Positions 1-64,000 of a stretch of DNA of 64,000 nucleotides are shown piece after piece. The notes beneath the pieces are model-generated. The model was given only the letters and a program-made list of their open reading frames with translations, did no database searches and had not been told where the DNA came from. Origin of the DNA: a virus (lineage: Duplodnaviria > Caudoviricetes). Made by a program: the position numbers and the translations under genes. The stretch lies in the IMG/VR virus record IMGVR_UViG_3300047159_000046; one strand, written 5' to 3'. Position 1 is the stretch's first letter, and every line of letters starts with the position of its first letter.

Positions 1-186
1 CCTTTTGTCATTTGAATCATAATCCAAATCGAGCCAGTCTGCATCCATTTGTTCTTTTCTCGTGTTGGTAGGAAGGCCAAATTTCTCATGCCAAGATTCT
101 GTTCTATAATCTTCATTGATGGCCTGATTGACAGCGTTTCTAATTATGTTATGGAGCTGTCCCTCTGTTAATCTTACTCTTCTCAT
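1..186 (-). CDS. Putative internal head (cargo) protein with MRRVRLTE leader; runs off the window edge
   Basis: Manual translation MRRVRLTEGQLHNIIRNAVNQAINEDYRTESWHEKFG...; leader nearly identical to the gene at 28202-28534; TATTTAT motif at 206-212. Confidence 0.8.
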   Translation of the reverse strand, partial: MRRVRLTEGQLHNIIRNAVNQAINEDYRTESWHEKFGLPTNTRKEQMDADWLDLDYDSNDKR

Positions 187-282
187 ATTGTTATTCTTTT
201 TAAATATAAATAGCAATATGAATAAAAAAAGGAAGATTTAATAAAAATCTCCCTTTTAAGCAAATGAACACTGAATTATATA

Positions 283-1452
283 TTATTCATCAGATGATGT
301 ATTTTCCTCCTCGAAACGGACTTCACTGGCTTCAAAATTGCTATTGTTGGCTTCATTCATCGCCTTTACAATATTCAACAGATGCGTTTTCTTATAAGCA
401 TCAAGATTTTCTGGAGCGATAATTCCATCACTTACACAATCCATTCTTCCCTCCGCAGAAGCATTAAATGGTTTGTCAAGTTGGTTTTTATCAATCTTTA
501 TTCTTGTTTCTGTTCCATAATTATACTTGACACCTCCACAAACAGCATTGAGCTTTGATATTGCAGATTTAGACTCTCCTCCAACCTTGATAATAAGTCT
601 TGCTGCAAACGATAATGATTCTCCGTTAGTAAGAACCATAGTCGGATGTCCCATACTTCCCATGTTATCATTCCAAACTTTGTTTACAAAGAACATGGTA
701 TCTGTATATTTTGAACTTACATATCTTGTTAATCCCAATTTGAGCAATATATCTGTAAATGATGCTTTTAATTGAGCTGCGTCACGCATATTCTGTTTAC
801 TCTTTGCCAAAAAAGATTCATAACTTTCAACCGATCCGACACTATCCCATATAAACAAAATATCTCTATCCAGTTCACCGTTACTCTGGGCGTTTAAAAA
901 TCTTCTTATACATTCTGCAACATCTTCTATTACAGGTATATCTCTTTTTTCTTTGGTCTTTGATGCTCCTGTTCTATCGGCATAATTTATATCACCATAA
1001 AGATTGATAAGATCATTATTTCCGACATACACAAAATCTCCTTCCCAATGTGTTATTTCATTTGTTGTAACTTCTTTAACCTCTCCTGTTTCTGGATCAA
1101 CCACAGATCTTTTTACATCACCATAAACAGGTTCAGCTTTCATTCCAAAACTCCTTGCATAAGTAAAAGAAAAATTTCCCTCCGTATCTATAATGACTGG
1201 AAGAACATTTTTCTTTTGCGCTCCAACAATAGCAGCACAAACCAAAGAAGACTTACCCGTATTCGTATGTCCTCCAACCAATGTCAAAATACCTTCTGGA
1301 ATTCCAGGAAGTTTTGTTGCTTTGACAAAACCATCAGACATTGTTATCCAAGAAAGTTCTTTTAATGCTTGATCTCCAAGAGATGCCTTGAAATTAGCTA
1401 AAAATGAAGATGAACTTGCAGAATCTTTTTTCTTTATTGCTTGTTTAGCCAT
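283..1452 (-). CDS. uvsX: RecA/UvsX-like recombinase
   Basis: Walker A GHTNTGKS, IIDTEG, FIWDSVGS, KIDKNQ; host-type promoter TATCTTTG near 1477-1484. Confidence 0.9.
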   Translation of the reverse strand: MAKQAIKKKDSASSSSFLANFKASLGDQALKELSWITMSDGFVKATKLPGIPEGILTLVGGHTNTGKSSLVCAAIVGAQKKNVLPVIIDTEGNFSFTYARSFGMKAEPVYGDVKRSVVDPETGEVKEVTTNEITHWEGDFVYVGNNDLINLYGDINYADRTGASKTKEKRDIPVIEDVAECIRRFLNAQSNGELDRDILFIWDSVGSVESYESFLAKSKQNMRDAAQLKASFTDILLKLGLTRYVSSKYTDTMFFVNKVWNDNMGSMGHPTMVLTNGESLSFAARLIIKVGGESKSAISKLNAVCGGVKYNYGTETRIKIDKNQLDKPFNASAEGRMDCVSDGIIAPENLDAYKKTHLLNIVKAMNEANNSNFEASEVRFEEENTSSDE

Positions 1453-1544
1453 GAATCTTATTTTTTATGTTTGAAGCAAAGATATGTGTTTTTAACATAT
1501 ATTATTTCTTTTTAACAGATTTTTTTTGAAAATAAAATTCAAAT

Positions 1545-1574
1545 AAAAAAAGTGATGAATAACTCATCACTTTT
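1545..1574. terminator. Intrinsic terminator hairpin
   Basis: AAAAGTGATGA-ataac-TCATCACTTTT with A/T tails. Confidence 0.7.
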
Positions 1575-1598
1575 AAAACATTAAAAAAATAAGAATCG

Positions 1599-2846
1599 TT
1601 ATTGATGACGCTCGTCATATATCTTTTTATAGAAGTTGAAACGTTTGGCAGTTACAGTTTCTATATCATAAGTATGACGAACAGTAGTAAACAAGTTAAA
1701 TCCCATTTTGGATACATATTCTGGATTATCAGCCAATTTTTTTATGTATTTTACCCATTGTTTATGATCCTTTCCACTATCTACCAACAATCCATTTCCT
1801 AATGGGTTTATATTTCCATTTTTATCAAAGAAATTTGTCAGATCCAAAGTATATGGACCAAAATTTGATGCAATAATAGCTTTTCCGAACCAACCTGCCT
1901 CAATCACTTTAAGCTGAGACTTTACAAGATTAAAATCACATGGCAATAATGGAGCAAGCAATACGTCAATGTCGTTATATAATGTGGCATATTCAGAAAT
2001 AGGCTTATTCCATATTCTTCTGTATGGTTGATCTGATACATTTGGATAATCCTCCATTTGCATATACTGTTTTAGATATGCGACATAATTTGGGTCCTTG
2101 ATTATTTTATAATCATTTGTCAGAATACTTTCATATTTGCACCATACGCTTTCACTTGGCTTAATTGGCTTTACCGTTCTCTCTTTTGTTTCAGGATTGG
2201 TATAAATGGTATTTCCTCTTGTATCGAATCCACACAAAACAATTTGAATTTTATCAAGTGTTTCATTATCAAGTTTGGTAGCAATAGAGGATAACAATTC
2301 TATATCATGCAGATGAGAACTTCCGCATATAAGTCCTATTCTAAGTCTTTTATGTGGAGAAGAAGGTGCAGGTCTGAATTGTGGCTCATAAGGATTAAGG
2401 GCATTTGGAACCACCTCGACATTCTTATTGACAACCTGTCTTACTCTCTTTGCAAATAAAGGAGTGGTTGTAGTTACATAATCAGCAGCTCTAAGATTTT
2501 TTAGAATAGGCTCTTTCCAGTTCTCCACCTTTGCAGCCAAACTCATCGGATGATAATTTCCCAAGTCCCAATTATCGTCAACATCTCCAATGGTGATTAT
2601 GCCCATTTTCTTGGCTTCGTTTACAATAACCGCATTAGGGTCCAAAGCCTTATGAAAATGAATGATATCATATCCTTTTATAAACTCAGCAAAATTATTC
2701 ATTATTCCCAAGTCATAACAGATATCCACATTTACCTCATCATCAAACATGGCTTTCATGAATATATGTGGAGATGTACTTCTGAAATATCCTACTCCCG
2801 CCCTGTCTGATGGACATACCAATATGTTTATTTTTTTAACTGACAT
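1599..2846 (-). CDS. Glycosyltransferase, GT-B fold (GT4-like)
   Basis: GVGYFRS N-terminus, DVDD, DVLLAPL..FN..KSQLKVIEAG..IIASNFGPY. Confidence 0.85.
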   Translation of the reverse strand: MSVKKINILVCPSDRAGVGYFRSTSPHIFMKAMFDDEVNVDICYDLGIMNNFAEFIKGYDIIHFHKALDPNAVIVNEAKKMGIITIGDVDDNWDLGNYHPMSLAAKVENWKEPILKNLRAADYVTTTTPLFAKRVRQVVNKNVEVVPNALNPYEPQFRPAPSSPHKRLRIGLICGSSHLHDIELLSSIATKLDNETLDKIQIVLCGFDTRGNTIYTNPETKERTVKPIKPSESVWCKYESILTNDYKIIKDPNYVAYLKQYMQMEDYPNVSDQPYRRIWNKPISEYATLYNDIDVLLAPLLPCDFNLVKSQLKVIEAGWFGKAIIASNFGPYTLDLTNFFDKNGNINPLGNGLLVDSGKDHKQWVKYIKKLADNPEYVSKMGFNLFTTVRHTYDIETVTAKRFNFYKKIYDERHQ

Positions 2847-2915
2847 TTAAAACTAATTTACTAAAAAATAATACATTTTATTTTATTTGAAACAAATATA
2901 TTAAAAAGTTACTAT

Positions 2916-3160
2916 AAAAAAACGCAGGGCCCGATACATATCTTGACGTATCGGACCCCGAAGCTCTGTCCATTTATGGAGGAGACGTTTTTACTTTTAA
3001 AATTCATTAATCATAAATATCATGATTAGGTATCTGAATCATTATAAATTTCACTTAAATTTCTCATTTCTTAAAGAGGCTTAACCTTTACAGCCCTTAG
3101 GTTTAAATCGCCTCAATCAGTGAGGCTGCAGATTGTTGAATACGTTTCGTTCGTTTCAAC
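2916..3160 (-). ncRNA. Candidate stand-alone structured ncRNA of about 245 nt
   Basis: Own Bacteroidetes promoter (TTTG 3196-3193, TATCTTTG 3172-3165, 20-nt spacer); several hairpins; 3' GC-rich stem plus U7 tail; no substantial ORF. Confidence 0.55.
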
Positions 3161-3220
3161 ACAGCAAAGATAGGGCAAAATATTCAGACTACCAAACTTT
3201 TTATCAATTATTATCATAAT

Positions 3221-4066
3221 TTACAAAAGAATTGCATAATGAGATTTTCCATCTGGCCCTTTCACTTTTATCCTTTTCTTTCCCTCGTACATGTCCTTTT
3301 GAGCAGGTTCTTCATTCTCCTCTCTTTCGTCATTCCCCATGAGATTGTCAATCTTGTTATTCAAAGCATCTATTTCCTTGAACATTTCATCAAAATTTTC
3401 CTGAACAGATGTGTTCAGTTTATCAACATAATCAAAAACTATTTCATTTACAATCTCATCAACATCCTTTCTGCTTAAAGAGCCATTTGGTTGCTTGGCT
3501 TCCGTCAACTGACGTCTTTCTGATACGGCAAATCCTTTATTCTGTTGTGGCATTTCATTATTCATTATCATATTGGCATTTTCATCTCTTTCCATCAAAG
3601 CTTTTGCTCTTCCTACATTCATGATATTGTTGGCATTTTGGGTATCTAAAATAGATTTACACCCAATGGATTGCAACTCCGATGTATCAAGTTCTGGTGT
3701 CGGATTCTCTAAAAAAGCCTCTTGTATTGCAGGTTCAAGTCCAGAATTTCTAATTGCAGCTTCTGAAATATTTGACAATGAATTCATCATATTACATTCA
3801 TCAACCACAGACATACTTGTATTATTTGCTACTGGCATCGCTGGCATCATATTGTTCATGTTTGCCATATTGACATGTGGAGCATTTTCACTGATTAGAG
3901 TATTGGCTGCACTTGTTCTCATATTACGCATCTTGCTTTCAAAATCAGCACCTGCGTTTTGATTTGAACTTATATTATCCATACTGTTCATCAATGCCAA
4001 AGATGCATTGATTGACGAATTTTGTGTTCTATTTATATTGCCCATTATTAATTCTGCTTTTAACAA
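3221..4066 (-). CDS. Hypothetical Asn/Met-rich protein, possibly a head core protein (many I/L/V-x-E sites)
   Basis: 281-aa ORF downstream of the late WYL gene; likely start at 4045. Confidence 0.6.
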   Translation of the reverse strand: MLKAELIMGNINRTQNSSINASLALMNSMDNISSNQNAGADFESKMRNMRTSAANTLISENAPHVNMANMNNMMPAMPVANNTSMSVVDECNMMNSLSNISEAAIRNSGLEPAIQEAFLENPTPELDTSELQSIGCKSILDTQNANNIMNVGRAKALMERDENANMIMNNEMPQQNKGFAVSERRQLTEAKQPNGSLSRKDVDEIVNEIVFDYVDKLNTSVQENFDEMFKEIDALNNKIDNLMGNDEREENEEPAQKDMYEGKKRIKVKGPDGKSHYAILL

Positions 4067-4076
4067 AAAATAAACT

Positions 4077-4634
4077 CTATTTTATCAATTTTAGATTATA
4101 CCTCAAAAGTTTTTCAAAACTTTCATTTTCTATTTCCTCTTCATTCTCGTCATTTGTATCCATAGAATGAATATTATCCTCCAGATTATTTGAATTTCCA
4201 TCGTTTTTAGGAGTTGTCGGCTGTTCCTGTTTTGGAGTTGATTCCCAACGGGAGAAATTTGCATAATTGGAAACATAACTCATGGTCTTATCCATTGGAT
4301 TATATTTTCCAAAAGTGAAAGCATCAGGCAAATGGAACCTATGAAATCTTTTTGCACTGTTTTTTGAAATATCTGGCTGCAAATCTCTAATTCTGTCCAG
4401 TCTGAAAAACTTCCATGCTCTTGGCTTTTTACTTGCAGAATCCCCATAAAGTTGGAAAGCTCTTACAACATCATTACCCGATTTTGATTTTCCCAATGCC
4501 ACTGGAACTATCTCTCTCTTTACCAAATCATGTTTTTTAGGGCCGTTATAAGTCATGATAAGATAATCCTTATCATTTATTGCTTTTATCAAATCATCTT
4601 GTACGCCCTCATCTAACATCAAATCAAACAGCAT
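4077..4634 (-). CDS. WYL-domain protein
   Basis: MTY..REIVPVALG..VVRAFQ..WKFFRLDRI; TATTTAT at 4652-4658. Confidence 0.85.
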   Translation of the reverse strand: MLFDLMLDEGVQDDLIKAINDKDYLIMTYNGPKKHDLVKREIVPVALGKSKSGNDVVRAFQLYGDSASKKPRAWKFFRLDRIRDLQPDISKNSAKRFHRFHLPDAFTFGKYNPMDKTMSYVSNYANFSRWESTPKQEQPTTPKNDGNSNNLEDNIHSMDTNDENEEEIENESFEKLLRYNLKLIK

Positions 4635-4666
4635 GGTAAAGTGTTTTTAAGATAAATACTAACAAA

Positions 4667-5767
4667 TTAGAAAATTGAAATTTTAGAAAGCTCTTTTTTC
4701 AAATCCTCCTGTTTCTGTATATCTCCACTTTGTATGATTCTTACAAGATAATCTGCAATATCTTCTTTTCCAGAAACTCCTTCTTTGCCTTTCCACCAAT
4801 CATAAGTCTTGATATTCAATCCATCTTCAAAGATTGAATCCGATTTAGCTTTCCATGATTTCATTCCATCAATATCTGGAAAAGCTATAAAATATTTTTT
4901 GCTTAAAGATTTCAGCAATCTTGTTTTAAGATTCCCTATTCCTCCCGTTGCCATCCAAATGACATTTTCATCGAAAAAAGTGGAACATATAATTGCTGTT
5001 TTTTCACTTTCTACAAGAAAAATTCTATTTGTATCTATAATCGATGAAATATTTTCCCCAAAAAGGCATTGTTTGAATATATAATCGCTTGGCAGCTTTT
5101 CTTTTGCCAATGAATGTACCCAATTGGCTCCTGTAGTCTTTATTCTGTGACCATCGGTCCCGTATTGAATGATTTTTCCATCTCTGCATATCCCATTTTT
5201 ATCTATTTGCCAAAAAATCGTTTCATGTTTATTTTTTGTTCCTCCAACTTTATACATTGAGAATGTGGATATTACATGGCTTTTACGATTTGGAAACAAA
5301 TTTTCCATAAAACTATAAAGATTGGAATTATCACACATACAAAAAGATTTTGAAACAAACACATCTGGAATTCCGCAATTTTTATCTATTTCGTTACTTT
5401 CAAGTTCGTCTGTATGATATTTTTGAGGATTAAACACATAGCTCAAATCTGTATAAAATGGCGTTTTTTTATAAACATCACTCACGTCTATTCCTGCTGT
5501 CTTAGCCATATAAACCAAAGACGATATGGAAACTTTCTTCCCTGTTCTCAGGGCATTATCATATTTTTTCTTGTTTTCCTCAATGGAAAATCCAGAATAC
5601 ATTGATGCAATTTTGTAAAAATAACCTCTTCCGTTTTCTCCATATTCGGAAGCAATAGCAAAGGCAACCTTGGTCCAATCCTCAAAAGAGGATGCAATAC
5701 TTTTACCAGAAACCTCAATATTCCCGATAAGTTTGTCTATGTCAAATTCACAGAAATTGTTATCCAT
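4667..5767 (-). CDS. PriCT-2 plus DUF6371/TOPRIM-like primase-related protein (Bacteroidetes type)
   Basis: FEDWTKVAFAIASEYGENGRGYF (PriCT-2); FWQID, QCLFGE, LVESEKTA, WMATGG, FPD, DIADY; start chosen downstream of a TATATTTG promoter. Confidence 0.8.
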   Translation of the reverse strand: MDNNFCEFDIDKLIGNIEVSGKSIASSFEDWTKVAFAIASEYGENGRGYFYKIASMYSGFSIEENKKKYDNALRTGKKVSISSLVYMAKTAGIDVSDVYKKTPFYTDLSYVFNPQKYHTDELESNEIDKNCGIPDVFVSKSFCMCDNSNLYSFMENLFPNRKSHVISTFSMYKVGGTKNKHETIFWQIDKNGICRDGKIIQYGTDGHRIKTTGANWVHSLAKEKLPSDYIFKQCLFGENISSIIDTNRIFLVESEKTAIICSTFFDENVIWMATGGIGNLKTRLLKSLSKKYFIAFPDIDGMKSWKAKSDSIFEDGLNIKTYDWWKGKEGVSGKEDIADYLVRIIQSGDIQKQEDLKKELSKISIF

Positions 5768-5817
5768 TTCTTTATTTTTAAAAAACTTCTGCAAATATAA
5801 AACAAAAAATTCAAAAA

Positions 5818-6201
5818 TCACACAACATTGATAAATAATTTTTCTCCTATCGGCAAAATAAGATTTCCTTTCGGATAAGAATAATCATTACATTCTATAT
5901 TTCCATTGAATTTTACGTTAAATTCTCCCTCGAAAACGCCATATTCATCAACATCGTACTTTTTCCAATTATAACAAATTAAATATTTTTCTTCGCAACT
6001 ATCGTCATCCGCACGCTTGATATAACATTTTGCATTGGCAACTTTGACAATTCCTGTATTTAAATTCCGCATGGAAAAATAAATTTCGGAATCTTGCAAA
6101 ATTTCGTAAAAATGTAAAAATGGTTTGTTTCTTCCTGTCTGTATGGCTTCCACTCGCAAAATCGGATTCAGGGAGCCTTTTTTGATATAAAATTCACTCA
6201 T
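5818..6201 (-). CDS. BppU-like virion structural protein
   Basis: FYIKKGSLNPILR..YNWKKYDVDEYGVFEGEF..LILP pattern. Confidence 0.55.
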   Translation of the reverse strand: MSEFYIKKGSLNPILRVEAIQTGRNKPFLHFYEILQDSEIYFSMRNLNTGIVKVANAKCYIKRADDDSCEEKYLICYNWKKYDVDEYGVFEGEFNVKFNGNIECNDYSYPKGNLILPIGEKLFINVV

Positions 6202-6212
6202 GATTTAAATTT

Positions 6213-7349
6213 TTAAGCAATAAAAGTTCCTAATGGAGTATATTTCAGTGCATTAACCGTATTTTCAACAAGTTTTGCATTATTCTCGGCAACATTCCAT
6301 GGCAGCATGGCTTCAAGTCTTTTATCCAGATTTTCAAGAGCTTTATCTCTTTCCGTTTTTCCAATATCCATCAAATCGGAAGTATTAAGCGTCACTTCCG
6401 AACTCGGAATGCTGACTTTTCCACTGAATTTTCCTCGAATTAAAGCTAAAGTTATAAAACATTGAGCTATAAACAGTTGTCTTACAGTGACTTTTGACGG
6501 TTCATTCATATACTCGAACTGCATCTGATCCATTGGGACTTGATCTGGTGAAATCAGCACGCTGGTATTTTTCTTCTTACAATCTCCGCTATCCTCTTTT
6601 GTGGCGTCATAGTATGTATACCAAACGTAACTATTTGCATATCTGTTCCATCCCCAATTATCATCCAACGAAATTCCTCCTGCTGAATTAAAACTTCCTG
6701 GAGTTGACATCAGATGAACAAGTCTTGTTCCGTCAGGTCCTGCTGTGACCTTGTAAGCCAAATCGCTTCGTATCATCTGGTTTTTATATTTCAAATCAGC
6801 AGCCAATAATGTCGTATCATAAGCACTTCCGATGAAAAATCCTCCAAGTCCGACTCCGTTTCCCATACTTCCCAATTGGCTATATCCTCCTCCAATTCCT
6901 GTATCCAAAGTTCCCATTGAACCATACAAGGCAGCTTTTGTCGTTGACGGAGTGACATACATCACTTCGTTTATTTCTCGATTTGGAGGTAAAACATAAA
7001 CCTGTTTTCCTCTCTCAACCTTGAAAAAATCCTTCTTCAATTCCCATGGGCCTCTTTGCTGAAGTCCAACTTCTTTTGAGAAAAAATACGACAAATCGAC
7101 AGACATATCCAACGTTCTGACAGTCAATGCATAAACCATATCAGCAGCATTCTGAAAATTTTTTCCATACAAAGTGCTCCACTGCGACTGAATCACAAAA
7201 TTCTGAATTCTTTCGGCATAATCTCCGATTGAAAGACTCAGCAAATCACACATTTGTTCCTGTGTCAATTCTACGGTTCTAATCGGAGCACCGAGCCTTG
7301 ACAATGCCATGCTAAAAATATTCTGGACTTCCTCACTAACTTCGGTCAT
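6213..7349 (-). CDS. Neck/head-tail adaptor protein (T4 gp13-like)
   Basis: SRLGAPIRTVELTQEQ N-terminus, IRGKFSG..VTLN, PLGTF C-terminus; late motif at 7365. Confidence 0.75.
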   Translation of the reverse strand: MTEVSEEVQNIFSMALSRLGAPIRTVELTQEQMCDLLSLSIGDYAERIQNFVIQSQWSTLYGKNFQNAADMVYALTVRTLDMSVDLSYFFSKEVGLQQRGPWELKKDFFKVERGKQVYVLPPNREINEVMYVTPSTTKAALYGSMGTLDTGIGGGYSQLGSMGNGVGLGGFFIGSAYDTTLLAADLKYKNQMIRSDLAYKVTAGPDGTRLVHLMSTPGSFNSAGGISLDDNWGWNRYANSYVWYTYYDATKEDSGDCKKKNTSVLISPDQVPMDQMQFEYMNEPSKVTVRQLFIAQCFITLALIRGKFSGKVSIPSSEVTLNTSDLMDIGKTERDKALENLDKRLEAMLPWNVAENNAKLVENTVNALKYTPLGTFIA

Positions 7350-7542
7350 TTTTGTGCTTTTTAGATAAATAGCAAGCTCTGCAAAGAAACGTGTTTTTTT
7401 TCATTTTTTGCGAAAATTTTCATAAAATTTTTTCAGCAAGACAGAGTTTCCGTTTAAAAATTAACGATGAAATTCCAAAAAACCGAACTTTTTTCAAAAA
7501 AAACGCAATTTTTATTTTTTCAGCAAGGAAAAAAATTGGGGA

Positions 7543-7829
7543 TTTTTCCTGAATTTTTTCCTGAATTCGATTTTTATTTAAAAAATCCGCTGATCGAACC
7601 GTGGCTTTTCTGCGTTTTTTCAGCAAGCTCAAGTTTCCAGAATTCCAACTTTTTTCCTGAATTTTTTCCTGAATTCGATTTTTATTTAAAAAATCCGCTG
7701 ATCGAACCGTGGCTTTTCTGCGTTTTTTCAGCAAGCTCAAGTTTCCAGAATTCCAACTTTTTTCCTGAATTTTTTCCTGAATTCGATTTTTATTTAAAAA
7801 ATCCGCTGATCGAACCGTGGCTTTTCTGC
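7543..7829. repeat. 108-bp tandem repeat (about 2.7 copies) in a non-coding divergence region; candidate ori or pac site
   Basis: GAATTTTTTCCTGAATTCG recurs at 7551, 7659 and 7767; TTTTCAGCAAG also at about 7430 and 7517. Confidence 0.9.
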
Positions 7830-8149
7830 AAAAATCGAAAATCGTTTTTTTGCAGATTTTTTTCTTTTTTACTTTTTCTTTTCTGAGTACAGATACTGTA
7901 ACTCTTAAGTACTTTCTTTTCTTTTTCTTTTCTTATATATTCTTTTCTTTTACTTTTCTTCTTAAGTTCTTCTTAGCTTGAGCAGAATTTTTTCTTTTTT
8001 TAATTCAGTGTAACATCCAAGAACTATAGCTCTCCATACTTGCGCACGCACGCATGCATGCACGTGCGATGAATAAGGTGTAAAAAAAATTTCGATTTTG
8101 CTGAAAAAAATCATTGAAAACGTTATTTTTTCTGAAAGGATTTTTTGTT

Positions 8150-9016
8150 ATGATGGATTTTAAAAATTTTGATTTTTCAAACATCGAGTTGAAACTTTGT
8201 TTTATTGCTGAAAAAGGGGAAAATGAAGGCTTGTTTTCTTACGAGTTTTGGTTTGGAAATGATATCGAAAATTTCTGGGGAAATGATTTTGAACAAAAAC
8301 CTGCATCTATTTGCAATTTGCTGATACCAGATAACGAGGATTCTTTCACGAAAATAAATGTTAATTCGGACCAGAAATTAACACTTGCTGAAAAATCAAG
8401 CGTTTTTTCTTTTCAAGATGCCATAGACGGATGTGTTTCGTTGGCTTTTATTGATGCTGATAATTATCCTGTCAAATTCGATTTTGGGGAAGCATTTCAG
8501 AACGTCAAACAAAAAATTTCAAATTCCGATTTTATGAACATTCAGGACCTCAATGAAACTTGTGATTTTGAAGATGAGGATTTTACTAATTCCGATGATG
8601 AACATTCTGCTGATTTAAGCCTTGATACGGAAGAAGAAAAACTTTTGTTCGTAAGAAAAATCAATTATTCGCAGGAACAAAAATCAATATACAAGTTCTA
8701 TTTTGGTTCCGATGCTGATAAATTCAAAGAAGCCAACGCTTGGTTCGGTAGCAAAAGAGCCTCTTTGTATTCTCCGTTTAACTTTCAAAGCAACACATAC
8801 GCATCATCTTTTTCGGTAACATCAGATATCCCTTTTGATACTGCTGAAAATCAATCTGAATATTCGATGAATGACGCATTTAACGGGTTTATAGCATTGG
8901 TTTCGGAAAATCTTGACAATAGAGAATATCCAGATTACAGAATGATTTTACATTTTGGAGATGCCAAATCCTATGTAAAATCGTGTATTTTGAAAAAAAA
9001 TATGGAAATTGACTAA
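8150..9016 (+). CDS. Hypothetical protein with two tandem homologous domains
   Basis: Both halves share Y.F.FG.D..F, K.AS, S..S..DA..G...L and L/F.FG.A...VK. Confidence 0.7.
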   Translation: MMDFKNFDFSNIELKLCFIAEKGENEGLFSYEFWFGNDIENFWGNDFEQKPASICNLLIPDNEDSFTKINVNSDQKLTLAEKSSVFSFQDAIDGCVSLAFIDADNYPVKFDFGEAFQNVKQKISNSDFMNIQDLNETCDFEDEDFTNSDDEHSADLSLDTEEEKLLFVRKINYSQEQKSIYKFYFGSDADKFKEANAWFGSKRASLYSPFNFQSNTYASSFSVTSDIPFDTAENQSEYSMNDAFNGFIALVSENLDNREYPDYRMILHFGDAKSYVKSCILKKNMEID

Positions 9017-9104
9017 AAAAAACATTAAAAAGTTTGCATATCATAAAAATTCAGTTTATATTTGCAGCCGAAGTTTCAATTTCATATAAATAAAAATAAA
9101 AAAA

Positions 9105-11417
9105 ATGAGCAAAAACGACAATTTGACTTTCGATTTTGATTATATTCATGCGCTTTATAGCTATATCACAAGCGTAAAGGCTTATAGCGTACAGAAACAG
9201 GCTATGGATATTTACGGATTGAATGAAAAAAATCTTCAGGACAGCTACAATTTCATAAAAAAGGCACTTGGAACAATTTCCGTAGAAAACATTGCCGAGC
9301 AGAATAAGATTTTTATGTCGTTTGATGAAAAAAATCTGGAAACGATGCCAGCCTCTTTTCTTGATGCAGAAAACTATTACGCACTAAGTTTCGATATGCT
9401 CGATTTGATGATATTTTTGAAGATTATTTATGCAAAATACCACATCACCGATGTTGCAGAAATGACCGAACAGAAATTGAGATTCTTCAGACGTGTTGAA
9501 AATATGATTGTCAGAGATTCAAAACTCGATGCTGTTATGGCATATATGGATGCTCTGGGACGTTCGATAGTTGTCGTTTTTAAAGTAAAAGACGGAGAAA
9601 ATAAATTTGATTCTGCGATTAGGAATATCACTTATATTGCGAATCATATCGGAATAAGAAAAGCCATAAAACCAAGAAATCTTGGAAGTATAACATCTGT
9701 GAATGAAGTAGTTGCATCTTATGATGAAACGCCAGTATTCTTTGATTCAAGCTATATGACGAAAGTGGATGGAGCAATAGATAGCTATTTCGTTACAGAA
9801 TTAAACAAGATAAGTCCCAACTTTGCAGAAGAATGCAGATTAAACAGAAAAAAAGATTTAGCAACAAGCAGTATTGCATTTTTGATAGAGAAAGAGCCTC
9901 AATTCGACAGAGGAAAGTATCTGTATGATATGAATCCTGTAATTGGAGTGATATATATCCGTTATACCGAAACGGAGCCAGGATTGCGACACAAAGAAGG
10001 ATTTAAACAGATTGCATCATTGCTTGATGACGACAACGTTTCAAAGCAGAATAGCGATATTTATGACTTCTATGTTTACACGTCAGACCACCTGATGACT
10101 AACAGGGTAATTAACTGTTTGGCTAATGAAACGGACAAAGATAAATCGACTATTGATTGGTCCAAATTTGATACATTCAAACAGGATTTTTATGAATTTA
10201 AAAATCTATCTATCAATAACTTAAAAGACAATCAGATTATTGATGATACAATTATTTCCTGCAAATGGAATGATTGGTGCAGAAAAGCAAATGAGATAAT
10301 CAGACACGCCAAAGAATATCCTTATCAGCCAGAAAGTGAGGACTGTTCTATTCCTCAAACAGAATCGGATATTCTTAAAAGCGGGTTAAAACGTTTTGAA
10401 CAAGCCAAGAATGAGCAGTCAAATGAAAATGTTTCAGATGCTGATTTGATTGCCGAGGTTAATCCTCCTACTTTTGAACGTAATGGCATAAAATGTATTT
10501 ATCGTGATATGGATATCAATTCTGATATAAAGTTTGTTACCAACGAACAGATAAAGGATCTGGAAGATCAGTACGGAAAAGATGGCAACATATTTACGAT
10601 ATATAACCTTGACGGAACGGTAGAACCTTGCAATATGGCAAAATTCAAGGAGTTGATAGAAAATCATAAAGATTTCAAATCGACATCCGATTTTCCAATG
10701 ATTAACGTTTGCGGATATCGTAACGAAAGAAAAGAGTATGTATCAAGCAATTATCTATATCTGCATATCAGAGATATAGACGTAAATATGATTGAAACAT
10801 ATAAAAAGCAGTTAATGGCGATTGATACATTATGCCCATTGATGATATTCAAAAACAACAATGAGGAAAGCATGTCATTTATCTGCAACGTTTACGACAA
10901 GAGCAGAGATTACAAGCCACAGTTCGATTTTGTATACGATACGGCTGTTGAAGTGGTGAAAGACAGTACTATTTCTGTAAACAGTCGAGATGGCTATTGT
11001 ATGTTTGAATTACCACAGGACACAAACAATTATCTAAAACTCGTACATGAAAATACAGAAGTTGATGATGATTCCAACGATGAGGTAGAAGAGGATGATG
11101 ATTCGACAGAAGAGGAACCGAAAGTCGTATTATCGGATGATAAAGATATTGAAAAAGAAGAAAAAACGTCTGAAACCACAGAAGTCGTGAATAAATCACA
11201 AGAAGTGGAATCAGACGCTAAAAATATAGTTTCTAAAAATTCAGATAATTTAGAGAAAAGTAACGTTACGACAAATGTTTCTGAACCTAAGAAAAAGACA
11301 GTAAGGAAAAAATCACTTAGCCGAAAATCGGTCAGTGTAATTATTCCTAAAAAGACCAACATGAACGATGATGACGATGAGTCATGTGGTTTCACAGGAA
11401 ATTCACCTCCAAGATGA
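9105..11417 (+). CDS. Large early protein with a degenerate C-terminal BT4734/VirE-N (primase-like) domain and an acidic tail
   Basis: FPMINVCG..YLYLHIRDID..KKQL..LMIFKNNNEESMSFI resembles the BT4734-like motif; promoter TATATTTG near 9057. Confidence 0.5.
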   Translation: MSKNDNLTFDFDYIHALYSYITSVKAYSVQKQAMDIYGLNEKNLQDSYNFIKKALGTISVENIAEQNKIFMSFDEKNLETMPASFLDAENYYALSFDMLDLMIFLKIIYAKYHITDVAEMTEQKLRFFRRVENMIVRDSKLDAVMAYMDALGRSIVVVFKVKDGENKFDSAIRNITYIANHIGIRKAIKPRNLGSITSVNEVVASYDETPVFFDSSYMTKVDGAIDSYFVTELNKISPNFAEECRLNRKKDLATSSIAFLIEKEPQFDRGKYLYDMNPVIGVIYIRYTETEPGLRHKEGFKQIASLLDDDNVSKQNSDIYDFYVYTSDHLMTNRVINCLANETDKDKSTIDWSKFDTFKQDFYEFKNLSINNLKDNQIIDDTIISCKWNDWCRKANEIIRHAKEYPYQPESEDCSIPQTESDILKSGLKRFEQAKNEQSNENVSDADLIAEVNPPTFERNGIKCIYRDMDINSDIKFVTNEQIKDLEDQYGKDGNIFTIYNLDGTVEPCNMAKFKELIENHKDFKSTSDFPMINVCGYRNERKEYVSSNYLYLHIRDIDVNMIETYKKQLMAIDTLCPLMIFKNNNEESMSFICNVYDKSRDYKPQFDFVYDTAVEVVKDSTISVNSRDGYCMFELPQDTNNYLKLVHENTEVDDDSNDEVEEDDDSTEEEPKVVLSDDKDIEKEEKTSETTEVVNKSQEVESDAKNIVSKNSDNLEKSNVTTNVSEPKKKTVRKKSLSRKSVSVIIPKKTNMNDDDDESCGFTGNSPPR

Positions 11418-11420
11418 TTA

Positions 11421-11972
11421 TTATTCTCCGTTGAATTCGTTTTTATCAACAGAAGCTGCTGATATGGTTCTGAAAAATGGCTTATATCCATTCATGTTTT
11501 GGGTATTTGCAAAATTAACTCGGCCATCATTGAACACGGAAAAATATTCCATGTGATTGGTATCTGTTTGTATTCCGATATAATCACCCTTTTTGATATC
11601 GCATTTATTTCTATCAAGTTCATCCTGATAGATATTTACGGTCAATGTTCCTACCTTTTGATAGGTTCCCAGTGATTTATCCTGATTATAACTTTTCAAT
11701 TCAGCATCCTTTATTTCATAAAGACATTTCAATTCTACTGGAGCGAAGAATGATATGTTATTCTTACCGCTTTCGTGGTATATGTTATCCAGATTCGTTT
11801 TGGATAAATCAACGGAGAACAATACTATTTTTTGGTTTGTATCATGCGAGAAGTATTCTTCTCCTATGCTTTTTTCAAGCTGAAAATCGCCCTCCGAATA
11901 GAACAGTCCATTTCTTGTAATTGGAACATTTTTCTTTTTGGAGCTTATGTTGAAATTAAAATTGTTAATCAT
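11421..11972 (-). CDS. Neck/head-closure protein (T4 gp14-like)
   Basis: DNIYHES..FFAPVEL..DIKKGDYI..YFSV; late motif at 11986. Confidence 0.65.
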   Translation of the reverse strand: MINNFNFNISSKKKNVPITRNGLFYSEGDFQLEKSIGEEYFSHDTNQKIVLFSVDLSKTNLDNIYHESGKNNISFFAPVELKCLYEIKDAELKSYNQDKSLGTYQKVGTLTVNIYQDELDRNKCDIKKGDYIGIQTDTNHMEYFSVFNDGRVNFANTQNMNGYKPFFRTISAASVDKNEFNGE

Positions 11973-12046
11973 TGCTTTTTTTATGATAAATATTTTTGTT
12001 TTTCAATAAAATTCACTATTTTTGTTGATTAATAATTCAGTAAGCA

Positions 12047-14083
12047 ATGACATCTAATTTGTTAGGACAATCAAAGACTTTTGACGCTATTGACGCATTA
12101 AGGTCTTATGCTGGTTCGGACCCTTATATTTTATGGCTTAAAACACAGGTCATAGACAAAAAGGACTTGAAGCAACTTAACAAACTCACTATTGATTATA
12201 TAGTTAAGAACAAAACCACCAAGGATATTGTTCTTAACAAGGGAGTTGTGTTTGAACAATGGTTCGCCCAAAAGAAACAGGAACAATGGAATTGCGAATT
12301 TCTTCCTAACAGGTTCTTCATATCCAGAATAATAGGAGAAAGCGATAACGCATTCGGAGTATATGGGAAATACAGAGGGAGTCTGCCTAATGATATTTTT
12401 TGTCTTATTCCTAAAAATGCTTTGCTTACCAATATTGATTTGGATCGGGGACAAAATCTAAATATTGATTTTGATAAATATGATGCCATATCATCAAAAA
12501 AAGGAATATCTCTTATGCCTCATCAAAAAGAGGCAATAAGATTTCTTGTAAAAAAAAGAAAAGCCATACTGGCTGACGGATGCGGATTGGGAAAGACTCT
12601 TACAACCATTGTTTCATCACTTGAAGGTGGTTATAAGAAAATACTTATTATCTGTCCTGCATCAATCAAATCAACATGGAAACGGGAACTGTTGACTTAC
12701 GTTGATGAATCCGAAATTTCAATAGTGAATGGAAGAAACTGGAATGAAGCAAAGTTCACAATCATAAATTATGATATCCTTAAAAACTTTTATGAAATAG
12801 CAGAAGAGCCATCTTTCAAAAAGATAAAAGAACCCATGCCAGATGGAACCATAATTGAAAAGAAAATACAGGAATGGAAAGTAAAACCTGTATATGATGA
12901 ACATGGAATGATTGTTACGGAGGGAATCCCTAAAATGAAACAATCAAAAAACAAGGAATTGATAAGACAAGCTCTGGAAAATTCACAATTATATCAATCT
13001 AATTTTGATTTGGTTATCATTGATGAATGTCATAGACTTTCTAACAATACCAGCGGAATATTCAAGATAACTTCCGATTTGCTGAAACATCTTAAACCAG
13101 AAGGAATATTCGCCATAACAGGAACTCCCATGACAAACAGACCAATGAATCTGTATAATATTCTTAGACTGATAAATCATCCAATTGCAGATAACTGGGA
13201 AAATTATGTCAAAAGATATTGTGAGGGAACCAAATTTCCTTTAAAGGGTGAATGGCAAAAGTTTCTTACTCCATATCTTTATAGACATCATAAATCTGCA
13301 TATAATGAACTTTCTTTTGAGGAAAAAGCTGATTTTAAGGCATATTTTGAGAAGAACGGAAGATTTATATGGAAAACAAGCGGAGCATCAAATCTTGATG
13401 AACTGAGCGAAAAGATAAAAAGCTGCTATATCAGACGAATAAATACTGAAATTGCAGGTATGGTTAAAAAGGAAATTATAGTCAAGTCGTATGATTTATC
13501 AGCAAAACAGGAGGTTGACTATAATAAAGTATGGGACCAGTACGAAAAACAATGCAAAGAAAAGGGATTCAATGCCAATGAGGAATATCGTATGTTGACA
13601 GAGGGAGTCATGCTGAGAATGTACCTGTCAAAAGAAATGATTCAGCATACAATAGACTTGGCGGAAGAACATATAGAAAACGGATCCAAGGTTCTGCTTT
13701 TATGCAATTATAATGACGAGTTATATGAATTGCAAAAACATTTTGGAAAAATGGCTGTTATATATAATGGCAGCATGAACGCAAAGGATAAGGATAAATC
13801 CGAATATGAATTTATGCACAATGACAACATAAAAGTGTTTGTCGGCAACATAGAGGCATGCGGTGTGGGACTTACATTGACTGCTGGAAATATTGCCATA
13901 TTCAATTCTTTTAGTTGGGTTCCTGCTGATAATAACCAAGCCATGGACCGAGTATTCCGTATAACACAAAAAGAAGATGTCAAGATTTATTTCCAGATTT
14001 ACAACAATACAGCATCTTCTGATATGTGGGATAAAATAAATGATAAGACGAAAGTAATTGATAATGTGGTAGTTAGGAGCTAA
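12047..14083 (+). CDS. SNF2/SWI2-family helicase (HARP/SMARCAL1-like)
   Basis: ADGCGLGKT, IIDECH, ITGTP, GVGLTLT, QAMDRVFRITQ. Confidence 0.92.
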   Translation: MTSNLLGQSKTFDAIDALRSYAGSDPYILWLKTQVIDKKDLKQLNKLTIDYIVKNKTTKDIVLNKGVVFEQWFAQKKQEQWNCEFLPNRFFISRIIGESDNAFGVYGKYRGSLPNDIFCLIPKNALLTNIDLDRGQNLNIDFDKYDAISSKKGISLMPHQKEAIRFLVKKRKAILADGCGLGKTLTTIVSSLEGGYKKILIICPASIKSTWKRELLTYVDESEISIVNGRNWNEAKFTIINYDILKNFYEIAEEPSFKKIKEPMPDGTIIEKKIQEWKVKPVYDEHGMIVTEGIPKMKQSKNKELIRQALENSQLYQSNFDLVIIDECHRLSNNTSGIFKITSDLLKHLKPEGIFAITGTPMTNRPMNLYNILRLINHPIADNWENYVKRYCEGTKFPLKGEWQKFLTPYLYRHHKSAYNELSFEEKADFKAYFEKNGRFIWKTSGASNLDELSEKIKSCYIRRINTEIAGMVKKEIIVKSYDLSAKQEVDYNKVWDQYEKQCKEKGFNANEEYRMLTEGVMLRMYLSKEMIQHTIDLAEEHIENGSKVLLLCNYNDELYELQKHFGKMAVIYNGSMNAKDKDKSEYEFMHNDNIKVFVGNIEACGVGLTLTAGNIAIFNSFSWVPADNNQAMDRVFRITQKEDVKIYFQIYNNTASSDMWDKINDKTKVIDNVVVRS

Positions 14084-14201
14084 AAGAATCTTGTAAGTTT
14101 CTAAAGTTTTTACAAGAAAAATACAAGAACTCACAAGTGTTTTTCCTAAGTTTTTCATAAGTCTTTCATAAGATGGAATTTATAAACAAAACAAATATAA
14201 T

Positions 14202-14522
14202 ATGAAGTTTAATTTAAAAGATTGCTTTATCTGCGATTATTGTAGGAATATCTGCAAGAGTTCCTGTAACGATATTAAAGAGAAGATTATTTCAGGAAAA
14301 TATAAGGTCGGTAGCAAAGAATATAACGACAATTTGGATTTGACCACCGACAGAAAACAAATTATTCACTGTCTTGGAAAATTCTGCGATAAGCCTTGTA
14401 AATACAATAAAGAGGATGCGTATAAGGAAATACCTTATGAAGTTTTATTTAACAGCATAAAATTTCTGGGACAAAAATTGAATGACGAACTGTTGTATAA
14501 AAACAAAGAAAGTGACAAATAA
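14202..14522 (+). CDS. Cys-rich small protein, putative metal binding
   Basis: CFICDYCRNICKSSC and HCLGKFCDKPC. Confidence 0.6.
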   Translation: MKFNLKDCFICDYCRNICKSSCNDIKEKIISGKYKVGSKEYNDNLDLTTDRKQIIHCLGKFCDKPCKYNKEDAYKEIPYEVLFNSIKFLGQKLNDELLYKNKESDK

Positions 14523-14529
14523 ATGAAAC

Positions 14530-14566
14530 AAAAAACCTGATAGAGTAAATTTCTATCAGGTTTTTT
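14530..14566. terminator. Bidirectional intrinsic terminator
   Basis: AAAAAACCTGATAGA..TCTATCAGGTTTTTT between convergent genes. Confidence 0.8.
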
Positions 14567-14596
14567 GTTTTTAAAGATAAAGTCTATTTGGTTATT

Positions 14597-14842
14597 TTAT
14601 TCTTCATCGTCATCAAACAACTGATAATCCTCATTAAACCAACCAAGTATTTTCACTATTTGGTCTTCTGACAGATATTCAAATAGATCATCAATCATTT
14701 TTGATGCGCCCAAACTATCTTTTACTTCCTGCCATTTGTCTATAACATCGGAATCGGTAGTTCCCTCGTTTACCATTCTTCTCATAGAGTTGTTTATAGC
14801 TCTATTGATTACAGATTCTGAAATTCTACGTTGTCTTCTCAT
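14597..14842 (-). CDS. Putative internal head (cargo) protein with an Arg-rich leader
   Basis: MRRQRRISESVINRAINNSMRRMVNE-G; TATTTAT at 14877-14883. Confidence 0.7.
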   Translation of the reverse strand: MRRQRRISESVINRAINNSMRRMVNEGTTDSDVIDKWQEVKDSLGASKMIDDLFEYLSEDQIVKILGWFNEDYQLFDDDEE

Positions 14843-14957
14843 AATATAAAAAAGTTAAAATTAATTTTATTTCTAAATAAATAGCAACAAGATATTGTTT
14901 TTATCATTTTTTGTATGTATCTTTGTAACTGTAAAACATAAAACAACTATTACTATT

Positions 14958-15530
14958 ATGGCACAGGAAATTATCAAAACAGTCGTTGAAAACAAAGTAT
15001 CAGAATCAGATGCTTTAATCAACAAGATGAAGGAATATCTTCCAGAGTCTTTTTTCGAGAAGTATATAGACAATATCAAGCATGATTCATTTCTTATGAA
15101 TTCAGACACCAATCTGGCTCATGAAGGAGATTATGTACGATTTGTAAAAGCATTCACAAACAATGCGGTTCTATTGTTTAACTCCAATCCTAATTTTTCT
15201 AAATACATAGACATCAAGTCATTAGTAAGAATTTGTGTCCTGATGTTTATCGGGAATCTTGGCATGTTCCAATACGATCCGATTGGAGAAAGAAAAGGGC
15301 ATCCATACAAGTTCGCAGATAACAACAAGTTTGCCTTGTTCTTTGCAGATAGAACGATTGCAAGACTTATGGAAAATGGAGTTATCATGTGTGAGCGTGA
15401 TATAGAAATTATCAACTGTATCAAACGATTCAATGAAGGAGAAAAGATGACCACTTGTTTTGCATCCCCATCTTCAAGATTGATAAAGTTGGCATACGAT
15501 AAAACCATTTTGGAATTTATGATTAAGTAG
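14958..15530 (+). CDS. Hypothetical protein, possibly a degenerate HD-domain fold
   Basis: ORF follows a TATCTTTG promoter; AHEG...LVRICVL..IG pattern lacks the HD residues. Confidence 0.5.
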   Translation: MAQEIIKTVVENKVSESDALINKMKEYLPESFFEKYIDNIKHDSFLMNSDTNLAHEGDYVRFVKAFTNNAVLLFNSNPNFSKYIDIKSLVRICVLMFIGNLGMFQYDPIGERKGHPYKFADNNKFALFFADRTIARLMENGVIMCERDIEIINCIKRFNEGEKMTTCFASPSSRLIKLAYDKTILEFMIK

Positions 15531-15535
15531 CAAAA

Positions 15536-17280
15536 ACGTTCAAAAAAATCTAATAAACATTAGATTTTCGGCAAACCTTGAAGTTCGCTTGAACGATACG
15601 ATAACAGGGCATCCTTTACCTTGTCACGAGACATCGGTATAGGCTTGTATGCTCCGTTATCAAGTTTTTTTAAGAGCTTGGTCCGTAGCACGGCTACGGA
15701 TACTCTGTTCCTTATATTTATTGATGCATTGACATCGGCATTATGCTTATGACCGCACTCGACACATTCAAAGGTCTCCTGGTTCGGACGGTTCTCATCC
15801 TCTATGCATCCGCAAATCGGACACATCTTGGATGTATAGCAAGCATGAACCGTGGATATCGCAATGTCGTAATTCCTTGCAATATGCTCGAACTCCTGCT
15901 TCAACGAACTGATGCCAAGGAAATGAACAATATCATTGAAGTTGATGTCATTCAGATTCTTCTCTTTGACAAATGATTTTCCGAAGCCATTATCCAAGTC
16001 CTCCATCGCTATATGTCTTACTCCCTGATTCTGCAAATCTTTGCATACATTGGAAATAAGCTGCTGATTGGACTTGCGGATTTTGTTTCGCAATGTGTCA
16101 AGTTTCCGTTGGAATTTCTTTCCGACAACTGGAAGAGTGTCCGTATGACGTTTGAGTTTACAATAATCAGCAACAAGTTCCCTGTCATAGTCATAGGTTT
16201 TGCCGTTTGACAAACTGAACAGATTGTGCTTTATATTGACATCAATACCTACAACGTTTTCATTTTCAGTCACTTCTGGTATATATCTCGTCCCATCCTT
16301 GACTATGTTTATTCTGACCTGCTTGTGTCGTTCGTCAAAGCATAGGACATACTCATAATCGTTTGAACTTTTCTTGTAGTCACTCATCTTACCGTGGTAA
16401 TCCTTGCTGAACTTGACAGGTATGTCAAAGGTCTTTCTGTTCGGCATGCTCAACGAAATAAAGGCATTGATTACCGATTGGTAATTCTTGTTATAGCCAA
16501 CTATGTATTTCTTTCTTGAACGGCCACCAAAACTCAAAGACCTGAAAACTATCGGATGTTCCGCATATCGTTTCATCATCCTTTCCCTTTTTGACAATGC
16601 GAGTTTGAACAGCCTGTCAAATCCGAACTTGTCACATTTTTCTATAATGTTCCTATAGAAATCGACTTGCGATTGTTTCAAGTCGGTTCTTTCAAGCTGG
16701 CTGTTGATGTATTCAAGTATATTGTCCGTTCCATATCTGGCGAGATATGTCATGCAAGAGCACAATGGTGTTGTTCGGTGAACGATTACAGACTTCTTGA
16801 ATTCTCCTTTCTTATGGCCCTTGCAGTTTCTTTTATATACCTCAATACCCTTGTACTCAATATGTTCAAAGGTCAATTTTTTTTGCAGAGCCTTAAACTT
16901 GTTCTCGTACATATCAATCACCTGCCGATACATCTGCGTGTCAAAGTTACTGCTTATAACACCCTTGAAACGGGCATGCATCTCGGTCACAAAGTCAAAT
17001 GGCTTAGTATTGAGATACTTAAACAGATCCTTGCATACAAGTTCACTGATTCTGTTTTTCTCTTCGTTTATGGACACGGCAAGTCTGTACAACTCGTCAT
17101 ATTTTATGCGAGTCATATTGTCACTCATAAAAAACTTGCAGTATTTGCTTGCTATGTCCATATTAGTTACTTGCTTATTTTCTTTCTCCTGTTAGCACCA
17201 TCTATGATAAATAGTGCCACAAAGGTACGTATTTTTTATTATTTATTCCTATTTTTTTTAAATTTTCAGTTTACTGTCAC
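15536..17280 (-). mobile_element. IS607-family non-autonomous element, copy 1 (tnpA internally deleted)
   Basis: Right end ..TTTTGAAC|GT shared with copy 2; last tnpA codons (ANRRKKISK*) precede tnpB; putative left end GT|GACAGTAAACTG; sits between gene 14958-15530 and its terminator at 17308-17348. Confidence 0.7.
15560..17161 (-). CDS. tnpB: RNA-guided endonuclease TnpB (IS607 type, 533 aa)
   Basis: RuvC I VGIDVN, RuvC II IAMEDL, zinc finger CPICG..CVECG, RuvC III NADVNAS. Confidence 0.92.
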   Translation of the reverse strand: MDIASKYCKFFMSDNMTRIKYDELYRLAVSINEEKNRISELVCKDLFKYLNTKPFDFVTEMHARFKGVISSNFDTQMYRQVIDMYENKFKALQKKLTFEHIEYKGIEVYKRNCKGHKKGEFKKSVIVHRTTPLCSCMTYLARYGTDNILEYINSQLERTDLKQSQVDFYRNIIEKCDKFGFDRLFKLALSKRERMMKRYAEHPIVFRSLSFGGRSRKKYIVGYNKNYQSVINAFISLSMPNRKTFDIPVKFSKDYHGKMSDYKKSSNDYEYVLCFDERHKQVRINIVKDGTRYIPEVTENENVVGIDVNIKHNLFSLSNGKTYDYDRELVADYCKLKRHTDTLPVVGKKFQRKLDTLRNKIRKSNQQLISNVCKDLQNQGVRHIAMEDLDNGFGKSFVKEKNLNDINFNDIVHFLGISSLKQEFEHIARNYDIAISTVHACYTSKMCPICGCIEDENRPNQETFECVECGHKHNADVNASINIRNRVSVAVLRTKLLKKLDNGAYKPIPMSRDKVKDALLSYRSSELQGLPKI

Positions 17281-17307
17281 CACCCCTTAAAACCAATATA
17301 TATTATC

Positions 17308-17348
17308 CAGCGAGGACATGGCATATCAACCATGTTCCCGCTTTTTTT
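17308..17348 (+). terminator. Intrinsic terminator
   Basis: AGCGAGGACATGG..CCATGTTCCCGCT followed by a T run. Confidence 0.7.
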
Positions 17349-17430
17349 GTTGATAATATAAAATTAAGTAAATATTAAATTTATCTAAAAAATGATAAAT
17401 AAAATAGAATAATTATTATTTTTTAATAAA

Positions 17431-18279
17431 TTGATTAATATGTTATCAGCAAGCGATATATCAGGAGAACAAATTAAGGAGAACAAAACATTGGCTGTCG
17501 TAATAAACTCACGCAAAAATCAATCTGAATGTTTTGATGCAATACGATTGCTACAAATGACAGCGTTGTTCCCTATTCACGTTTATTTCTATAAGAACAA
17601 CGGAGTCTCTCTTACAAGTGTTTACAACGAAATACAAAAACAGATTACAGAAGAAAGAATATTGTTTATTCATGACGATGTTCAGATTCTGACTGTCGGA
17701 TGGGCAAAAGAATTGGATAGACTGTTCAATGATAATCCAGAATACGGAATCATAGGGGTTGCTGGAAGCAGGGATTTTGATTCAGACGGAGCATGGTGGA
17801 TATATAAGAACATTTATGGTCAAGTCGTTCATACAAAACAAATTAAAGATGAAAAAACAGGTCAACAAGGCACAACTGCTTTCATTACAAAATTCTCAGA
17901 AAAAATTGATAATGACTTGAATGAGGTTGCTGTTATTGACGGACTGTTCATGGCAATTGACAGAGCCAAAGCATCAACAAACTTTGATGAACACGTATCA
18001 GGATTCAATTTCTACGATATAGATTTTTGCCTGTCAAATTATACCACCAATACCACAAAAATAGGAGTTACTACCAAGATAAAAGTTCAGCATGGAGGAG
18101 TTGGAGTAATAAAACCAGAATGGTTTGAAAATAGAAATCTTGTTCTGTCAAAATACAAGGAATATCTTCCAATTTCAGACTTAAACAACTCTACACAACC
18201 AGAAAAAAAGGATATGGCGTTTTTCCATAACGAACACTTCCCTGTTCAGAACACAGAAACAAACACCGAAAATAAATAA
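17431..18279 (+). CDS. Glycosyltransferase, GT-A fold (GT2-like)
   Basis: SLTSVYN, LFIHDDV, IIGVAG, IDGLFMA, FNFYDIDFC. Confidence 0.85.
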   Translation: MINMLSASDISGEQIKENKTLAVVINSRKNQSECFDAIRLLQMTALFPIHVYFYKNNGVSLTSVYNEIQKQITEERILFIHDDVQILTVGWAKELDRLFNDNPEYGIIGVAGSRDFDSDGAWWIYKNIYGQVVHTKQIKDEKTGQQGTTAFITKFSEKIDNDLNEVAVIDGLFMAIDRAKASTNFDEHVSGFNFYDIDFCLSNYTTNTTKIGVTTKIKVQHGGVGVIKPEWFENRNLVLSKYKEYLPISDLNNSTQPEKKDMAFFHNEHFPVQNTETNTENK

Positions 18280-18286
18280 TATTATT

Positions 18287-19240
18287 ATGCTGATTATCAA
18301 AAGATTAATCTACAAAATAAATATATATATAAAGCTGTTTTTCTATGGTTTTAAGGCTGGAGATGTGCTGGTACATTCAAATTCAGACAAGTCTATTATC
18401 AACGGATTTAAAACATACCAAACAAAAGAACAGTCCAATGTCATAAGAGACCTGCTTAGAGGAATAATAACAGAGGAGGTTAAACATTTAAGATATTCAT
18501 TGTATAAGATATCACAGGCTGCTGATTTATATACAGTAGATAAATGTACGGCCGTAAAACATACCATTGAAGAAAAACCATGGCTTGATTACAGTAAGGG
18601 AATTATTCGTCAGCTGAATGTTCTTATTGATGATAAGGGTTATATGTTCGATGATAAACCAACATATTCAATCAATCTTAAATACAAAAATTTTCCAATG
18701 TTTGATTTTTCCCGATTGTTCAAGGAGGTTTATGTCGATTTGAACAAAAAAAACGGATTTGTTCTTATTACTACAGAACTTATTTCCAAAACTCCTGGAT
18801 TTTCGGCAGGAGAAAAAGGAGCATCAAGGGAATTGAACAAATGGATAACAGAATATAACAAAACCGTTAATGATAACCAGAAAACAACATTGATAAACAA
18901 CTGTCCGTTTTTAGGGAATCTGTTATCAATATGTTTTGAAACATACAAGGCTGATGGAAATGTTGATGGAGTATCTTATGAATTGTTTGATTTGAAATTC
19001 TCAAAGGTCGCTTTTAATATAACAACCAATGATGCCAAGTATTTCTCCAACAAAAACGAAAAGATGCCAAATATATGTATGGCTACATTCAGTTATGGTG
19101 ACATCGCTGTAAAGAATGACAGAATTGAGTATGTTGATGATATCATGGAAGAGAACTATAAGGAGCATAAACGGAGAGCCAATAGTATAGGCAGAGTTTA
19201 CAGCGATATTAATATGTTTGCAGATACAAATAAAAAATGA
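18287..19240 (+). CDS. Hypothetical protein
   Basis: 317-aa ORF within the GT operon. Confidence 0.7.
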   Translation: MLIIKRLIYKINIYIKLFFYGFKAGDVLVHSNSDKSIINGFKTYQTKEQSNVIRDLLRGIITEEVKHLRYSLYKISQAADLYTVDKCTAVKHTIEEKPWLDYSKGIIRQLNVLIDDKGYMFDDKPTYSINLKYKNFPMFDFSRLFKEVYVDLNKKNGFVLITTELISKTPGFSAGEKGASRELNKWITEYNKTVNDNQKTTLINNCPFLGNLLSICFETYKADGNVDGVSYELFDLKFSKVAFNITTNDAKYFSNKNEKMPNICMATFSYGDIAVKNDRIEYVDDIMEENYKEHKRRANSIGRVYSDINMFADTNKK

Positions 19241-19252
19241 AAAGATAAATAA

Positions 19253-19846
19253 ATGAATATAGCGATAGACATAAATACTTTAAGAAATCTTAACAAACAG
19301 ATTAATATCTGTTATGAAAAGGAAACAGGAAAACCTTTTGTGGATAATGAAGAACTTATCAAGCATGATTTGAAGAGGGAAATAAAATTTGATTCCGTAC
19401 AGGCAAGAAGCAAGTTTTATTTTGAAAATTATCCATTCGAGATTTTTGGGTGCGCTCCTTGTATGACAAATGAATGTCCGTTGGACTTTGAACAATGGGT
19501 TGAAGAATCCGAGAATTTCGACAAGGACACGATAAATATCATGCTTGTTTCTCCGTTTGAAAGCGGATTGTCAATCAAGGCAACAATGTTTTTTCTTTCT
19601 AAATGGTTCCCTTGCAGAGAAATGTATTTTCCAAAGCAATCAACACAAATATGGGACAGATGTGACGTTCTTGTAACATCAGACGAAAAGCTGTCAAAGA
19701 ACAAGCCTGATGGTAAAATTCTTATTTTAATAGAGAACGGGACAAATAAGGATTTGGAACAATATGCTGATTTGTCTTATGAAACAATAGATAATATGAT
19801 ATCTGATAATTTTGATTTTAATAAACTTTATAAAAAAATAAAATGA
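19253..19846 (+). CDS. HAD-fold 5'(3')-deoxyribonucleotidase-like protein (degenerate motif)
   Basis: MNIAIDINTLR N-terminus and CDVLVT, typical of phage NT5C-like proteins. Confidence 0.55.
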   Translation: MNIAIDINTLRNLNKQINICYEKETGKPFVDNEELIKHDLKREIKFDSVQARSKFYFENYPFEIFGCAPCMTNECPLDFEQWVEESENFDKDTINIMLVSPFESGLSIKATMFFLSKWFPCREMYFPKQSTQIWDRCDVLVTSDEKLSKNKPDGKILILIENGTNKDLEQYADLSYETIDNMISDNFDFNKLYKKIK

Positions 19847-21018
19847 CCGATAAAGAGCAAAAAATAGTAGAGAATATAGACAAGGAGATTGAAAGAATAG
19901 ACAATTCCCAATCAAATGTATATTTCTTTGTATTGGATACCAAAGGTGTTCCAGACGGTTCAGTTGAGTATATATACAAACTGGCAAAAATATTGTCCGA
20001 TAACGGAAAGAATGTCACTATGCTGTATCAGGAAAATCTGATTGACAAGAAAGACGACAAGGGAGTTATTGTCAAAGACGAGAATGGAAACAATATGAAA
20101 GAAGATCCTTTTGTTGGCGTTGAGAAATGGCTCGGAAAGGAATATTCTGAACTTCCCCATGTCAATACAATAAGCACAAATATTAATGTAAAATCATCTG
20201 ATATTCTGTTTATTCCAGAATTGTTCGCTTCTGTCATGAAAGAGACAAGAAAATTTCCATGCGAAAGAATTGTAATTGCACAAAATTATAATTTTATTGC
20301 CGAATCAATGCCTTTGGGTGACCAGTGGGGAGATTATGGAATTATCAAAGCGATAGTCCCTACACAAACAAATGCGGACCTTATAAAGGATTTGTTCCCG
20401 TATGTTTCCACTACGGTTATTGATCCTTATCTTGATGACTTATCATCCAAAACCGAAGAACTCCCAGAGTGTCTGGTTAATGTGGTATCAAAGAATGAAG
20501 AGGATATGCATAGAGTTATCAAACCATTTTATTGGAAATACCCTATGTTTAAGTGGATTACATTTAGAGAACTTAGAAATCTCCCTCAAAACGAGTTTAT
20601 AGACAGTCTTAAAAAAGCAGCATTTACTTTGTGGATTGATGATGATGACAATTTTGCATTGACACCGTTACAGGCCATGAACGCAGGTGCTATTGTTATA
20701 GGCAAAGTTCCAGATATATTGCCAGAATGGCTTGTTGAAAAGAAAGAGAACGGTTCTTTGAATGTCAAAAAATGCGGATATTGGTTCTCGGACCTGAAAG
20801 AAGCTCCAATTGCATTGGCTAATGTCATCAAGGATTGGATTACTGATAATATTCCGTCAGAAATAGGCAAAGCCCAGTATGATGCGTGGAATTCATATAA
20901 TGATAAAGGTAGAACCACAAAGGAAATTTATGATTATGTGAACAAGATATTTGATGATCATAAAAAGACGTTGTTAGAAATTAAAAACCAAATTGTAAAT
21001 AAAAATGAGAACAAGTAA
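19843..21018 (+). CDS. Glycosyltransferase, GT-B-like
   Basis: DILFIPE, LWIDD..FALTPLQAMNAGAIVIG. Confidence 0.7.
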   Translation: MTDKEQKIVENIDKEIERIDNSQSNVYFFVLDTKGVPDGSVEYIYKLAKILSDNGKNVTMLYQENLIDKKDDKGVIVKDENGNNMKEDPFVGVEKWLGKEYSELPHVNTISTNINVKSSDILFIPELFASVMKETRKFPCERIVIAQNYNFIAESMPLGDQWGDYGIIKAIVPTQTNADLIKDLFPYVSTTVIDPYLDDLSSKTEELPECLVNVVSKNEEDMHRVIKPFYWKYPMFKWITFRELRNLPQNEFIDSLKKAAFTLWIDDDDNFALTPLQAMNAGAIVIGKVPDILPEWLVEKKENGSLNVKKCGYWFSDLKEAPIALANVIKDWITDNIPSEIGKAQYDAWNSYNDKGRTTKEIYDYVNKIFDDHKKTLLEIKNQIVNKNENK

Positions 21019-21817
21019 AAAAATAGCATCAAAACAAAACATAAGCATCATCATTCCTGTTCATGAAATGAATGATACCGTAAAACCATTATATGAAAGA
21101 AGTCTTGAATCTGCAATAGCTACTGATTGTAATATTCTGGTTGTATCTGCAACAAATAAAATAAATGATGAGCTTCTCACTATTAAAAATGCGTTCAACA
21201 AGAATATCACTTATGCCATAAAGAACGATGAAAAGACAGATTTCTGTTCCATGGTGAATTTTGGAGTGGAGCATCTTGATAGTTCTTCTGATTATTTTAT
21301 GATACTTGAAATGGATGATGTGATAAATCCACAGGTGTTTAAACAGAATATCTATTCTTATATGAATGCCAAAAAAGATTATTCTGTATTTATTCCGCTT
21401 ACCTATTTGTTTAACAGTAAAGGCGATAAGTTTGAGGGATTTATTAATGAGCTTCCATTAACTCCATCTTTTTCAAAGGAGATTGGGTGTATAGACAAAG
21501 ACAGTCTTTCGGATGTGTTTGTATTTAATTTAACTGGTGCGGTATTCAGCAAAGAAGTCTGGAATAGACTTGGTGGACTTAAAAGCTCAATAAAGGTTTA
21601 TTTCTGGTATGAGCTTATGCTGAGATATACAAGTCATGATGTCAATTTCTTCGTATATCCTAAAGTGGCATATCATCATTATCTGCAACGTGAAAACTCA
21701 TTGTTTGATACTTATGTTAAAACCGTAAGCGAAAAGGAAAACAAGTTCTGGCTGGATGTGGCAAAGAACAATTACACAAATAACGATGACGCTTTTGTGT
21801 ATAACAATAAGGATTAA
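21005..21817 (+). CDS. Glycosyltransferase family 2
   Basis: ISIIIPVH, NFGV, ILEMDD, LGGL. Confidence 0.8.
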   Translation: MRTSKKIASKQNISIIIPVHEMNDTVKPLYERSLESAIATDCNILVVSATNKINDELLTIKNAFNKNITYAIKNDEKTDFCSMVNFGVEHLDSSSDYFMILEMDDVINPQVFKQNIYSYMNAKKDYSVFIPLTYLFNSKGDKFEGFINELPLTPSFSKEIGCIDKDSLSDVFVFNLTGAVFSKEVWNRLGGLKSSIKVYFWYELMLRYTSHDVNFFVYPKVAYHHYLQRENSLFDTYVKTVSEKENKFWLDVAKNNYTNNDDAFVYNNKD

Positions 21818-21892
21818 AAAGTCCTGAATAAAAAGAATTGTTATGCCATGTTTGTGAAAATATGACATCAATTCTTTTTTTTATTTAAAAAT

Positions 21893-22615
21893 ATGCCAAG
21901 AAAAAAGAAACAAAATGGCTACTTCTATGAAAGAGAAGAAAAAGCCGTGTCTGATTACAATAAGGCAGATACATTTGAGGAGAAAAATAAGATTTATAGT
22001 GAAATCTTACATCCAGCACTTACGAAAATGGTAGAGTCAATTATCCGAAGATATAGACTCTATATTCCAGACGAAGAATATGATTTAACATTCACTGATT
22101 GTTTGAGCTTTCTTATGGTACAGATTGAAAAATTCAATCCAGAAAGAGGACACAAGGCTTATTCGTATCTTGGAACAATATGTAAAAATCATCTTATATT
22201 CAAGATAAAAAAATTCAAAGAAGAAGAAAAGAAATATACATCTTTTGAAAGCAATCAGGATGTTTACGAGAATGATGAAAATCTTACGGAGGAAACCGAT
22301 TTTCTTGGAGAAAATTCTTTTTTTGACGATCTTATCATCAATACCAAGAAAAAAATTCAGTTTATGCTTGACAACAAAAATAAATTCGGTTTGAACATGG
22401 ATGAATACAAGATTGGAAGCAGCCTGATATTCCTACTTGAACATTGGGATGATATTTTTAGCAGCAATATGGGATCAAATAAGTTTAACAAGGCAACGGT
22501 ATTGTTTTTCTTGAAAGAGAACACTCTTATGGACACAAAAGAAGTAAGAAAAAATCTCAAAAAATACAAGGATGTTTATGTTGAAATAAAGAAAAAAATG
22601 TTAAAAAATGACTAA
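21893..22615 (+). CDS. Late-transcription sigma factor (T4 gp55-like)
   Basis: KMVESIIRRY..DCLSFL..KFNPERGHKAYSYLGTICKN matches sigma region 2 of gp55-like factors. Confidence 0.7.
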   Translation: MPRKKKQNGYFYEREEKAVSDYNKADTFEEKNKIYSEILHPALTKMVESIIRRYRLYIPDEEYDLTFTDCLSFLMVQIEKFNPERGHKAYSYLGTICKNHLIFKIKKFKEEEKKYTSFESNQDVYENDENLTEETDFLGENSFFDDLIINTKKKIQFMLDNKNKFGLNMDEYKIGSSLIFLLEHWDDIFSSNMGSNKFNKATVLFFLKENTLMDTKEVRKNLKKYKDVYVEIKKKMLKND

Positions 22616-22643
22616 TTATCAATAGAATATAAACACTAAAAAT

Positions 22644-23042
22644 ATGGGCAAAAAAGTTGATTATAGAATTGAGTTGAATTCATTATCCAATCTGCAGAAT
22701 CTGTTGCAGGAATCGTATGATATCACAACCGAACAGATTAATAGCGCACAACAGGAAATGAACAAATTGACCGCATCCACAGACTTAAAAGAAGAACTTA
22801 TGGATGGAAAGGCAAAGTATTCAAAGGCTTTGCACGATTTTATGACAGACAAGGACAGGGCATTGTCAAGAAGAATAGAAATAGCCAAACTTATGGCAGA
22901 AGTCATAAAAGAGAATGGAAATTCAAAAAGAGCTTTTGATGAGATAGAAGGAGAAAACGCTTTCAATGTAGACGTTAATTCTCTGAATGAATTGCTCAGA
23001 AACTCTCCAAAAGAAACACCAAAGAAAGAAAGACTTTATTAA
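22644..23042 (+). CDS. Hypothetical coiled-coil protein
   Basis: 132-aa helical ORF after the sigma gene. Confidence 0.65.
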   Translation: MGKKVDYRIELNSLSNLQNLLQESYDITTEQINSAQQEMNKLTASTDLKEELMDGKAKYSKALHDFMTDKDRALSRRIEIAKLMAEVIKENGNSKRAFDEIEGENAFNVDVNSLNELLRNSPKETPKKERLY

Positions 23043-23053
23043 TATAAAAACAA

Positions 23054-25698
23054 ATGCAGACAATATACGAAAAGAAAGAAGAAACGATAGGAATGATAGA
23101 CGCTTTTTTATCAATGATAGAAAAGCTAAAGGCAACCTATGAAAACACTTCATTGTCTCTTCATTATACCAATAATAGTTCACTGCGCTATCTATTTGAT
23201 TTATACAAATCAATAGCTGGCAATACAGAAGGACTGCAATCATTGATATTGAAGATTCTTACCAATTCGTTGCCTGCGTTTGAAGCAGCCGTAAAGGCTT
23301 ATCTTTTAGCCAATATAAAAACAAGCATCAGCTGCGGAAGCGATCCTATCATACCAGACGATATGAGGGAATTTTACTATGATTCCAACTATACATTGTA
23401 TCGGGTACAATATTTCAACACCAAAGTCCAATCCGACTGGGTGAATTCAAAAGTCATAGAATTGGATAATGTGCATTTTGGGAAAGGACTTGATTTCAGC
23501 GTAACAAGCCTTGATTTTTGTGATAAGCTGGATGTAAGTCCTTTCGATTCTGGAAAAAAGGGCAATCTGATGTATTTTGGAATCAATGAGCATACCACTC
23601 CATACGATTTATGCAGAAGCAATGATTTTGACGCTTTTATATGGTACACAATGAACAAGGCTGTTTACTATTCTGCTTACCAATATTATGATACCAAAAA
23701 CGATACCGCAACCGCAAAAGAAAAATCATTTTCATTATTTACAAACTCCAATTATATATGTTGCTACGAAGCAGAAGGTAAAAAGTATAAGGATATAACA
23801 TCGGATTCGGACCAAAGTTTTAATTTGTTGAGCTATTTCTATATCAAGAATACCAATGACGGGGAAATATTAAAGAATGTAGCCCCAGGAACAGCTTATA
23901 AATATCATAATGGTTCAAGTATATTGCTTTGTACTGAAACGCTTGCAGACGAAAGCGGAAACACTAAATATGCAAGATTTTTCCCTGCCACTGATGATTA
24001 TAAAGGTTCTATCTGGCATATAGACAGTTTCTGTTATGCAGGGAATGATCTTAAACCACAATTCTCACAATCAACGGAAAATGTATATGCCAAAAGTACA
24101 GCAACTCCAGCAGAGGCGATTGAATTGGAAAAAACAGGAGCAAACAGTAACAGTCATGCCCGTGAATACAACAAGGAAAAAGGAATATTGAAACTTGAAT
24201 ACTATGGAATAACCAATAATCTATCAAGAAATTATGCATTTACGGAATCATCCGTTTCAATGGGAACACATGCGGTTAAAAATAACAGCAAGCTGAATTT
24301 CAAGATACTGCCTAAACCGTTTATTCATTATCCTTGCGTTGATAAGAGATTCCCAGAAAATCCGCTTGATACAAAGAAAATATTGTTTAACGCCAAGGGA
24401 AAACCAGATAAGAATGGCAATTTTTCATGCTTGGTTGATCCTACCTATACGGCAAATACCAATTATAATTATTGTGACGATTCTGGTTCCACATGGTCAC
24501 CTACGGATATCAACTCACAGATTCAGGACCCAACATCTCCATCAGGAAGTATAAAGACAAATTATGATATCATAAACACGAGTACAGCATCTACAGAAAA
24601 TCCAATATATGAATTGAGATATAGAATTCTTGATTATAAAACATTTAAAGACTATGCTAATGGAATTGCATCGGAAGCGGATGTGGCATCCAATTACATA
24701 GGGTGGTTATACTTTACAAAAGACGGATCTTATTTTTTGAAAATGAACGATGGACATAGAATACAGGAATGTCTGTATGAATGTTATACGGGATTGACAA
24801 TTTATCAGTTCAATTATGATTATGTGATGGGAATGCAGCTTTTTGATGCCAAAAACATACTTTCTACTGCGTTTGATTTGACATTCAATCTGGGGGCTTC
24901 TTATTCATTAAATCTCACCACCAAACAATATATGGACAGACAAAAAATAATTTCCATAATAAAAAGCATGTGTGATGCGGATTCAAGCGTTGCGAGTGAT
25001 TGCTTCTATTCATTCAGCAATACCAAATATGAATCAATGTTGAATGATGCGGAAACAAAAAGAAAAATGGATATAAATTTAATGGTTCTGATTACGGTAA
25101 TGTTAATGTTGATTTCAGCGGAGTAAAAGATATTCTTGATGAATATGACGATAATGCCACTCTAAATGAAAGGGTTGATGTGTTGTCCCGTGCACTGACA
25201 CAGGCTAATGTATCTGTTACAGAAATAGGTACAGATCAGGCGGATGAGGTAAATCCTACGGCTTCTCTTGAATTTGTTGAGAATTTGATAAACAACCTTG
25301 TTGCCGCTTTGGTATATTCAATCATAACACCTAAAATAGTCATGCTTCTGTCTGTAAATAAGGCTCTTATGGGAGACCATTCCGATTATAGCTCGGTAGA
25401 ATCCTTTTTGAAAGCAATACAGAATATCATACTTGGACTTGTACAGAAAATATACGAGATGGTTCTTGAAGAAGTATTGGCTTTTGTCATGGAAAAGTTG
25501 AAAGTTATAATTGATTTATGGAGCAGCATATTGTTGCAGGAATATACAGCCAAATACAGACGTTTGATAGAACTTATGAAACTTGATTGTACTGGTGACT
25601 GGATGCATAGAAGAACGTTGAATGTTCAAATAGGAGATGTCAATTATGCTGATATAGACAACACCAACACTCCTGTTGATGATTCATGTCCAGAATAA
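23054..25698 (+). CDS. Large putative virion/baseplate protein, split by a -1 frameshift at about 25060-25067
   Basis: ORFs 23054-25126 and 25180-25698 join through the open -1 frame NGYKFNGSDYGNVNVDFSGVKDILDEY..VLSRAL if one A is added in the A5 run. Confidence 0.65.
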
Positions 25699-25720
25699 CA
25701 AGATATAAATATTTATTAAT

Positions 25721-26119
25721 ATGGCCACAACAATAGAAAATATAGTAAATAAGATTAAATCGGCATTGAATAGCGCAAGACCGAAAGCAATGAATATTCC
25801 TGGTATTTTTATGCTTTGTTCTTTGGCAAAAAGACCTGGATTGTCCGTTTCTGTAAGTACCTCAATTACAGTAAGCAAATTAAAGGTTCTTGGATTTCCG
25901 ACTGGGACACTTCCAGACGGTCAGGAAAATATGACGGTTAATTTTGTTCATTCTTTGTTTGAGGAAAATTACAGGGCAATAAATGAAGATGCGGTCATGC
26001 AGGGCAGACTTGGAATAGGCGATATAACCATACAGGCAACGGGAGCCAATGCAGGAGGTCCTGTGACGGTAGTTGGAAACAATATGCTCCCTGTTGATTT
26101 TAAAGGATTGCTGAAATAA
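25721..26119 (+). CDS. Putative baseplate/structural protein
   Basis: KRPGLS, GANAGGPV; adjacent to the gp5-like gene. Confidence 0.55.
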   Translation: MATTIENIVNKIKSALNSARPKAMNIPGIFMLCSLAKRPGLSVSVSTSITVSKLKVLGFPTGTLPDGQENMTVNFVHSLFEENYRAINEDAVMQGRLGIGDITIQATGANAGGPVTVVGNNMLPVDFKGLLK

Positions 26120-26148
26120 TAATATAATTAAATTAAATTAAATAAAAT

Positions 26149-27051
26149 ATGCCAATATTACATGATAATCAAAATCCAATCATGTGTTTTATCGGTAAAG
26201 TCATTAGTGTTGATGACGAATCCGATGGAATGAGAATTAAAGCTTTTATTTCTGGTGATTTGGCTAACAATATACCTTATGCCTTTCCTTTGCTTCCAAA
26301 GATGTTTCAGGTCAGACCAAAAGTTGGAGAGGCGGTTATGGTTTTTCTATCAAAACTGAATGATAGAAGAAGCGATAGGTTTTATGTCGGTCCAATTGTA
26401 AGTCAACCTCAATTTTTACAGAATGCACAATATGAATCTTCTTTGTCTTTATTCAAGGATAAAATCCTGCAACCTCTTGAATCCATCAAAAAGGAAGATG
26501 GAATAACCAAAGGAGCTTTTCCTCCAGAAGATAATGTTTCATTGGTAGGAAGAGATTCGGAAGACTTGTCAATGGGTAATGGTACGGTCACATTGAGGGC
26601 TGGAGCAAGAAAAGCCATGGACAATATGGATAATAAATCCTTAATCGGGAATGTGGCTTTTGATAATGACAAGGCTTCGTTCATTATGCTTAGGAAAAAA
26701 GATGGACTCATTCCAGACACTGTTGAAAATACAGATAATGGTGCTGATAGTGTGGCTGTTATTGCTGCTGATAAGTTCGCATTTATGTCAAAGAAACAAA
26801 AAGATGCCTCCTTTGAAAAGTATGATAATGAAAGCATGATTAAAGATGAGGATTTTGACAAGATTATGCAGAAACTGCATCAGATTCCGTATGGAGATAA
26901 GTTGGTGGAGGTTCTTAAAGATATGCGTTCTGCAATATCCAATCATGTTCACCCTTGGGCTGGACTACCCCCATGTAACGATGAGACGGTAAAAAGAATG
27001 AATGAATACAATCTTGACGATATCTTGTCAAAGAATGCGAGGATAAGCTAA
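26149..27051 (+). CDS. Baseplate hub/central spike (gp5/GpV-like OB fold)
   Basis: GKVISVDD..RIKA..YAFPL..PKVGEAVMV; C-terminal metal-binding NHVHP. Confidence 0.75.
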   Translation: MPILHDNQNPIMCFIGKVISVDDESDGMRIKAFISGDLANNIPYAFPLLPKMFQVRPKVGEAVMVFLSKLNDRRSDRFYVGPIVSQPQFLQNAQYESSLSLFKDKILQPLESIKKEDGITKGAFPPEDNVSLVGRDSEDLSMGNGTVTLRAGARKAMDNMDNKSLIGNVAFDNDKASFIMLRKKDGLIPDTVENTDNGADSVAVIAADKFAFMSKKQKDASFEKYDNESMIKDEDFDKIMQKLHQIPYGDKLVEVLKDMRSAISNHVHPWAGLPPCNDETVKRMNEYNLDDILSKNARIS

Positions 27052-27156
27052 ATATATGCGTATACGGTATGTTTTTCGTGTAATTAACGAATTTCATACC
27101 TGAAAAATATCAATTTTTATAGATATATTATCTATTTATAATAAAAGTAAACAAAA

Positions 27157-28113
27157 ATGAGAAGAAGAAATTTAGACCGAATTATTGATGAGTGTATCAA
27201 TAGAGAGGTTATGAATAGTAGACGATATGCCAATAATTATGGATATATCGATGAGGGCTTTATGGATACCAGAATGGGAAAGGCCATGGGACGTGGAATA
27301 TCCAAAGCAGGAATGGGGATAGGAAATAGACTCTCAAAATGGGGAAACAGTCTGAGTAATGTAGCATCAAACTATGGAAGAAGATTTGCCAACACTGGAT
27401 CTAATGGAGGAAATCAGACAGGTAATCAACCTTCTTATCAAGAAAATCCACTTCCTACAGGCAATAATAACACCAATTATAATGATCCTGATGATGATGA
27501 CGAAGAAGAAATGACTAATCAGACAAATTCAGATAACGGTGCTAATTATGATGAGGAGGATACCGATAATAATCAAGCAGGTTCCGATAATGCTTCTAAT
27601 TATGATGAGGGTGATGATGATAATACTCAAGCAGGTTCCGATGATTATGGACAACCACAAGGAAATGCTAATGGTTACTCCAATGATGATGAAGATGATT
27701 ATGATGAAGATGATAATGACGCAGGTTATGGGGAAGCAGGGAATGTTGCTCCTCAGCAGCGAGTAAGAACACCAAGAGGACCTCGTATGACTCCAGATCA
27801 ACGCAAATATAAAGGAATGATCAGAAGGGTTGACAAAAATATACCTGTCATGGATCAGGATATAACAGATTTGACACACGATGGATATATCAATAGAAAT
27901 ATAGGTAATTATGCCATAAATGGTCTCAAAAAGGTTAAAAAGAATATTGATTTGGCCAATAATAGAAATATGGGAACGGAGAAAAGACAAAGAGCGCAAA
28001 GACAACCAGATTATCAACATATACAAGCAAGAAAATTTGAGCAGCAATGGCGTCAGCAGCAGAAAGCTAATCAAATGTCAAACAATCAAATGTCAGATTC
28101 AATGAGATGGTAA
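27157..28113 (+). CDS. Putative internal head (cargo) protein, low complexity (Asn/Asp/Gln-rich)
   Basis: MRRRNLDRIIDE..YIDE-GFMD leader; TATTTAT at 27133; internal NYDE.D.DN.QAGSD repeats. Confidence 0.7.
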   Translation: MRRRNLDRIIDECINREVMNSRRYANNYGYIDEGFMDTRMGKAMGRGISKAGMGIGNRLSKWGNSLSNVASNYGRRFANTGSNGGNQTGNQPSYQENPLPTGNNNTNYNDPDDDDEEEMTNQTNSDNGANYDEEDTDNNQAGSDNASNYDEGDDDNTQAGSDDYGQPQGNANGYSNDDEDDYDEDDNDAGYGEAGNVAPQQRVRTPRGPRMTPDQRKYKGMIRRVDKNIPVMDQDITDLTHDGYINRNIGNYAINGLKKVKKNIDLANNRNMGTEKRQRAQRQPDYQHIQARKFEQQWRQQQKANQMSNNQMSDSMRW

Positions 28114-28146
28114 TGATGATTAATCTTATTTAATAGCTTATAATAT

Positions 28147-28183
28147 AAAAAGGCGGAACAATTAATGTTGTTCCGCCTTTTTT
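28147..28183. terminator. Bidirectional intrinsic terminator
   Basis: AAAAAGGCGGAACAA..TTGTTCCGCCTTTTT. Confidence 0.85.
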
Positions 28184-28201
28184 GTGGTATATATATTCTA
28201 T

Positions 28202-28534
28202 TTATTGCATTTCTTTCAAGTGTTGAATTTCACTTGAAATACACTTAAAATAAGCCCATATATAATCTTTAATATATTGACCAAATTGTTCATTTTCGTT
28301 TTCCATTAATGATTGACTACTGTTTACTCCCATTTGTGCATATTGTTGAATAGAATCAATCAATTGTTGTTTCTGGTGCTGATTCTGCTGATCATTATCC
28401 ATTTGATCTTGTCCTTTACGAAAACCTTGATAAGCTCCTTTCATCTTATCCATAAAACCTTCGTTCAAGATATTATTGACAGATTCTCTTATTACATTGT
28501 GGAGCTGTCCCTCCGTTAATCTTACTCTTCTCAT
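28202..28534 (-). CDS. Putative internal head (cargo) protein with MRRVRLTE leader
   Basis: True start 28534 MRRVRLTEGQLHNVIRESVNNILNE-GFMDK; TATTTAT at 28553-28559. Confidence 0.8.
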   Translation of the reverse strand: MRRVRLTEGQLHNVIRESVNNILNEGFMDKMKGAYQGFRKGQDQMDNDQQNQHQKQQLIDSIQQYAQMGVNSSQSLMENENEQFGQYIKDYIWAYFKCISSEIQHLKEMQ

Positions 28535-28563
28535 ATTTTTATTTCTTTTCCTATAAATATCTG

Positions 28564-28595
28564 CAAAATTATGATAATTCGCCCCCCCCCGCAAA
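28564..28595 (-). promoter_or_regulatory. Bacteroidetes-type promoter with a G9 tract in the spacer
   Basis: TTTG-cGGGGGGGGGcgaattatca-TAATTTTG (20-nt spacer). Confidence 0.55.
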
Positions 28596-28748
28596 TACCG
28601 TGCCAGACGTGAAACAATGTTAAAATATTTACACAAAAATAGTTGCAATTTGTGTAATTATAGTATTTATAAATCGTTTTATCAAACAGAGAAAACACAT
28701 TGAAAAGTATTATTTTCTGTTACTATTTATGATAAAACGATAACAAAC

Positions 28749-30200
28749 ATGAATATCATTACCCGTTTAAGCAAAGTAAACGTATTGGTTCAGAATAGCG
28801 ATTACAATATAGGAATAAATCCAGTTGCAGAACTTATATATGGAAACGGAATCAGCAGAATAATAGCCTATTTCGATATGGAAAAACTTATAAATCAATA
28901 TAAAGACAAAACCATTATTGATTTGAAAAAGTTGACGCATCGTCTGTTTATGAAAAATTGCGGAAGTATAGACTATACGCAGCTTCATCAGGTTTATTCA
29001 TCATCGACCAACAGTTCTGATAAACTAAGAGCATCCTCTTTTGATTTGATATTCTTTCTTGTTCCTATGGAATGGGATGGTGGAAAAGGATTCGATTATC
29101 AATCATCCTATTTCAACAAGTCTTATATAAAACAGAATGATATGGAAATGGATGGTAGAAAATTGCTTTCCAAAGACGGAGCAACATGGTTTAAAGCCAG
29201 AAACGGATATCAATGGGATAATGACGGAATATATACAAATGATTATTTATCAGAACAATACGACAAATTTGCTCAAGGACAGGATAGTATAGTAATAGCA
29301 AGACAACATTTTGATATAGGAAATGAAGATATAAATGTTGATATTACAGATACCGTTAATAAATTCATAGAGGGGAAATTATGCAATTATGGAATAGGAA
29401 TAGCATATTCCCCAATGCTGGAAATACAGGAAACGAAAATGCAAAATTATGTCGGATTCTTTACCAACAAAACCAATACATTTTTTGAGCCTGCTTTAAT
29501 TTCCAACTATAATGATATTGTCGATGATTCACGTTCCAATTTTTGTCTAAATAAGACAAACAGGTTATATCTATATTCAAATATCAATGGAATGCTTGAA
29601 AATCTTGATGAAATGCCCAAATGCTCAATAAGCGGGAAAGATTATGATGTCAAACAATCATCCAAAGGAATATATTATATTGAGGTTAAATTGTCATCAT
29701 CTGATGGATACGAGGGAGGAACCATGTATCGTGATATATGGACCAATCTTAAATACAACGGAGACGAAATAGAAGATGCTGAATTGTATTTTACCACCAA
29801 GCCAGCAAAGATCGCATTCAATGTGGGTTCATCAATAGAAACCAAACCTGCTTTTGTCCTGAATGCTTACGGAATAACAAACGATGAAAAGATTCACAGG
29901 GGGGATATTAGAAAAATTGGAATATCAGCACGAGTTCCATATACCAATGAGGAATGTCAGCTGGTGGATAAAATGGAATTGCGATTATATGTAAAAGACG
30001 GTGAATCCGAAATAGATGTTTTCCCATTTGACAGCGTGAACAAATCATATCTCGAAAATTATTATATGATAGATACATCTTCTTTAATTCCTTCTACTTA
30101 TTATATTGATATTCGATTGAATTATAATATGGAGAAAAGAGTTCATAAGGATGTATTGCATTTTGAGGTGATAAATGATGAGACTCATAAGTATTTTTAA
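28749..30200 (+). CDS. Putative virion structural protein
   Basis: 483 aa, beta-rich (W.GGKGFDY, QHFDIGNED, TNTFFEP); TATTTAT at 28724. Confidence 0.6.
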   Translation: MNIITRLSKVNVLVQNSDYNIGINPVAELIYGNGISRIIAYFDMEKLINQYKDKTIIDLKKLTHRLFMKNCGSIDYTQLHQVYSSSTNSSDKLRASSFDLIFFLVPMEWDGGKGFDYQSSYFNKSYIKQNDMEMDGRKLLSKDGATWFKARNGYQWDNDGIYTNDYLSEQYDKFAQGQDSIVIARQHFDIGNEDINVDITDTVNKFIEGKLCNYGIGIAYSPMLEIQETKMQNYVGFFTNKTNTFFEPALISNYNDIVDDSRSNFCLNKTNRLYLYSNINGMLENLDEMPKCSISGKDYDVKQSSKGIYYIEVKLSSSDGYEGGTMYRDIWTNLKYNGDEIEDAELYFTTKPAKIAFNVGSSIETKPAFVLNAYGITNDEKIHRGDIRKIGISARVPYTNEECQLVDKMELRLYVKDGESEIDVFPFDSVNKSYLENYYMIDTSSLIPSTYYIDIRLNYNMEKRVHKDVLHFEVINDETHKYF

Positions 30201-30203
30201 TTT

Positions 30204-31172
30204 ATGCTTCATAACAAGTTTTTCATAATATCAATGACATCATGGAGGAAAAGAATAGGAATTGTTTGTAATACCATCAACAGTCTTTTTAACCAATCTT
30301 TTCCTCCAGACCGAATTGTGTTCAATTTATCTAAAGATGAATTTCCGAGTGGTTATGCAGAACTTCCTGAAAATCTAATATCATTGATTAACAGGGGACT
30401 TGAAATAGAATGGGTGCAAGCGAATTCAAAATCATTCAAGAAATTAATTCCGACACTGGACAAATACAGGGATGCAATAGTAATGACAGCTGATGATGAT
30501 TTGATATATCCTTATAATTTTGTTCAGAACATAGCTAATAATTATAATGACAGACCTTTGTCGTTGAACTTAGGAAGAACATGGATGAGCGGATATGCTT
30601 CTGTCTATGAATACAGATTCTTCGGAAAATACCTACATGCTTTCGATAGGTGGGAGGTTTGGAGGACAAATGAAGATGATATAGCTTATGGAGTTTTAAT
30701 GATGTTAAACGGCTTTTCTTGCGATTTTTGTCATGATCCTTATTGGCAATATATGCACCAAGTGGATGAGGGCAATGGATTGGGAAGGACAGGAGCCTAT
30801 AATTCAAAAAGAAATGATATATGGTTTAACGGATATATATCAAGGAGATATGGTGTCGATTATAATTGGCTTAGAAACAATATATCACAACATAACAGTT
30901 TTGAATTAAATGATAAGGAACCATATTCTGATGATACGGCAATACAAACATATATAGACATACAGTTTAATCCCGTAGAAGAACAACCAATCACTGTGCC
31001 TATGGAGGTGCCAGTAATAATAGTGGAACCTCCTAAACCTCAACCTGAACCTAAACCGAAACCGAAACCACAGGAATTCAAGGACGGGAAAAAGGTTATC
31101 AGCAAGAATACAACCATAGTGATTAACAACAGTAGTAAAAAATTGAGAAAAATCATAACAAAAGGAGCTTAA
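30204..31172 (+). CDS. Glycosyltransferase (GT-A) with a Pro-rich linker and basic C-terminal tail
   Basis: ISMTSW..RI, KKLIPTL, TADDDLIY, EDD. Confidence 0.8.
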   Translation: MLHNKFFIISMTSWRKRIGIVCNTINSLFNQSFPPDRIVFNLSKDEFPSGYAELPENLISLINRGLEIEWVQANSKSFKKLIPTLDKYRDAIVMTADDDLIYPYNFVQNIANNYNDRPLSLNLGRTWMSGYASVYEYRFFGKYLHAFDRWEVWRTNEDDIAYGVLMMLNGFSCDFCHDPYWQYMHQVDEGNGLGRTGAYNSKRNDIWFNGYISRRYGVDYNWLRNNISQHNSFELNDKEPYSDDTAIQTYIDIQFNPVEEQPITVPMEVPVIIVEPPKPQPEPKPKPKPQEFKDGKKVISKNTTIVINNSSKKLRKIITKGA

Positions 31173-31215
31173 TGTTAAATAATATTCATTATATTTGCCA
31201 TGTTAATAAATATGT

Positions 31216-32814
31216 ATGATAATGCTGCACGATAAGGAATTTATTGTTTCATTGACTTCTTGGAAAAAACGTATTGATATAGTTCATAATGCTATTGAAA
31301 GTATTATGAACCAAACAGTTAAACCAGATAAAATAGTTCTTAATCTTTCTTTGGATGAATTTCCATCTGGAAATGATGAACTTCCAGAAAATCTAACATC
31401 ACTGATTGAAAATGGTTTGGAAATAGGATGGGTGAAAAAAAACTCCCGTTCATTTAAAAAATTGATTCCTACTCTTGACAAGTATAGAGATGCGATTGTT
31501 ATGACTATAGATGATGATATCGTTTATCCTAACGATTTTATTGAGAAAAAAATTCCATTATATCATGACAAGCCTCTATCTTTTGATAACGGACATTTGT
31601 TTATGACTGGTTATTGCTCTTTTTATGAATATCGTTTCTTCGGTGATTATCTCCATAAATTTGACAATGAACTTGTTTGGTATTCAAATGAGGATGATAT
31701 GGCATACGGTATATTAATGATGCTGAATTCAACAGAAATTGATTATCAGATAGATAAATATCATGATACAATAATCGAGGTGGATGACGAAAATAGTATG
31801 TCCCGCAATAATAAATATAACACGTTTGAAAATTACAGATGGTTTTATGCTTATTTGAAAAAACGTTTTGGATTGACTCTTGCCGAACTTATAGCAAACA
31901 ATACCAAACATATAGTCAAGACGTACAAAGATAATACACCAATGATTAATTTGGATACATTGATGATTTATGAATATATGAAAGAAAGATATCCTCTTGT
32001 GTCCATGATTGTCCTGAATAAGGACAGAAGCGATCTTATGCAGAATCTCCTTGCATCTATTAAGGATAAATGCAAATATCCATCTTCCTGTCTTAGAATT
32101 TATATTGCTGATACAGGAAGTTCGGAACAGGAAAAAGACAAGATTAAGACAATAATAGGAAATCTTAATCTTCCTTATTATATCTGCATGGCAGAATATG
32201 ATTATTACAATTTTGCAAAGATTAATAATGATATGGTTAAAAAACATATCAAATCAGATACTAAACTCTTGCTGTTCTGTAACAATGATATTGTTCTTGA
32301 AAATGATGCCATTTCAAATATGGTTGATGCTTATGTATCAGAATCAAAGAAACACAATGTAGGTACTATTGGAGCAAGATTGAATTATGGTGACGGAACA
32401 ATTCAGCATCTCGGTATTCATCTTGTGACAAATGGAAAGGTGATTGCTTTTGAACATATAGGTAGCCATAAGAAAATAGAAGATATAAAACCTGAAGATA
32501 AAGAACATACACATGCCGTTTTCGCCAATACATTCGCTTTCGCAATGATAAATAAAGATATCTTTGAAAAATTCGGATTGCTTGACGAAGTATTCAAGTC
32601 TTGTTTTGAGGATGTCGATCTTAATTTTAAGTTGTATAAAAACGGATATGTAAATATATTAAATCCAAACGCTATATGTACCCATTATGAATCATTGACA
32701 AGAAAAAACACGGTGGATAACGATGACTTAATGTGCATGTTCCAACGTGTTCTTAAAGATGAAAAGATTTATAATTATTTCATAAACAAAAACAAAGAAA
32801 ATAAACAAAAATGA
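31216..32814 (+). CDS. Two-domain glycosyltransferase (paralog of the upstream gene plus a GT2 domain)
   Basis: VSLTSW..TIDDDIVY; second domain ADTGS, NFAKINN, CNNDI, FEDVDL, HYES. Confidence 0.85.
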   Translation: MIMLHDKEFIVSLTSWKKRIDIVHNAIESIMNQTVKPDKIVLNLSLDEFPSGNDELPENLTSLIENGLEIGWVKKNSRSFKKLIPTLDKYRDAIVMTIDDDIVYPNDFIEKKIPLYHDKPLSFDNGHLFMTGYCSFYEYRFFGDYLHKFDNELVWYSNEDDMAYGILMMLNSTEIDYQIDKYHDTIIEVDDENSMSRNNKYNTFENYRWFYAYLKKRFGLTLAELIANNTKHIVKTYKDNTPMINLDTLMIYEYMKERYPLVSMIVLNKDRSDLMQNLLASIKDKCKYPSSCLRIYIADTGSSEQEKDKIKTIIGNLNLPYYICMAEYDYYNFAKINNDMVKKHIKSDTKLLLFCNNDIVLENDAISNMVDAYVSESKKHNVGTIGARLNYGDGTIQHLGIHLVTNGKVIAFEHIGSHKKIEDIKPEDKEHTHAVFANTFAFAMINKDIFEKFGLLDEVFKSCFEDVDLNFKLYKNGYVNILNPNAICTHYESLTRKNTVDNDDLMCMFQRVLKDEKIYNYFINKNKENKQK

Positions 32815-33200
32815 ATTCCATCCAACTTAGACAAATTATCATATCCAATCTGTTAGGAAATAGATATGAACTCAATGTATCTAATAGTGACAAACAGTCA
32901 AAATATTTTGAAAAAACGAATAGTGATAAATCGGAAAGGTATGTTGTGAGAGTTTCCAATCATTGCTCCAGCAAGTTGACATGGCAACAAAAATATTGCG
33001 GTAAGAATGACAACCACATTTACACTAACTGTTATGATATTGTTATATTTGAACCTGATATAGATGGAGTCCAAAAGTGCAATTTTAAAGATGAAAGATT
33101 CGTAGTTCAATATGTATATAATACAGTCAATAAAACCGAAAAAGAAATACGCAAATTTATTGACAGTATTAATTTTCATACCAAATTAATTAATTATTGA
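32811..33200 (+). CDS. Hypothetical protein with an RVSNH motif (polyvalent-protein-associated-like)
   Basis: SKYF..YVVRVSNH. Confidence 0.5.
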   Translation: MNSIQLRQIIISNLLGNRYELNVSNSDKQSKYFEKTNSDKSERYVVRVSNHCSSKLTWQQKYCGKNDNHIYTNCYDIVIFEPDIDGVQKCNFKDERFVVQYVYNTVNKTEKEIRKFIDSINFHTKLINY

Positions 33201-34024
33201 TTTTCCTTTTCCAATAAGCTCAAGAAATCTATCTTTTCTTGGGTTTTTTCGTTTATGCTCCAATAATTATCCATTGTTATCTTGAAATCCTCATTGTCAA
33301 TTCTTCCAATTTTCATTTTCTTTCTATAAAACTCTTCGAGTGATTTTGTTTTATAATGTTTGATATAAGCATAATCATAATTTATATCATTCCACGGATA
33401 AGCTCTTTCAAAGACCAGATTTCCCTTGTTGTTGCATACTTTTGTCGTATCTTTCAGTATAACGGGTGTATGTGGCTGAGTGTCAAATTTCAATGTTTTG
33501 TCTTTGTTTATGGATGTATGCAAAATTGATTTGATATGAAAATTTTCAGAAAATTTGTAGGAATCTGTTTGTGTAATAGGGAGTGGAAAGGGAAATCTAT
33601 CCCGTAATAATCCTTCGGTCTTTCTTATATTCCCACAATCACCATATATTCTCCAATTAATATGTATGATATCCTTATCCGAAAAGCAGGGTAACGATAG
33701 ATAGTCTTTTATGTTATCAAAATTATTACTAAGTGTAAGGTATTCATCAACATCAAAAAATGCTATAAAATCAAAATAATCGGTAAAGGTGTCTATTGCG
33801 TGATTATATGCTGCCATCTGACAATTCTTCTGGTCCCTGACATTCATTATGAGGACTTTATTGTTGTTTATATAATCAGATAGAACGGTATCAAAACTTT
33901 CCTCTCCTGTCCTGTTATTGTCATATATTATGATATTGTCAAATTCCAAATTTAGATAATAATCACAAAACTCTTTAATATAACTGTTTTCCATTCTGGC
34001 TATAGCAATAAGTCCTACTTTCAT
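33194..34024 (-). CDS. Glycosyltransferase family 92/2-like
   Basis: IARMEN.YIKEF..YY, IYDNN, AFFDVDEY, HIKSI, HY.TKS.EEF. Confidence 0.85.
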   Translation of the reverse strand: MKVGLIAIARMENSYIKEFCDYYLNLEFDNIIIYDNNRTGEESFDTVLSDYINNNKVLIMNVRDQKNCQMAAYNHAIDTFTDYFDFIAFFDVDEYLTLSNNFDNIKDYLSLPCFSDKDIIHINWRIYGDCGNIRKTEGLLRDRFPFPLPITQTDSYKFSENFHIKSILHTSINKDKTLKFDTQPHTPVILKDTTKVCNNKGNLVFERAYPWNDINYDYAYIKHYKTKSLEEFYRKKMKIGRIDNEDFKITMDNYWSINEKTQEKIDFLSLLEKENQ

Positions 34025-34116
34025 TCTGTCTTTTCTTAAAAAATAACATAAAAAAAAAGGTCCAGAATAAAAATTCTGAACCTTTTATCATAAATGAGGT
34101 TATTAACCTCTTTGGT

Positions 34117-36009
34117 TTAACGGAACTCTGCGGTGCTCCAGCTTACCAAACCATCTACTCTGACATGGCCATAGTATTTGTTATTGATAAGTTTCTTTGC
34201 ATATCTTGTCATAATACCCTTAACTGGTGCGAAGTTAAATGGATTAGTCAAGGTAGGAGTCAACTGCAATGGAATATAAGGTGCGTAAACGTATCCTGTT
34301 TCAAGCAATGTGTTACCCTTATGACCAACTATAACTGAATATGATGGAGAATAAGAATCTACATATACCTGCAACTGGTTGTTCAACGAACCAATTCTCT
34401 CAATACCCATTGAATACTTATCACTTTCGGCTGATGCATCAGTTACATGGAAATACTCAAGGTTGTTCAGCAAACAAGAAACTTCAGGAGAAACTACGAT
34501 AAAGTTGGCTGCGCCAAGCAATGTAGATTTCTGAATCTGTGCTGAAATCTGGTTGATAGTTGTAAACAGCTCCTGATTCCAGTCCTTCTGGGTGTAGTTG
34601 GTTGAATAGCCCTTCAGATGCTTCCATCCGTTGGCATCAAATCTCAATGACCATGCACCTGCCTTACGAAGGTCTCTCAAAATCTCACGGTCTATCTCAG
34701 CACTAATCTGTTCAGAAAGCAATGAGGTTAACTCTGCCTCTGTATCAATATTATGGAATGCTGAAATATCCTGTTGCAACTCTGGTGACCATGTAGCTCT
34801 CAACTTACGCTCTGTAACAGAAATGGTAGTAGAAGACATATTGAATGAAACCTCACCAATCTCTGTCTCCAACTCCAATGAGTCGTAAGAACACCAAGCA
34901 ACTTCCAAGTTGTCTACAAACTTAGTATTAACAGCTGGATCTATTCCGATATATCCATCAGTTGTAAGAGCTGAAGTAGTAGGAACCATGGTATCAATCT
35001 CAATATACATCTCGCCATTAGCGTTACATACATTTGAATTGTATTCTACCAATCCTGCACCCCACTTGATAGGTTTGATATGAACAGGGAACTGTGCATA
35101 CTGTGCGAAAGCAGCGGAACCAGAAGTGTTTGCTGAAATGGCAGCCTTTGTAATTACCTTCAAAGATGCAAGGAATTCCTCAGTATCCTGCTCGTTTCCA
35201 TCAGGACCTGTAAGTTTACCAGTGTTGTAATTAGAGAATCCAGAAACTTTAAGAATAACCTTTCTAACTGTATTATCAATAGAAGATACCTCTATATCAG
35301 CTACTGTCATTGCTGATCCTGCTGTATTGGTAGCACTATAACCGCTTGCAGTAAGTCTAACCAATGTAGGTTTAACAGAAGCGATAGTAATCTTACCCTT
35401 TGAATTATCAAACAAACCATCATCATAGAACATATCATACAATGATTTTTGATAATTGACAGACAATCCATAAGGAGCTGCGGTAGTAAGAGCCGTAGGA
35501 ACAACCTCATCTGGAAGATAATATCTTGGCTCAATCTGACCTGCGTCAGTTCTTGAAGAAAGAACTCTTGAAGTTCTCTCGTATCCCATCATACCAGTAT
35601 GAGAGAATGTAGAACCATCTGGAATATATCCTTCAGGAGTTCCAGCAGGAATATTAGGAGTTCTTACAGTAGTAGTAGGGCTAATGAAGAATATTTTACC
35701 TACTGGCATGTTCATAGCCTGTACTGATACGATATCATTGGCGAGCAACTTAGAGAATACACGTCTAATGATAGGGAATACTACAGTCTGGAACTGTCCA
35801 CTCTGATCTGCAGAGTTTGCCTCAGACAATATCTTCTTAGCCTGGTTCTCGTACAGTGTAGAGATATTCTCTTTCAATGCACCTGTCAAACCGTTTGTAA
35901 ATCCGAGCTTATCCCATCTTTCAGAGATAATATTTCTTTGTTTACGTTGTTCGTCCAACTCTATGGTACCAACTTGGTTACTTCTTAACCAATCTGCGTT
36001 TCCAAACAT
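34117..36009 (-). CDS. Major capsid protein (T4 gp23-like) with a Ser/Thr/Ala-rich insertion
   Basis: FPIIRRVF..DIVSVQAM..PVG, RKLRATWSPEL.QD, EIDREIL, GYVYAPYIPL, GIMTRYA. Confidence 0.95.
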   Translation of the reverse strand: MFGNADWLRSNQVGTIELDEQRKQRNIISERWDKLGFTNGLTGALKENISTLYENQAKKILSEANSADQSGQFQTVVFPIIRRVFSKLLANDIVSVQAMNMPVGKIFFISPTTTVRTPNIPAGTPEGYIPDGSTFSHTGMMGYERTSRVLSSRTDAGQIEPRYYLPDEVVPTALTTAAPYGLSVNYQKSLYDMFYDDGLFDNSKGKITIASVKPTLVRLTASGYSATNTAGSAMTVADIEVSSIDNTVRKVILKVSGFSNYNTGKLTGPDGNEQDTEEFLASLKVITKAAISANTSGSAAFAQYAQFPVHIKPIKWGAGLVEYNSNVCNANGEMYIEIDTMVPTTSALTTDGYIGIDPAVNTKFVDNLEVAWCSYDSLELETEIGEVSFNMSSTTISVTERKLRATWSPELQQDISAFHNIDTEAELTSLLSEQISAEIDREILRDLRKAGAWSLRFDANGWKHLKGYSTNYTQKDWNQELFTTINQISAQIQKSTLLGAANFIVVSPEVSCLLNNLEYFHVTDASAESDKYSMGIERIGSLNNQLQVYVDSYSPSYSVIVGHKGNTLLETGYVYAPYIPLQLTPTLTNPFNFAPVKGIMTRYAKKLINNKYYGHVRVDGLVSWSTAEFR

Positions 36010-36060
36010 TTTATTTGTTATTTTGTTTTTTTATTAATATTTTTTGATTTATGAATGGTA

Positions 36061-37608
36061 TTATAATTTTTCCATTCTATCCATCAAATCCAGACAAGCA
36101 TTCATGTCTTTCGATTCATAAATAGTTGTCGCTTTTGTATCAACAGATCTTTCAGCTATTGGCTTGTCTATTGATTCGTGTATATTTACAGGTTTCCGAT
36201 TTAGCGTTCTTTTAAGAGTATTGTACATCATCTTACTTTCCTGCAATGTTTTTGCCTTTGTCATCTGATTCAAAATATCCAACTTCTCATTCTGGGTTGT
36301 TGAATTTTCCGAAATCAATTTAATGGCATTTCCCAAATTAGCATTAAGAACAGATGCCTCATTCAATTTAGAATTGAATGAATGATTGGCAACTTTCAAC
36401 TTTTGCTCAAATATATTGAGTGCCTGTTTAAGTTTTCTGTTCTCATTGAAAATAGAATGGGCTTTACTCATGATTGTAGACTCATTAGTATTTCCGACAT
36501 AACGTCCGTTCTTGCTGATTTCGTGAGCTGTATGAGGAGGGTATTGCATTGTTTCTTCAGTTTCGGAATTCTTAACTCTGCTTCTTCTTACTCTGTTTCT
36601 TGCACCTCTTGTAAGTCCCTCTTCCAGTCCGCTTCCATCAACCATTGACGGAGTTTCATCTTCTGAATCGTCTATTTCATAGATTGCCTCTTCATTCTCC
36701 AGACCACACTTGCAATTACCATTTTTTCCGCAACCACACTTGTCATACGGAGTAGCTCTTCTCTGCAATTTGCTATAAGGTCTTGCGTTTCCGTGAGGAA
36801 CGCCAGCATCCCAATCGTTTCCTTGCTTCTTGTCCGAAGGCAGTGTCATTACGTCTTTTTTCTGATAATCATCAGTGTATCCGAGATTTTCCTGTAAATT
36901 CAACTCGTAAAGTTTTGATTCTTTCATCTTATTTCTTTTATTTGTCGAATTTTCATCACCATCGTCATCAAGTAATATTTCGGTATCATCATCATCGTCA
37001 TCATCTGGCTCAATGGTGAATGTAACCTCCTCTTCGGCGTCATCAGGTGCTGGTAAATTGCGCAATTTATCGTCATCGTCATCATCCAAATCGTCATCAC
37101 TATCTGCATGGTTGCCTTTTTCGGTAGGGATAATCACATACTCGGTATCATCATCAGTGTTGGTTACCTTGTACACATTATCGTCTTCCTGTTTAACGAC
37201 TATCTGGTCGCTGTCTTGAAGAATAGAGTATATTTTACCCATATCTTTGTCTTCTACATTACTGAAGTCATACTCTCCGTTCCCGATTTTGTATTTATCG
37301 AAGTCCTTCCATTCCTTTCCCTTGACGTCATCACTTTCGTTACCGTCACTTTCCTTATCCGAAGTCTCAGTGTCGTCATCATCGTCACTGTCAACATCGA
37401 AATTCGGGTCCTCGTCATCATCGGTTTGAGTATCTTTTACTCCTTTTCCCTTATCCTGTTTGGATTCGGCATTATCCTCATTGATAAGTTTAGATATATC
37501 ATCATATATAGCCTCCTTACTCAAATCCTTAATGATACTTCCAGAATTTTCTTTTAGTGTCTTGTTAATATCATTGAGTTCGTACAGGCTTTCTTTAAGT
37601 TCTTTCAT
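36061..37608 (-). CDS. Prohead core/scaffold protein
   Basis: Highly acidic, many I/L-x-E sites, located between protease and MCP; TATTTAT at 37643. Confidence 0.75.
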   Translation of the reverse strand: MKELKESLYELNDINKTLKENSGSIIKDLSKEAIYDDISKLINEDNAESKQDKGKGVKDTQTDDDEDPNFDVDSDDDDDTETSDKESDGNESDDVKGKEWKDFDKYKIGNGEYDFSNVEDKDMGKIYSILQDSDQIVVKQEDDNVYKVTNTDDDTEYVIIPTEKGNHADSDDDLDDDDDDKLRNLPAPDDAEEEVTFTIEPDDDDDDDTEILLDDDGDENSTNKRNKMKESKLYELNLQENLGYTDDYQKKDVMTLPSDKKQGNDWDAGVPHGNARPYSKLQRRATPYDKCGCGKNGNCKCGLENEEAIYEIDDSEDETPSMVDGSGLEEGLTRGARNRVRRSRVKNSETEETMQYPPHTAHEISKNGRYVGNTNESTIMSKAHSIFNENRKLKQALNIFEQKLKVANHSFNSKLNEASVLNANLGNAIKLISENSTTQNEKLDILNQMTKAKTLQESKMMYNTLKRTLNRKPVNIHESIDKPIAERSVDTKATTIYESKDMNACLDLMDRMEKL

Positions 37609-37678
37609 ATACTTTTAATTAAAAAAGTTTTTTATTTTACTAATAAATACAAAGCACAAACCATTTTATCGTATTTTT

Positions 37679-38875
37679 TTACAATAAAATTTTATTTATT
37701 CTTTCAAGTTTCTCTCTTATAGCCATATTATGCTTATCAAGAGAATAATCCTTGCTTTCTATATATTGTTGTAAATTATCCATATTGCAGTCAATATAGG
37801 ACCCTGGAGTACTTGGAGATGAAACAACATCCCAACAAATCAACTCATAATCATCACCAACAACCGTTGTTCCCATAATATCCTTTACAGATCCGACACC
37901 CCTTGAAGAAACTCCTATTTTGTAACCTCGTATGATAAGATTGGCAACCTGATCTCCACAGGTACATACGGTTCCATCCTGTATGAATTTATTTGACAGA
38001 AATATTTCCATCTGTCCTACAAGAGTATGTTCCTCCCAGTGCAATTCTGTTATCAAGTGTGATACCCTGCTAAGGTCTATACTTGAAGATTCTGGATGAT
38101 TGCAATTATGAGTCCAGTGGGGAACCATATCTGCATATTTGACATACCATGTATGGTTTTCCACTTCTGGACAATAAGTACTTTCCTTATAATCCTCAAG
38201 CGTTACTGTAAGATTTTCCACTTTGATATCATTATCAGATGGTTTTCCATCTTCTGAAATCTTGATATATAAATCATTATAATCAGCAGTAGTCATGATA
38301 TCAGATGCCATGACGGTACATACAAATTCACCCGTCTTTTTAAACAAAGGATATTTGTGTTTTAGGGTAACCGTATCTTTTATGTTTTTATTGTCTGATA
38401 TGGTTATCATATTGGAACAATCCTCTTTTTTTACCATTCTTTTAACAGGATTGTTCTCTACATTATTAGTATGCAGATTAAGAGTTTTGATAGAATCTCC
38501 CTCTTTGACCTCATCTATCCGTTTCCATGATCCGTCTGACATTTTTACCAACGCATCTGCAGGAAAACACTCTCCATAAGAGCTTCTTTCGTCTATAAGT
38601 TTCTGATACGCTATTACCTGCTGCTTCAAAGTCTCTTCTGGATATATTCTTCCATTGGCATTTTTGATACCATATTTTTGAAATACCGCATTAACTATGA
38701 ATGGCTGTGGAACATACCACTTGCCATTCCCATTTTCCATTCCTTCTTTCAGGTTTTTAGGAGCCATGATAGGACTTGTAGAAGATACTGAATTAGGCAA
38801 TACATACCCATCATTTTCAATCAACAATCCTTTTCCATACTGGCCTTTCTGTATTTCTGTTAAAATATGACTCAT
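37679..38875 (-). CDS. Prohead core protease (T4 gp21-like), intein-containing
   Basis: NANGRIYP, GE/CNHP, VSH, IGVSSRGVGS, WDVVSSPS. Confidence 0.93.
   Translation of the reverse strand: MSHILTEIQKGQYGKGLLIENDGYVLPNSVSSTSPIMAPKNLKEGMENGNGKWYVPQPFIVNAVFQKYGIKNANGRIYPEETLKQQVIAYQKLIDERSSYGECFPADALVKMSDGSWKRIDEVKEGDSIKTLNLHTNNVENNPVKRMVKKEDCSNMITISDNKNIKDTVTLKHKYPLFKKTGEFVCTVMASDIMTTADYNDLYIKISEDGKPSDNDIKVENLTVTLEDYKESTYCPEVENHTWYVKYADMVPHWTHNCNHPESSSIDLSRVSHLITELHWEEHTLVGQMEIFLSNKFIQDGTVCTCGDQVANLIIRGYKIGVSSRGVGSVKDIMGTTVVGDDYELICWDVVSSPSTPGSYIDCNMDNLQQYIESKDYSLDKHNMAIREKLERINKILL
38105..38569 (-). other. Mini-intein (155 aa, no homing endonuclease)
   Basis: Begins CFPADALV..GSWKRIDEVKEGD; block B VTLKHKY; ends TYCPEVENHTWYV..WTHN followed by C. 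Confidence 0.92.
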
Positions 38876-38909
38876 TGTTAGTGTTTTCAAATAAATAGTG
38901 TTATTTATT

Positions 38910-39833
38910 TCATTTTTTTATAAAACGTCTTATAATAGCTGCTCTGTTATTATTCACCAATCCGATGCTATGAACTCTGTTTATATTATTCCTGATAATC
39001 AACGGATTAAATCTTCTTGACGAAACATGTAAATAATCAACAGGAGTTTGTGAGATGTCGTATTTGTTGTTCCATACATAAGGATAACTATGGATATCAA
39101 AATGATTAAATAGAAACCATGCAGAACCAATACGCTCGGAGGTGAATCCGTTAAATCTTGCTTGGTCATTTCTATCCAATATAAGATATGGACTTTCTTG
39201 CTGGCATTTATCTGAATGATTCTTATAGTTTTTAGGAGTTATTCCGAATCTCTTGTCATGCTCGAACAGCAAACCGAACATAAAAGAGCAATATCTTTCA
39301 AAATTACCGACACTCATTATAAATGAATTCTTTCCATAAAACAAAGTGTTTTTTGTGTTGAAATACTCCTTGCAAAATTCATAGAAAGGTTTATCTGTAT
39401 CATGAATGATATCCATGTCCATATCGAAATCCTGATATAGATGGTCACTGTAATAACACCATCTAATGGATTTGACTCCATATCCCTCTTTGTTGAAAAG
39501 AATTATCTTTTGGTCGTTATCGAAATATTGGTCTGGATTGTGTAATATCATATCCGCATCATTTCCGAAATCAAACCAACGTCTGTAATGACAGAAACCA
39601 ACATATTTTAGATTCGGATATAATCTTTTATAGTTTTTCCAAACCCAGTATATGGCTGTCAATTCACAGTAATAACAATTCCTATCACTTATATTATCTC
39701 CTGTATTGTCTTTCAAAGGACATAAATCCATATCCTTATGAAGTTCTGCTCCTACCTGAATAGGAACAAAGGTGTCATTGTCCTTAATTGATACATTGTG
39801 TGTCGGAACAAAAATTTTAAGTATTTCACTCAT
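38910..39833 (-). CDS. DUF4422-family glycosyltransferase (galactofuranosyl-transferase-like)
   Basis: PIQVGA..DNTGDNIS..N.YYCELTA.YWVWKN..VGFCHYRR..SER. Confidence 0.85.
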   Translation of the reverse strand: MSEILKIFVPTHNVSIKDNDTFVPIQVGAELHKDMDLCPLKDNTGDNISDRNCYYCELTAIYWVWKNYKRLYPNLKYVGFCHYRRWFDFGNDADMILHNPDQYFDNDQKIILFNKEGYGVKSIRWCYYSDHLYQDFDMDMDIIHDTDKPFYEFCKEYFNTKNTLFYGKNSFIMSVGNFERYCSFMFGLLFEHDKRFGITPKNYKNHSDKCQQESPYLILDRNDQARFNGFTSERIGSAWFLFNHFDIHSYPYVWNNKYDISQTPVDYLHVSSRRFNPLIIRNNINRVHSIGLVNNNRAAIIRRFIKK

Positions 39834-39911
39834 TCAAAAAATATTATAAATGATAATATATTATAAGTTAACTGTATTTTAGATACTTAAATTGTAATAT
39901 AGTATTAGTTA

Positions 39912-40217
39912 TTATATACTGTGGTCTACATATTCAAAGAGTCTGAAAAATGACAATCCTCCAGAAGTTGAAAATGTTATGACATTATCGTTATTCCTAT
40001 AAATCACCTTTCCTCCATTAATAACATCGTTTTCTGTAAGCAACGAATTGGAAGAATAGAATTCGTTTTCTCCAAGTTCGGATAAAATAGAATGAATATT
40101 CTCCACATCGTTGTTTTGAAGATGTTTTTGCATTTCATCAAATATTTCTCTTGTATCTCCAAAATTGCAGCAAGTCACTCTTTCGAGATAAGCAGGTTCT
40201 TTGATTTGTGTTTCCAT
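39912..40217 (-). CDS. Hypothetical protein in the head operon
   Basis: 101-aa ORF coupled to the upstream gene. Confidence 0.6.
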   Translation of the reverse strand: METQIKEPAYLERVTCCNFGDTREIFDEMQKHLQNNDVENIHSILSELGENEFYSSNSLLTENDVINGGKVIYRNNDNVITFSTSGGLSFFRLFEYVDHSI

Positions 40218-40218
40218 G

Positions 40219-41181
40219 TTATTTTGTTGGTTGTTCTATCAATTCTTTCATATCAAGAAGTATAGCGACCTGTTCTGTAATATTGTTTTCCTCAAATTCC
40301 ATTTTGTTCAACTTATCTTCCAACTCCTTGATAAGATTTATATTCTCCTCACTTACATCATCTCCTTTAAGCAATTCATGTATCAGATGCTGATTGTTTT
40401 CTTTTAATTTTTGGAAAATTGCTTTTTTCTTTGGCTTATCTTCATCTTTGTCGGATTTCAATGTCTGCAGAATTTGCTTTTCCGATTTATCCATTTTTGA
40501 ATGTTTCTTGTTGAATTTGTCAATCATTACACATACACTGTTTCGTTTTTCCTCCGTGTCTTTATCTTCCTTCTTGTCTTTTGAGTGCTGTTCAATATAT
40601 TTGGCAATTTTACTTTTGTTCTCATATAGAGATGCTATTTTAAGAACATCCATATCATGATTTATAACATTCTGGCAACTTTCATAAAAAGCCATTCTTT
40701 CTGGATTAATCATATCCTCATCAATGGTAATCTTGTATTTCTTCATGAAATTAACCATCTTGTCGTTTGATTCATTAATGGTCTTAGGATTTATTTCCTT
40801 TTTAATACGTTTAGTGACCTCGTCTATAAAACCTTTTGAATCTCCTATTGTTTTATTGTAGGTATCAATAGCGTCAAAAAATTTATTTTCGGACACAAGA
40901 TTTTTGTCTGATTTCATCATGGAAATATAATCAGCAATAGGTTTTTTGTTCTCTTTCAAATATTCAGAAGAAACATACTTTTTGATGGCATTGTTCATAA
41001 CACCAAATGTTTTTGATGGATTCTCAAAATATTCATTTACCCGTTTTGCCTCCTCGAATAAAGCATCCGCTTTTTCCTTGTGTTTGGTTGCCTCGTATAA
41101 ATCATTATTTCCTATAGCCTGTGACATTTTGGATATCTCATTCATCCACTGTGTCTTAAAATTCTTGTCTATTTTCATCAT
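40219..41181 (-). CDS. Putative prohead core protein
   Basis: Charged helical protein directly downstream of the portal gene. Confidence 0.6.
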   Translation of the reverse strand: MMKIDKNFKTQWMNEISKMSQAIGNNDLYEATKHKEKADALFEEAKRVNEYFENPSKTFGVMNNAIKKYVSSEYLKENKKPIADYISMMKSDKNLVSENKFFDAIDTYNKTIGDSKGFIDEVTKRIKKEINPKTINESNDKMVNFMKKYKITIDEDMINPERMAFYESCQNVINHDMDVLKIASLYENKSKIAKYIEQHSKDKKEDKDTEEKRNSVCVMIDKFNKKHSKMDKSEKQILQTLKSDKDEDKPKKKAIFQKLKENNQHLIHELLKGDDVSEENINLIKELEDKLNKMEFEENNITEQVAILLDMKELIEQPTK

Positions 41182-43283
41182 TTCAGTTTCTTTTTTATAT
41201 TTTTTAGTTCTTTTTCTATATCATTAAACTCTTCGTTAATTGCAAAATTCTTATTATAAATAGGTTTTCTTTTTACAATAGTTTCTCCAATCTTTCGTTT
41301 TTTGTTATCACTGGATGATTGTATGCTTTTCATCCAATCCTTGTAAATGATATTTTCCAAATTGTCCTCATCAATATTGATATCCTCATTAATCAAAGGC
41401 TTATTGCTTTTCTTTCCCTCTTGTGGTCCTGCTGCCATTTCATCTGCTGGACTCGCTTCTTCTGGAGGCATTTCTCCTTCTTCTCCTTCTGCTCCTGCGG
41501 GACCTCCGCCCATATCTGGGCCTCCACCCATTTCTGGGCCTCCTCCCATATCTGGCATTCCGCCTCCGAAGTCTCCTCCTCCGCCTGGCATGCCTCCTTC
41601 TTCTGGTCCTCCTTGACCAGAGTCTCCTCCTTGTGCTCCATCCTCATCCTGATATTTGGCATTAGGAATTCCAAGTTCACGGTCAACCTTATCAAATATT
41701 CCTGTACGGGTAATAATCTGATTTGTTTTCTTTAATTCCTCTGACAAGGCTCTCTCTTTTCTTATTTCAAGCCAATTTTCCTCAATATCCTTATCAGACA
41801 TTTTCAACACTTTTTTAAGTGCCTGCTCCATTGACAGAATAGGAATACCGACTCCAGGGTCTGCACAACAATCTCTTATGATGCTGACCTTTTTCTGCAT
41901 TGTTTCAACCTCCATTTGTTCCGCTTGTGTGGAAGGGTTGTTCATGGTCAATGTAAAATTGGTTAAATCATCAAGAAATCCCAATAGATATAGGTGAATG
42001 GTTGCGACTTTTGTCAGTTCCTCCAAAAAAGCCTGTTGCATGCGGTTTATCTTTCTGGTGAATCTGATATCCATCATTGCGAGATTCTGTCCATTTCCCG
42101 CTGCTTGGTCAAAATTAAGAAATTCCTTTGGAACCTCCAAACCAGTCAATACCTTGCTTTGTACATATTTTATATCATCAAGTGCGGTCATGTTTTGTCC
42201 TGCTGTAAGATTCTCTACAGAATCGGCAGCATTGGCATCTCTAAACGGAATGAAATAATCATCTGTATTTGATAATATATTTTTTCTAAGGTCAATCTGA
42301 CCTGTCATAGGATCTACAATTTGAGTACGTTTTACCCTGTTAGCAAATTGCTGAATATAAGCAGGAACATCTTTCGGATCAATACCTCCAACGTAAAGTT
42401 TATATATTCGTCTTTCCATTGATCGGTCCAGTCTGTATATCAGCATCATATCTTCCATAAGTGACAACATTCTCCAGTGTCTTCTGGCTTTATGCAGATA
42501 ACTGCATCCATAAGGCAAAAAAGAGCAGTCGGTAAGAAGTCTAAAATGTGCAATTTGCCAATTTCTATATGGTTTTACCGTGTTATCTCCACATGTCCAT
42601 GCGAATTTAACCTCATTGCTGTCCTTATCTGTTTTTCCTATATTGTTATATACAGTAGAGGCATTCAACGCTCCTGTACTTACAGTAGCATTTCCCTCTA
42701 TTCTTTCAACCTGTGTCACGGGAAGCTGTCTCCAACCAGTAATTCCATCTTCCGAATTCATATTCATGCAATAGAACTGATTTCCATATTTGGCGGTTCC
42801 TCTTATTATCATTGCAGCAACTGAATTAATCTGCAATCTATTAGTGAACAAATCCTCCAAAATTGTTTTTACCCTATCAGATGATGAATATACATGAACT
42901 ATATTTCCATTATCATCTGGCAAAACGCTCTCTTCTGCAAGAATATCAAGTGCTGCCCCTATTTCAGGAAAACCATCCATCATATCCACATCCCTATACA
43001 TAAGGGCCATTCTATTCAGGTTGTTAAGATTTTCCGCATCAAGAGCCTTTCCAGTGTTTCTCCACATCGAGTCCAGAAACTGGTCCTGTTTCGCTGTTTT
43101 GAAAACCTTGTCATATTCCGCTTTATCAGTGGTCTTGAACAGAATTTTCTTATCATCATCCGTTAATTGATATGATTTAAGTCCGTTAGTGCCACCAAGT
43201 GTATCCTTGTCTTTCCCCCAATTGTTTTTTATCGCATTGTTGAGTCTCTGAAATATACTTTGATTTTTATCTTGTTCAGACAT
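41178..43283 (-). CDS. Portal protein (T4 gp20-like) with a Gly/Pro/Met-rich C-terminal extension
   Basis: PEIGAALDI, MEDMMLIYRL.R..ERRIY, DDYFIP, DDIKY, DIRF. Confidence 0.93.
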   Translation of the reverse strand: MSEQDKNQSIFQRLNNAIKNNWGKDKDTLGGTNGLKSYQLTDDDKKILFKTTDKAEYDKVFKTAKQDQFLDSMWRNTGKALDAENLNNLNRMALMYRDVDMMDGFPEIGAALDILAEESVLPDDNGNIVHVYSSSDRVKTILEDLFTNRLQINSVAAMIIRGTAKYGNQFYCMNMNSEDGITGWRQLPVTQVERIEGNATVSTGALNASTVYNNIGKTDKDSNEVKFAWTCGDNTVKPYRNWQIAHFRLLTDCSFLPYGCSYLHKARRHWRMLSLMEDMMLIYRLDRSMERRIYKLYVGGIDPKDVPAYIQQFANRVKRTQIVDPMTGQIDLRKNILSNTDDYFIPFRDANAADSVENLTAGQNMTALDDIKYVQSKVLTGLEVPKEFLNFDQAAGNGQNLAMMDIRFTRKINRMQQAFLEELTKVATIHLYLLGFLDDLTNFTLTMNNPSTQAEQMEVETMQKKVSIIRDCCADPGVGIPILSMEQALKKVLKMSDKDIEENWLEIRKERALSEELKKTNQIITRTGIFDKVDRELGIPNAKYQDEDGAQGGDSGQGGPEEGGMPGGGGDFGGGMPDMGGGPEMGGGPDMGGGPAGAEGEEGEMPPEEASPADEMAAGPQEGKKSNKPLINEDINIDEDNLENIIYKDWMKSIQSSSDNKKRKIGETIVKRKPIYNKNFAINEEFNDIEKELKNIKKKLK

Positions 43284-43310
43284 GATTTATCTTTTTATAA
43301 AAAATAATAT

Positions 43311-45161
43311 TTATTTGTTCTTTTTAGTAAATAACCAAAGAAAAGGATTGTTATCATCATTGCCCTCATTACCTCTTGATGGCAATTCGTAAAACATTGA
43401 CGGGCTTTCACTTTGTGTATTGTTGTTATTCAATTCTCTTGATGTTGTGAACGCTTGCAACATTGAAATATTGCTGTCTTTTAATTCAAGCTGTTTGTTG
43501 ATAGAATATTCCATTACAAACATACCCATTGCCAAACAGGTTATGGTATCATCGTGCATACCTTTCATGTGGTCCATTCTTCCTGTCGATTCCTTGAATA
43601 CCCATGTTTCCAATTCATTTATAACACGCTGGGAGCGTATCTTATAAGCATTTTCTTTCAGCATTGTGGCAAATTTTGACAACATCTGAAATCTTACACT
43701 GGAAGAATGAAATCCAGGAAGTTTCCCCGATGTTGATTGAATTGACATATACTCCAAGTTGTCCTGTGTATAATCTTTCAATGTCCCGTCATCATAATAC
43801 AAATTCTTATATCCCAAAGAACGCATTTTTAACGCACATGGATCTCCGACACCTCCTACGCAGTCAATGACCGTATAAGCCTCATTATATAACATTCCAT
43901 ATTTAAACGCCAATTCTCCGATTTCATCTCCTGGCTTTTTACCATGATATTCCATCACCTGTTCTATTATTGGCATCCCGTTCTCGTCAATACCGTCTTC
44001 ATCTGTTATTTCTATTGCTGTTCTATCGGCAGCATCTCCCCTTGAACAGTCTATTGACATTATATATCTATGTCCTGCTATTGGAGCTTTCCAAAACCAT
44101 GTTTCTGGTATTGTGGGGTCCTTTAGTGTTTCAAGCGGTTCTCTTACATTCAGGTTTCTCTGCATCTCTATTATATCTGGAGGAACAACATTGTTTGCAG
44201 AACCCAAGAAAGAGACATCCAACTCTTGCGCAATCATTATTTCGTTGTTATTGAAACTTTTGCACATATCTGTGTACCATTTGGAAATAGGCTTCCACCC
44301 ATCCTCCTCCATCTTTTTCCAATGGGCTTCATTATATTCTATAGATCCAGAAGCGTCTATGGTCTTTTCCTTGTAGTACTCCTTTTTGTGTGATACCTCA
44401 TTAGGTTTGTACCACATTAAATTTTTGTTATATCTTGGGTCCTGAAACCACTTGAATTCCACTGCATTGAATCCATTTTCGTGTGCAAGAGCCTGTTTGT
44501 AAGTGGAATAATAAAGTTCGTCTTTACCATTAGGGGTTGAAATCATTATAGTCCTTGCGTTTTTGACAGATGAAGTGGTAGCCACGGCAGAACCATAAAC
44601 TTTTACTCCATCCTCTATAAACGCAGCCTCATCAAAAACGAGAATAGATGCCGCAGAAACTCCTCGTGATGCATCTTTACCTGATGAACGGGCATATACC
44701 ACACTTCCGTTAAAAAGTTCTATCTGTGATTTGTTTTGTTTGACATATATGCTTTTCTTGTTTTTAGGATTTGTGGGATCTGGATCATAATATTTATCCC
44801 CCCATATCCATCTTGGAATCCCGTCAAGAAAAGTTTTTACCCTCACCAAAAACAATTGTGACAAGTCAAGTTTATTAGCTATACACAATACCGTTTCTGG
44901 GTGTTCCTTGCTTGAAAAAGCAATTTGTGCTGTTGCCCATGCAGCAGTCGTAGTGGTAATACCTGCCTGTCTTGGCTTGATGGCTATGGTGTTTCTATAA
45001 GAAGCCAAACTCTGCAGAAAAGCCTTTTGTCTTGGAAAAAGTATGAATTCATGCTCTCCCTCTGTTGTGGCATCGTATGTTTTTAAAAAATGTTCAATAA
45101 AAAATATTCTGCTTTTATCTACAAAAGCCTTTTTATATAAATCTATTTGTTCTAAAGTCAT
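43311..45161 (-). CDS. terL: Terminase large subunit
   Basis: LFPRQ, KPRQAGITT, VFDEAAF, ISTPNG, QEL..SFLGS, IDCSRG, HDD. Confidence 0.95.
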   Translation of the reverse strand: MTLEQIDLYKKAFVDKSRIFFIEHFLKTYDATTEGEHEFILFPRQKAFLQSLASYRNTIAIKPRQAGITTTTAAWATAQIAFSSKEHPETVLCIANKLDLSQLFLVRVKTFLDGIPRWIWGDKYYDPDPTNPKNKKSIYVKQNKSQIELFNGSVVYARSSGKDASRGVSAASILVFDEAAFIEDGVKVYGSAVATTSSVKNARTIMISTPNGKDELYYSTYKQALAHENGFNAVEFKWFQDPRYNKNLMWYKPNEVSHKKEYYKEKTIDASGSIEYNEAHWKKMEEDGWKPISKWYTDMCKSFNNNEIMIAQELDVSFLGSANNVVPPDIIEMQRNLNVREPLETLKDPTIPETWFWKAPIAGHRYIMSIDCSRGDAADRTAIEITDEDGIDENGMPIIEQVMEYHGKKPGDEIGELAFKYGMLYNEAYTVIDCVGGVGDPCALKMRSLGYKNLYYDDGTLKDYTQDNLEYMSIQSTSGKLPGFHSSSVRFQMLSKFATMLKENAYKIRSQRVINELETWVFKESTGRMDHMKGMHDDTITCLAMGMFVMEYSINKQLELKDSNISMLQAFTTSRELNNNNTQSESPSMFYELPSRGNEGNDDNNPFLWLFTKKNK

Positions 45162-46312
45162 TTATTATAATTTTTTTCTTGTATCTGCATTTTATCAAGA
45201 TCATCTATCGAATAATCATCAGAATCAGTTAATATTGTTTTATCGGTACTTTTTAACTTTTTGTCATTATAATATTCGTTATCTTGAAATTGATATGATG
45301 CGTTATTTATCATATTATCCCGTAGTTCTTTACCATAATGTGTGTTTGCTATCATTTCTGGAACAATACTGTTGAACTCGCTGATATTCAGTTTGCATAA
45401 ATCAGCAAAGAAGAATGGGATTACTGATGGATTGATATCATTGTCTGTTATCTTGCTCCATAATCCGACACCCAACCGCATATCCCATGGTTCCGCTTTC
45501 ATGAAATCCGCTTCCCTTACAATAAATTCCGCCCTTTTCGTTTCTTTTGGTAATCCTTTGGTGGAAAACATCTCCATAAATCCTCTTATTGATTCCACTA
45601 AAAGATATGGAAACAATAACGCTTGTGAAAATATTTTGTTTTTTTCATTGGCATTATTAACTACCACCTCAACAAGACCAGATTGACATAGTTTTTTTTC
45701 TGTAATATTAGATTTTTTTCTAAATAGCAGATATCTGTCTATTGTCATTATATCATGATATCTATTGATTAATGATTTGTCATATTTGGCTATATTTTTG
45801 GCATATTCATTGTTTTCTGATGCCAATGAATATGAAGCTCCAAGTATAAGGGAATTGATGAAACGTCTTTTAAGTACTGCCTGTTTGGCATTTCCGAAAT
45901 CCTCCAGATTGGGAAAGTCATAATTAATGATGTCATTTCCTTCTGGTCTTATTCTGATTGGAAATGTTGGATTTATGTTGCTTACAAGATTGCATTGGAA
46001 ATTTATCATGCTGTCTGGTACGGCAAACATATTTACCACTGCGTTGAAACAGATATTTTCAAGCTGTTTCTTTATTGGCTCTTCTTTCTTTTTCGTTCCA
46101 GTTATCAGCGTATTCAGCTGATTGGATAAATAATCTATATCATTGCTTTTCAACCATGATATGGATTGTAAATCTTTTTCTGTCTTGTTTAATTCTTGGA
46201 AAACAATTTTTTTAAGAACAGGGTAATCATCTTCCATTGGAATGGCTGGATTGTCGCCAAGTGATGTCCTGTTTGCCTCCAAGTCTTTTTGTATGAAAGA
46301 TGGAATATTCAT
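45158..46312 (-). CDS. Conserved hypothetical protein of the head module
   Basis: 384 aa; KRRFINSLILG, EPWDMRLG; coupled to terL. Confidence 0.7.
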   Translation of the reverse strand: MNIPSFIQKDLEANRTSLGDNPAIPMEDDYPVLKKIVFQELNKTEKDLQSISWLKSNDIDYLSNQLNTLITGTKKKEEPIKKQLENICFNAVVNMFAVPDSMINFQCNLVSNINPTFPIRIRPEGNDIINYDFPNLEDFGNAKQAVLKRRFINSLILGASYSLASENNEYAKNIAKYDKSLINRYHDIMTIDRYLLFRKKSNITEKKLCQSGLVEVVVNNANEKNKIFSQALLFPYLLVESIRGFMEMFSTKGLPKETKRAEFIVREADFMKAEPWDMRLGVGLWSKITDNDINPSVIPFFFADLCKLNISEFNSIVPEMIANTHYGKELRDNMINNASYQFQDNEYYNDKKLKSTDKTILTDSDDYSIDDLDKMQIQEKNYNK

Positions 46313-46313
46313 G

Positions 46314-46667
46314 TTATTGATTATTGTTTGATGATATTTTTACGTTATATCTGGTATTAGGATTGCTTGCAACGGTCGCATATTTCTGTTTGAGCTGATT
46401 TATCTGCGACTGTGCGTCTTGTGCATCTGTTGCGGTAACGTCAAAGTTTGCTCCGTTATTTGATTTGTCTCCGTCTATCTGATTACCTGTAAATGTAAAA
46501 TCCTTTTCTCCGTTTGCGTCTGGCTTGACAGAATTGTTGTTTATCGCAGTGTTTATTGAAGTGGCAATATTGTTTGTGGAGGAAGGTGCTGGGTTGTATC
46601 CTGCTTCGTCCTCGGTCATTATCTGCAGATATTTTCTAAACTGTCTTTCTGTTAAAATTATTTTCAT
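46314..46667 (-). CDS. Putative internal head protein with MKIILTE leader
   Basis: MKIILTERQFRKYLQIMTE-DE; TATTTAT at 46685. Confidence 0.7.
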   Translation of the reverse strand: MKIILTERQFRKYLQIMTEDEAGYNPAPSSTNNIATSINTAINNNSVKPDANGEKDFTFTGNQIDGDKSNNGANFDVTATDAQDAQSQINQLKQKYATVASNPNTRYNVKISSNNNQ

Positions 46668-46750
46668 TATGTGTAATTTTTATAATAAATAGTAAAAGGT
46701 GAACAGAAATTAATCTGTCCACCTTTTATTGATAATTGTTTATTTTATCA

Positions 46751-47299
46751 TCAGCTGAAAGGGGAATTTTTGTGTCTGCTTTTATAGGCCTCTTTCGAGG
46801 TATATGGGCAGCGCATCTTGTTTCTGTCTTTCATCGAGTTGCTGGTATTGCCAAACTCCTCGCTGATTCCCCTTTCAATAGATTCTCCCAATGGCGGGTT
46901 ACCATTGGAACCATTATCGTTCATATTGTCATTCATACCGTTCCCCATATCATCGCCACCTTCATCTTCCATTCCTCCGTCTTTCAGTGCTTTTATGATT
47001 GATTTCTTGCTATTGGCATTCAATACATTTGAGCCTGCCGAATTAATCATTTTCAAAGCCCATGTGGCGGTTTCGTTGGCATCCGATGGATCAGCTTCTC
47101 CAAGATAGTTTCTTAGCTCACTGGCTAATTTTCCTGTTTGCTTCTGAATTGATTTCTTAGGGTCCATCTCATCCTCGCCATCCAAATCAGCATTGTTTCC
47201 CATATCTGGTCCCATATTTTCATCTGGCATCATAGGAGGCTGCTGATTATCCATGGCTGGAGGTTCTGGCATAAGATTCGGTTCTGGACCAAAATCCAT
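46751..47299 (-). CDS. Pro/Met-rich putative head protein; frame stays open upstream to the A9 tract at 47365-47373
   Basis: Upstream in-frame TLLNLTEKKHKVLALPQKEEPQ with no start codon. Confidence 0.6.
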   Translation of the reverse strand: MDFGPEPNLMPEPPAMDNQQPPMMPDENMGPDMGNNADLDGEDEMDPKKSIQKQTGKLASELRNYLGEADPSDANETATWALKMINSAGSNVLNANSKKSIIKALKDGGMEDEGGDDMGNGMNDNMNDNGSNGNPPLGESIERGISEEFGNTSNSMKDRNKMRCPYTSKEAYKSRHKNSPFS

Positions 47300-47355
47300 T
47301 TGTGGCTCCTCTTTTTGAGGGAGGGCAAGAACCTTATGCTTTTTTTCGGTTAGAT

Positions 47356-48603
47356 TTAATAACGTTTTTTTTTATTTGAAAAACGGCTTTCGTTGAAAAA
47401 CTTTCTTCCGTTAGGTCTAACACTAAATGGAGCCTTGTATTCCTGGTTATCACTTCCGTAAGGAGTTTCATTCTCTACACTTGAATCGTCCCACTGGCGA
47501 GTGTTTTTATAGCCTCTTTTTCTTGCTGGAAGTGTAAATGGCTGTCTTCTGTATGCAGGATGTTTTCCCCAGAATTGTTCCTCGTTGATAGCTCTGCCTC
47601 TTCTTCTAAAACTCTCCTTTTTGACTGGTTCCTCATCCTCATCTCCTTCTTCACTCTCGTCATCACCCTCTTCATTGTCATCATCATAAAGATCGTCATC
47701 GTCAAACTGGTCCTCATCAGAATCATCAAGTATGATTTCTATTTTCTTTGTGTCTGGAGATACATGGAATGTCTCGGTATCATCATCGAATTCATCGGTA
47801 TCGAAATCGTTATCAGCATCATCTGTATCCTCCATATCACCTGTCAAGTCGTTCTCGTCATTGTAATCCTTATCAAGATTAATGTCCTCGTCATCATCGT
47901 CATCGTCATCAACATCTCCCCAGTCCTCATTATCCTTTGCAGCCTCTTTTATATTGGCTACGATAGAACCTTTGCAGCATCCTTTTGAGAATGGCTTGAA
48001 TGAGCTATGTGTTCCTTTGCGTTTAGGCTTTCCGTCTTTATCAAACGCTTCTGAATCAGTGTCTGCTATGCTGAATGGAGCTGCCTTTGCCTTGTTCTTT
48101 TTGGTTATTTCCTTGGCTTCCGATATGGTCTTTGCCTTATGATATCCCTCGTCTATTTCAACGGATTTGTTCATTATTTCAAGCTGTCTTTTAACATCGC
48201 CCTCGGTACCTCTCTTTGCCTCTATAATAGCGGTTTTGTTATGTGATTTGTCTGCTCCCTCAATAATAGTACAGTTGGCCTCGTAAGCCTCTTTCAAAGA
48301 TGCCATTTTGCCCTCAAACTTTCTAACTGCTGCTGCATAAGATGAAAAAGAGTTTTTGTTTCTGTTTACAAATCCTCCGATGTAGTCAAAATCTTCCTTC
48401 AAAGGTTTCTTGTTTCCAGTCTTTGCCATTTTGATATAGAAATTGGATCCCTCTCTGACTATTCCGTAATAGTTTCCGTCTGGACCCTTGGAAGCATATT
48501 CCACAGGGTCAGTAGCGTTTTTCTTGCTTTCAGATATAGTATTTGAGGAATTCATCAATTCCTGCATACGCTTTACTGTTTTATCTACAATATTATTCAT
48601 CAA
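47356..48603 (-). CDS. Acidic putative prohead core/internal protein
   Basis: DGNYYGIVRE..YIK..FDYIGG, FWGKHPAY; about ten I/L-x-E sites; TATTTAT at 48640. Confidence 0.7.
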   Translation of the reverse strand: MMNNIVDKTVKRMQELMNSSNTISESKKNATDPVEYASKGPDGNYYGIVREGSNFYIKMAKTGNKKPLKEDFDYIGGFVNRNKNSFSSYAAAVRKFEGKMASLKEAYEANCTIIEGADKSHNKTAIIEAKRGTEGDVKRQLEIMNKSVEIDEGYHKAKTISEAKEITKKNKAKAAPFSIADTDSEAFDKDGKPKRKGTHSSFKPFSKGCCKGSIVANIKEAAKDNEDWGDVDDDDDDDEDINLDKDYNDENDLTGDMEDTDDADNDFDTDEFDDDTETFHVSPDTKKIEIILDDSDEDQFDDDDLYDDDNEEGDDESEEGDEDEEPVKKESFRRRGRAINEEQFWGKHPAYRRQPFTLPARKRGYKNTRQWDDSSVENETPYGSDNQEYKAPFSVRPNGRKFFNESRFSNKKKRY

Positions 48604-48666
48604 TTAATAATTTTTATATCTTATTTTGTTTTTTTAATAATAAATAGTAAGTTATTTTGTAAATAA

Positions 48667-49447
48667 TCAATTATCTACTGCATAGGAAAAAACTTTATCA
48701 AAAACCTTATCGGACAAATCCCATAATTTTTCCAAATATCCATTCCGTTTTATGGATTTATAAATTATATTGGCTTCATCCATTTCCCCTTTTCTTGATA
48801 ACCCTTTCTTCCTTAGATTGATAAGATTGTCTATCAGCTTGTTTACATCATCATACAGCTCTGGATAATTGTCTGTATGGTTATATACCGTTTCCATATT
48901 GTCAATAATGGTTTCTATATCAGCAACGGTAGCTTTTATCTTTCCAGCATCAATATCCGCATCGTTTATTTTGCTTTTGTCTGGTTTTTTTCAGCCACTT
49001 GTTGTCCATTAATGAATAAACTCCTTCTGAATCGATATCAGAATCTATGTCCTGAACATATATCTCAACAGGAACGCCATTGATGTTCAGATTTTCATGG
49101 GCATTGTTCCATTCTCTGCTGGTTGATTTATAGTATTTTTCAACAAATTCCTTATTCTTATCCAGTTTGCTAAAATCAACTATTATATGCAAATCAAGGT
49201 CTGAGTTTTCATTCCAATTATAGTTGCATGACGATCCTATTAAAAGTATATCTTCTGGGTCATCATTATATCCATTATCTTTCCAATAAGCATCAAAAAT
49301 ATCTATCAGTTTTTCCCTAATACCTTTTTTGAGCTTTTCGCCATTCCATATACTTGGATTGAGTTCTTCTTTCGGTGTGAATGAACTCAAATTTATTTCA
49401 TCTGCGTTTACTTCGTCTATTATTTCATTTAATAATGATGATGACAT
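48667..49447 (-). CDS. Nucleotidyltransferase (Pol-beta superfamily), split by a +1 frameshift at 48985-48991
   Basis: LIGSSCNYNW..SDLDLH and VEIYVQD; removing one A joins ..WLKKPDKSKINDADIDAGKIKATVADIETIIDN to ORF 48667-48897. Confidence 0.8.
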
Positions 49448-49663
49448 TGTGGTAGCTTTTGTTTATAAATAGTAGTATAATTAAGTTTGAATATGATGTC
49501 AAAACACGTCTGTTTAATAGGGACACAAAAAAGAGCCATTATTGAACATAACGGCTCTTAATTTCTGCTGATGGAATATCATACATTAATTGAATATCTT
49601 AATGTATGCGTAAGCAAATAGAAAAATGAAAATAAATAATTTTTTTTAAATAAAAAGTAATGT

Positions 49664-50000
49664 TTATTTTTCAAAATAGTCTCTTACAACTGCATAAATA
49701 TAGGTAAATGCTTCGTTTTTATGGGGAGTATTATCCCATTTGTCGGTCTTATATAATTTGTCAAAAACGGAATTCATAATTTGGAGTTCCTTGTAGTCGT
49801 GTTCGGTCCACAATTGTTTTTCATTTGGATAAGTATCTTTCTCTTTTGAAAATCCTTCTAAAAAACTCTATAACATTGGATGCTATTTTGTCCGCTGTTT
49901 TGAATTTATCTGGATTTAGTCGTTCCTTTACATCTATTGTTGCAGATATTATTGAAGGTGGAGTTACCTCTATTTTGGTTTCTTCCATTTCTTGAACCAT
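49664..50000 (-). CDS. Hypothetical protein of about 111 aa missed by the ORF track (frameshift at T6, 49860-49865)
   Basis: MVQEMEETKIEV..NVIEF/LEGFSKEKDTYPNEKQLWTEHDY..RDYFEK* after deleting one T. Confidence 0.55.
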
Positions 50001-50263
50001 AATTTATATTTGTTTTATTAAAAAATAGTAAATTATTTTGATTTGATAAAAAAAACAATTATTATTGCAGAATTATAAAATATATTTTAGATGGATAATA
50101 CAATTAAAAACAAAGTAACCGAAATCGTTGATGAAGACGGATTCGTAAATTACCAAAGAGAGGACCAGACACTTATTTCGGATGAGTGGTTTATTCCACA
50201 GCTTACAGATCCAATATACTGGGGAAAGGATAAAATCATCGTCAAAAGAAAGATTGATTCTTT

Positions 50264-50461
50264 GATCGACTGACAAGATTCCAATTCAACTTTATCAGGA
50301 AGATGTTTGAAAGTTATGGTTGTAAAGTCGTTATCGTGGAAGGAGATGATATTTCAAACGAAGATGAATTATGCCAAGACATCATGAGTTTGTTGGCAAG
50401 TTTTAGTGGAAAATTGTACGGAATACGAAGCGCAAACAGAAGAAAGAAGATAAGCAAGTAA
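50264..50461 (+). pseudogene. tnpA: IS607 serine-recombinase tnpA C-terminal fragment
   Basis: DRLTRF..EDELCQDIMSLLASFSGKLYGIRS, the characteristic IS607 TnpA C-terminus. Confidence 0.85.
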
Positions 50462-50466
50462 CTAAT

Positions 50467-52068
50467 ATGGACATAGCAAGCAAATACTGCAAGTTTTTTA
50501 TGAGTGACAATATGACTCGTCTGAAATATGACGAGTTGTATCGACTTGCCGTGTCCATAAACGAAGAGAAAAACAGAATCAGCGAACTTGTATGCAAGGA
50601 TCTGTTTAAGTATCTAAATACTAAGCCATTTGACTTTGTGACCGAGATGCATTCCCGTTTCAAGGGTGTTATAAGCAGCAGCTTTGACACGCAGATGTAT
50701 CGGCAGGTGATTGATATGTACGAGAACAAGTTTAAGGCCCTGCAAAAAAAATTGACATTTGAACATGTTGAGTACAAGGGAATCGAGGTATATAAGAGAA
50801 ACTGCAAGGGCCATAAGAAAGGAGAATTCAAGAAGTCTGTAATCGTTCACCGAACAACTCCCTTGAGCTCTTGCATGACATATCTCGCAAGATACGGAAA
50901 AGATACCACACTCGAATACATCAACAGCCAGCTTGAAAGAACCGACTTGAAACAATCACAAATTGATTTCTATAGGAACATTATAGAAAAATGTGACAAG
51001 TTCGGATTTGACAGGCTGTTAAGACTCGCATTGTCAAAAAGGGAAAGGATGATGAAACGATATGCGGAACATCCGATAGTCTTCAGGTCTTTGAGTTTTG
51101 GTGGCCGTTCAAGAAAGAAATACATAGTTGGATATAACAAGAATTATAAATCGGTAATCAATGCCTTTATTTCGTTGAGCATGCCGAACAGAAAGACCTT
51201 TGACATACCTGTCAAGTTCAGCAAGGATTACCACGGTAAGGTGAGTGACTACAAGAAAAGTTCAAACGACTATGAGTATGTCCTGTGCTTTGACGAAAGA
51301 CACAAGCAGGTCAGAATAAACATAGTCAAGGATGGGACGAGATACATACCAGAAGTGACTGAAAATGAAAACGTTGTAGGTATTGATGTCAACATAAAGC
51401 ACAATCTGTTCAGTTTGTCAAATGGCAAAACCTATGACTATGACAGGGAACTTGTTGCTGATTATTGTGAACTCAAACGCCATACGGACACTCTTCCAGC
51501 TGTAGGAAAGAGATATCAACGGAAACTTGACACATTGCGAAACAAAATCCGCAAGTCCAATCAGCAGCTTATTTCCAATGTATGCAGAGATTTGCAGAAT
51601 CAGGGAGTAAGACATATAGCGATGGAGGACTTGGATAATGGCTTCGGCAGGTCATTTGTCAAAGAGAAGAATCTGAATGATATCAACTTCAATGATATTG
51701 TCCATTTCCTTGGTATCAGTTCGTTAAAGCAGGAGTTCGAGCATATTGCAAGGAATTACGACATTGCGGTGTCCACGGTTCATGCTTGCTATACGAGCAA
51801 GATGTGTCCGATTTGCGGATGCATAGAGGATGAGAACCGTCCGAACCAGGAGACTTTTGAATGTGTTGAGTGCGGTCATAAGCACAATGCCGATATCAAC
51901 GCATCAATAAATATAAGGAACAGAGTATCCGTAGCCGTGCTACGGAACAAGCTCTTAAAACAACTTGATAACGGAGCATACAAGCCTATACCGATGTCTC
52001 GTGACAAGGTAAAGGATGCCCTGTTGTCTTATCGTTCAAGCGAACTTCAAGGTTTGCCGAAAATCTAA
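50467..52068 (+). CDS. tnpB: RNA-guided endonuclease TnpB (IS607 type, 533 aa)
   Basis: Intact D-E-D RuvC triad and zinc finger; nearly identical to 15560-17161. Confidence 0.92.
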   Translation: MDIASKYCKFFMSDNMTRLKYDELYRLAVSINEEKNRISELVCKDLFKYLNTKPFDFVTEMHSRFKGVISSSFDTQMYRQVIDMYENKFKALQKKLTFEHVEYKGIEVYKRNCKGHKKGEFKKSVIVHRTTPLSSCMTYLARYGKDTTLEYINSQLERTDLKQSQIDFYRNIIEKCDKFGFDRLLRLALSKRERMMKRYAEHPIVFRSLSFGGRSRKKYIVGYNKNYKSVINAFISLSMPNRKTFDIPVKFSKDYHGKVSDYKKSSNDYEYVLCFDERHKQVRINIVKDGTRYIPEVTENENVVGIDVNIKHNLFSLSNGKTYDYDRELVADYCELKRHTDTLPAVGKRYQRKLDTLRNKIRKSNQQLISNVCRDLQNQGVRHIAMEDLDNGFGRSFVKEKNLNDINFNDIVHFLGISSLKQEFEHIARNYDIAVSTVHACYTSKMCPICGCIEDENRPNQETFECVECGHKHNADINASINIRNRVSVAVLRNKLLKQLDNGAYKPIPMSRDKVKDALLSYRSSELQGLPKI

Positions 52069-52277
52069 TTTTTATTAGATTTTTTTGAACGTTCATATCT
52101 CGATTTGTCTTTTTATAGAACATTCACAGAAGCATTATTATCTGCACAAAAATAATCTTAAGATATTAACATTCTGAATATCAATGGCCAAACTTTTATT
52201 TTTTAAAAGTTTGGCCATTTTTGTTTGGAAATATGAAATCAAAGCATTATATTTGCAGAACTATAAAATAAATAATT

Positions 52278-52613
52278 ATGAGTCAAGGAATTGAATTTAA
52301 ATACGACCATTGCATTTATGGAGTAACCATATCCAATAAAGAGGATCTGGCTCAGGCAATAGATGTAGAAAAAGAATTGCAGAAAGATCTCAAATCAAAA
52401 ATAAAAATGTATGTATCTGCAGGAGTATCAAACATAAGAAATGATAATGGCGAGTTTGTTACAATAGATGAACTTTCGTATTCATTGAATGATATGTTTG
52501 AAGATCTTGAAAATTCTGTTATCAAGGAGTATCAGTTGGAACTGGCACAAGACTTGATAAGTGACGGCAAAACAATAGGTCCAGATGATTCAAATGATAT
52601 AATTAAATTCTAA
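52278..52613 (+). CDS. Hypothetical early protein
   Basis: Follows a TATATTTG promoter near 52248. Confidence 0.65.
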   Translation: MSQGIEFKYDHCIYGVTISNKEDLAQAIDVEKELQKDLKSKIKMYVSAGVSNIRNDNGEFVTIDELSYSLNDMFEDLENSVIKEYQLELAQDLISDGKTIGPDDSNDIIKF

Positions 52614-52619
52614 TATAAA

Positions 52620-52982
52620 ATGGAAAATAAGAATTATTTCAATTATCCTCTTATAAAGAATTATATCAAAGACAAAATTGTGGAAATAAGATATCTATCA
52701 GGTGGTTATATAAATGATAATTCTCCACAAGAACTTGCTGATAGTTTTGAGTTTGGAGACAGAAAAGACACCTGTTATTATAGAAACGTTATATTTAAAT
52801 ACAATTGTGATATTTATGATATAATAGAACAGAATAAAGACAATGACATATATAAAGATGTGATTGTATTCTGTAATACCAAAACGCTACACGAAACGAT
52901 TATGGAATATCCAGATGTGTTTTTGGAAAAATTCATAAAAGCGTATGTTATAAGTAATTACGAAGAATTAATAAAATATTAA
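52620..52982 (+). CDS. Hypothetical protein
   Basis: 120-aa ORF in the same operon. Confidence 0.6.
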   Translation: MENKNYFNYPLIKNYIKDKIVEIRYLSGGYINDNSPQELADSFEFGDRKDTCYYRNVIFKYNCDIYDIIEQNKDNDIYKDVIVFCNTKTLHETIMEYPDVFLEKFIKAYVISNYEELIKY

Positions 52983-53047
52983 AAACAATAACAAAGCGCA
53001 CATAACGAAATAAATCATTATATGCGCTTCTTTTATAGTCTTATTAA

Positions 53048-53797
53048 TCACAGACTTACCTTTATAGGTATTTGTTCATTCCAAAAATTCATCATACAGG
53101 AAAGCTCTTTTTCTGTTTCGGTTATATTGGAAGAGACTGGAACAAAATCTTTGTGTCGGTTTTTGTTTCTTATTCCCAGACAGGTAATAAGCGCATCATT
53201 GGCGTCATAATTTTCCTTTTTCATTTTTCCGTTAGGAGTAATAAGCCACGGAATGTTTGGATAAACCTCATTCACCTTATTCATCATCACTTCCTTTTTA
53301 TCTATATCAAAAGGATATTCAGCAAACAGAACAAAATGATTGTCTTTCATATCTTTAAGAATCTTTTTTCTGTCATAAGCCTCTCCTTTTTTATTGAATT
53401 TTCTTATTCCAGTCAATGATGGAAAAGCAAATTTTCTGGCATCGTAGCTTGAAATGAATTCAGGGACAATATGAAACAAATCATAGGCTCCCTCCGCAAT
53501 AAGACCATTAAATCGCAACAATGTAGCTACTGTATTCTGGTTATTGGAAGACAATAACGGCTCTTCTATTACTATTTCCGTTATGTTCATATCCACATAT
53601 TTTTGAACATAATCCATGAATTTATGCTTTTTTACAAACAGAGTCTCAATCCCGTTTATATTCTTGAATTCAGAAGATTTATATAATATTTGTGACATTT
53701 TAAGAATCTTCCCATCTTTGGAACCGTCATCATTAAAAACACAAACACCTATACAGCTGGTTGAAACATCCAACCCTAAAATGATATTATTATTCAT
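53048..53797 (-). CDS. RuvC-like Holliday junction resolvase
   Basis: ILGLDVSTSCIG, IVIEEP, DANDA. Confidence 0.85.
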   Translation of the reverse strand: MNNNIILGLDVSTSCIGVCVFNDDGSKDGKILKMSQILYKSSEFKNINGIETLFVKKHKFMDYVQKYVDMNITEIVIEEPLLSSNNQNTVATLLRFNGLIAEGAYDLFHIVPEFISSYDARKFAFPSLTGIRKFNKKGEAYDRKKILKDMKDNHFVLFAEYPFDIDKKEVMMNKVNEVYPNIPWLITPNGKMKKENYDANDALITCLGIRNKNRHKDFVPVSSNITETEKELSCMMNFWNEQIPIKVSL

Positions 53798-56408
53798 TAG
53801 ATTTTATTTTTATATTGTTATTTTCTATATAAATGCTTAAATTACAAACAGATATGGAATTTTCTATAATATAATCAGCAATCAAGTCCTCAACCATGGT
53901 CTGTATGTTCCTGTTTATAGGTCTTGCGCCCATATCTATATTGGTATAGTTCTTGTCTTTTATTGATTTTGCAGATATAAATTTAACCACATCATCGTCA
54001 TAAGAAATATCTATTCCGTTATCTTTCAAAGTGTTTTTCAAATCATCGAGCTGGTTTTTAGTAATACGATATATGGCATTATCGTCAAGTGGATTGAATT
54101 GTACGATATGATCTATTCTGTTCAGAAATTCTGGAGCAAATGTTTTTTTCAATTCCTTATCGACAACCTCCTGTTTTGCATTATCATTCTTTGTAAATCC
54201 TACAGAAAGACCGTTTTCCGCTGCTCTCCTTGCTCCTACATTAGAAGTCATTATAATAAGCGTATTGGAGAAATCAACAAGTGTTCCTTTATTGTCCGAT
54301 ATTCTTCCATCGTCAAATATCTGTAAAAACATATTAAAAACCTCTTTTGATGCTTTCTCTATTTCGTCAAGCAGAACAATACAATATTTGCTCTTCTTTA
54401 CAGCTTCCGTAAGAACTCCACCCTCGTTATATCCGACATATCCTGCAGATGCTCCAATCAGCTTGTTCACGCTTTCTGGCGTACTGTATTCACTCATATC
54501 GAGTCTAATCATATTGGACTCATCTCCGAACATATAATAAGACAATCTTTTGGCAATAAATGTTTTCCCGACACCTGTCTGTCCCAAAAACAGAAATACA
54601 CCGATAGGCTTTTTGTTGCTTTTTATTCCAACGCTTCTCCTTTTAAGAACCTTTCCTATCATATCAATAGCCATATCCTGTCCCACTATATCCTTTTTCA
54701 TATTGGAAATAACACTCTTTACTTTTTCGGAATCATTGTTCTCTATCTTGTCAAAAGGAATATCTGCAAGTTCTGATACGGATTCTTTAATAGCCTCTTC
54801 TGTCACATCTTTTATCTCTATTGTTTCGCCATATTCCTTTACACGTTTCTCATACGCTTTTGAATATTTGTCAAGTTTTTTCTCCATTGTTTTGTTCCAT
54901 CTCTTTTTGTCTGGCATGGAATCTATCATTTTTTCCTTGACCATTTCAAATAGAATCTGGCTTTGTCTAAGGTCAAAAATCTTTTTGTCGTAATCTACAA
55001 TATCCTCAGGTATATCATTTCCGACTTCGGTGTATGCTCCTGCGATATCCAGAATATTCAATATATTTTTTGGAGAAGAAATATTCTTGATATATTTCTT
55101 GGCAAGCATGGTTGACAATTTGATAATATTTTCGCTATAATGTGAATGATGTATTTCCGAAAGTCTTTTTACATTTGCGTCTATTATTGAATCTATATTG
55201 TCCTGTTCCATTTCATCCACGTCAACCTTTACTACCATGGAATTGATATATTTGTCACATTCAATATATTCCATATAATCATCAGGAGTAATTGTCATTA
55301 TGATATATGGGATATCATCTTCTGTCTTTCTGGTCCATGATTTAAATATATCATACATCATCTGAATCAGGGAAGTATCATCACCAGAAACCAAATCAGA
55401 GAAATTATCAATAAAAAGAAGTCCATTCAGTCTGCTAATTTCGCTTTTCGTTTGTTTGAATACATCAAAAAAAACGGGAGGATTCGTGGCTATCATTTCC
55501 CTTATTAACGGAATATCCAGATCAATCACATTCTTATGGTGAATAGATATGTTGCATTTGGAAATATCATCATGCAAACGTTTTGCCAAAAGGTATTTAA
55601 GACTGGACATTCCGACACCATGTTCCCCGACAAGAGCTATTATATGCTGTGTCTGTTGGATAAGCAGATAACATATCTTATCCATTATGTCATCCCTTCC
55701 AATGAGATTCATATCTTCGGTATAGAATATTGCTTTGGCTGTTTCTATTTTCTGTTTTGAGCCATCATCCTTTTCTGTTTTTGCTGGAGTATCAACGGAT
55801 TGTTCTTTTTTTGACTCCTGTATGTTTTCAAGTATCTTGGCTTCTGTTTTGGTTAGATCACCATCGCTGCTGATATCAAAGAACGATTCCAATGATATTC
55901 CCATGTCCTCTGCAAGAGAAAAAAATGTATCTGTTCCAAGAAACAGGCTTTGAATCATATCATATACATATATCTCATGGTGCATATTTTCATTTGCGAC
56001 TTCTTCCACGATTGAGAAATAAGATGCCAACCCAAGAAAACAGTTGTTCGTATATATAATATTTTCTCTCCAGTTTTCATCTTCGGAAAATTTGAAATAG
56101 TCCAGATTGGATTCCTCTGCTGATTTTTTCAAATCATCAAAAGTGTCAAGACCATAAAGCAAGTCCTTTTCGGAAAAGGAGGAATTAAGATCCATATTGA
56201 TATTGTTAATGACAATACGGTTCCATTCGTTTTTCTTTTCTTTTAAAGAATATCCCGTTATAGGCTTGAATATACTCTCTTCGTCTTCATACGAAGTGTT
56301 TAGGATACCAAGAAGTATCAATTTTTTTGATATTGTAAACTGTTTGGTTCTTAATCTTAATATATTGGATATGTTTATGGCTCTTTCCGCCTCGTATGAT
56401 ATATTCAT
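53790..56408 (-). CDS. ClpC/ClpB-like AAA+ ATPase with a degenerate first ATPase domain
   Basis: D2: GQTGVGKT, RLDMSEY, LLDEIEKA, FAPEFLNRID, GARP. D1: GEHGVGMS, LFIDN. Confidence 0.9.
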   Translation of the reverse strand: MNISYEAERAINISNILRLRTKQFTISKKLILLGILNTSYEDEESIFKPITGYSLKEKKNEWNRIVINNINMDLNSSFSEKDLLYGLDTFDDLKKSAEESNLDYFKFSEDENWRENIIYTNNCFLGLASYFSIVEEVANENMHHEIYVYDMIQSLFLGTDTFFSLAEDMGISLESFFDISSDGDLTKTEAKILENIQESKKEQSVDTPAKTEKDDGSKQKIETAKAIFYTEDMNLIGRDDIMDKICYLLIQQTQHIIALVGEHGVGMSSLKYLLAKRLHDDISKCNISIHHKNVIDLDIPLIREMIATNPPVFFDVFKQTKSEISRLNGLLFIDNFSDLVSGDDTSLIQMMYDIFKSWTRKTEDDIPYIIMTITPDDYMEYIECDKYINSMVVKVDVDEMEQDNIDSIIDANVKRLSEIHHSHYSENIIKLSTMLAKKYIKNISSPKNILNILDIAGAYTEVGNDIPEDIVDYDKKIFDLRQSQILFEMVKEKMIDSMPDKKRWNKTMEKKLDKYSKAYEKRVKEYGETIEIKDVTEEAIKESVSELADIPFDKIENNDSEKVKSVISNMKKDIVGQDMAIDMIGKVLKRRSVGIKSNKKPIGVFLFLGQTGVGKTFIAKRLSYYMFGDESNMIRLDMSEYSTPESVNKLIGASAGYVGYNEGGVLTEAVKKSKYCIVLLDEIEKASKEVFNMFLQIFDDGRISDNKGTLVDFSNTLIIMTSNVGARRAAENGLSVGFTKNDNAKQEVVDKELKKTFAPEFLNRIDHIVQFNPLDDNAIYRITKNQLDDLKNTLKDNGIDISYDDDVVKFISAKSIKDKNYTNIDMGARPINRNIQTMVEDLIADYIIENSISVCNLSIYIENNNIKIKSNE

Positions 56409-56497
56409 TTTACAAAATATTTTATAAATAAAAATTAATGTTTTTTTGTATTTGTCGTTTTGTTTGCCTATATTTGCGGTGATAAAACAAAAACAAT

Positions 56498-57082
56498 ATG
56501 AAAATATTTGAATGTATTGATAAAAAAACAGGAAAGGAACGTGTATGGTATCAAAGCGAAAACGTTTTTTATTCTGAAATAGAACAAAATGATAATGAAT
56601 ATAATGATTTGTGTATTGTTTTCAATAATGGGAAATGTTACAAATATCAGCATGTAAGTGCCTTTGATTATACACTTCTCAAACACAAGGACAGTACAGG
56701 AAAGACGTTCTATAAACTTATTTCATCAAAGAAAGAGGATGGAACTCCAAAATATCAATATAAGGAGATGGGTATTGTTTCGGTTGAAAATCTAAAATCG
56801 GAGATGGAAATATTGATGAATGAGGATATGAAAGAAAAGGACACCGATATTTCCGCTACCGACAAAGCAAAGAACGAAGAGCCAAAACAAAACAATCAGC
56901 ATCTTGTTACCATACACTCTCAAACAGATTCAAATTCACAATTTGTTGAATGTATAGTTGAAGTGGATAACGAGGAAATGATGAGATATTATTGCGGAGA
57001 GAATATGAATAAGTATTATGAATTATCCCAATGTATCGCATCGTTGGCATCCGCTCTTGGAGCAAAAATAAAATTTATTTAA
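56498..57082 (+). CDS. KTSC-domain protein
   Basis: SENVFY..L.IVFNNGKCYKYQHV..DSTGKTF. Confidence 0.75.
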   Translation: MKIFECIDKKTGKERVWYQSENVFYSEIEQNDNEYNDLCIVFNNGKCYKYQHVSAFDYTLLKHKDSTGKTFYKLISSKKEDGTPKYQYKEMGIVSVENLKSEMEILMNEDMKEKDTDISATDKAKNEEPKQNNQHLVTIHSQTDSNSQFVECIVEVDNEEMMRYYCGENMNKYYELSQCIASLASALGAKIKFI

Positions 57083-57170
57083 AAAAAGTTTGATTTTATT
57101 TGCATATATCAAAAATGTTATATATCTTTGCATCGTTATTAACGAAAATAATTAATTAAAGAGTTTCAAA

Positions 57171-57902
57171 ATGAGCATGAACACATTATGTAATTGTACC
57201 CTTATGGGTTTTGTTGGTATGGATCCAGAAATGGTTACCACCAATGGTGGACAGAACATTGTCAAGTTGAGAATCGCTGTTAATTACAGCAACGGTATGA
57301 TGAATCCTGACGGATCACGTGCAGAACAAACAAAGTGGGTTTCGGTAAGCTGCTTTCAGTCAAGCAATCCTCGTGTTTGTGATTTCGTTCAGAAATATGT
57401 AAAAAAGGGTTCTTCTGTCGTTGTTTACGGTTCTATGAATATTCCTACTATTTTCACCCGCAAAGACGGAACAAATGACGTTGATGTTGAAATTGTGGCA
57501 AACGATATCAATTTCCTTCCATCATCACACAAAAAGGATGATGCCAACGGAACTGTCGCTCCTCAGCAACAGGCTTATGCACAAAGATCTCCTCAACAGC
57601 CTATGCAGCAGCCTCAACCAAACTATCAGGCGCAACCTCAACAGGTACAGCAGAGACCTATGCAGCAGCCTATGCAACAGCCACAGCAGGCTCAGCCTCA
57701 GCAGCCTGTTCAAACACAGCAAAGACCAATGCAGGCACCACAACAGCCAGCTCAGCAGGTTAATCAGCAGCCACAGGCTCAACCTCAACAGCAGTTCCAT
57801 GCTGCTCCTAATTATCAGCAAAATGCTCAAACTCAATATCAGGCACCACAACAGAATGGCATGGCCACACCTCCATCTTCTTCAGATGATTTGCCTTTCT
57901 AA
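57171..57902 (+). CDS. ssb: Single-stranded DNA-binding protein (host type) with a Gln/Pro-rich linker
   Basis: OB fold LMGFVGMDPE..KKGSSVVVYG; C-terminal DDLPF. Confidence 0.92.
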   Translation: MSMNTLCNCTLMGFVGMDPEMVTTNGGQNIVKLRIAVNYSNGMMNPDGSRAEQTKWVSVSCFQSSNPRVCDFVQKYVKKGSSVVVYGSMNIPTIFTRKDGTNDVDVEIVANDINFLPSSHKKDDANGTVAPQQQAYAQRSPQQPMQQPQPNYQAQPQQVQQRPMQQPMQQPQQAQPQQPVQTQQRPMQAPQQPAQQVNQQPQAQPQQQFHAAPNYQQNAQTQYQAPQQNGMATPPSSSDDLPF

Positions 57903-57966
57903 TTGAATTTAATTTTATGTGATGCTATTTTTTAAGAGAGCGGATATTTTCCGTTCTCTTTTTTTT

Positions 57967-59097
57967 ATGATAAAACTATTAGGAAACAGAGAAGCATATT
58001 CTTCTAAAATACTTGAAAAAATAATAGGATTCGTTGGTATAGACAAGATTCCATATCCTGCCAAATGGACATTTATAGATATCATGGCAGGTACTGGTTC
58101 TGTCGCAAGAAAATTCAAAATGGCTGGGTTCAAAATAATAGCCAATGATACTTGTTATCAGAATTACATATACAATTCTGGTCTGTTCGAGATGGGAACA
58201 AAGTGCGGATTGAAAAACCTTGCTGAATATCTTAGTCCAGGAAACAAAAAAAACAAGGATTTCTATCACAGGGATGAATTGGTGACTGATTATCTGAATA
58301 AACTTACTCCTTTTAATGGGTTTATTACACAGAATTATACAAAGGGGAAAGCCAAATATTTCGATACCGATTATGCCCAGATGATAGATTCATGCAGAAT
58401 AATAATAGAAAAATGGTTTATAGAGAATCATATAAATGAATATGAAAAGAATTATTTAATAGCAGGACTTCTTGAAGTGGCTTCCAATAATGCACATATA
58501 AGAAGCAATTGGATGTGTGCCAATTATGGTATGGATTTTCATTATGATTTCAGATATCATTCACTATACACAACAGCAAAATTGCATGATACGCAGAAAA
58601 GAGGTGGCGATGTGACACGGCATTGTGTATCTAATTTTGATGCCACAAAAATATATGACACCAAATATGATAATACCATTCTGTTTATAGATCCTCCTTA
58701 TCAGTTATCAAGAAACTATTGTACTTATTATGATGTTCCTATCACGATAGCCAAATACGATAGTCCCGAATTAAAGGGAGATAGAAAAAGACGAGCAGAT
58801 AAAGGAGGATTTCCATCGTCTATTTTCAATCATAAGAAAACTTATGTTGACGGGCTGAAACAGATTCTGAATCACACACGGGCAAAATATGTGGTGGGAT
58901 GTTTTATGAGAAACGATGACAGTTACAGCTTTTCTGATTTAAATCCGTTAATGGAAGCCATGGCTGGATATGCAAAAAAACGATTTGCCAGATACGAAAT
59001 TCCTATCCAGAATGCGGTTACCGATAAGCCTTATGCTCCTTGGAGAAGAACAACAAGAAACAAATATCCATTAAATCTTTTTTGCATAGAAAGATAA
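57967..59097 (+). CDS. DNA adenine methyltransferase (D12/FokI-like), orphan
   Basis: Motif I FIDIMAGTGSV, IANDT, motif IV FIDPPY. Confidence 0.85.
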   Translation: MIKLLGNREAYSSKILEKIIGFVGIDKIPYPAKWTFIDIMAGTGSVARKFKMAGFKIIANDTCYQNYIYNSGLFEMGTKCGLKNLAEYLSPGNKKNKDFYHRDELVTDYLNKLTPFNGFITQNYTKGKAKYFDTDYAQMIDSCRIIIEKWFIENHINEYEKNYLIAGLLEVASNNAHIRSNWMCANYGMDFHYDFRYHSLYTTAKLHDTQKRGGDVTRHCVSNFDATKIYDTKYDNTILFIDPPYQLSRNYCTYYDVPITIAKYDSPELKGDRKRRADKGGFPSSIFNHKKTYVDGLKQILNHTRAKYVVGCFMRNDDSYSFSDLNPLMEAMAGYAKKRFARYEIPIQNAVTDKPYAPWRRTTRNKYPLNLFCIER

Positions 59098-59166
59098 AAT
59101 TATTTGGTTTATTAAAATATTATTTTTATATTTGCACCCAAGAACACATAAAATAAAATTCATATA

Positions 59167-60351
59167 ATGAAAGTAAATTTTGAAAATGCCAAGGATGTGG
59201 CAAATTGCATCAAGATTGTAAAGTCTGTAATTAAGAGCAAAAACACTCTTCCTATTCTTGATGACATCCTTGTTATCGCTTCTGCCGATGGTAATGTGAC
59301 TTTTGTAGGTTCCGACCTTGAATCCACATTGTCTCTTGCCATGAAAGCGGATGTTGAGGAGGCTGGTTCCGCTGCCATTAGCGCACATCAGCTTGATCTT
59401 ACGGTAACAAACATGAGACCAGAAGAATCATTTTCTCTTTCTGTAAATGAGGATAAAATGGTATCTATCAAAACCAAATTCAAAAAAGGAAAGTTCTCTT
59501 TTGTTTCTGAATCTACAGATCAATTCCCAGATATTGACCAGCTTGAAAACGAACAGACAAAGATGAAAATATCTTTTCCTACCGCAGTACTAAGCAACGC
59601 TATTGCAGCTTCTCTTCCAATGCGTGCAAATAACGAGACAAGACCTGTTATGCAGGGTACTTATCTTTCTTTTCAGCAGAATGGAACATTTGTTGTAGCA
59701 ACGGATGCCCACATCATGTTCAAGAGACAGATTTCCGAAGCAAGCTACCTTCCAAATGATATTACAGAGACCGAAATTGGAGCCATTATTCCTCCCAAGT
59801 CTGGAAATATCATTCCTAATGTTCTAAAGGCAGGTCTTGCAGCAGCGGATGTGGATATCACTATTACCAAAAACTTTATTTCATTCAAGAGCGGGAAGGT
59901 CATGCTTTCATGCAGAATGACAGAGGGTAAATATCCAAATTTTGAATCTGTAATACCAAAGAACAACAGTATCAGTCTTGTCGTAGAAAAAGAATCCGTA
60001 TTGGAAGCTATCAAGAGCGCAGTCGCATTCTCAAACAAAGCGAATAACCTGATTGAGATTAATGTCATATCAAACTCCATGTTCAAGATGTCATCACAGG
60101 ATCTTGATTTTAATACGTCTGCAGAACAGGAAGTGGATTGCAATATCAATAAGCAATTGGACCAATTCAGAATCGGATTTGACGGAAACATGCTTCTTAC
60201 CGCAATAAAGTCTTTTGATTCACAGTTTGTGTCGATAGATATGGAAACCCCATCATCGGCAGTAGTCGTGTTCGGTGTGAATAAACGACAGGATTCCATG
60301 GATAAAGATGAAAAGACAATAGTTTTGCAAATGCCTGTACTTGTAGAATAA
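59167..60351 (+). CDS. dnaN: DNA polymerase III beta sliding clamp
   Basis: NTLPIL, GSDLE, RPVMQG, VATDAH, GKYPNFESVIP, IGFD, QMPV. Confidence 0.93.
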   Translation: MKVNFENAKDVANCIKIVKSVIKSKNTLPILDDILVIASADGNVTFVGSDLESTLSLAMKADVEEAGSAAISAHQLDLTVTNMRPEESFSLSVNEDKMVSIKTKFKKGKFSFVSESTDQFPDIDQLENEQTKMKISFPTAVLSNAIAASLPMRANNETRPVMQGTYLSFQQNGTFVVATDAHIMFKRQISEASYLPNDITETEIGAIIPPKSGNIIPNVLKAGLAAADVDITITKNFISFKSGKVMLSCRMTEGKYPNFESVIPKNNSISLVVEKESVLEAIKSAVAFSNKANNLIEINVISNSMFKMSSQDLDFNTSAEQEVDCNINKQLDQFRIGFDGNMLLTAIKSFDSQFVSIDMETPSSAVVVFGVNKRQDSMDKDEKTIVLQMPVLVE

Positions 60352-60374
60352 GAATCTGATTAGCACATATTTAT

Positions 60375-60411
60375 AAAAAAGCCATCATATACAAAATATG
60401 ATGGCTTTTTT
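60375..60411. terminator. Bidirectional intrinsic terminator
   Basis: AAAAAAGCCATCATAT..ATATGATGGCTTTTTT. Confidence 0.85.
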
Positions 60412-60434
60412 GTTGGTTTGTTTGATTGTTTATA

Positions 60435-61007
60435 TCAATTATCCACTTTTACAAATTTATCAAACACTATGCTGCTATGAGGATTTGTGGACATTATATC
60501 CTGATTTATTCCGTCTATTTTCCATTTCCACCATAAGAACTTATGGGCATAATGTTTGCTTATAACCTGCGTTATTGTATCTGATACCGTGGCAGTTATC
60601 AATCCGTCACATATATTCACATTGATATATTTATCGGCATAATCTTTGCACGAATCCATATAAACAGTATCAACTGGCAGATAGAACGTATCACTCTTTG
60701 CAACACTTGTGATATATTCCACTTTTGATTTCTTATTCCCTTGAAGCTGCTTAATCAGTTTTGCCTGTTGGGCACAATACTTTTTCAATTCCGAATTGTC
60801 ATACTGTAAAGCCTGAACCTGTGTCACTTTGGTAGTATCATTGATATAATACACCTTTTGTTTACCGTTAAGAACCTTTACATTGTTCTGGGATATTGAC
60901 AGGTCCTCTTTAAGACTTGATATTCTCTTGTATTGCAACACTATTGTAAGACAAAGCAATATGCAGATTATCGCAGCTATTATTATCGTTTTTATGTTAT
61001 TCAGCAT
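60435..61007 (-). CDS. Spanin-like/DUF6549-like membrane protein
   Basis: N-terminal TM helix, coiled coil, KFLWWKW..S.NPHS; coupled to the lysin gene. Confidence 0.6.
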   Translation of the reverse strand: MLNNIKTIIIAAIICILLCLTIVLQYKRISSLKEDLSISQNNVKVLNGKQKVYYINDTTKVTQVQALQYDNSELKKYCAQQAKLIKQLQGNKKSKVEYITSVAKSDTFYLPVDTVYMDSCKDYADKYINVNICDGLITATVSDTITQVISKHYAHKFLWWKWKIDGINQDIMSTNPHSSIVFDKFVKVDN

Positions 61008-61521
61008 AATTGTATATATTTAATCTGTTTATCCACCCATTTAGAAATACTTTTTGTTTCGGATTCTTTGAAACTATCAGATTGTATTTTTCCTTTCGGG
61101 CATCTTTGATATCCTCAAACAGTTCTTTCTGGTTGGCATTGTTTATTTTTGCCAATGATACAGGACCTATCTTTCCATCACTTGGAACTTTAAGGACATA
61201 AGCCTGAATCCATTTGATTGCAGAAATGACACCAGAATTAAAACCAAAATCAACAAGAATATTGGCTATTGACTGATTTTTGATTTCATCTGCTTTCCAT
61301 GGATTCCAATACATCGTTTTGACAATATCACACCATTCATCATCTGAAATATGTTTCAAATCGTCAACATCTGGCTCCTCTTTTCCGTGTTTAAGTCTCC
61401 AGTTCTTGAATGTGCTTAATGTTATTCCCCTCATTGTGGCTCCTCCATTATCGTTTTTATTGTTGGAAAAACCGCCTTCCGCCTTTGTTATAAAAGGTAT
61501 TATCTTCTTTATTTCTGACAT
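60997..61521 (-). CDS. Endolysin, glycoside hydrolase family 108 with a PG-binding domain
   Basis: EGGFSNNKNDNGGATMRGIT, DGKIGP, FLNGWINR. Confidence 0.92.
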   Translation of the reverse strand: MSEIKKIIPFITKAEGGFSNNKNDNGGATMRGITLSTFKNWRLKHGKEEPDVDDLKHISDDEWCDIVKTMYWNPWKADEIKNQSIANILVDFGFNSGVISAIKWIQAYVLKVPSDGKIGPVSLAKINNANQKELFEDIKDARKEKYNLIVSKNPKQKVFLNGWINRLNIYNYAE

Positions 61522-61748
61522 TTTTTAAAATAATTTTTCAAATAATTCTTGCAATAGATATACACTTCCTGTCTGGCGGTATTTTGATTCCGCTCATCCT
61601 GACTCTGATATATTTTTGCTATTGCATCTTTTACGTTTTCGAGAGTTCCTTCCTCCTCTGACAGTCTAAGAGTGTCCTCTACTACTGGCTTTAACACCTG
61701 ATTTTCCCAATCAAGCGAGCCATCCCATGTATTTATCAATAATTCCAT
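61509..61748 (-). CDS. Hypothetical late protein heading the lysis operon
   Basis: 79 aa; TATTTAT at 61765. Confidence 0.6.
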   Translation of the reverse strand: MELLINTWDGSLDWENQVLKPVVEDTLRLSEEEGTLENVKDAIAKIYQSQDERNQNTARQEVYIYCKNYLKNYFKKCQK

Positions 61749-61895
61749 AGTTCTTTTTTTTATAATAAATAGTAATATTTAAATGATAAGATTTTTTATT
61801 ATTTTTAATATTTAATAAAAAAAACATAAAAAACATTACTTTTTATTTGTAGATATAAATAAAAAACAGTATCTTTGTAAATGTAAAAGAAATAA

Positions 61896-61969
61896 GGACC
61901 CTTAGCTCAGTTGGTTAGAGCACCTGACTCATAATCAGGGAGTCTTTGGTTCAAGTCCAAAAGGGTCCA
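61896..61969 (+). tRNA. tRNA-Ile2/Met (CAT), most likely Ile2
   Basis: GGACCCT/AGGGTCC acceptor, CCTGA-CTCATAA-TCAGG; promoter TATCTTTG near 61870. Confidence 0.9.
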
Positions 61970-62109
61970 CAGCGTTTATCAATTTTGTTTTAAACTGTGT
62001 TTAAAATATGATAAACCGAGTTTTTTGTATTTTATAAAGTCTGGTTTCAGATTGATGTCATCAAATGATGACATATTTATAAAATTGAAGCCAAATGATG
62101 ATTTTTTCT

Positions 62110-62181
62110 GGTTCATTAGTTCAACGGATAGAACAGAAGATTTCTAATCTTCCAATGTAAGTTCGATTCTTACATGGACCA
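62110..62181 (+). tRNA. tRNA-Arg (TCT)
   Basis: GAAGA-TTTCTAA-TCTTC, GTTCGATTC. Confidence 0.9.
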
Positions 62182-62191
62182 CTTTTATAAT

Positions 62192-62367
62192 AATACATTG
62201 ATAATATCACCTTGATTAATATGCGATATTTAATATTACAGGTGATTTAGACGATGGTTTGATTTGATTGAATATGAGTCCCTTCCCTACGAGGATCCAA
62301 ACGGGAATGGCCTAACTGATATTCTTATTCTAAAAAGGACAAACTCTACCATTCAAGTCAATGTATT
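62192..62367 (+). ncRNA. Candidate structured ncRNA (176 nt) between tRNA-Arg and tRNA-Asn
   Basis: 10-bp closing stem AATACATTGA/TCAATGTATT; inner stems ATCACCT/AGGTGAT, ATGGT/ACCAT, GTCC/GGAC, TTCCC/GGGAA. Confidence 0.55.
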
Positions 62368-62372
62368 TGTAT

Positions 62373-62446
62373 TCTTCTTTAGCTCAGTTAGTTAGAGCGT
62401 CTGACTGTTAATCAGAAGGTCTTTGGTGCAAGTCCAAAAAGAAGAG
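62373..62446 (+). tRNA. tRNA-Asn (GTT)
   Basis: TCTTCTT/AAGAAGA, TCTGA-CTGTTAA-TCAGA; atypical T-loop TGCAAGT. Confidence 0.88.
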
Positions 62447-62462
62447 CTTTTAAAATATTGGC

Positions 62463-62533
62463 AGACTGTATAGATTAACGTCAAATCACACATCGTTTAA
62501 ATGTGAGTATCTGGTCCAATTCCAGAGCAGTCA
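62463..62533 (+). tRNA. Non-canonical tRNA-Lys(TTT)-like RNA
   Basis: GACTGT/GCAGTC, GATT/AATC, CACAT-CGTTTAA-ATGTG (G33), TCTGG-TCCAATT-CCAGA. Confidence 0.55.
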
Positions 62534-62542
62534 CGGTCAGTA

Positions 62543-62615
62543 GTCGGCATAGTTTAGTTAAGAGCACCAGAGTAGTATCTGGAGACGACAGTATCTTGAA
62601 AACTGTCTGCCGATT
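62543..62615 (+). ncRNA. tRNA-like cloverleaf with a 6-nt anticodon loop and enlarged T-loop
   Basis: GTCGGCA/TGCCGAT, GTTT/GAGC, CCAGA-GTAGTA-TCTGG, GACAGT-ATCTTGAAA-ACTGTC. Confidence 0.55.
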
Positions 62616-62621
62616 TTATTT

Positions 62622-62704
62622 TGAGTGGTTCCTGAGTAGTCAAAAGGGACAGACTGTAAATCTGTTGGCGTAAGCCTTCGTAGGTGCGAATCCTACCCGC
62701 TCAA
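62622..62704 (+). tRNA. tRNA-Tyr (GTA)
   Basis: ACAGA-CTGTAAA-TCTGT, long variable arm GGC-GTAA-GCC, T-loop TGCGAAT. Confidence 0.9.
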
Positions 62705-62706
62705 CT

Positions 62707-62832
62707 TTGACATCTTTATCATGATGAGAATGCTGTAAAAGGCTGCGCAATGTGGAATTCATTGCAGGAACCTCCATAACCATGAACAAAAACATGGCGA
62801 AAGTCACACTCCAATGCGCAGGGAGATGTCAA
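62707..62832 (+). ncRNA. Candidate structured ncRNA (126 nt) after tRNA-Tyr
   Basis: TTGACATCT/AGATGTCAA closing stem, CTGCGCA/TGCGCAG, CCATG/CATGG. Confidence 0.55.
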
Positions 62833-62921
62833 GTGTGGCAAGATTCCTTGACCGAGTAAAGGTCCATCATGGTTGTCGGAGCAATACTATCAATGTAAAA
62901 ATTCTTGGTATTGTCTCCTAT

Positions 62922-62993
62922 GCGGAATTAGCTCAGTGATAGAGCGTCTCACCTCCAATGAGAAGGTCGAGGGTCTGAATCCCTTATTCCGCT
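62922..62993 (+). tRNA. tRNA-Gly (TCC), atypical
   Basis: GCGGAAT/ATTCCGC plus U73; TCTCA-CCTCCAA-TGAGA (C33); T-loop TCTGAAT. Confidence 0.8.
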
Positions 62994-62997
62994 CAAT

Positions 62998-63033
62998 AAA
63001 TTTGCTCCCGACATTTATGTCGGGAGCAAATTT
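62998..63033. repeat. Perfect palindrome (REP-like or terminator) closing the tRNA operon
   Basis: AAATTTGCTCCCGACAT-TT-ATGTCGGGAGCAAATTT. Confidence 0.75.
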
Positions 63034-63047
63034 CACTTTATATCAAT

Positions 63048-63389
63048 ATGAGAAAGATAAGCAAAGACGATTTTTCAAAAATTATTGCGCATTTAATAAA
63101 CGAATATGAGATATCCTGCAAGTATTTGGATTTATTAAAGGTAGAAAATCCGTTGTCCACAGAGAATCAAAAAGGAGACGAACTGTTTTTATCCCTGCTG
63201 TTTGATAAGGAACAAATAAGTTGGATAGACTGGTATATTTATGATTATATATGTTCTCCCGTTCATAAAATCATAAAGAATCCAAGCATCAACACGGCAC
63301 GCTCTTTTGATAAAGAAGGAAAGCCCATAGCTTATGATGTGGACTCTTTATATGATTGGTTGTTTACGAAACCGATAAAGTACAAATAG
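63048..63389 (+). CDS. Hypothetical protein
   Basis: 113 aa; WIDWYIYD, DVDSLYDWL. Confidence 0.65.
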   Translation: MRKISKDDFSKIIAHLINEYEISCKYLDLLKVENPLSTENQKGDELFLSLLFDKEQISWIDWYIYDYICSPVHKIIKNPSINTARSFDKEGKPIAYDVDSLYDWLFTKPIKYK

Positions 63390-63422
63390 AGACTCACTTA
63401 CCAACTATATATAAGGCTTGAA

Positions 63423-63971
63423 TCAGGCCTGAACCGAACAGGATTTCTTTTCCTGCTCGGTTTTTTTAGCTTCTTTTATTATTGAGTCTATTCTTTCGGC
63501 ATCCCTGACATAATCCTTTTTGTTCCAATCGTCAAAGAATATAAATCCATTTATACTGGCATTATATACTTTAAGTTCATCTTTCATAAACTGATAAACC
63601 ATATATATGAACACTCCTGTTCTTTTTTCTGCAATATCAAGTATGCTGTACATATCGGTTGCCAATTCATGTATAACAATCTTATCGTCATACAAAAAAC
63701 ATATATGAGGGGTATTCTTATGTATTTCACACAATACCACCTTTGTCATATATTCGGCAAAATACATCTGGTACTTGAAACTGTTATTATCATAGAAATT
63801 GAACTTTGCCTCAAAAAACTCGTCATAAATCCATTCATCAACCGTTTTAAACACACCCTTTAATATCAGTTTCATTTTATCGCTTTCGGTTGAGAACTGA
63901 TACATTTTCCTATACTCACGCAATACATTCTTTACTCCACGATCCTTTACCCCCTTTTTCCGTTTGTACAA
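63423..63971 (-). CDS. Hypothetical protein (start uncertain)
   Basis: 182-aa ORF near the window edge. Confidence 0.55.
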   Translation of the reverse strand: MYKRKKGVKDRGVKNVLREYRKMYQFSTESDKMKLILKGVFKTVDEWIYDEFFEAKFNFYDNNSFKYQMYFAEYMTKVVLCEIHKNTPHICFLYDDKIVIHELATDMYSILDIAEKRTGVFIYMVYQFMKDELKVYNASINGFIFFDDWNKKDYVRDAERIDSIIKEAKKTEQEKKSCSVQA

Positions 63972-64000
63972 TATCAGTCTTGTATGTATATTTCCTTTTG

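Follow-up and report, generated by a model that had tools for sequence, protein, structure and literature searches.

The window, the whole stretch of 64,000 nucleotides analysed here, contains five genes (A to E) that the initial annotation had described as unrelated proteins sharing one N-terminal leader, and the coordinates and N-terminal sequences of all five open reading frames were confirmed. Two of them, A and B, carry the leader in its canonical form:

1..186, minus strand: gene A, 3'-truncated at the window start; clade leader profile score 50 bits
112-186, minus strand: canonical leader of A, codons 1-25, MRRVRLTEGQLHNIIRNAVNQAINE
206..212, minus strand: TATTTAT of A, context TTGCTATTTATA, 26 nt upstream of the start
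28202..28534, minus strand: gene B, 110 aa, cargo helical and Q-rich
28460-28534, minus strand: canonical leader of B, MRRVRLTEGQLHNVIRESVNNILNE
28553..28559, minus strand: TATTTAT of B, within TTTGCAGATATTTATAGG, 25 nt upstream; block also found before two leader paralogues of near-identical phages

Both proteins begin with the 25-residue peptide MRRVRLTEGQLHN(V/I)IR..(I/A)(L/I)NE, which scored 50-54 bits against a profile built from the leaders of relatives (E = 1e-12 to 1e-18, six-frame ORFs, 1.6 Mb). At the DNA level A and B match at 90% of positions in the first 48 nt and at 80% in the 75-nt leader; identity falls to 31% after codon 25 and 33% upstream of the start, as expected from the near-identity over about 48 nt and the divergence after NE that had been noted earlier. 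Leader DNA among paralogues of this phage lineage is at least 90% identical, and in four RNA-library runs wastewater contigs (contigs only) covering the B region piled up on the 75-nt leader and diverged at 28460-28500. Upstream, B and two leader paralogues in near-identical phages have TTTGCAGATATTTAT..AAAAT-ATG in common, and the DNA preceding A is unrelated to that of B apart from a motif of 7-9 nt. A 'promoter plus leader' DNA cassette, as first proposed, is therefore a fair description of some copies (B and the two paralogues), but not of A, nor of the clade at large, which keeps the peptide and not the codons.

The leader is conserved in a clade of 220-413 kb T4-like jumbo phages, uncultured and derived from wastewater and other metagenomes, where the 25-residue N-terminal peptide has the consensus MKKxIRLTESDLHxIVKESVxRILxE. 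Among 70 unique leader ORFs adjoining the capsid gene in 80 related contigs, information content was 2-4 bits per position through the Glu (3.6 bits there) and no more than about 1 bit at the residue that follows. About 95% of 290 copies have L, I, V or M at P3 and E at P1, and this (L/I/V/M)xE ending is near-invariant in N-terminal and internal copies alike. The leader thus forms a discrete peptide module, conserved exactly as far as the (I/L/V)xE site. Across the clade synonymous change is free: Leu is encoded by six codons and Ser by both of its codon families, and codons are identical at just 47-51% of same-residue positions; because synonymous codons vary freely, selection acts on the peptide. 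A low-confidence model predicted a helix for residues 8-24. The peptide had been called basic and amphipathic, a description that holds weakly, as the net charge of the window leaders is about +1 and the hydrophobic moment showed no clear excess over shuffled sequences.

The remaining three genes have N-termini that are leader-like only:

14597..14842, minus strand: gene C, 81 aa, cargo acidic
14765-14842, minus strand: leader-like N-terminus of C, MRRQRRISESVINRAINNSMRRMVNE
14877..14883, minus strand: TATTTAT of C, TTGCTATTTATT, 41 nt upstream
14526..14570, minus strand: terminator-like hairpin with a 19-bp stem, just 3' of C
27157..28113, plus strand: gene D, 318 aa, long acidic low-complexity body, then basic tail
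27157-27255, plus strand: leader-like N-terminus of D, 33 aa, ending YIDE and followed by GFMD as in B
27133..27139, plus strand: TATTTAT of D, ATCTATTTATAA, 24 nt upstream
46314..46667, minus strand: gene E, 117 aa, just upstream of g384 and TerL
46611-46667, minus strand: short leader-like N-terminus of E, MKIILTERQFRKYLQIMTE
46685..46691, minus strand: TATTTAT of E, TTACTATTTATT, 24 nt upstream, directly after a hairpin

Against the clade profile C, D and E reached about 3 bits each, which is not significant, so that they are not demonstrable members of the family; the claim of one leader on five genes stands for A and B and not for these three. By profile similarity A and B are the only firm members within the window. 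Some support for C, D and E may be seen in a protein start of MRR in 4 of 65 genes (0.08 expected, P = 1.5e-6), in the junction EGFMD..MGKA common to D and B (E = 0.01) and in relatives' small genes syntenic with E, upstream of the g384 orthologue, which have similar short N-termini in a weak alignment (e.g. MKSIHITEEQLAQLKERITE in relative L056). Possibly, C, D and E are divergent leader variants. The g384 orthologue of L056 itself has an extra leader-like N-terminus of 21 aa that the window copy lacks, and the peptide in this respect behaves as an add-on. The promoter-like motif and the downstream hairpin of C suggest that this gene is transcribed alone, as a single-gene unit.

A TATTTAT lies 24-41 nt upstream of all five genes, as had been reported, but it is not specific to them, since it also precedes 13 other genes, including those for the prohead protease, the scaffold and the lysis operon, and occurs 64 times in the window. 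The longer form TTRCTATTTAT is common to leader genes, protease, scaffold and lysis operons and is absent from replication genes, which carry a host-like TAnnTTTG instead. This distribution is that of a promoter-like motif general to head and lysis genes. It had been expected that a profile scan of relatives would find many unrelated proteins, all behind the motif. The scan did return many matches with unrelated C-termini. Of 66 leader genes in relatives, 37 are preceded by (G)ATATTTAT at -21 to -42.

Relatives hold 7-12 dispersed leader copies per genome, with enrichment beside head genes at the position of T4's gp67/gp68. In all, 8,974 representative proteins (50% identity clusters, about 9,000) carry the motif, and 68 cargos fell into 41 BLASTP clusters, which bears out the earlier expectation that the leader extends beyond one orthologous family. 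Some ORFs hold 2-4 copies, and the motif is also found internally, far from start codons; an ES[KRN] site, which could permit excision, is present just upstream in only 20% of the internal copies. Many cargos are short, acidic or of low complexity, and some look globular, with matches to WG repeat and RelB-like proteins. Pfam gave a match for 2 and PHROG for 3 of the 66 leader proteins scanned, none informative for T4 internal proteins, and no anti-defence or takeover domain was recognisable in these scans. INPHARED gave no match, and neither did tblastn of the leader proteins against 50,697 phage records. The tag has no entry in Pfam or PHROGs and its peptide strings were not found in the literature searched, so the family is unannotated despite its size.

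The window also encodes a T4-type head module:

37679..38875, minus strand: prohead protease, T4 gp21 family (Peptidase_S77; PF03420 4e-15, phrog_207 2e-31, PDB 5JBL 1e-5)
36061..37608, minus strand: very acidic putative scaffold of 515 aa at the gp22 position, helical N-terminal segment of about 44 aa
34117..36009, minus strand: major capsid protein, Gp23 family (PF07068 1e-69)
41178..43283, minus strand: T4-type portal (Portal_T4; PF07230 1e-84), low-complexity C-terminal extension
43311..45161, minus strand: large terminase (TerL), about 25% identical to T4-like and Flavobacterium myovirus terminases

The protease, presumably the enzyme that removes the leader, is interrupted by a Hint/intein insert at about aa 103-257 and has its TATTTAT 22 nt upstream. 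The scaffold would presumably be the core that takes up the leader, and its N-terminal helical segment ends KLINE|D (KLLSE|D in relatives). The capsid protein has clade-conserved sites at residue 47, (I/V)KE|N, and residue 63, L(L/I)xE|A, ahead of the conserved mature N-arm. As [ILVM]xE is a common tripeptide, LxE in these two proteins is weak evidence by itself. The products of g414 and g182 are acid-rich like the scaffold, and six glycosyltransferase-like genes surround the structural module.

We consider it on balance probable that the leader serves as an N-terminal propeptide, targeting proteins to the prohead and then taken off by the protease, i.e. a longer analogue of the T4 capsid targeting sequence (CTS). 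Many small, putatively late proteins would be made with the same helical 25-residue peptide, which would draw them into the scaffold core as the T4-like prohead assembles. Cleavage after the terminal Glu of (I/V)(L/I)xE by the gp21-family protease would then free the cargo inside the head, where it would stay with the DNA and could exit with it at infection. Core binding, cleavage, virion retention, injection and any effector function are what we infer beyond the observed module with its sharp boundary, unrelated cargos, peptide-level selection, accompanying protease and promoter-like motif of the head and lysis type.

Targeting and cleavage would also occur if the cargos were core, scaffold-accessory or DNA-condensing internal proteins, like T4 gp67, gp68 and gp22, with a part in assembling a very large head or controlling its size, many being degraded or retained and none injected as effectors. 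Leader genes group between portal and scaffold in many relatives, the place of gp67/gp68 in T4, the cargos are almost without recognisable domains, and their frequent shortness, acidity or low complexity would be as fitting for accessory proteins of the core or scaffold as for effectors; g414, g182 and the scaffold itself are likewise acid-rich. We nevertheless hold this unlikely, as the extreme cargo diversity (41 clusters for 68; about 9,000 overall) and the dispersal among non-structural genes are more typical of accessory or arms-race proteins, and some cargos look globular. The internal copies and those repeated 2-4 times per ORF also fit a reusable binding helix. Such a helix, predicted at residues 8-24 by the low-confidence model, might be retained and either drive oligomerisation or bind one common partner other than the core, such as a phage or host protein, a chaperone, the tail or ejection machinery or a nearby glycosyltransferase, of which six candidates surround the structural module, with LxE being incidental. 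The abrupt end of conservation at the Glu, the near-invariant (L/I/V/M)xE in both N-terminal and internal copies, the same type of site at the propeptide boundaries of capsid protein and scaffold, and the presence of a gp21-family protease all speak against a retained helix, and we judge it quite improbable.

That the conserved stretch works mainly as nucleic acid, be it as an RNA element for regulation or translation initiation or as a recombination site spreading with the promoter, the peptide being secondary, seems very improbable to us. It would agree with the high DNA identity among paralogues of this lineage, with the promoter, 5'UTR and leader block common to B and two paralogues, and with the wastewater contigs diverging at the leader end. 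Across the clade, however, the amino acids are kept while codons change (47-51% identity at same-residue positions), the upstream DNA of A and B is unrelated except for 7-9 nt, and the internal copies are far from any start codon.

Should the leader prove to be a capsid-loading tag, the packaged and possibly injected proteins of many uncultured jumbo phages could be listed by a simple profile search, and the roughly 9,000 clusters, almost none with a known domain, would be a rich source of anti-defence and takeover candidates. Testable rules for the proteolytic maturation of very large T4-like heads would also follow. A more far-reaching version, which we offer tentatively and regard as rather doubtful, is that the tag is a general capsid-loading signal of the whole clade and that thousands of unrelated families are virion-packaged and injected, including polyprotein-like precursors cut by the prohead protease into several cargos. 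If true, candidate injected counter-defence and takeover factors could be catalogued from sequence alone, and the tag would be a ready-made means of packaging foreign proteins.

Encapsulin cargo-loading peptides are short tags that direct diverse cargos into an HK97-fold shell; these are usually C-terminal, are not cleaved and bind the shell protein directly, and we know of no sequence relation between them and the phage leader. PeSLs, the mobile regulatory cassettes of T4-type phages (PMC2839356), resemble the present system in that variable small genes lie between short conserved promoter/terminator blocks, which may promote the shuffling of modules. They are, however, early-promoter stem-loop DNA elements encoding no shared peptide, whereas in the present phages it is a peptide that is conserved, with a promoter-like motif general to head and lysis genes. 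Inner-head and ejection proteins of the jumbo phages phiKZ, 201phi2-1 and SPN3US have N-terminal propeptides processed after Glu (PMC5694885, PMC7411985, PMC10052503). As in our phages' predicted scheme, many head-internal proteins are affected, precursors may have several cleavage sites, and the diverged SPN3US paralogues gp53 and gp54 keep identical N-termini (PMC5694885). Those systems use an S80-type protease, an (A/S/G)xE motif, propeptides mostly >100 aa and small paralogue families, in contrast to the S77 protease, the LxE end and the single short tag spread over thousands of cargo families here. The S77 match and a leader P3 of L/I/V/M, not A/S/G, set the leader apart from propeptides of the phiKZ/SPN3US type.

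The closest parallel is the T4 CTS, which occurs on diverse internal proteins (PMC3012670), and a capsid-loading N-terminal tag is therefore not new in kind. As far as the citing papers describe them, CTSs are carried by IPI-III and Alt, and the internal protein (IP) loci of T-even phages are polymorphic (Mullaney and Black 1996; Repoila et al. 1994, as cited in PMC3012670, PMC2839356, PMC5694885); the sites given for Alt, ITE-6 and LTE-619 (PMC5694885), have the same form as the leader ending, with L, I, V or M at P3 and E at P1. In both systems the head module is of T4 type and includes a gp21-family protease, otherwise unrelated small proteins (in the window A and B only) share a short N-terminal peptide with an (L/I)xE end, and their genes have a promoter-like motif in common with head and lysis genes. 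Like the T-even IP loci, the leader genes combine highly variable cargos with conserved regulatory or leader sequences at variable loci. Homology of leader or cargo to T4 internal proteins or the CTS was not found (66 leader proteins against PHROG and Pfam; tblastn against the 50,697 phage records), and by this comparison the putative capsid-loaded proteins are analogues, not homologues, of the T4 IP family. The leader differs in being 25 aa long as against 10-20 aa in T4, in its far stronger conservation across a deep clade, in 7-12 or more copies dispersed over genomes of 240-410 kb as against two IP loci, and in its internal and tandem occurrence within ORFs. If it does load capsids, the T4 CTS principle would extend to a deep clade whose tag is much longer, better conserved and present in multiple copies.

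The leader, a 25-residue N-terminal peptide ending in (I/V)(L/I)xE, was assigned by the initial annotation to five genes of the window: A (1-186, minus strand), B (28202-28534, minus), C (14597-14842, minus), D (27157-28113, plus) and E (46314-46667, minus). All five ORFs translate as written there, but the leader itself was recovered only in A and B, which have 20 of 25 N-terminal residues in common and score 50-54 bits against a profile made from relatives' leaders; C, D and E reach about 3 bits, no better than other N-termini. The proposed near-identity of the A and B leader DNA over about 48 nt, followed by divergence, was borne out, as identity was 90% over the first 48 nt and 31% after codon 25 (33% upstream). 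Softer evidence suggests a tie of C, D and E to A and B. An MRR start occurs in 4 of 65 genes (0.08 expected, P = 1.5e-6), the B junction LNE-GFMDKMKGA recurs in D as IDE-GFMD..MGKA (E-value 0.01), and relatives' small genes syntenic with gene E have similar short N-termini (e.g. MKSIHITEEQLAQLKERITE in the related contig L056), which align weakly. Homologue searches with E and C returned near-identical relatives only and no bridge to the canonical leader. Taken together, we regard A and B as firm members of the leader family by sequence, and C, D and E as possible divergent variants.

With B as query, 96 proteins were retrieved, most of them alike over the first 25 residues only (92-100% identity), beyond which four or more distinct bodies follow. 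In 80 related contigs, the DNA up to 10 kb from the capsid gene yielded 70 unique leader ORFs with the consensus MKKxIRLTESDLHxIVKESVxRILxE, where each position holds 2-4 bits of information through the terminal Glu and at most 1 bit from the following residue. Behind the leader, 68 cargos (the remainder of the proteins) fell into 41 BLASTP clusters, so the leader is not confined to a single orthologous family. The expectation that a profile scan would give many matches with unrelated C-termini was likewise confirmed: among 1.84 billion representative proteins, 8,974 matched at E up to 0.001 and 1,551 at E up to 1e-10, many top matches having 2-4 leader copies within one ORF. Copy counts in whole records are 12, 10, 8, 7 and 0, with the copies scattered along each genome, and near-identical phages have two tandem leader genes amid methylase and ThyX genes. 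The L056 orthologue of g384, the window gene just downstream of E, has an additional leader-like 21-aa N-terminus that is absent from the window copy, so the peptide acts as an add-on. In relatives (L083:537-2486; P0129, P0135, P0143 and others) the single ORFs with 2-4 copies, all ending LxE, have a polyprotein-like layout, and ES(K/R/N) stands directly upstream of 20% of internal copies vs. 4.7% of background.

A degenerate DNA pattern of the leader led to the same large IMG/VR contigs. Among 185,579 species genomes the sole match of a consensus-leader protein was a 4-kb MAG contig, which gives no host link. The leader family is absent from Pfam and PHROGs; for 66 leader proteins and 10 large representatives these databases returned only WG repeat, RelB-like, InPase and weak HNH matches. 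A literature search with leader peptide strings found none, and an ESM Atlas feature search was uninformative (scores below 0.8).

The window's capsid protein has relatives on 255 IMG/VR contigs, a large share of which measure 220-413 kb, and an identical protein C is present on a 241,508-bp contig. The window therefore belongs to a jumbo phage that is T4-like and uncultured. The G+C content of the window is 34%, and its DNA occurs in wastewater and bioreactor-sludge runs from 12 studies. No near match was found among 50,697 deposited phage genomes (megablast, INPHARED), nor did tblastn of B and of a two-copy leader protein match this set.

Head-module and glycosyltransferase-like genes of the window
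43311-45161, minus: large terminase (~25% identity with T4-like and Flavobacterium myovirus terminases)
41178-43283, minus: portal, T4-type (PF07230, 1e-84)
37679-38875, minus: prohead protease, gp21 family, S77 (PF03420, 4e-15; phrog_207, 2e-31; PDB 5JBL, 1e-5)
36061-37608, minus: very acidic 515-aa protein in scaffold position
34117-36009, minus: major capsid protein, Gp23-family (PF07068, 1e-69)
17440-18279: glycosyltransferase-like, Glyco_tranf_2_5 (Pfam)
21005-21817: glycosyltransferase-like, Glycos_transf_2 (Pfam)
38910-39833: glycosyltransferase-like, DUF4422 (Pfam)

Several of these genes have unusual features. A Hint/intein-like insert (PF01079, PF14623) splits the prohead protease at about aa 103-257, and relatives' proteases are either intein-free (232-244 aa) or ~606-aa forms with larger inserts. 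The match of the 630-aa capsid protein to T4 gp23 is limited to aa 72-163 and 385-604, which points to an extra mid-domain of roughly 200-270 aa, and the portal has a ~190-aa C-terminal extension in which a low-complexity tract rich in Gly, Met and Pro occurs alongside LINE and AINE sites. Three further genes (30204-31172, 31216-32814 and 33194-34024) look glycosyltransferase-like by eye only; all six such genes are interspersed with structural genes and may serve glycosylation of DNA or virion proteins. The window also carries two near-identical copies of a 533-aa TnpB/Cas12f-like ORF (PF07282, OrfB_IS605) on opposite strands, at 15560-17161 (minus) and 50467-52068 (plus), the second beside small ORFs at 50091-50461 that look like recombinase fragments, and a near-identical phage has a third copy (L096:6432-8033).

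TATTTAT was initially placed upstream of each leader gene, and it does precede all five. It is not cassette-specific, since it occurs 64 times in the window and 18 of 65 genes have it in the 70 nt ahead of their start, mostly in the form TTRCTATTTAT at -20 to -46; among the 18 are those for the protease and scaffold, g414, g165 and the lysis operon (endolysin, 60997-61521). Replication genes, among them the helicase and a 394-aa gene that looks clamp-like by eye (59167-60351), have a Bacteroidota-like TAnnTTTG instead, so that two promoter-like classes are visible, TAnnTTTG at 9105, 12047, 56498, 57171 and 59167 and TTRCTATTTAT at head, lysis and leader genes. The latter fits a putative late promoter class common to leader and head genes. 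In relatives the motif was expected ahead of all leader genes; (G)ATATTTAT was found at -21 to -42 in 37 of 66. Sigma-70-type promoters were not enriched (69 found vs. 76 expected). A conserved 240-aa protein with no family match (21893-22615) could be a late transcription factor, and an 872-aa ClpB/ATP-dependent-protease-like gene (53790-56408, minus; phrog_4871, 3e-134) also has a TATTTAT motif ahead.

Across the clade, leader amino acids are conserved and codons variable: Leu uses six codons, Ser both TCN and AGY, and positions with the same residue have identical codons in only 47-51%. This indicates that selection on the leader acts at the peptide level. Paralogues in the window lineage have almost the same leader DNA, the block TTTGCAGATATTTAT..AAAAT-ATG is common to B and two of them, and in four RNA-library runs contig depth at 28412-28545 is ~10x that of the flanks, with divergence at 28460-28500; these are assembled contigs, which bear on the shared leader and the divergence at the cargo boundary, not on transcription or 5' ends. 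In this lineage a recent duplication, or a recombination through the leader, is therefore plausible, as is concerted evolution, but such events are not the cause of the leader's deep conservation. Strong within-genome concerted evolution was rejected for the large relatives, where identity within vs. between genomes was 62% vs. 58% for amino acids and 51% vs. 47.5% for codons. The proposed portable promoter-plus-leader cassette agrees with the block shared by B and its paralogues, but not with the dissimilar upstream regions of A and B. A G9 run (GCGGGGGGGGGCG) lies at ~28580-28592, directly upstream of the B promoter block, and wastewater-run contigs have small insertions/deletions around 28541-28586.

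The leader end resembles a prohead protease site, with L/I/V/M at P3 and E at P1 in ~95% of 290 copies (N-terminal or internal), and the T4 gp21 sites in Alt (ITE-6 and LTE-619) have the same form (PMC5694885). The clade's capsid protein conserves (I/V)KE-N at residue 47 and L(L/I)xE-A at residue 63, directly ahead of its conserved N-arm, and the scaffold has a conserved N-terminal helical segment ending KLLSE-D (KLINE-D in the window) followed by an acidic tract. These likenesses to protease sites are agreements at the level of sequence. The predicted complex from scaffold and leader alignments scored 0.01, which weighs neither for nor against an interaction, and AlphaFold2 of B (10 sequences, mean pLDDT 51) gave helix propensity only, with a break at the NE-GF junction.

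We consider it somewhat probable that the leader is a prohead-targeting propeptide, a longer analogue of the T4 capsid targeting sequence (CTS), which the S77 protease would take off. It is unlikely, but deserves weight, that targeting and cleavage proceed in this way while the cargos are proteins of the core or accessory to the scaffold, not injected effectors, as the cargos are acidic and small and leader genes adjoin the scaffold in many relatives. Slightly less probable again is a retained helix that binds some other partner; internal and repeated copies would suit it, whereas the sharp conservation boundary and the near-invariant LxE ending argue against it. A function at the nucleic-acid level would be very surprising, as codons vary freely across the clade.

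A targeting propeptide of this type would follow a principle already established for T-even phages. Where PMC2839356 cites Repoila et al. 1994, T-even internal proteins are described as having >30 variants at polymorphic loci with conserved flanking regulatory sequences, and the SPN3US paralogues gp53 and gp54 have identical N-termini and have diverged over the rest (PMC5694885). T4 internal head proteins carry N-terminal CTS propeptides of 10-20 residues (PMC5694885), whereas the clade leader has 25. What is new is the tag itself, 25 aa without a match to known phage families, together with how deep its conservation reaches, the scale on which it occurs, its dispersal, its tandem or internal copies, and the clade of uncultured jumbo phages that carries it.
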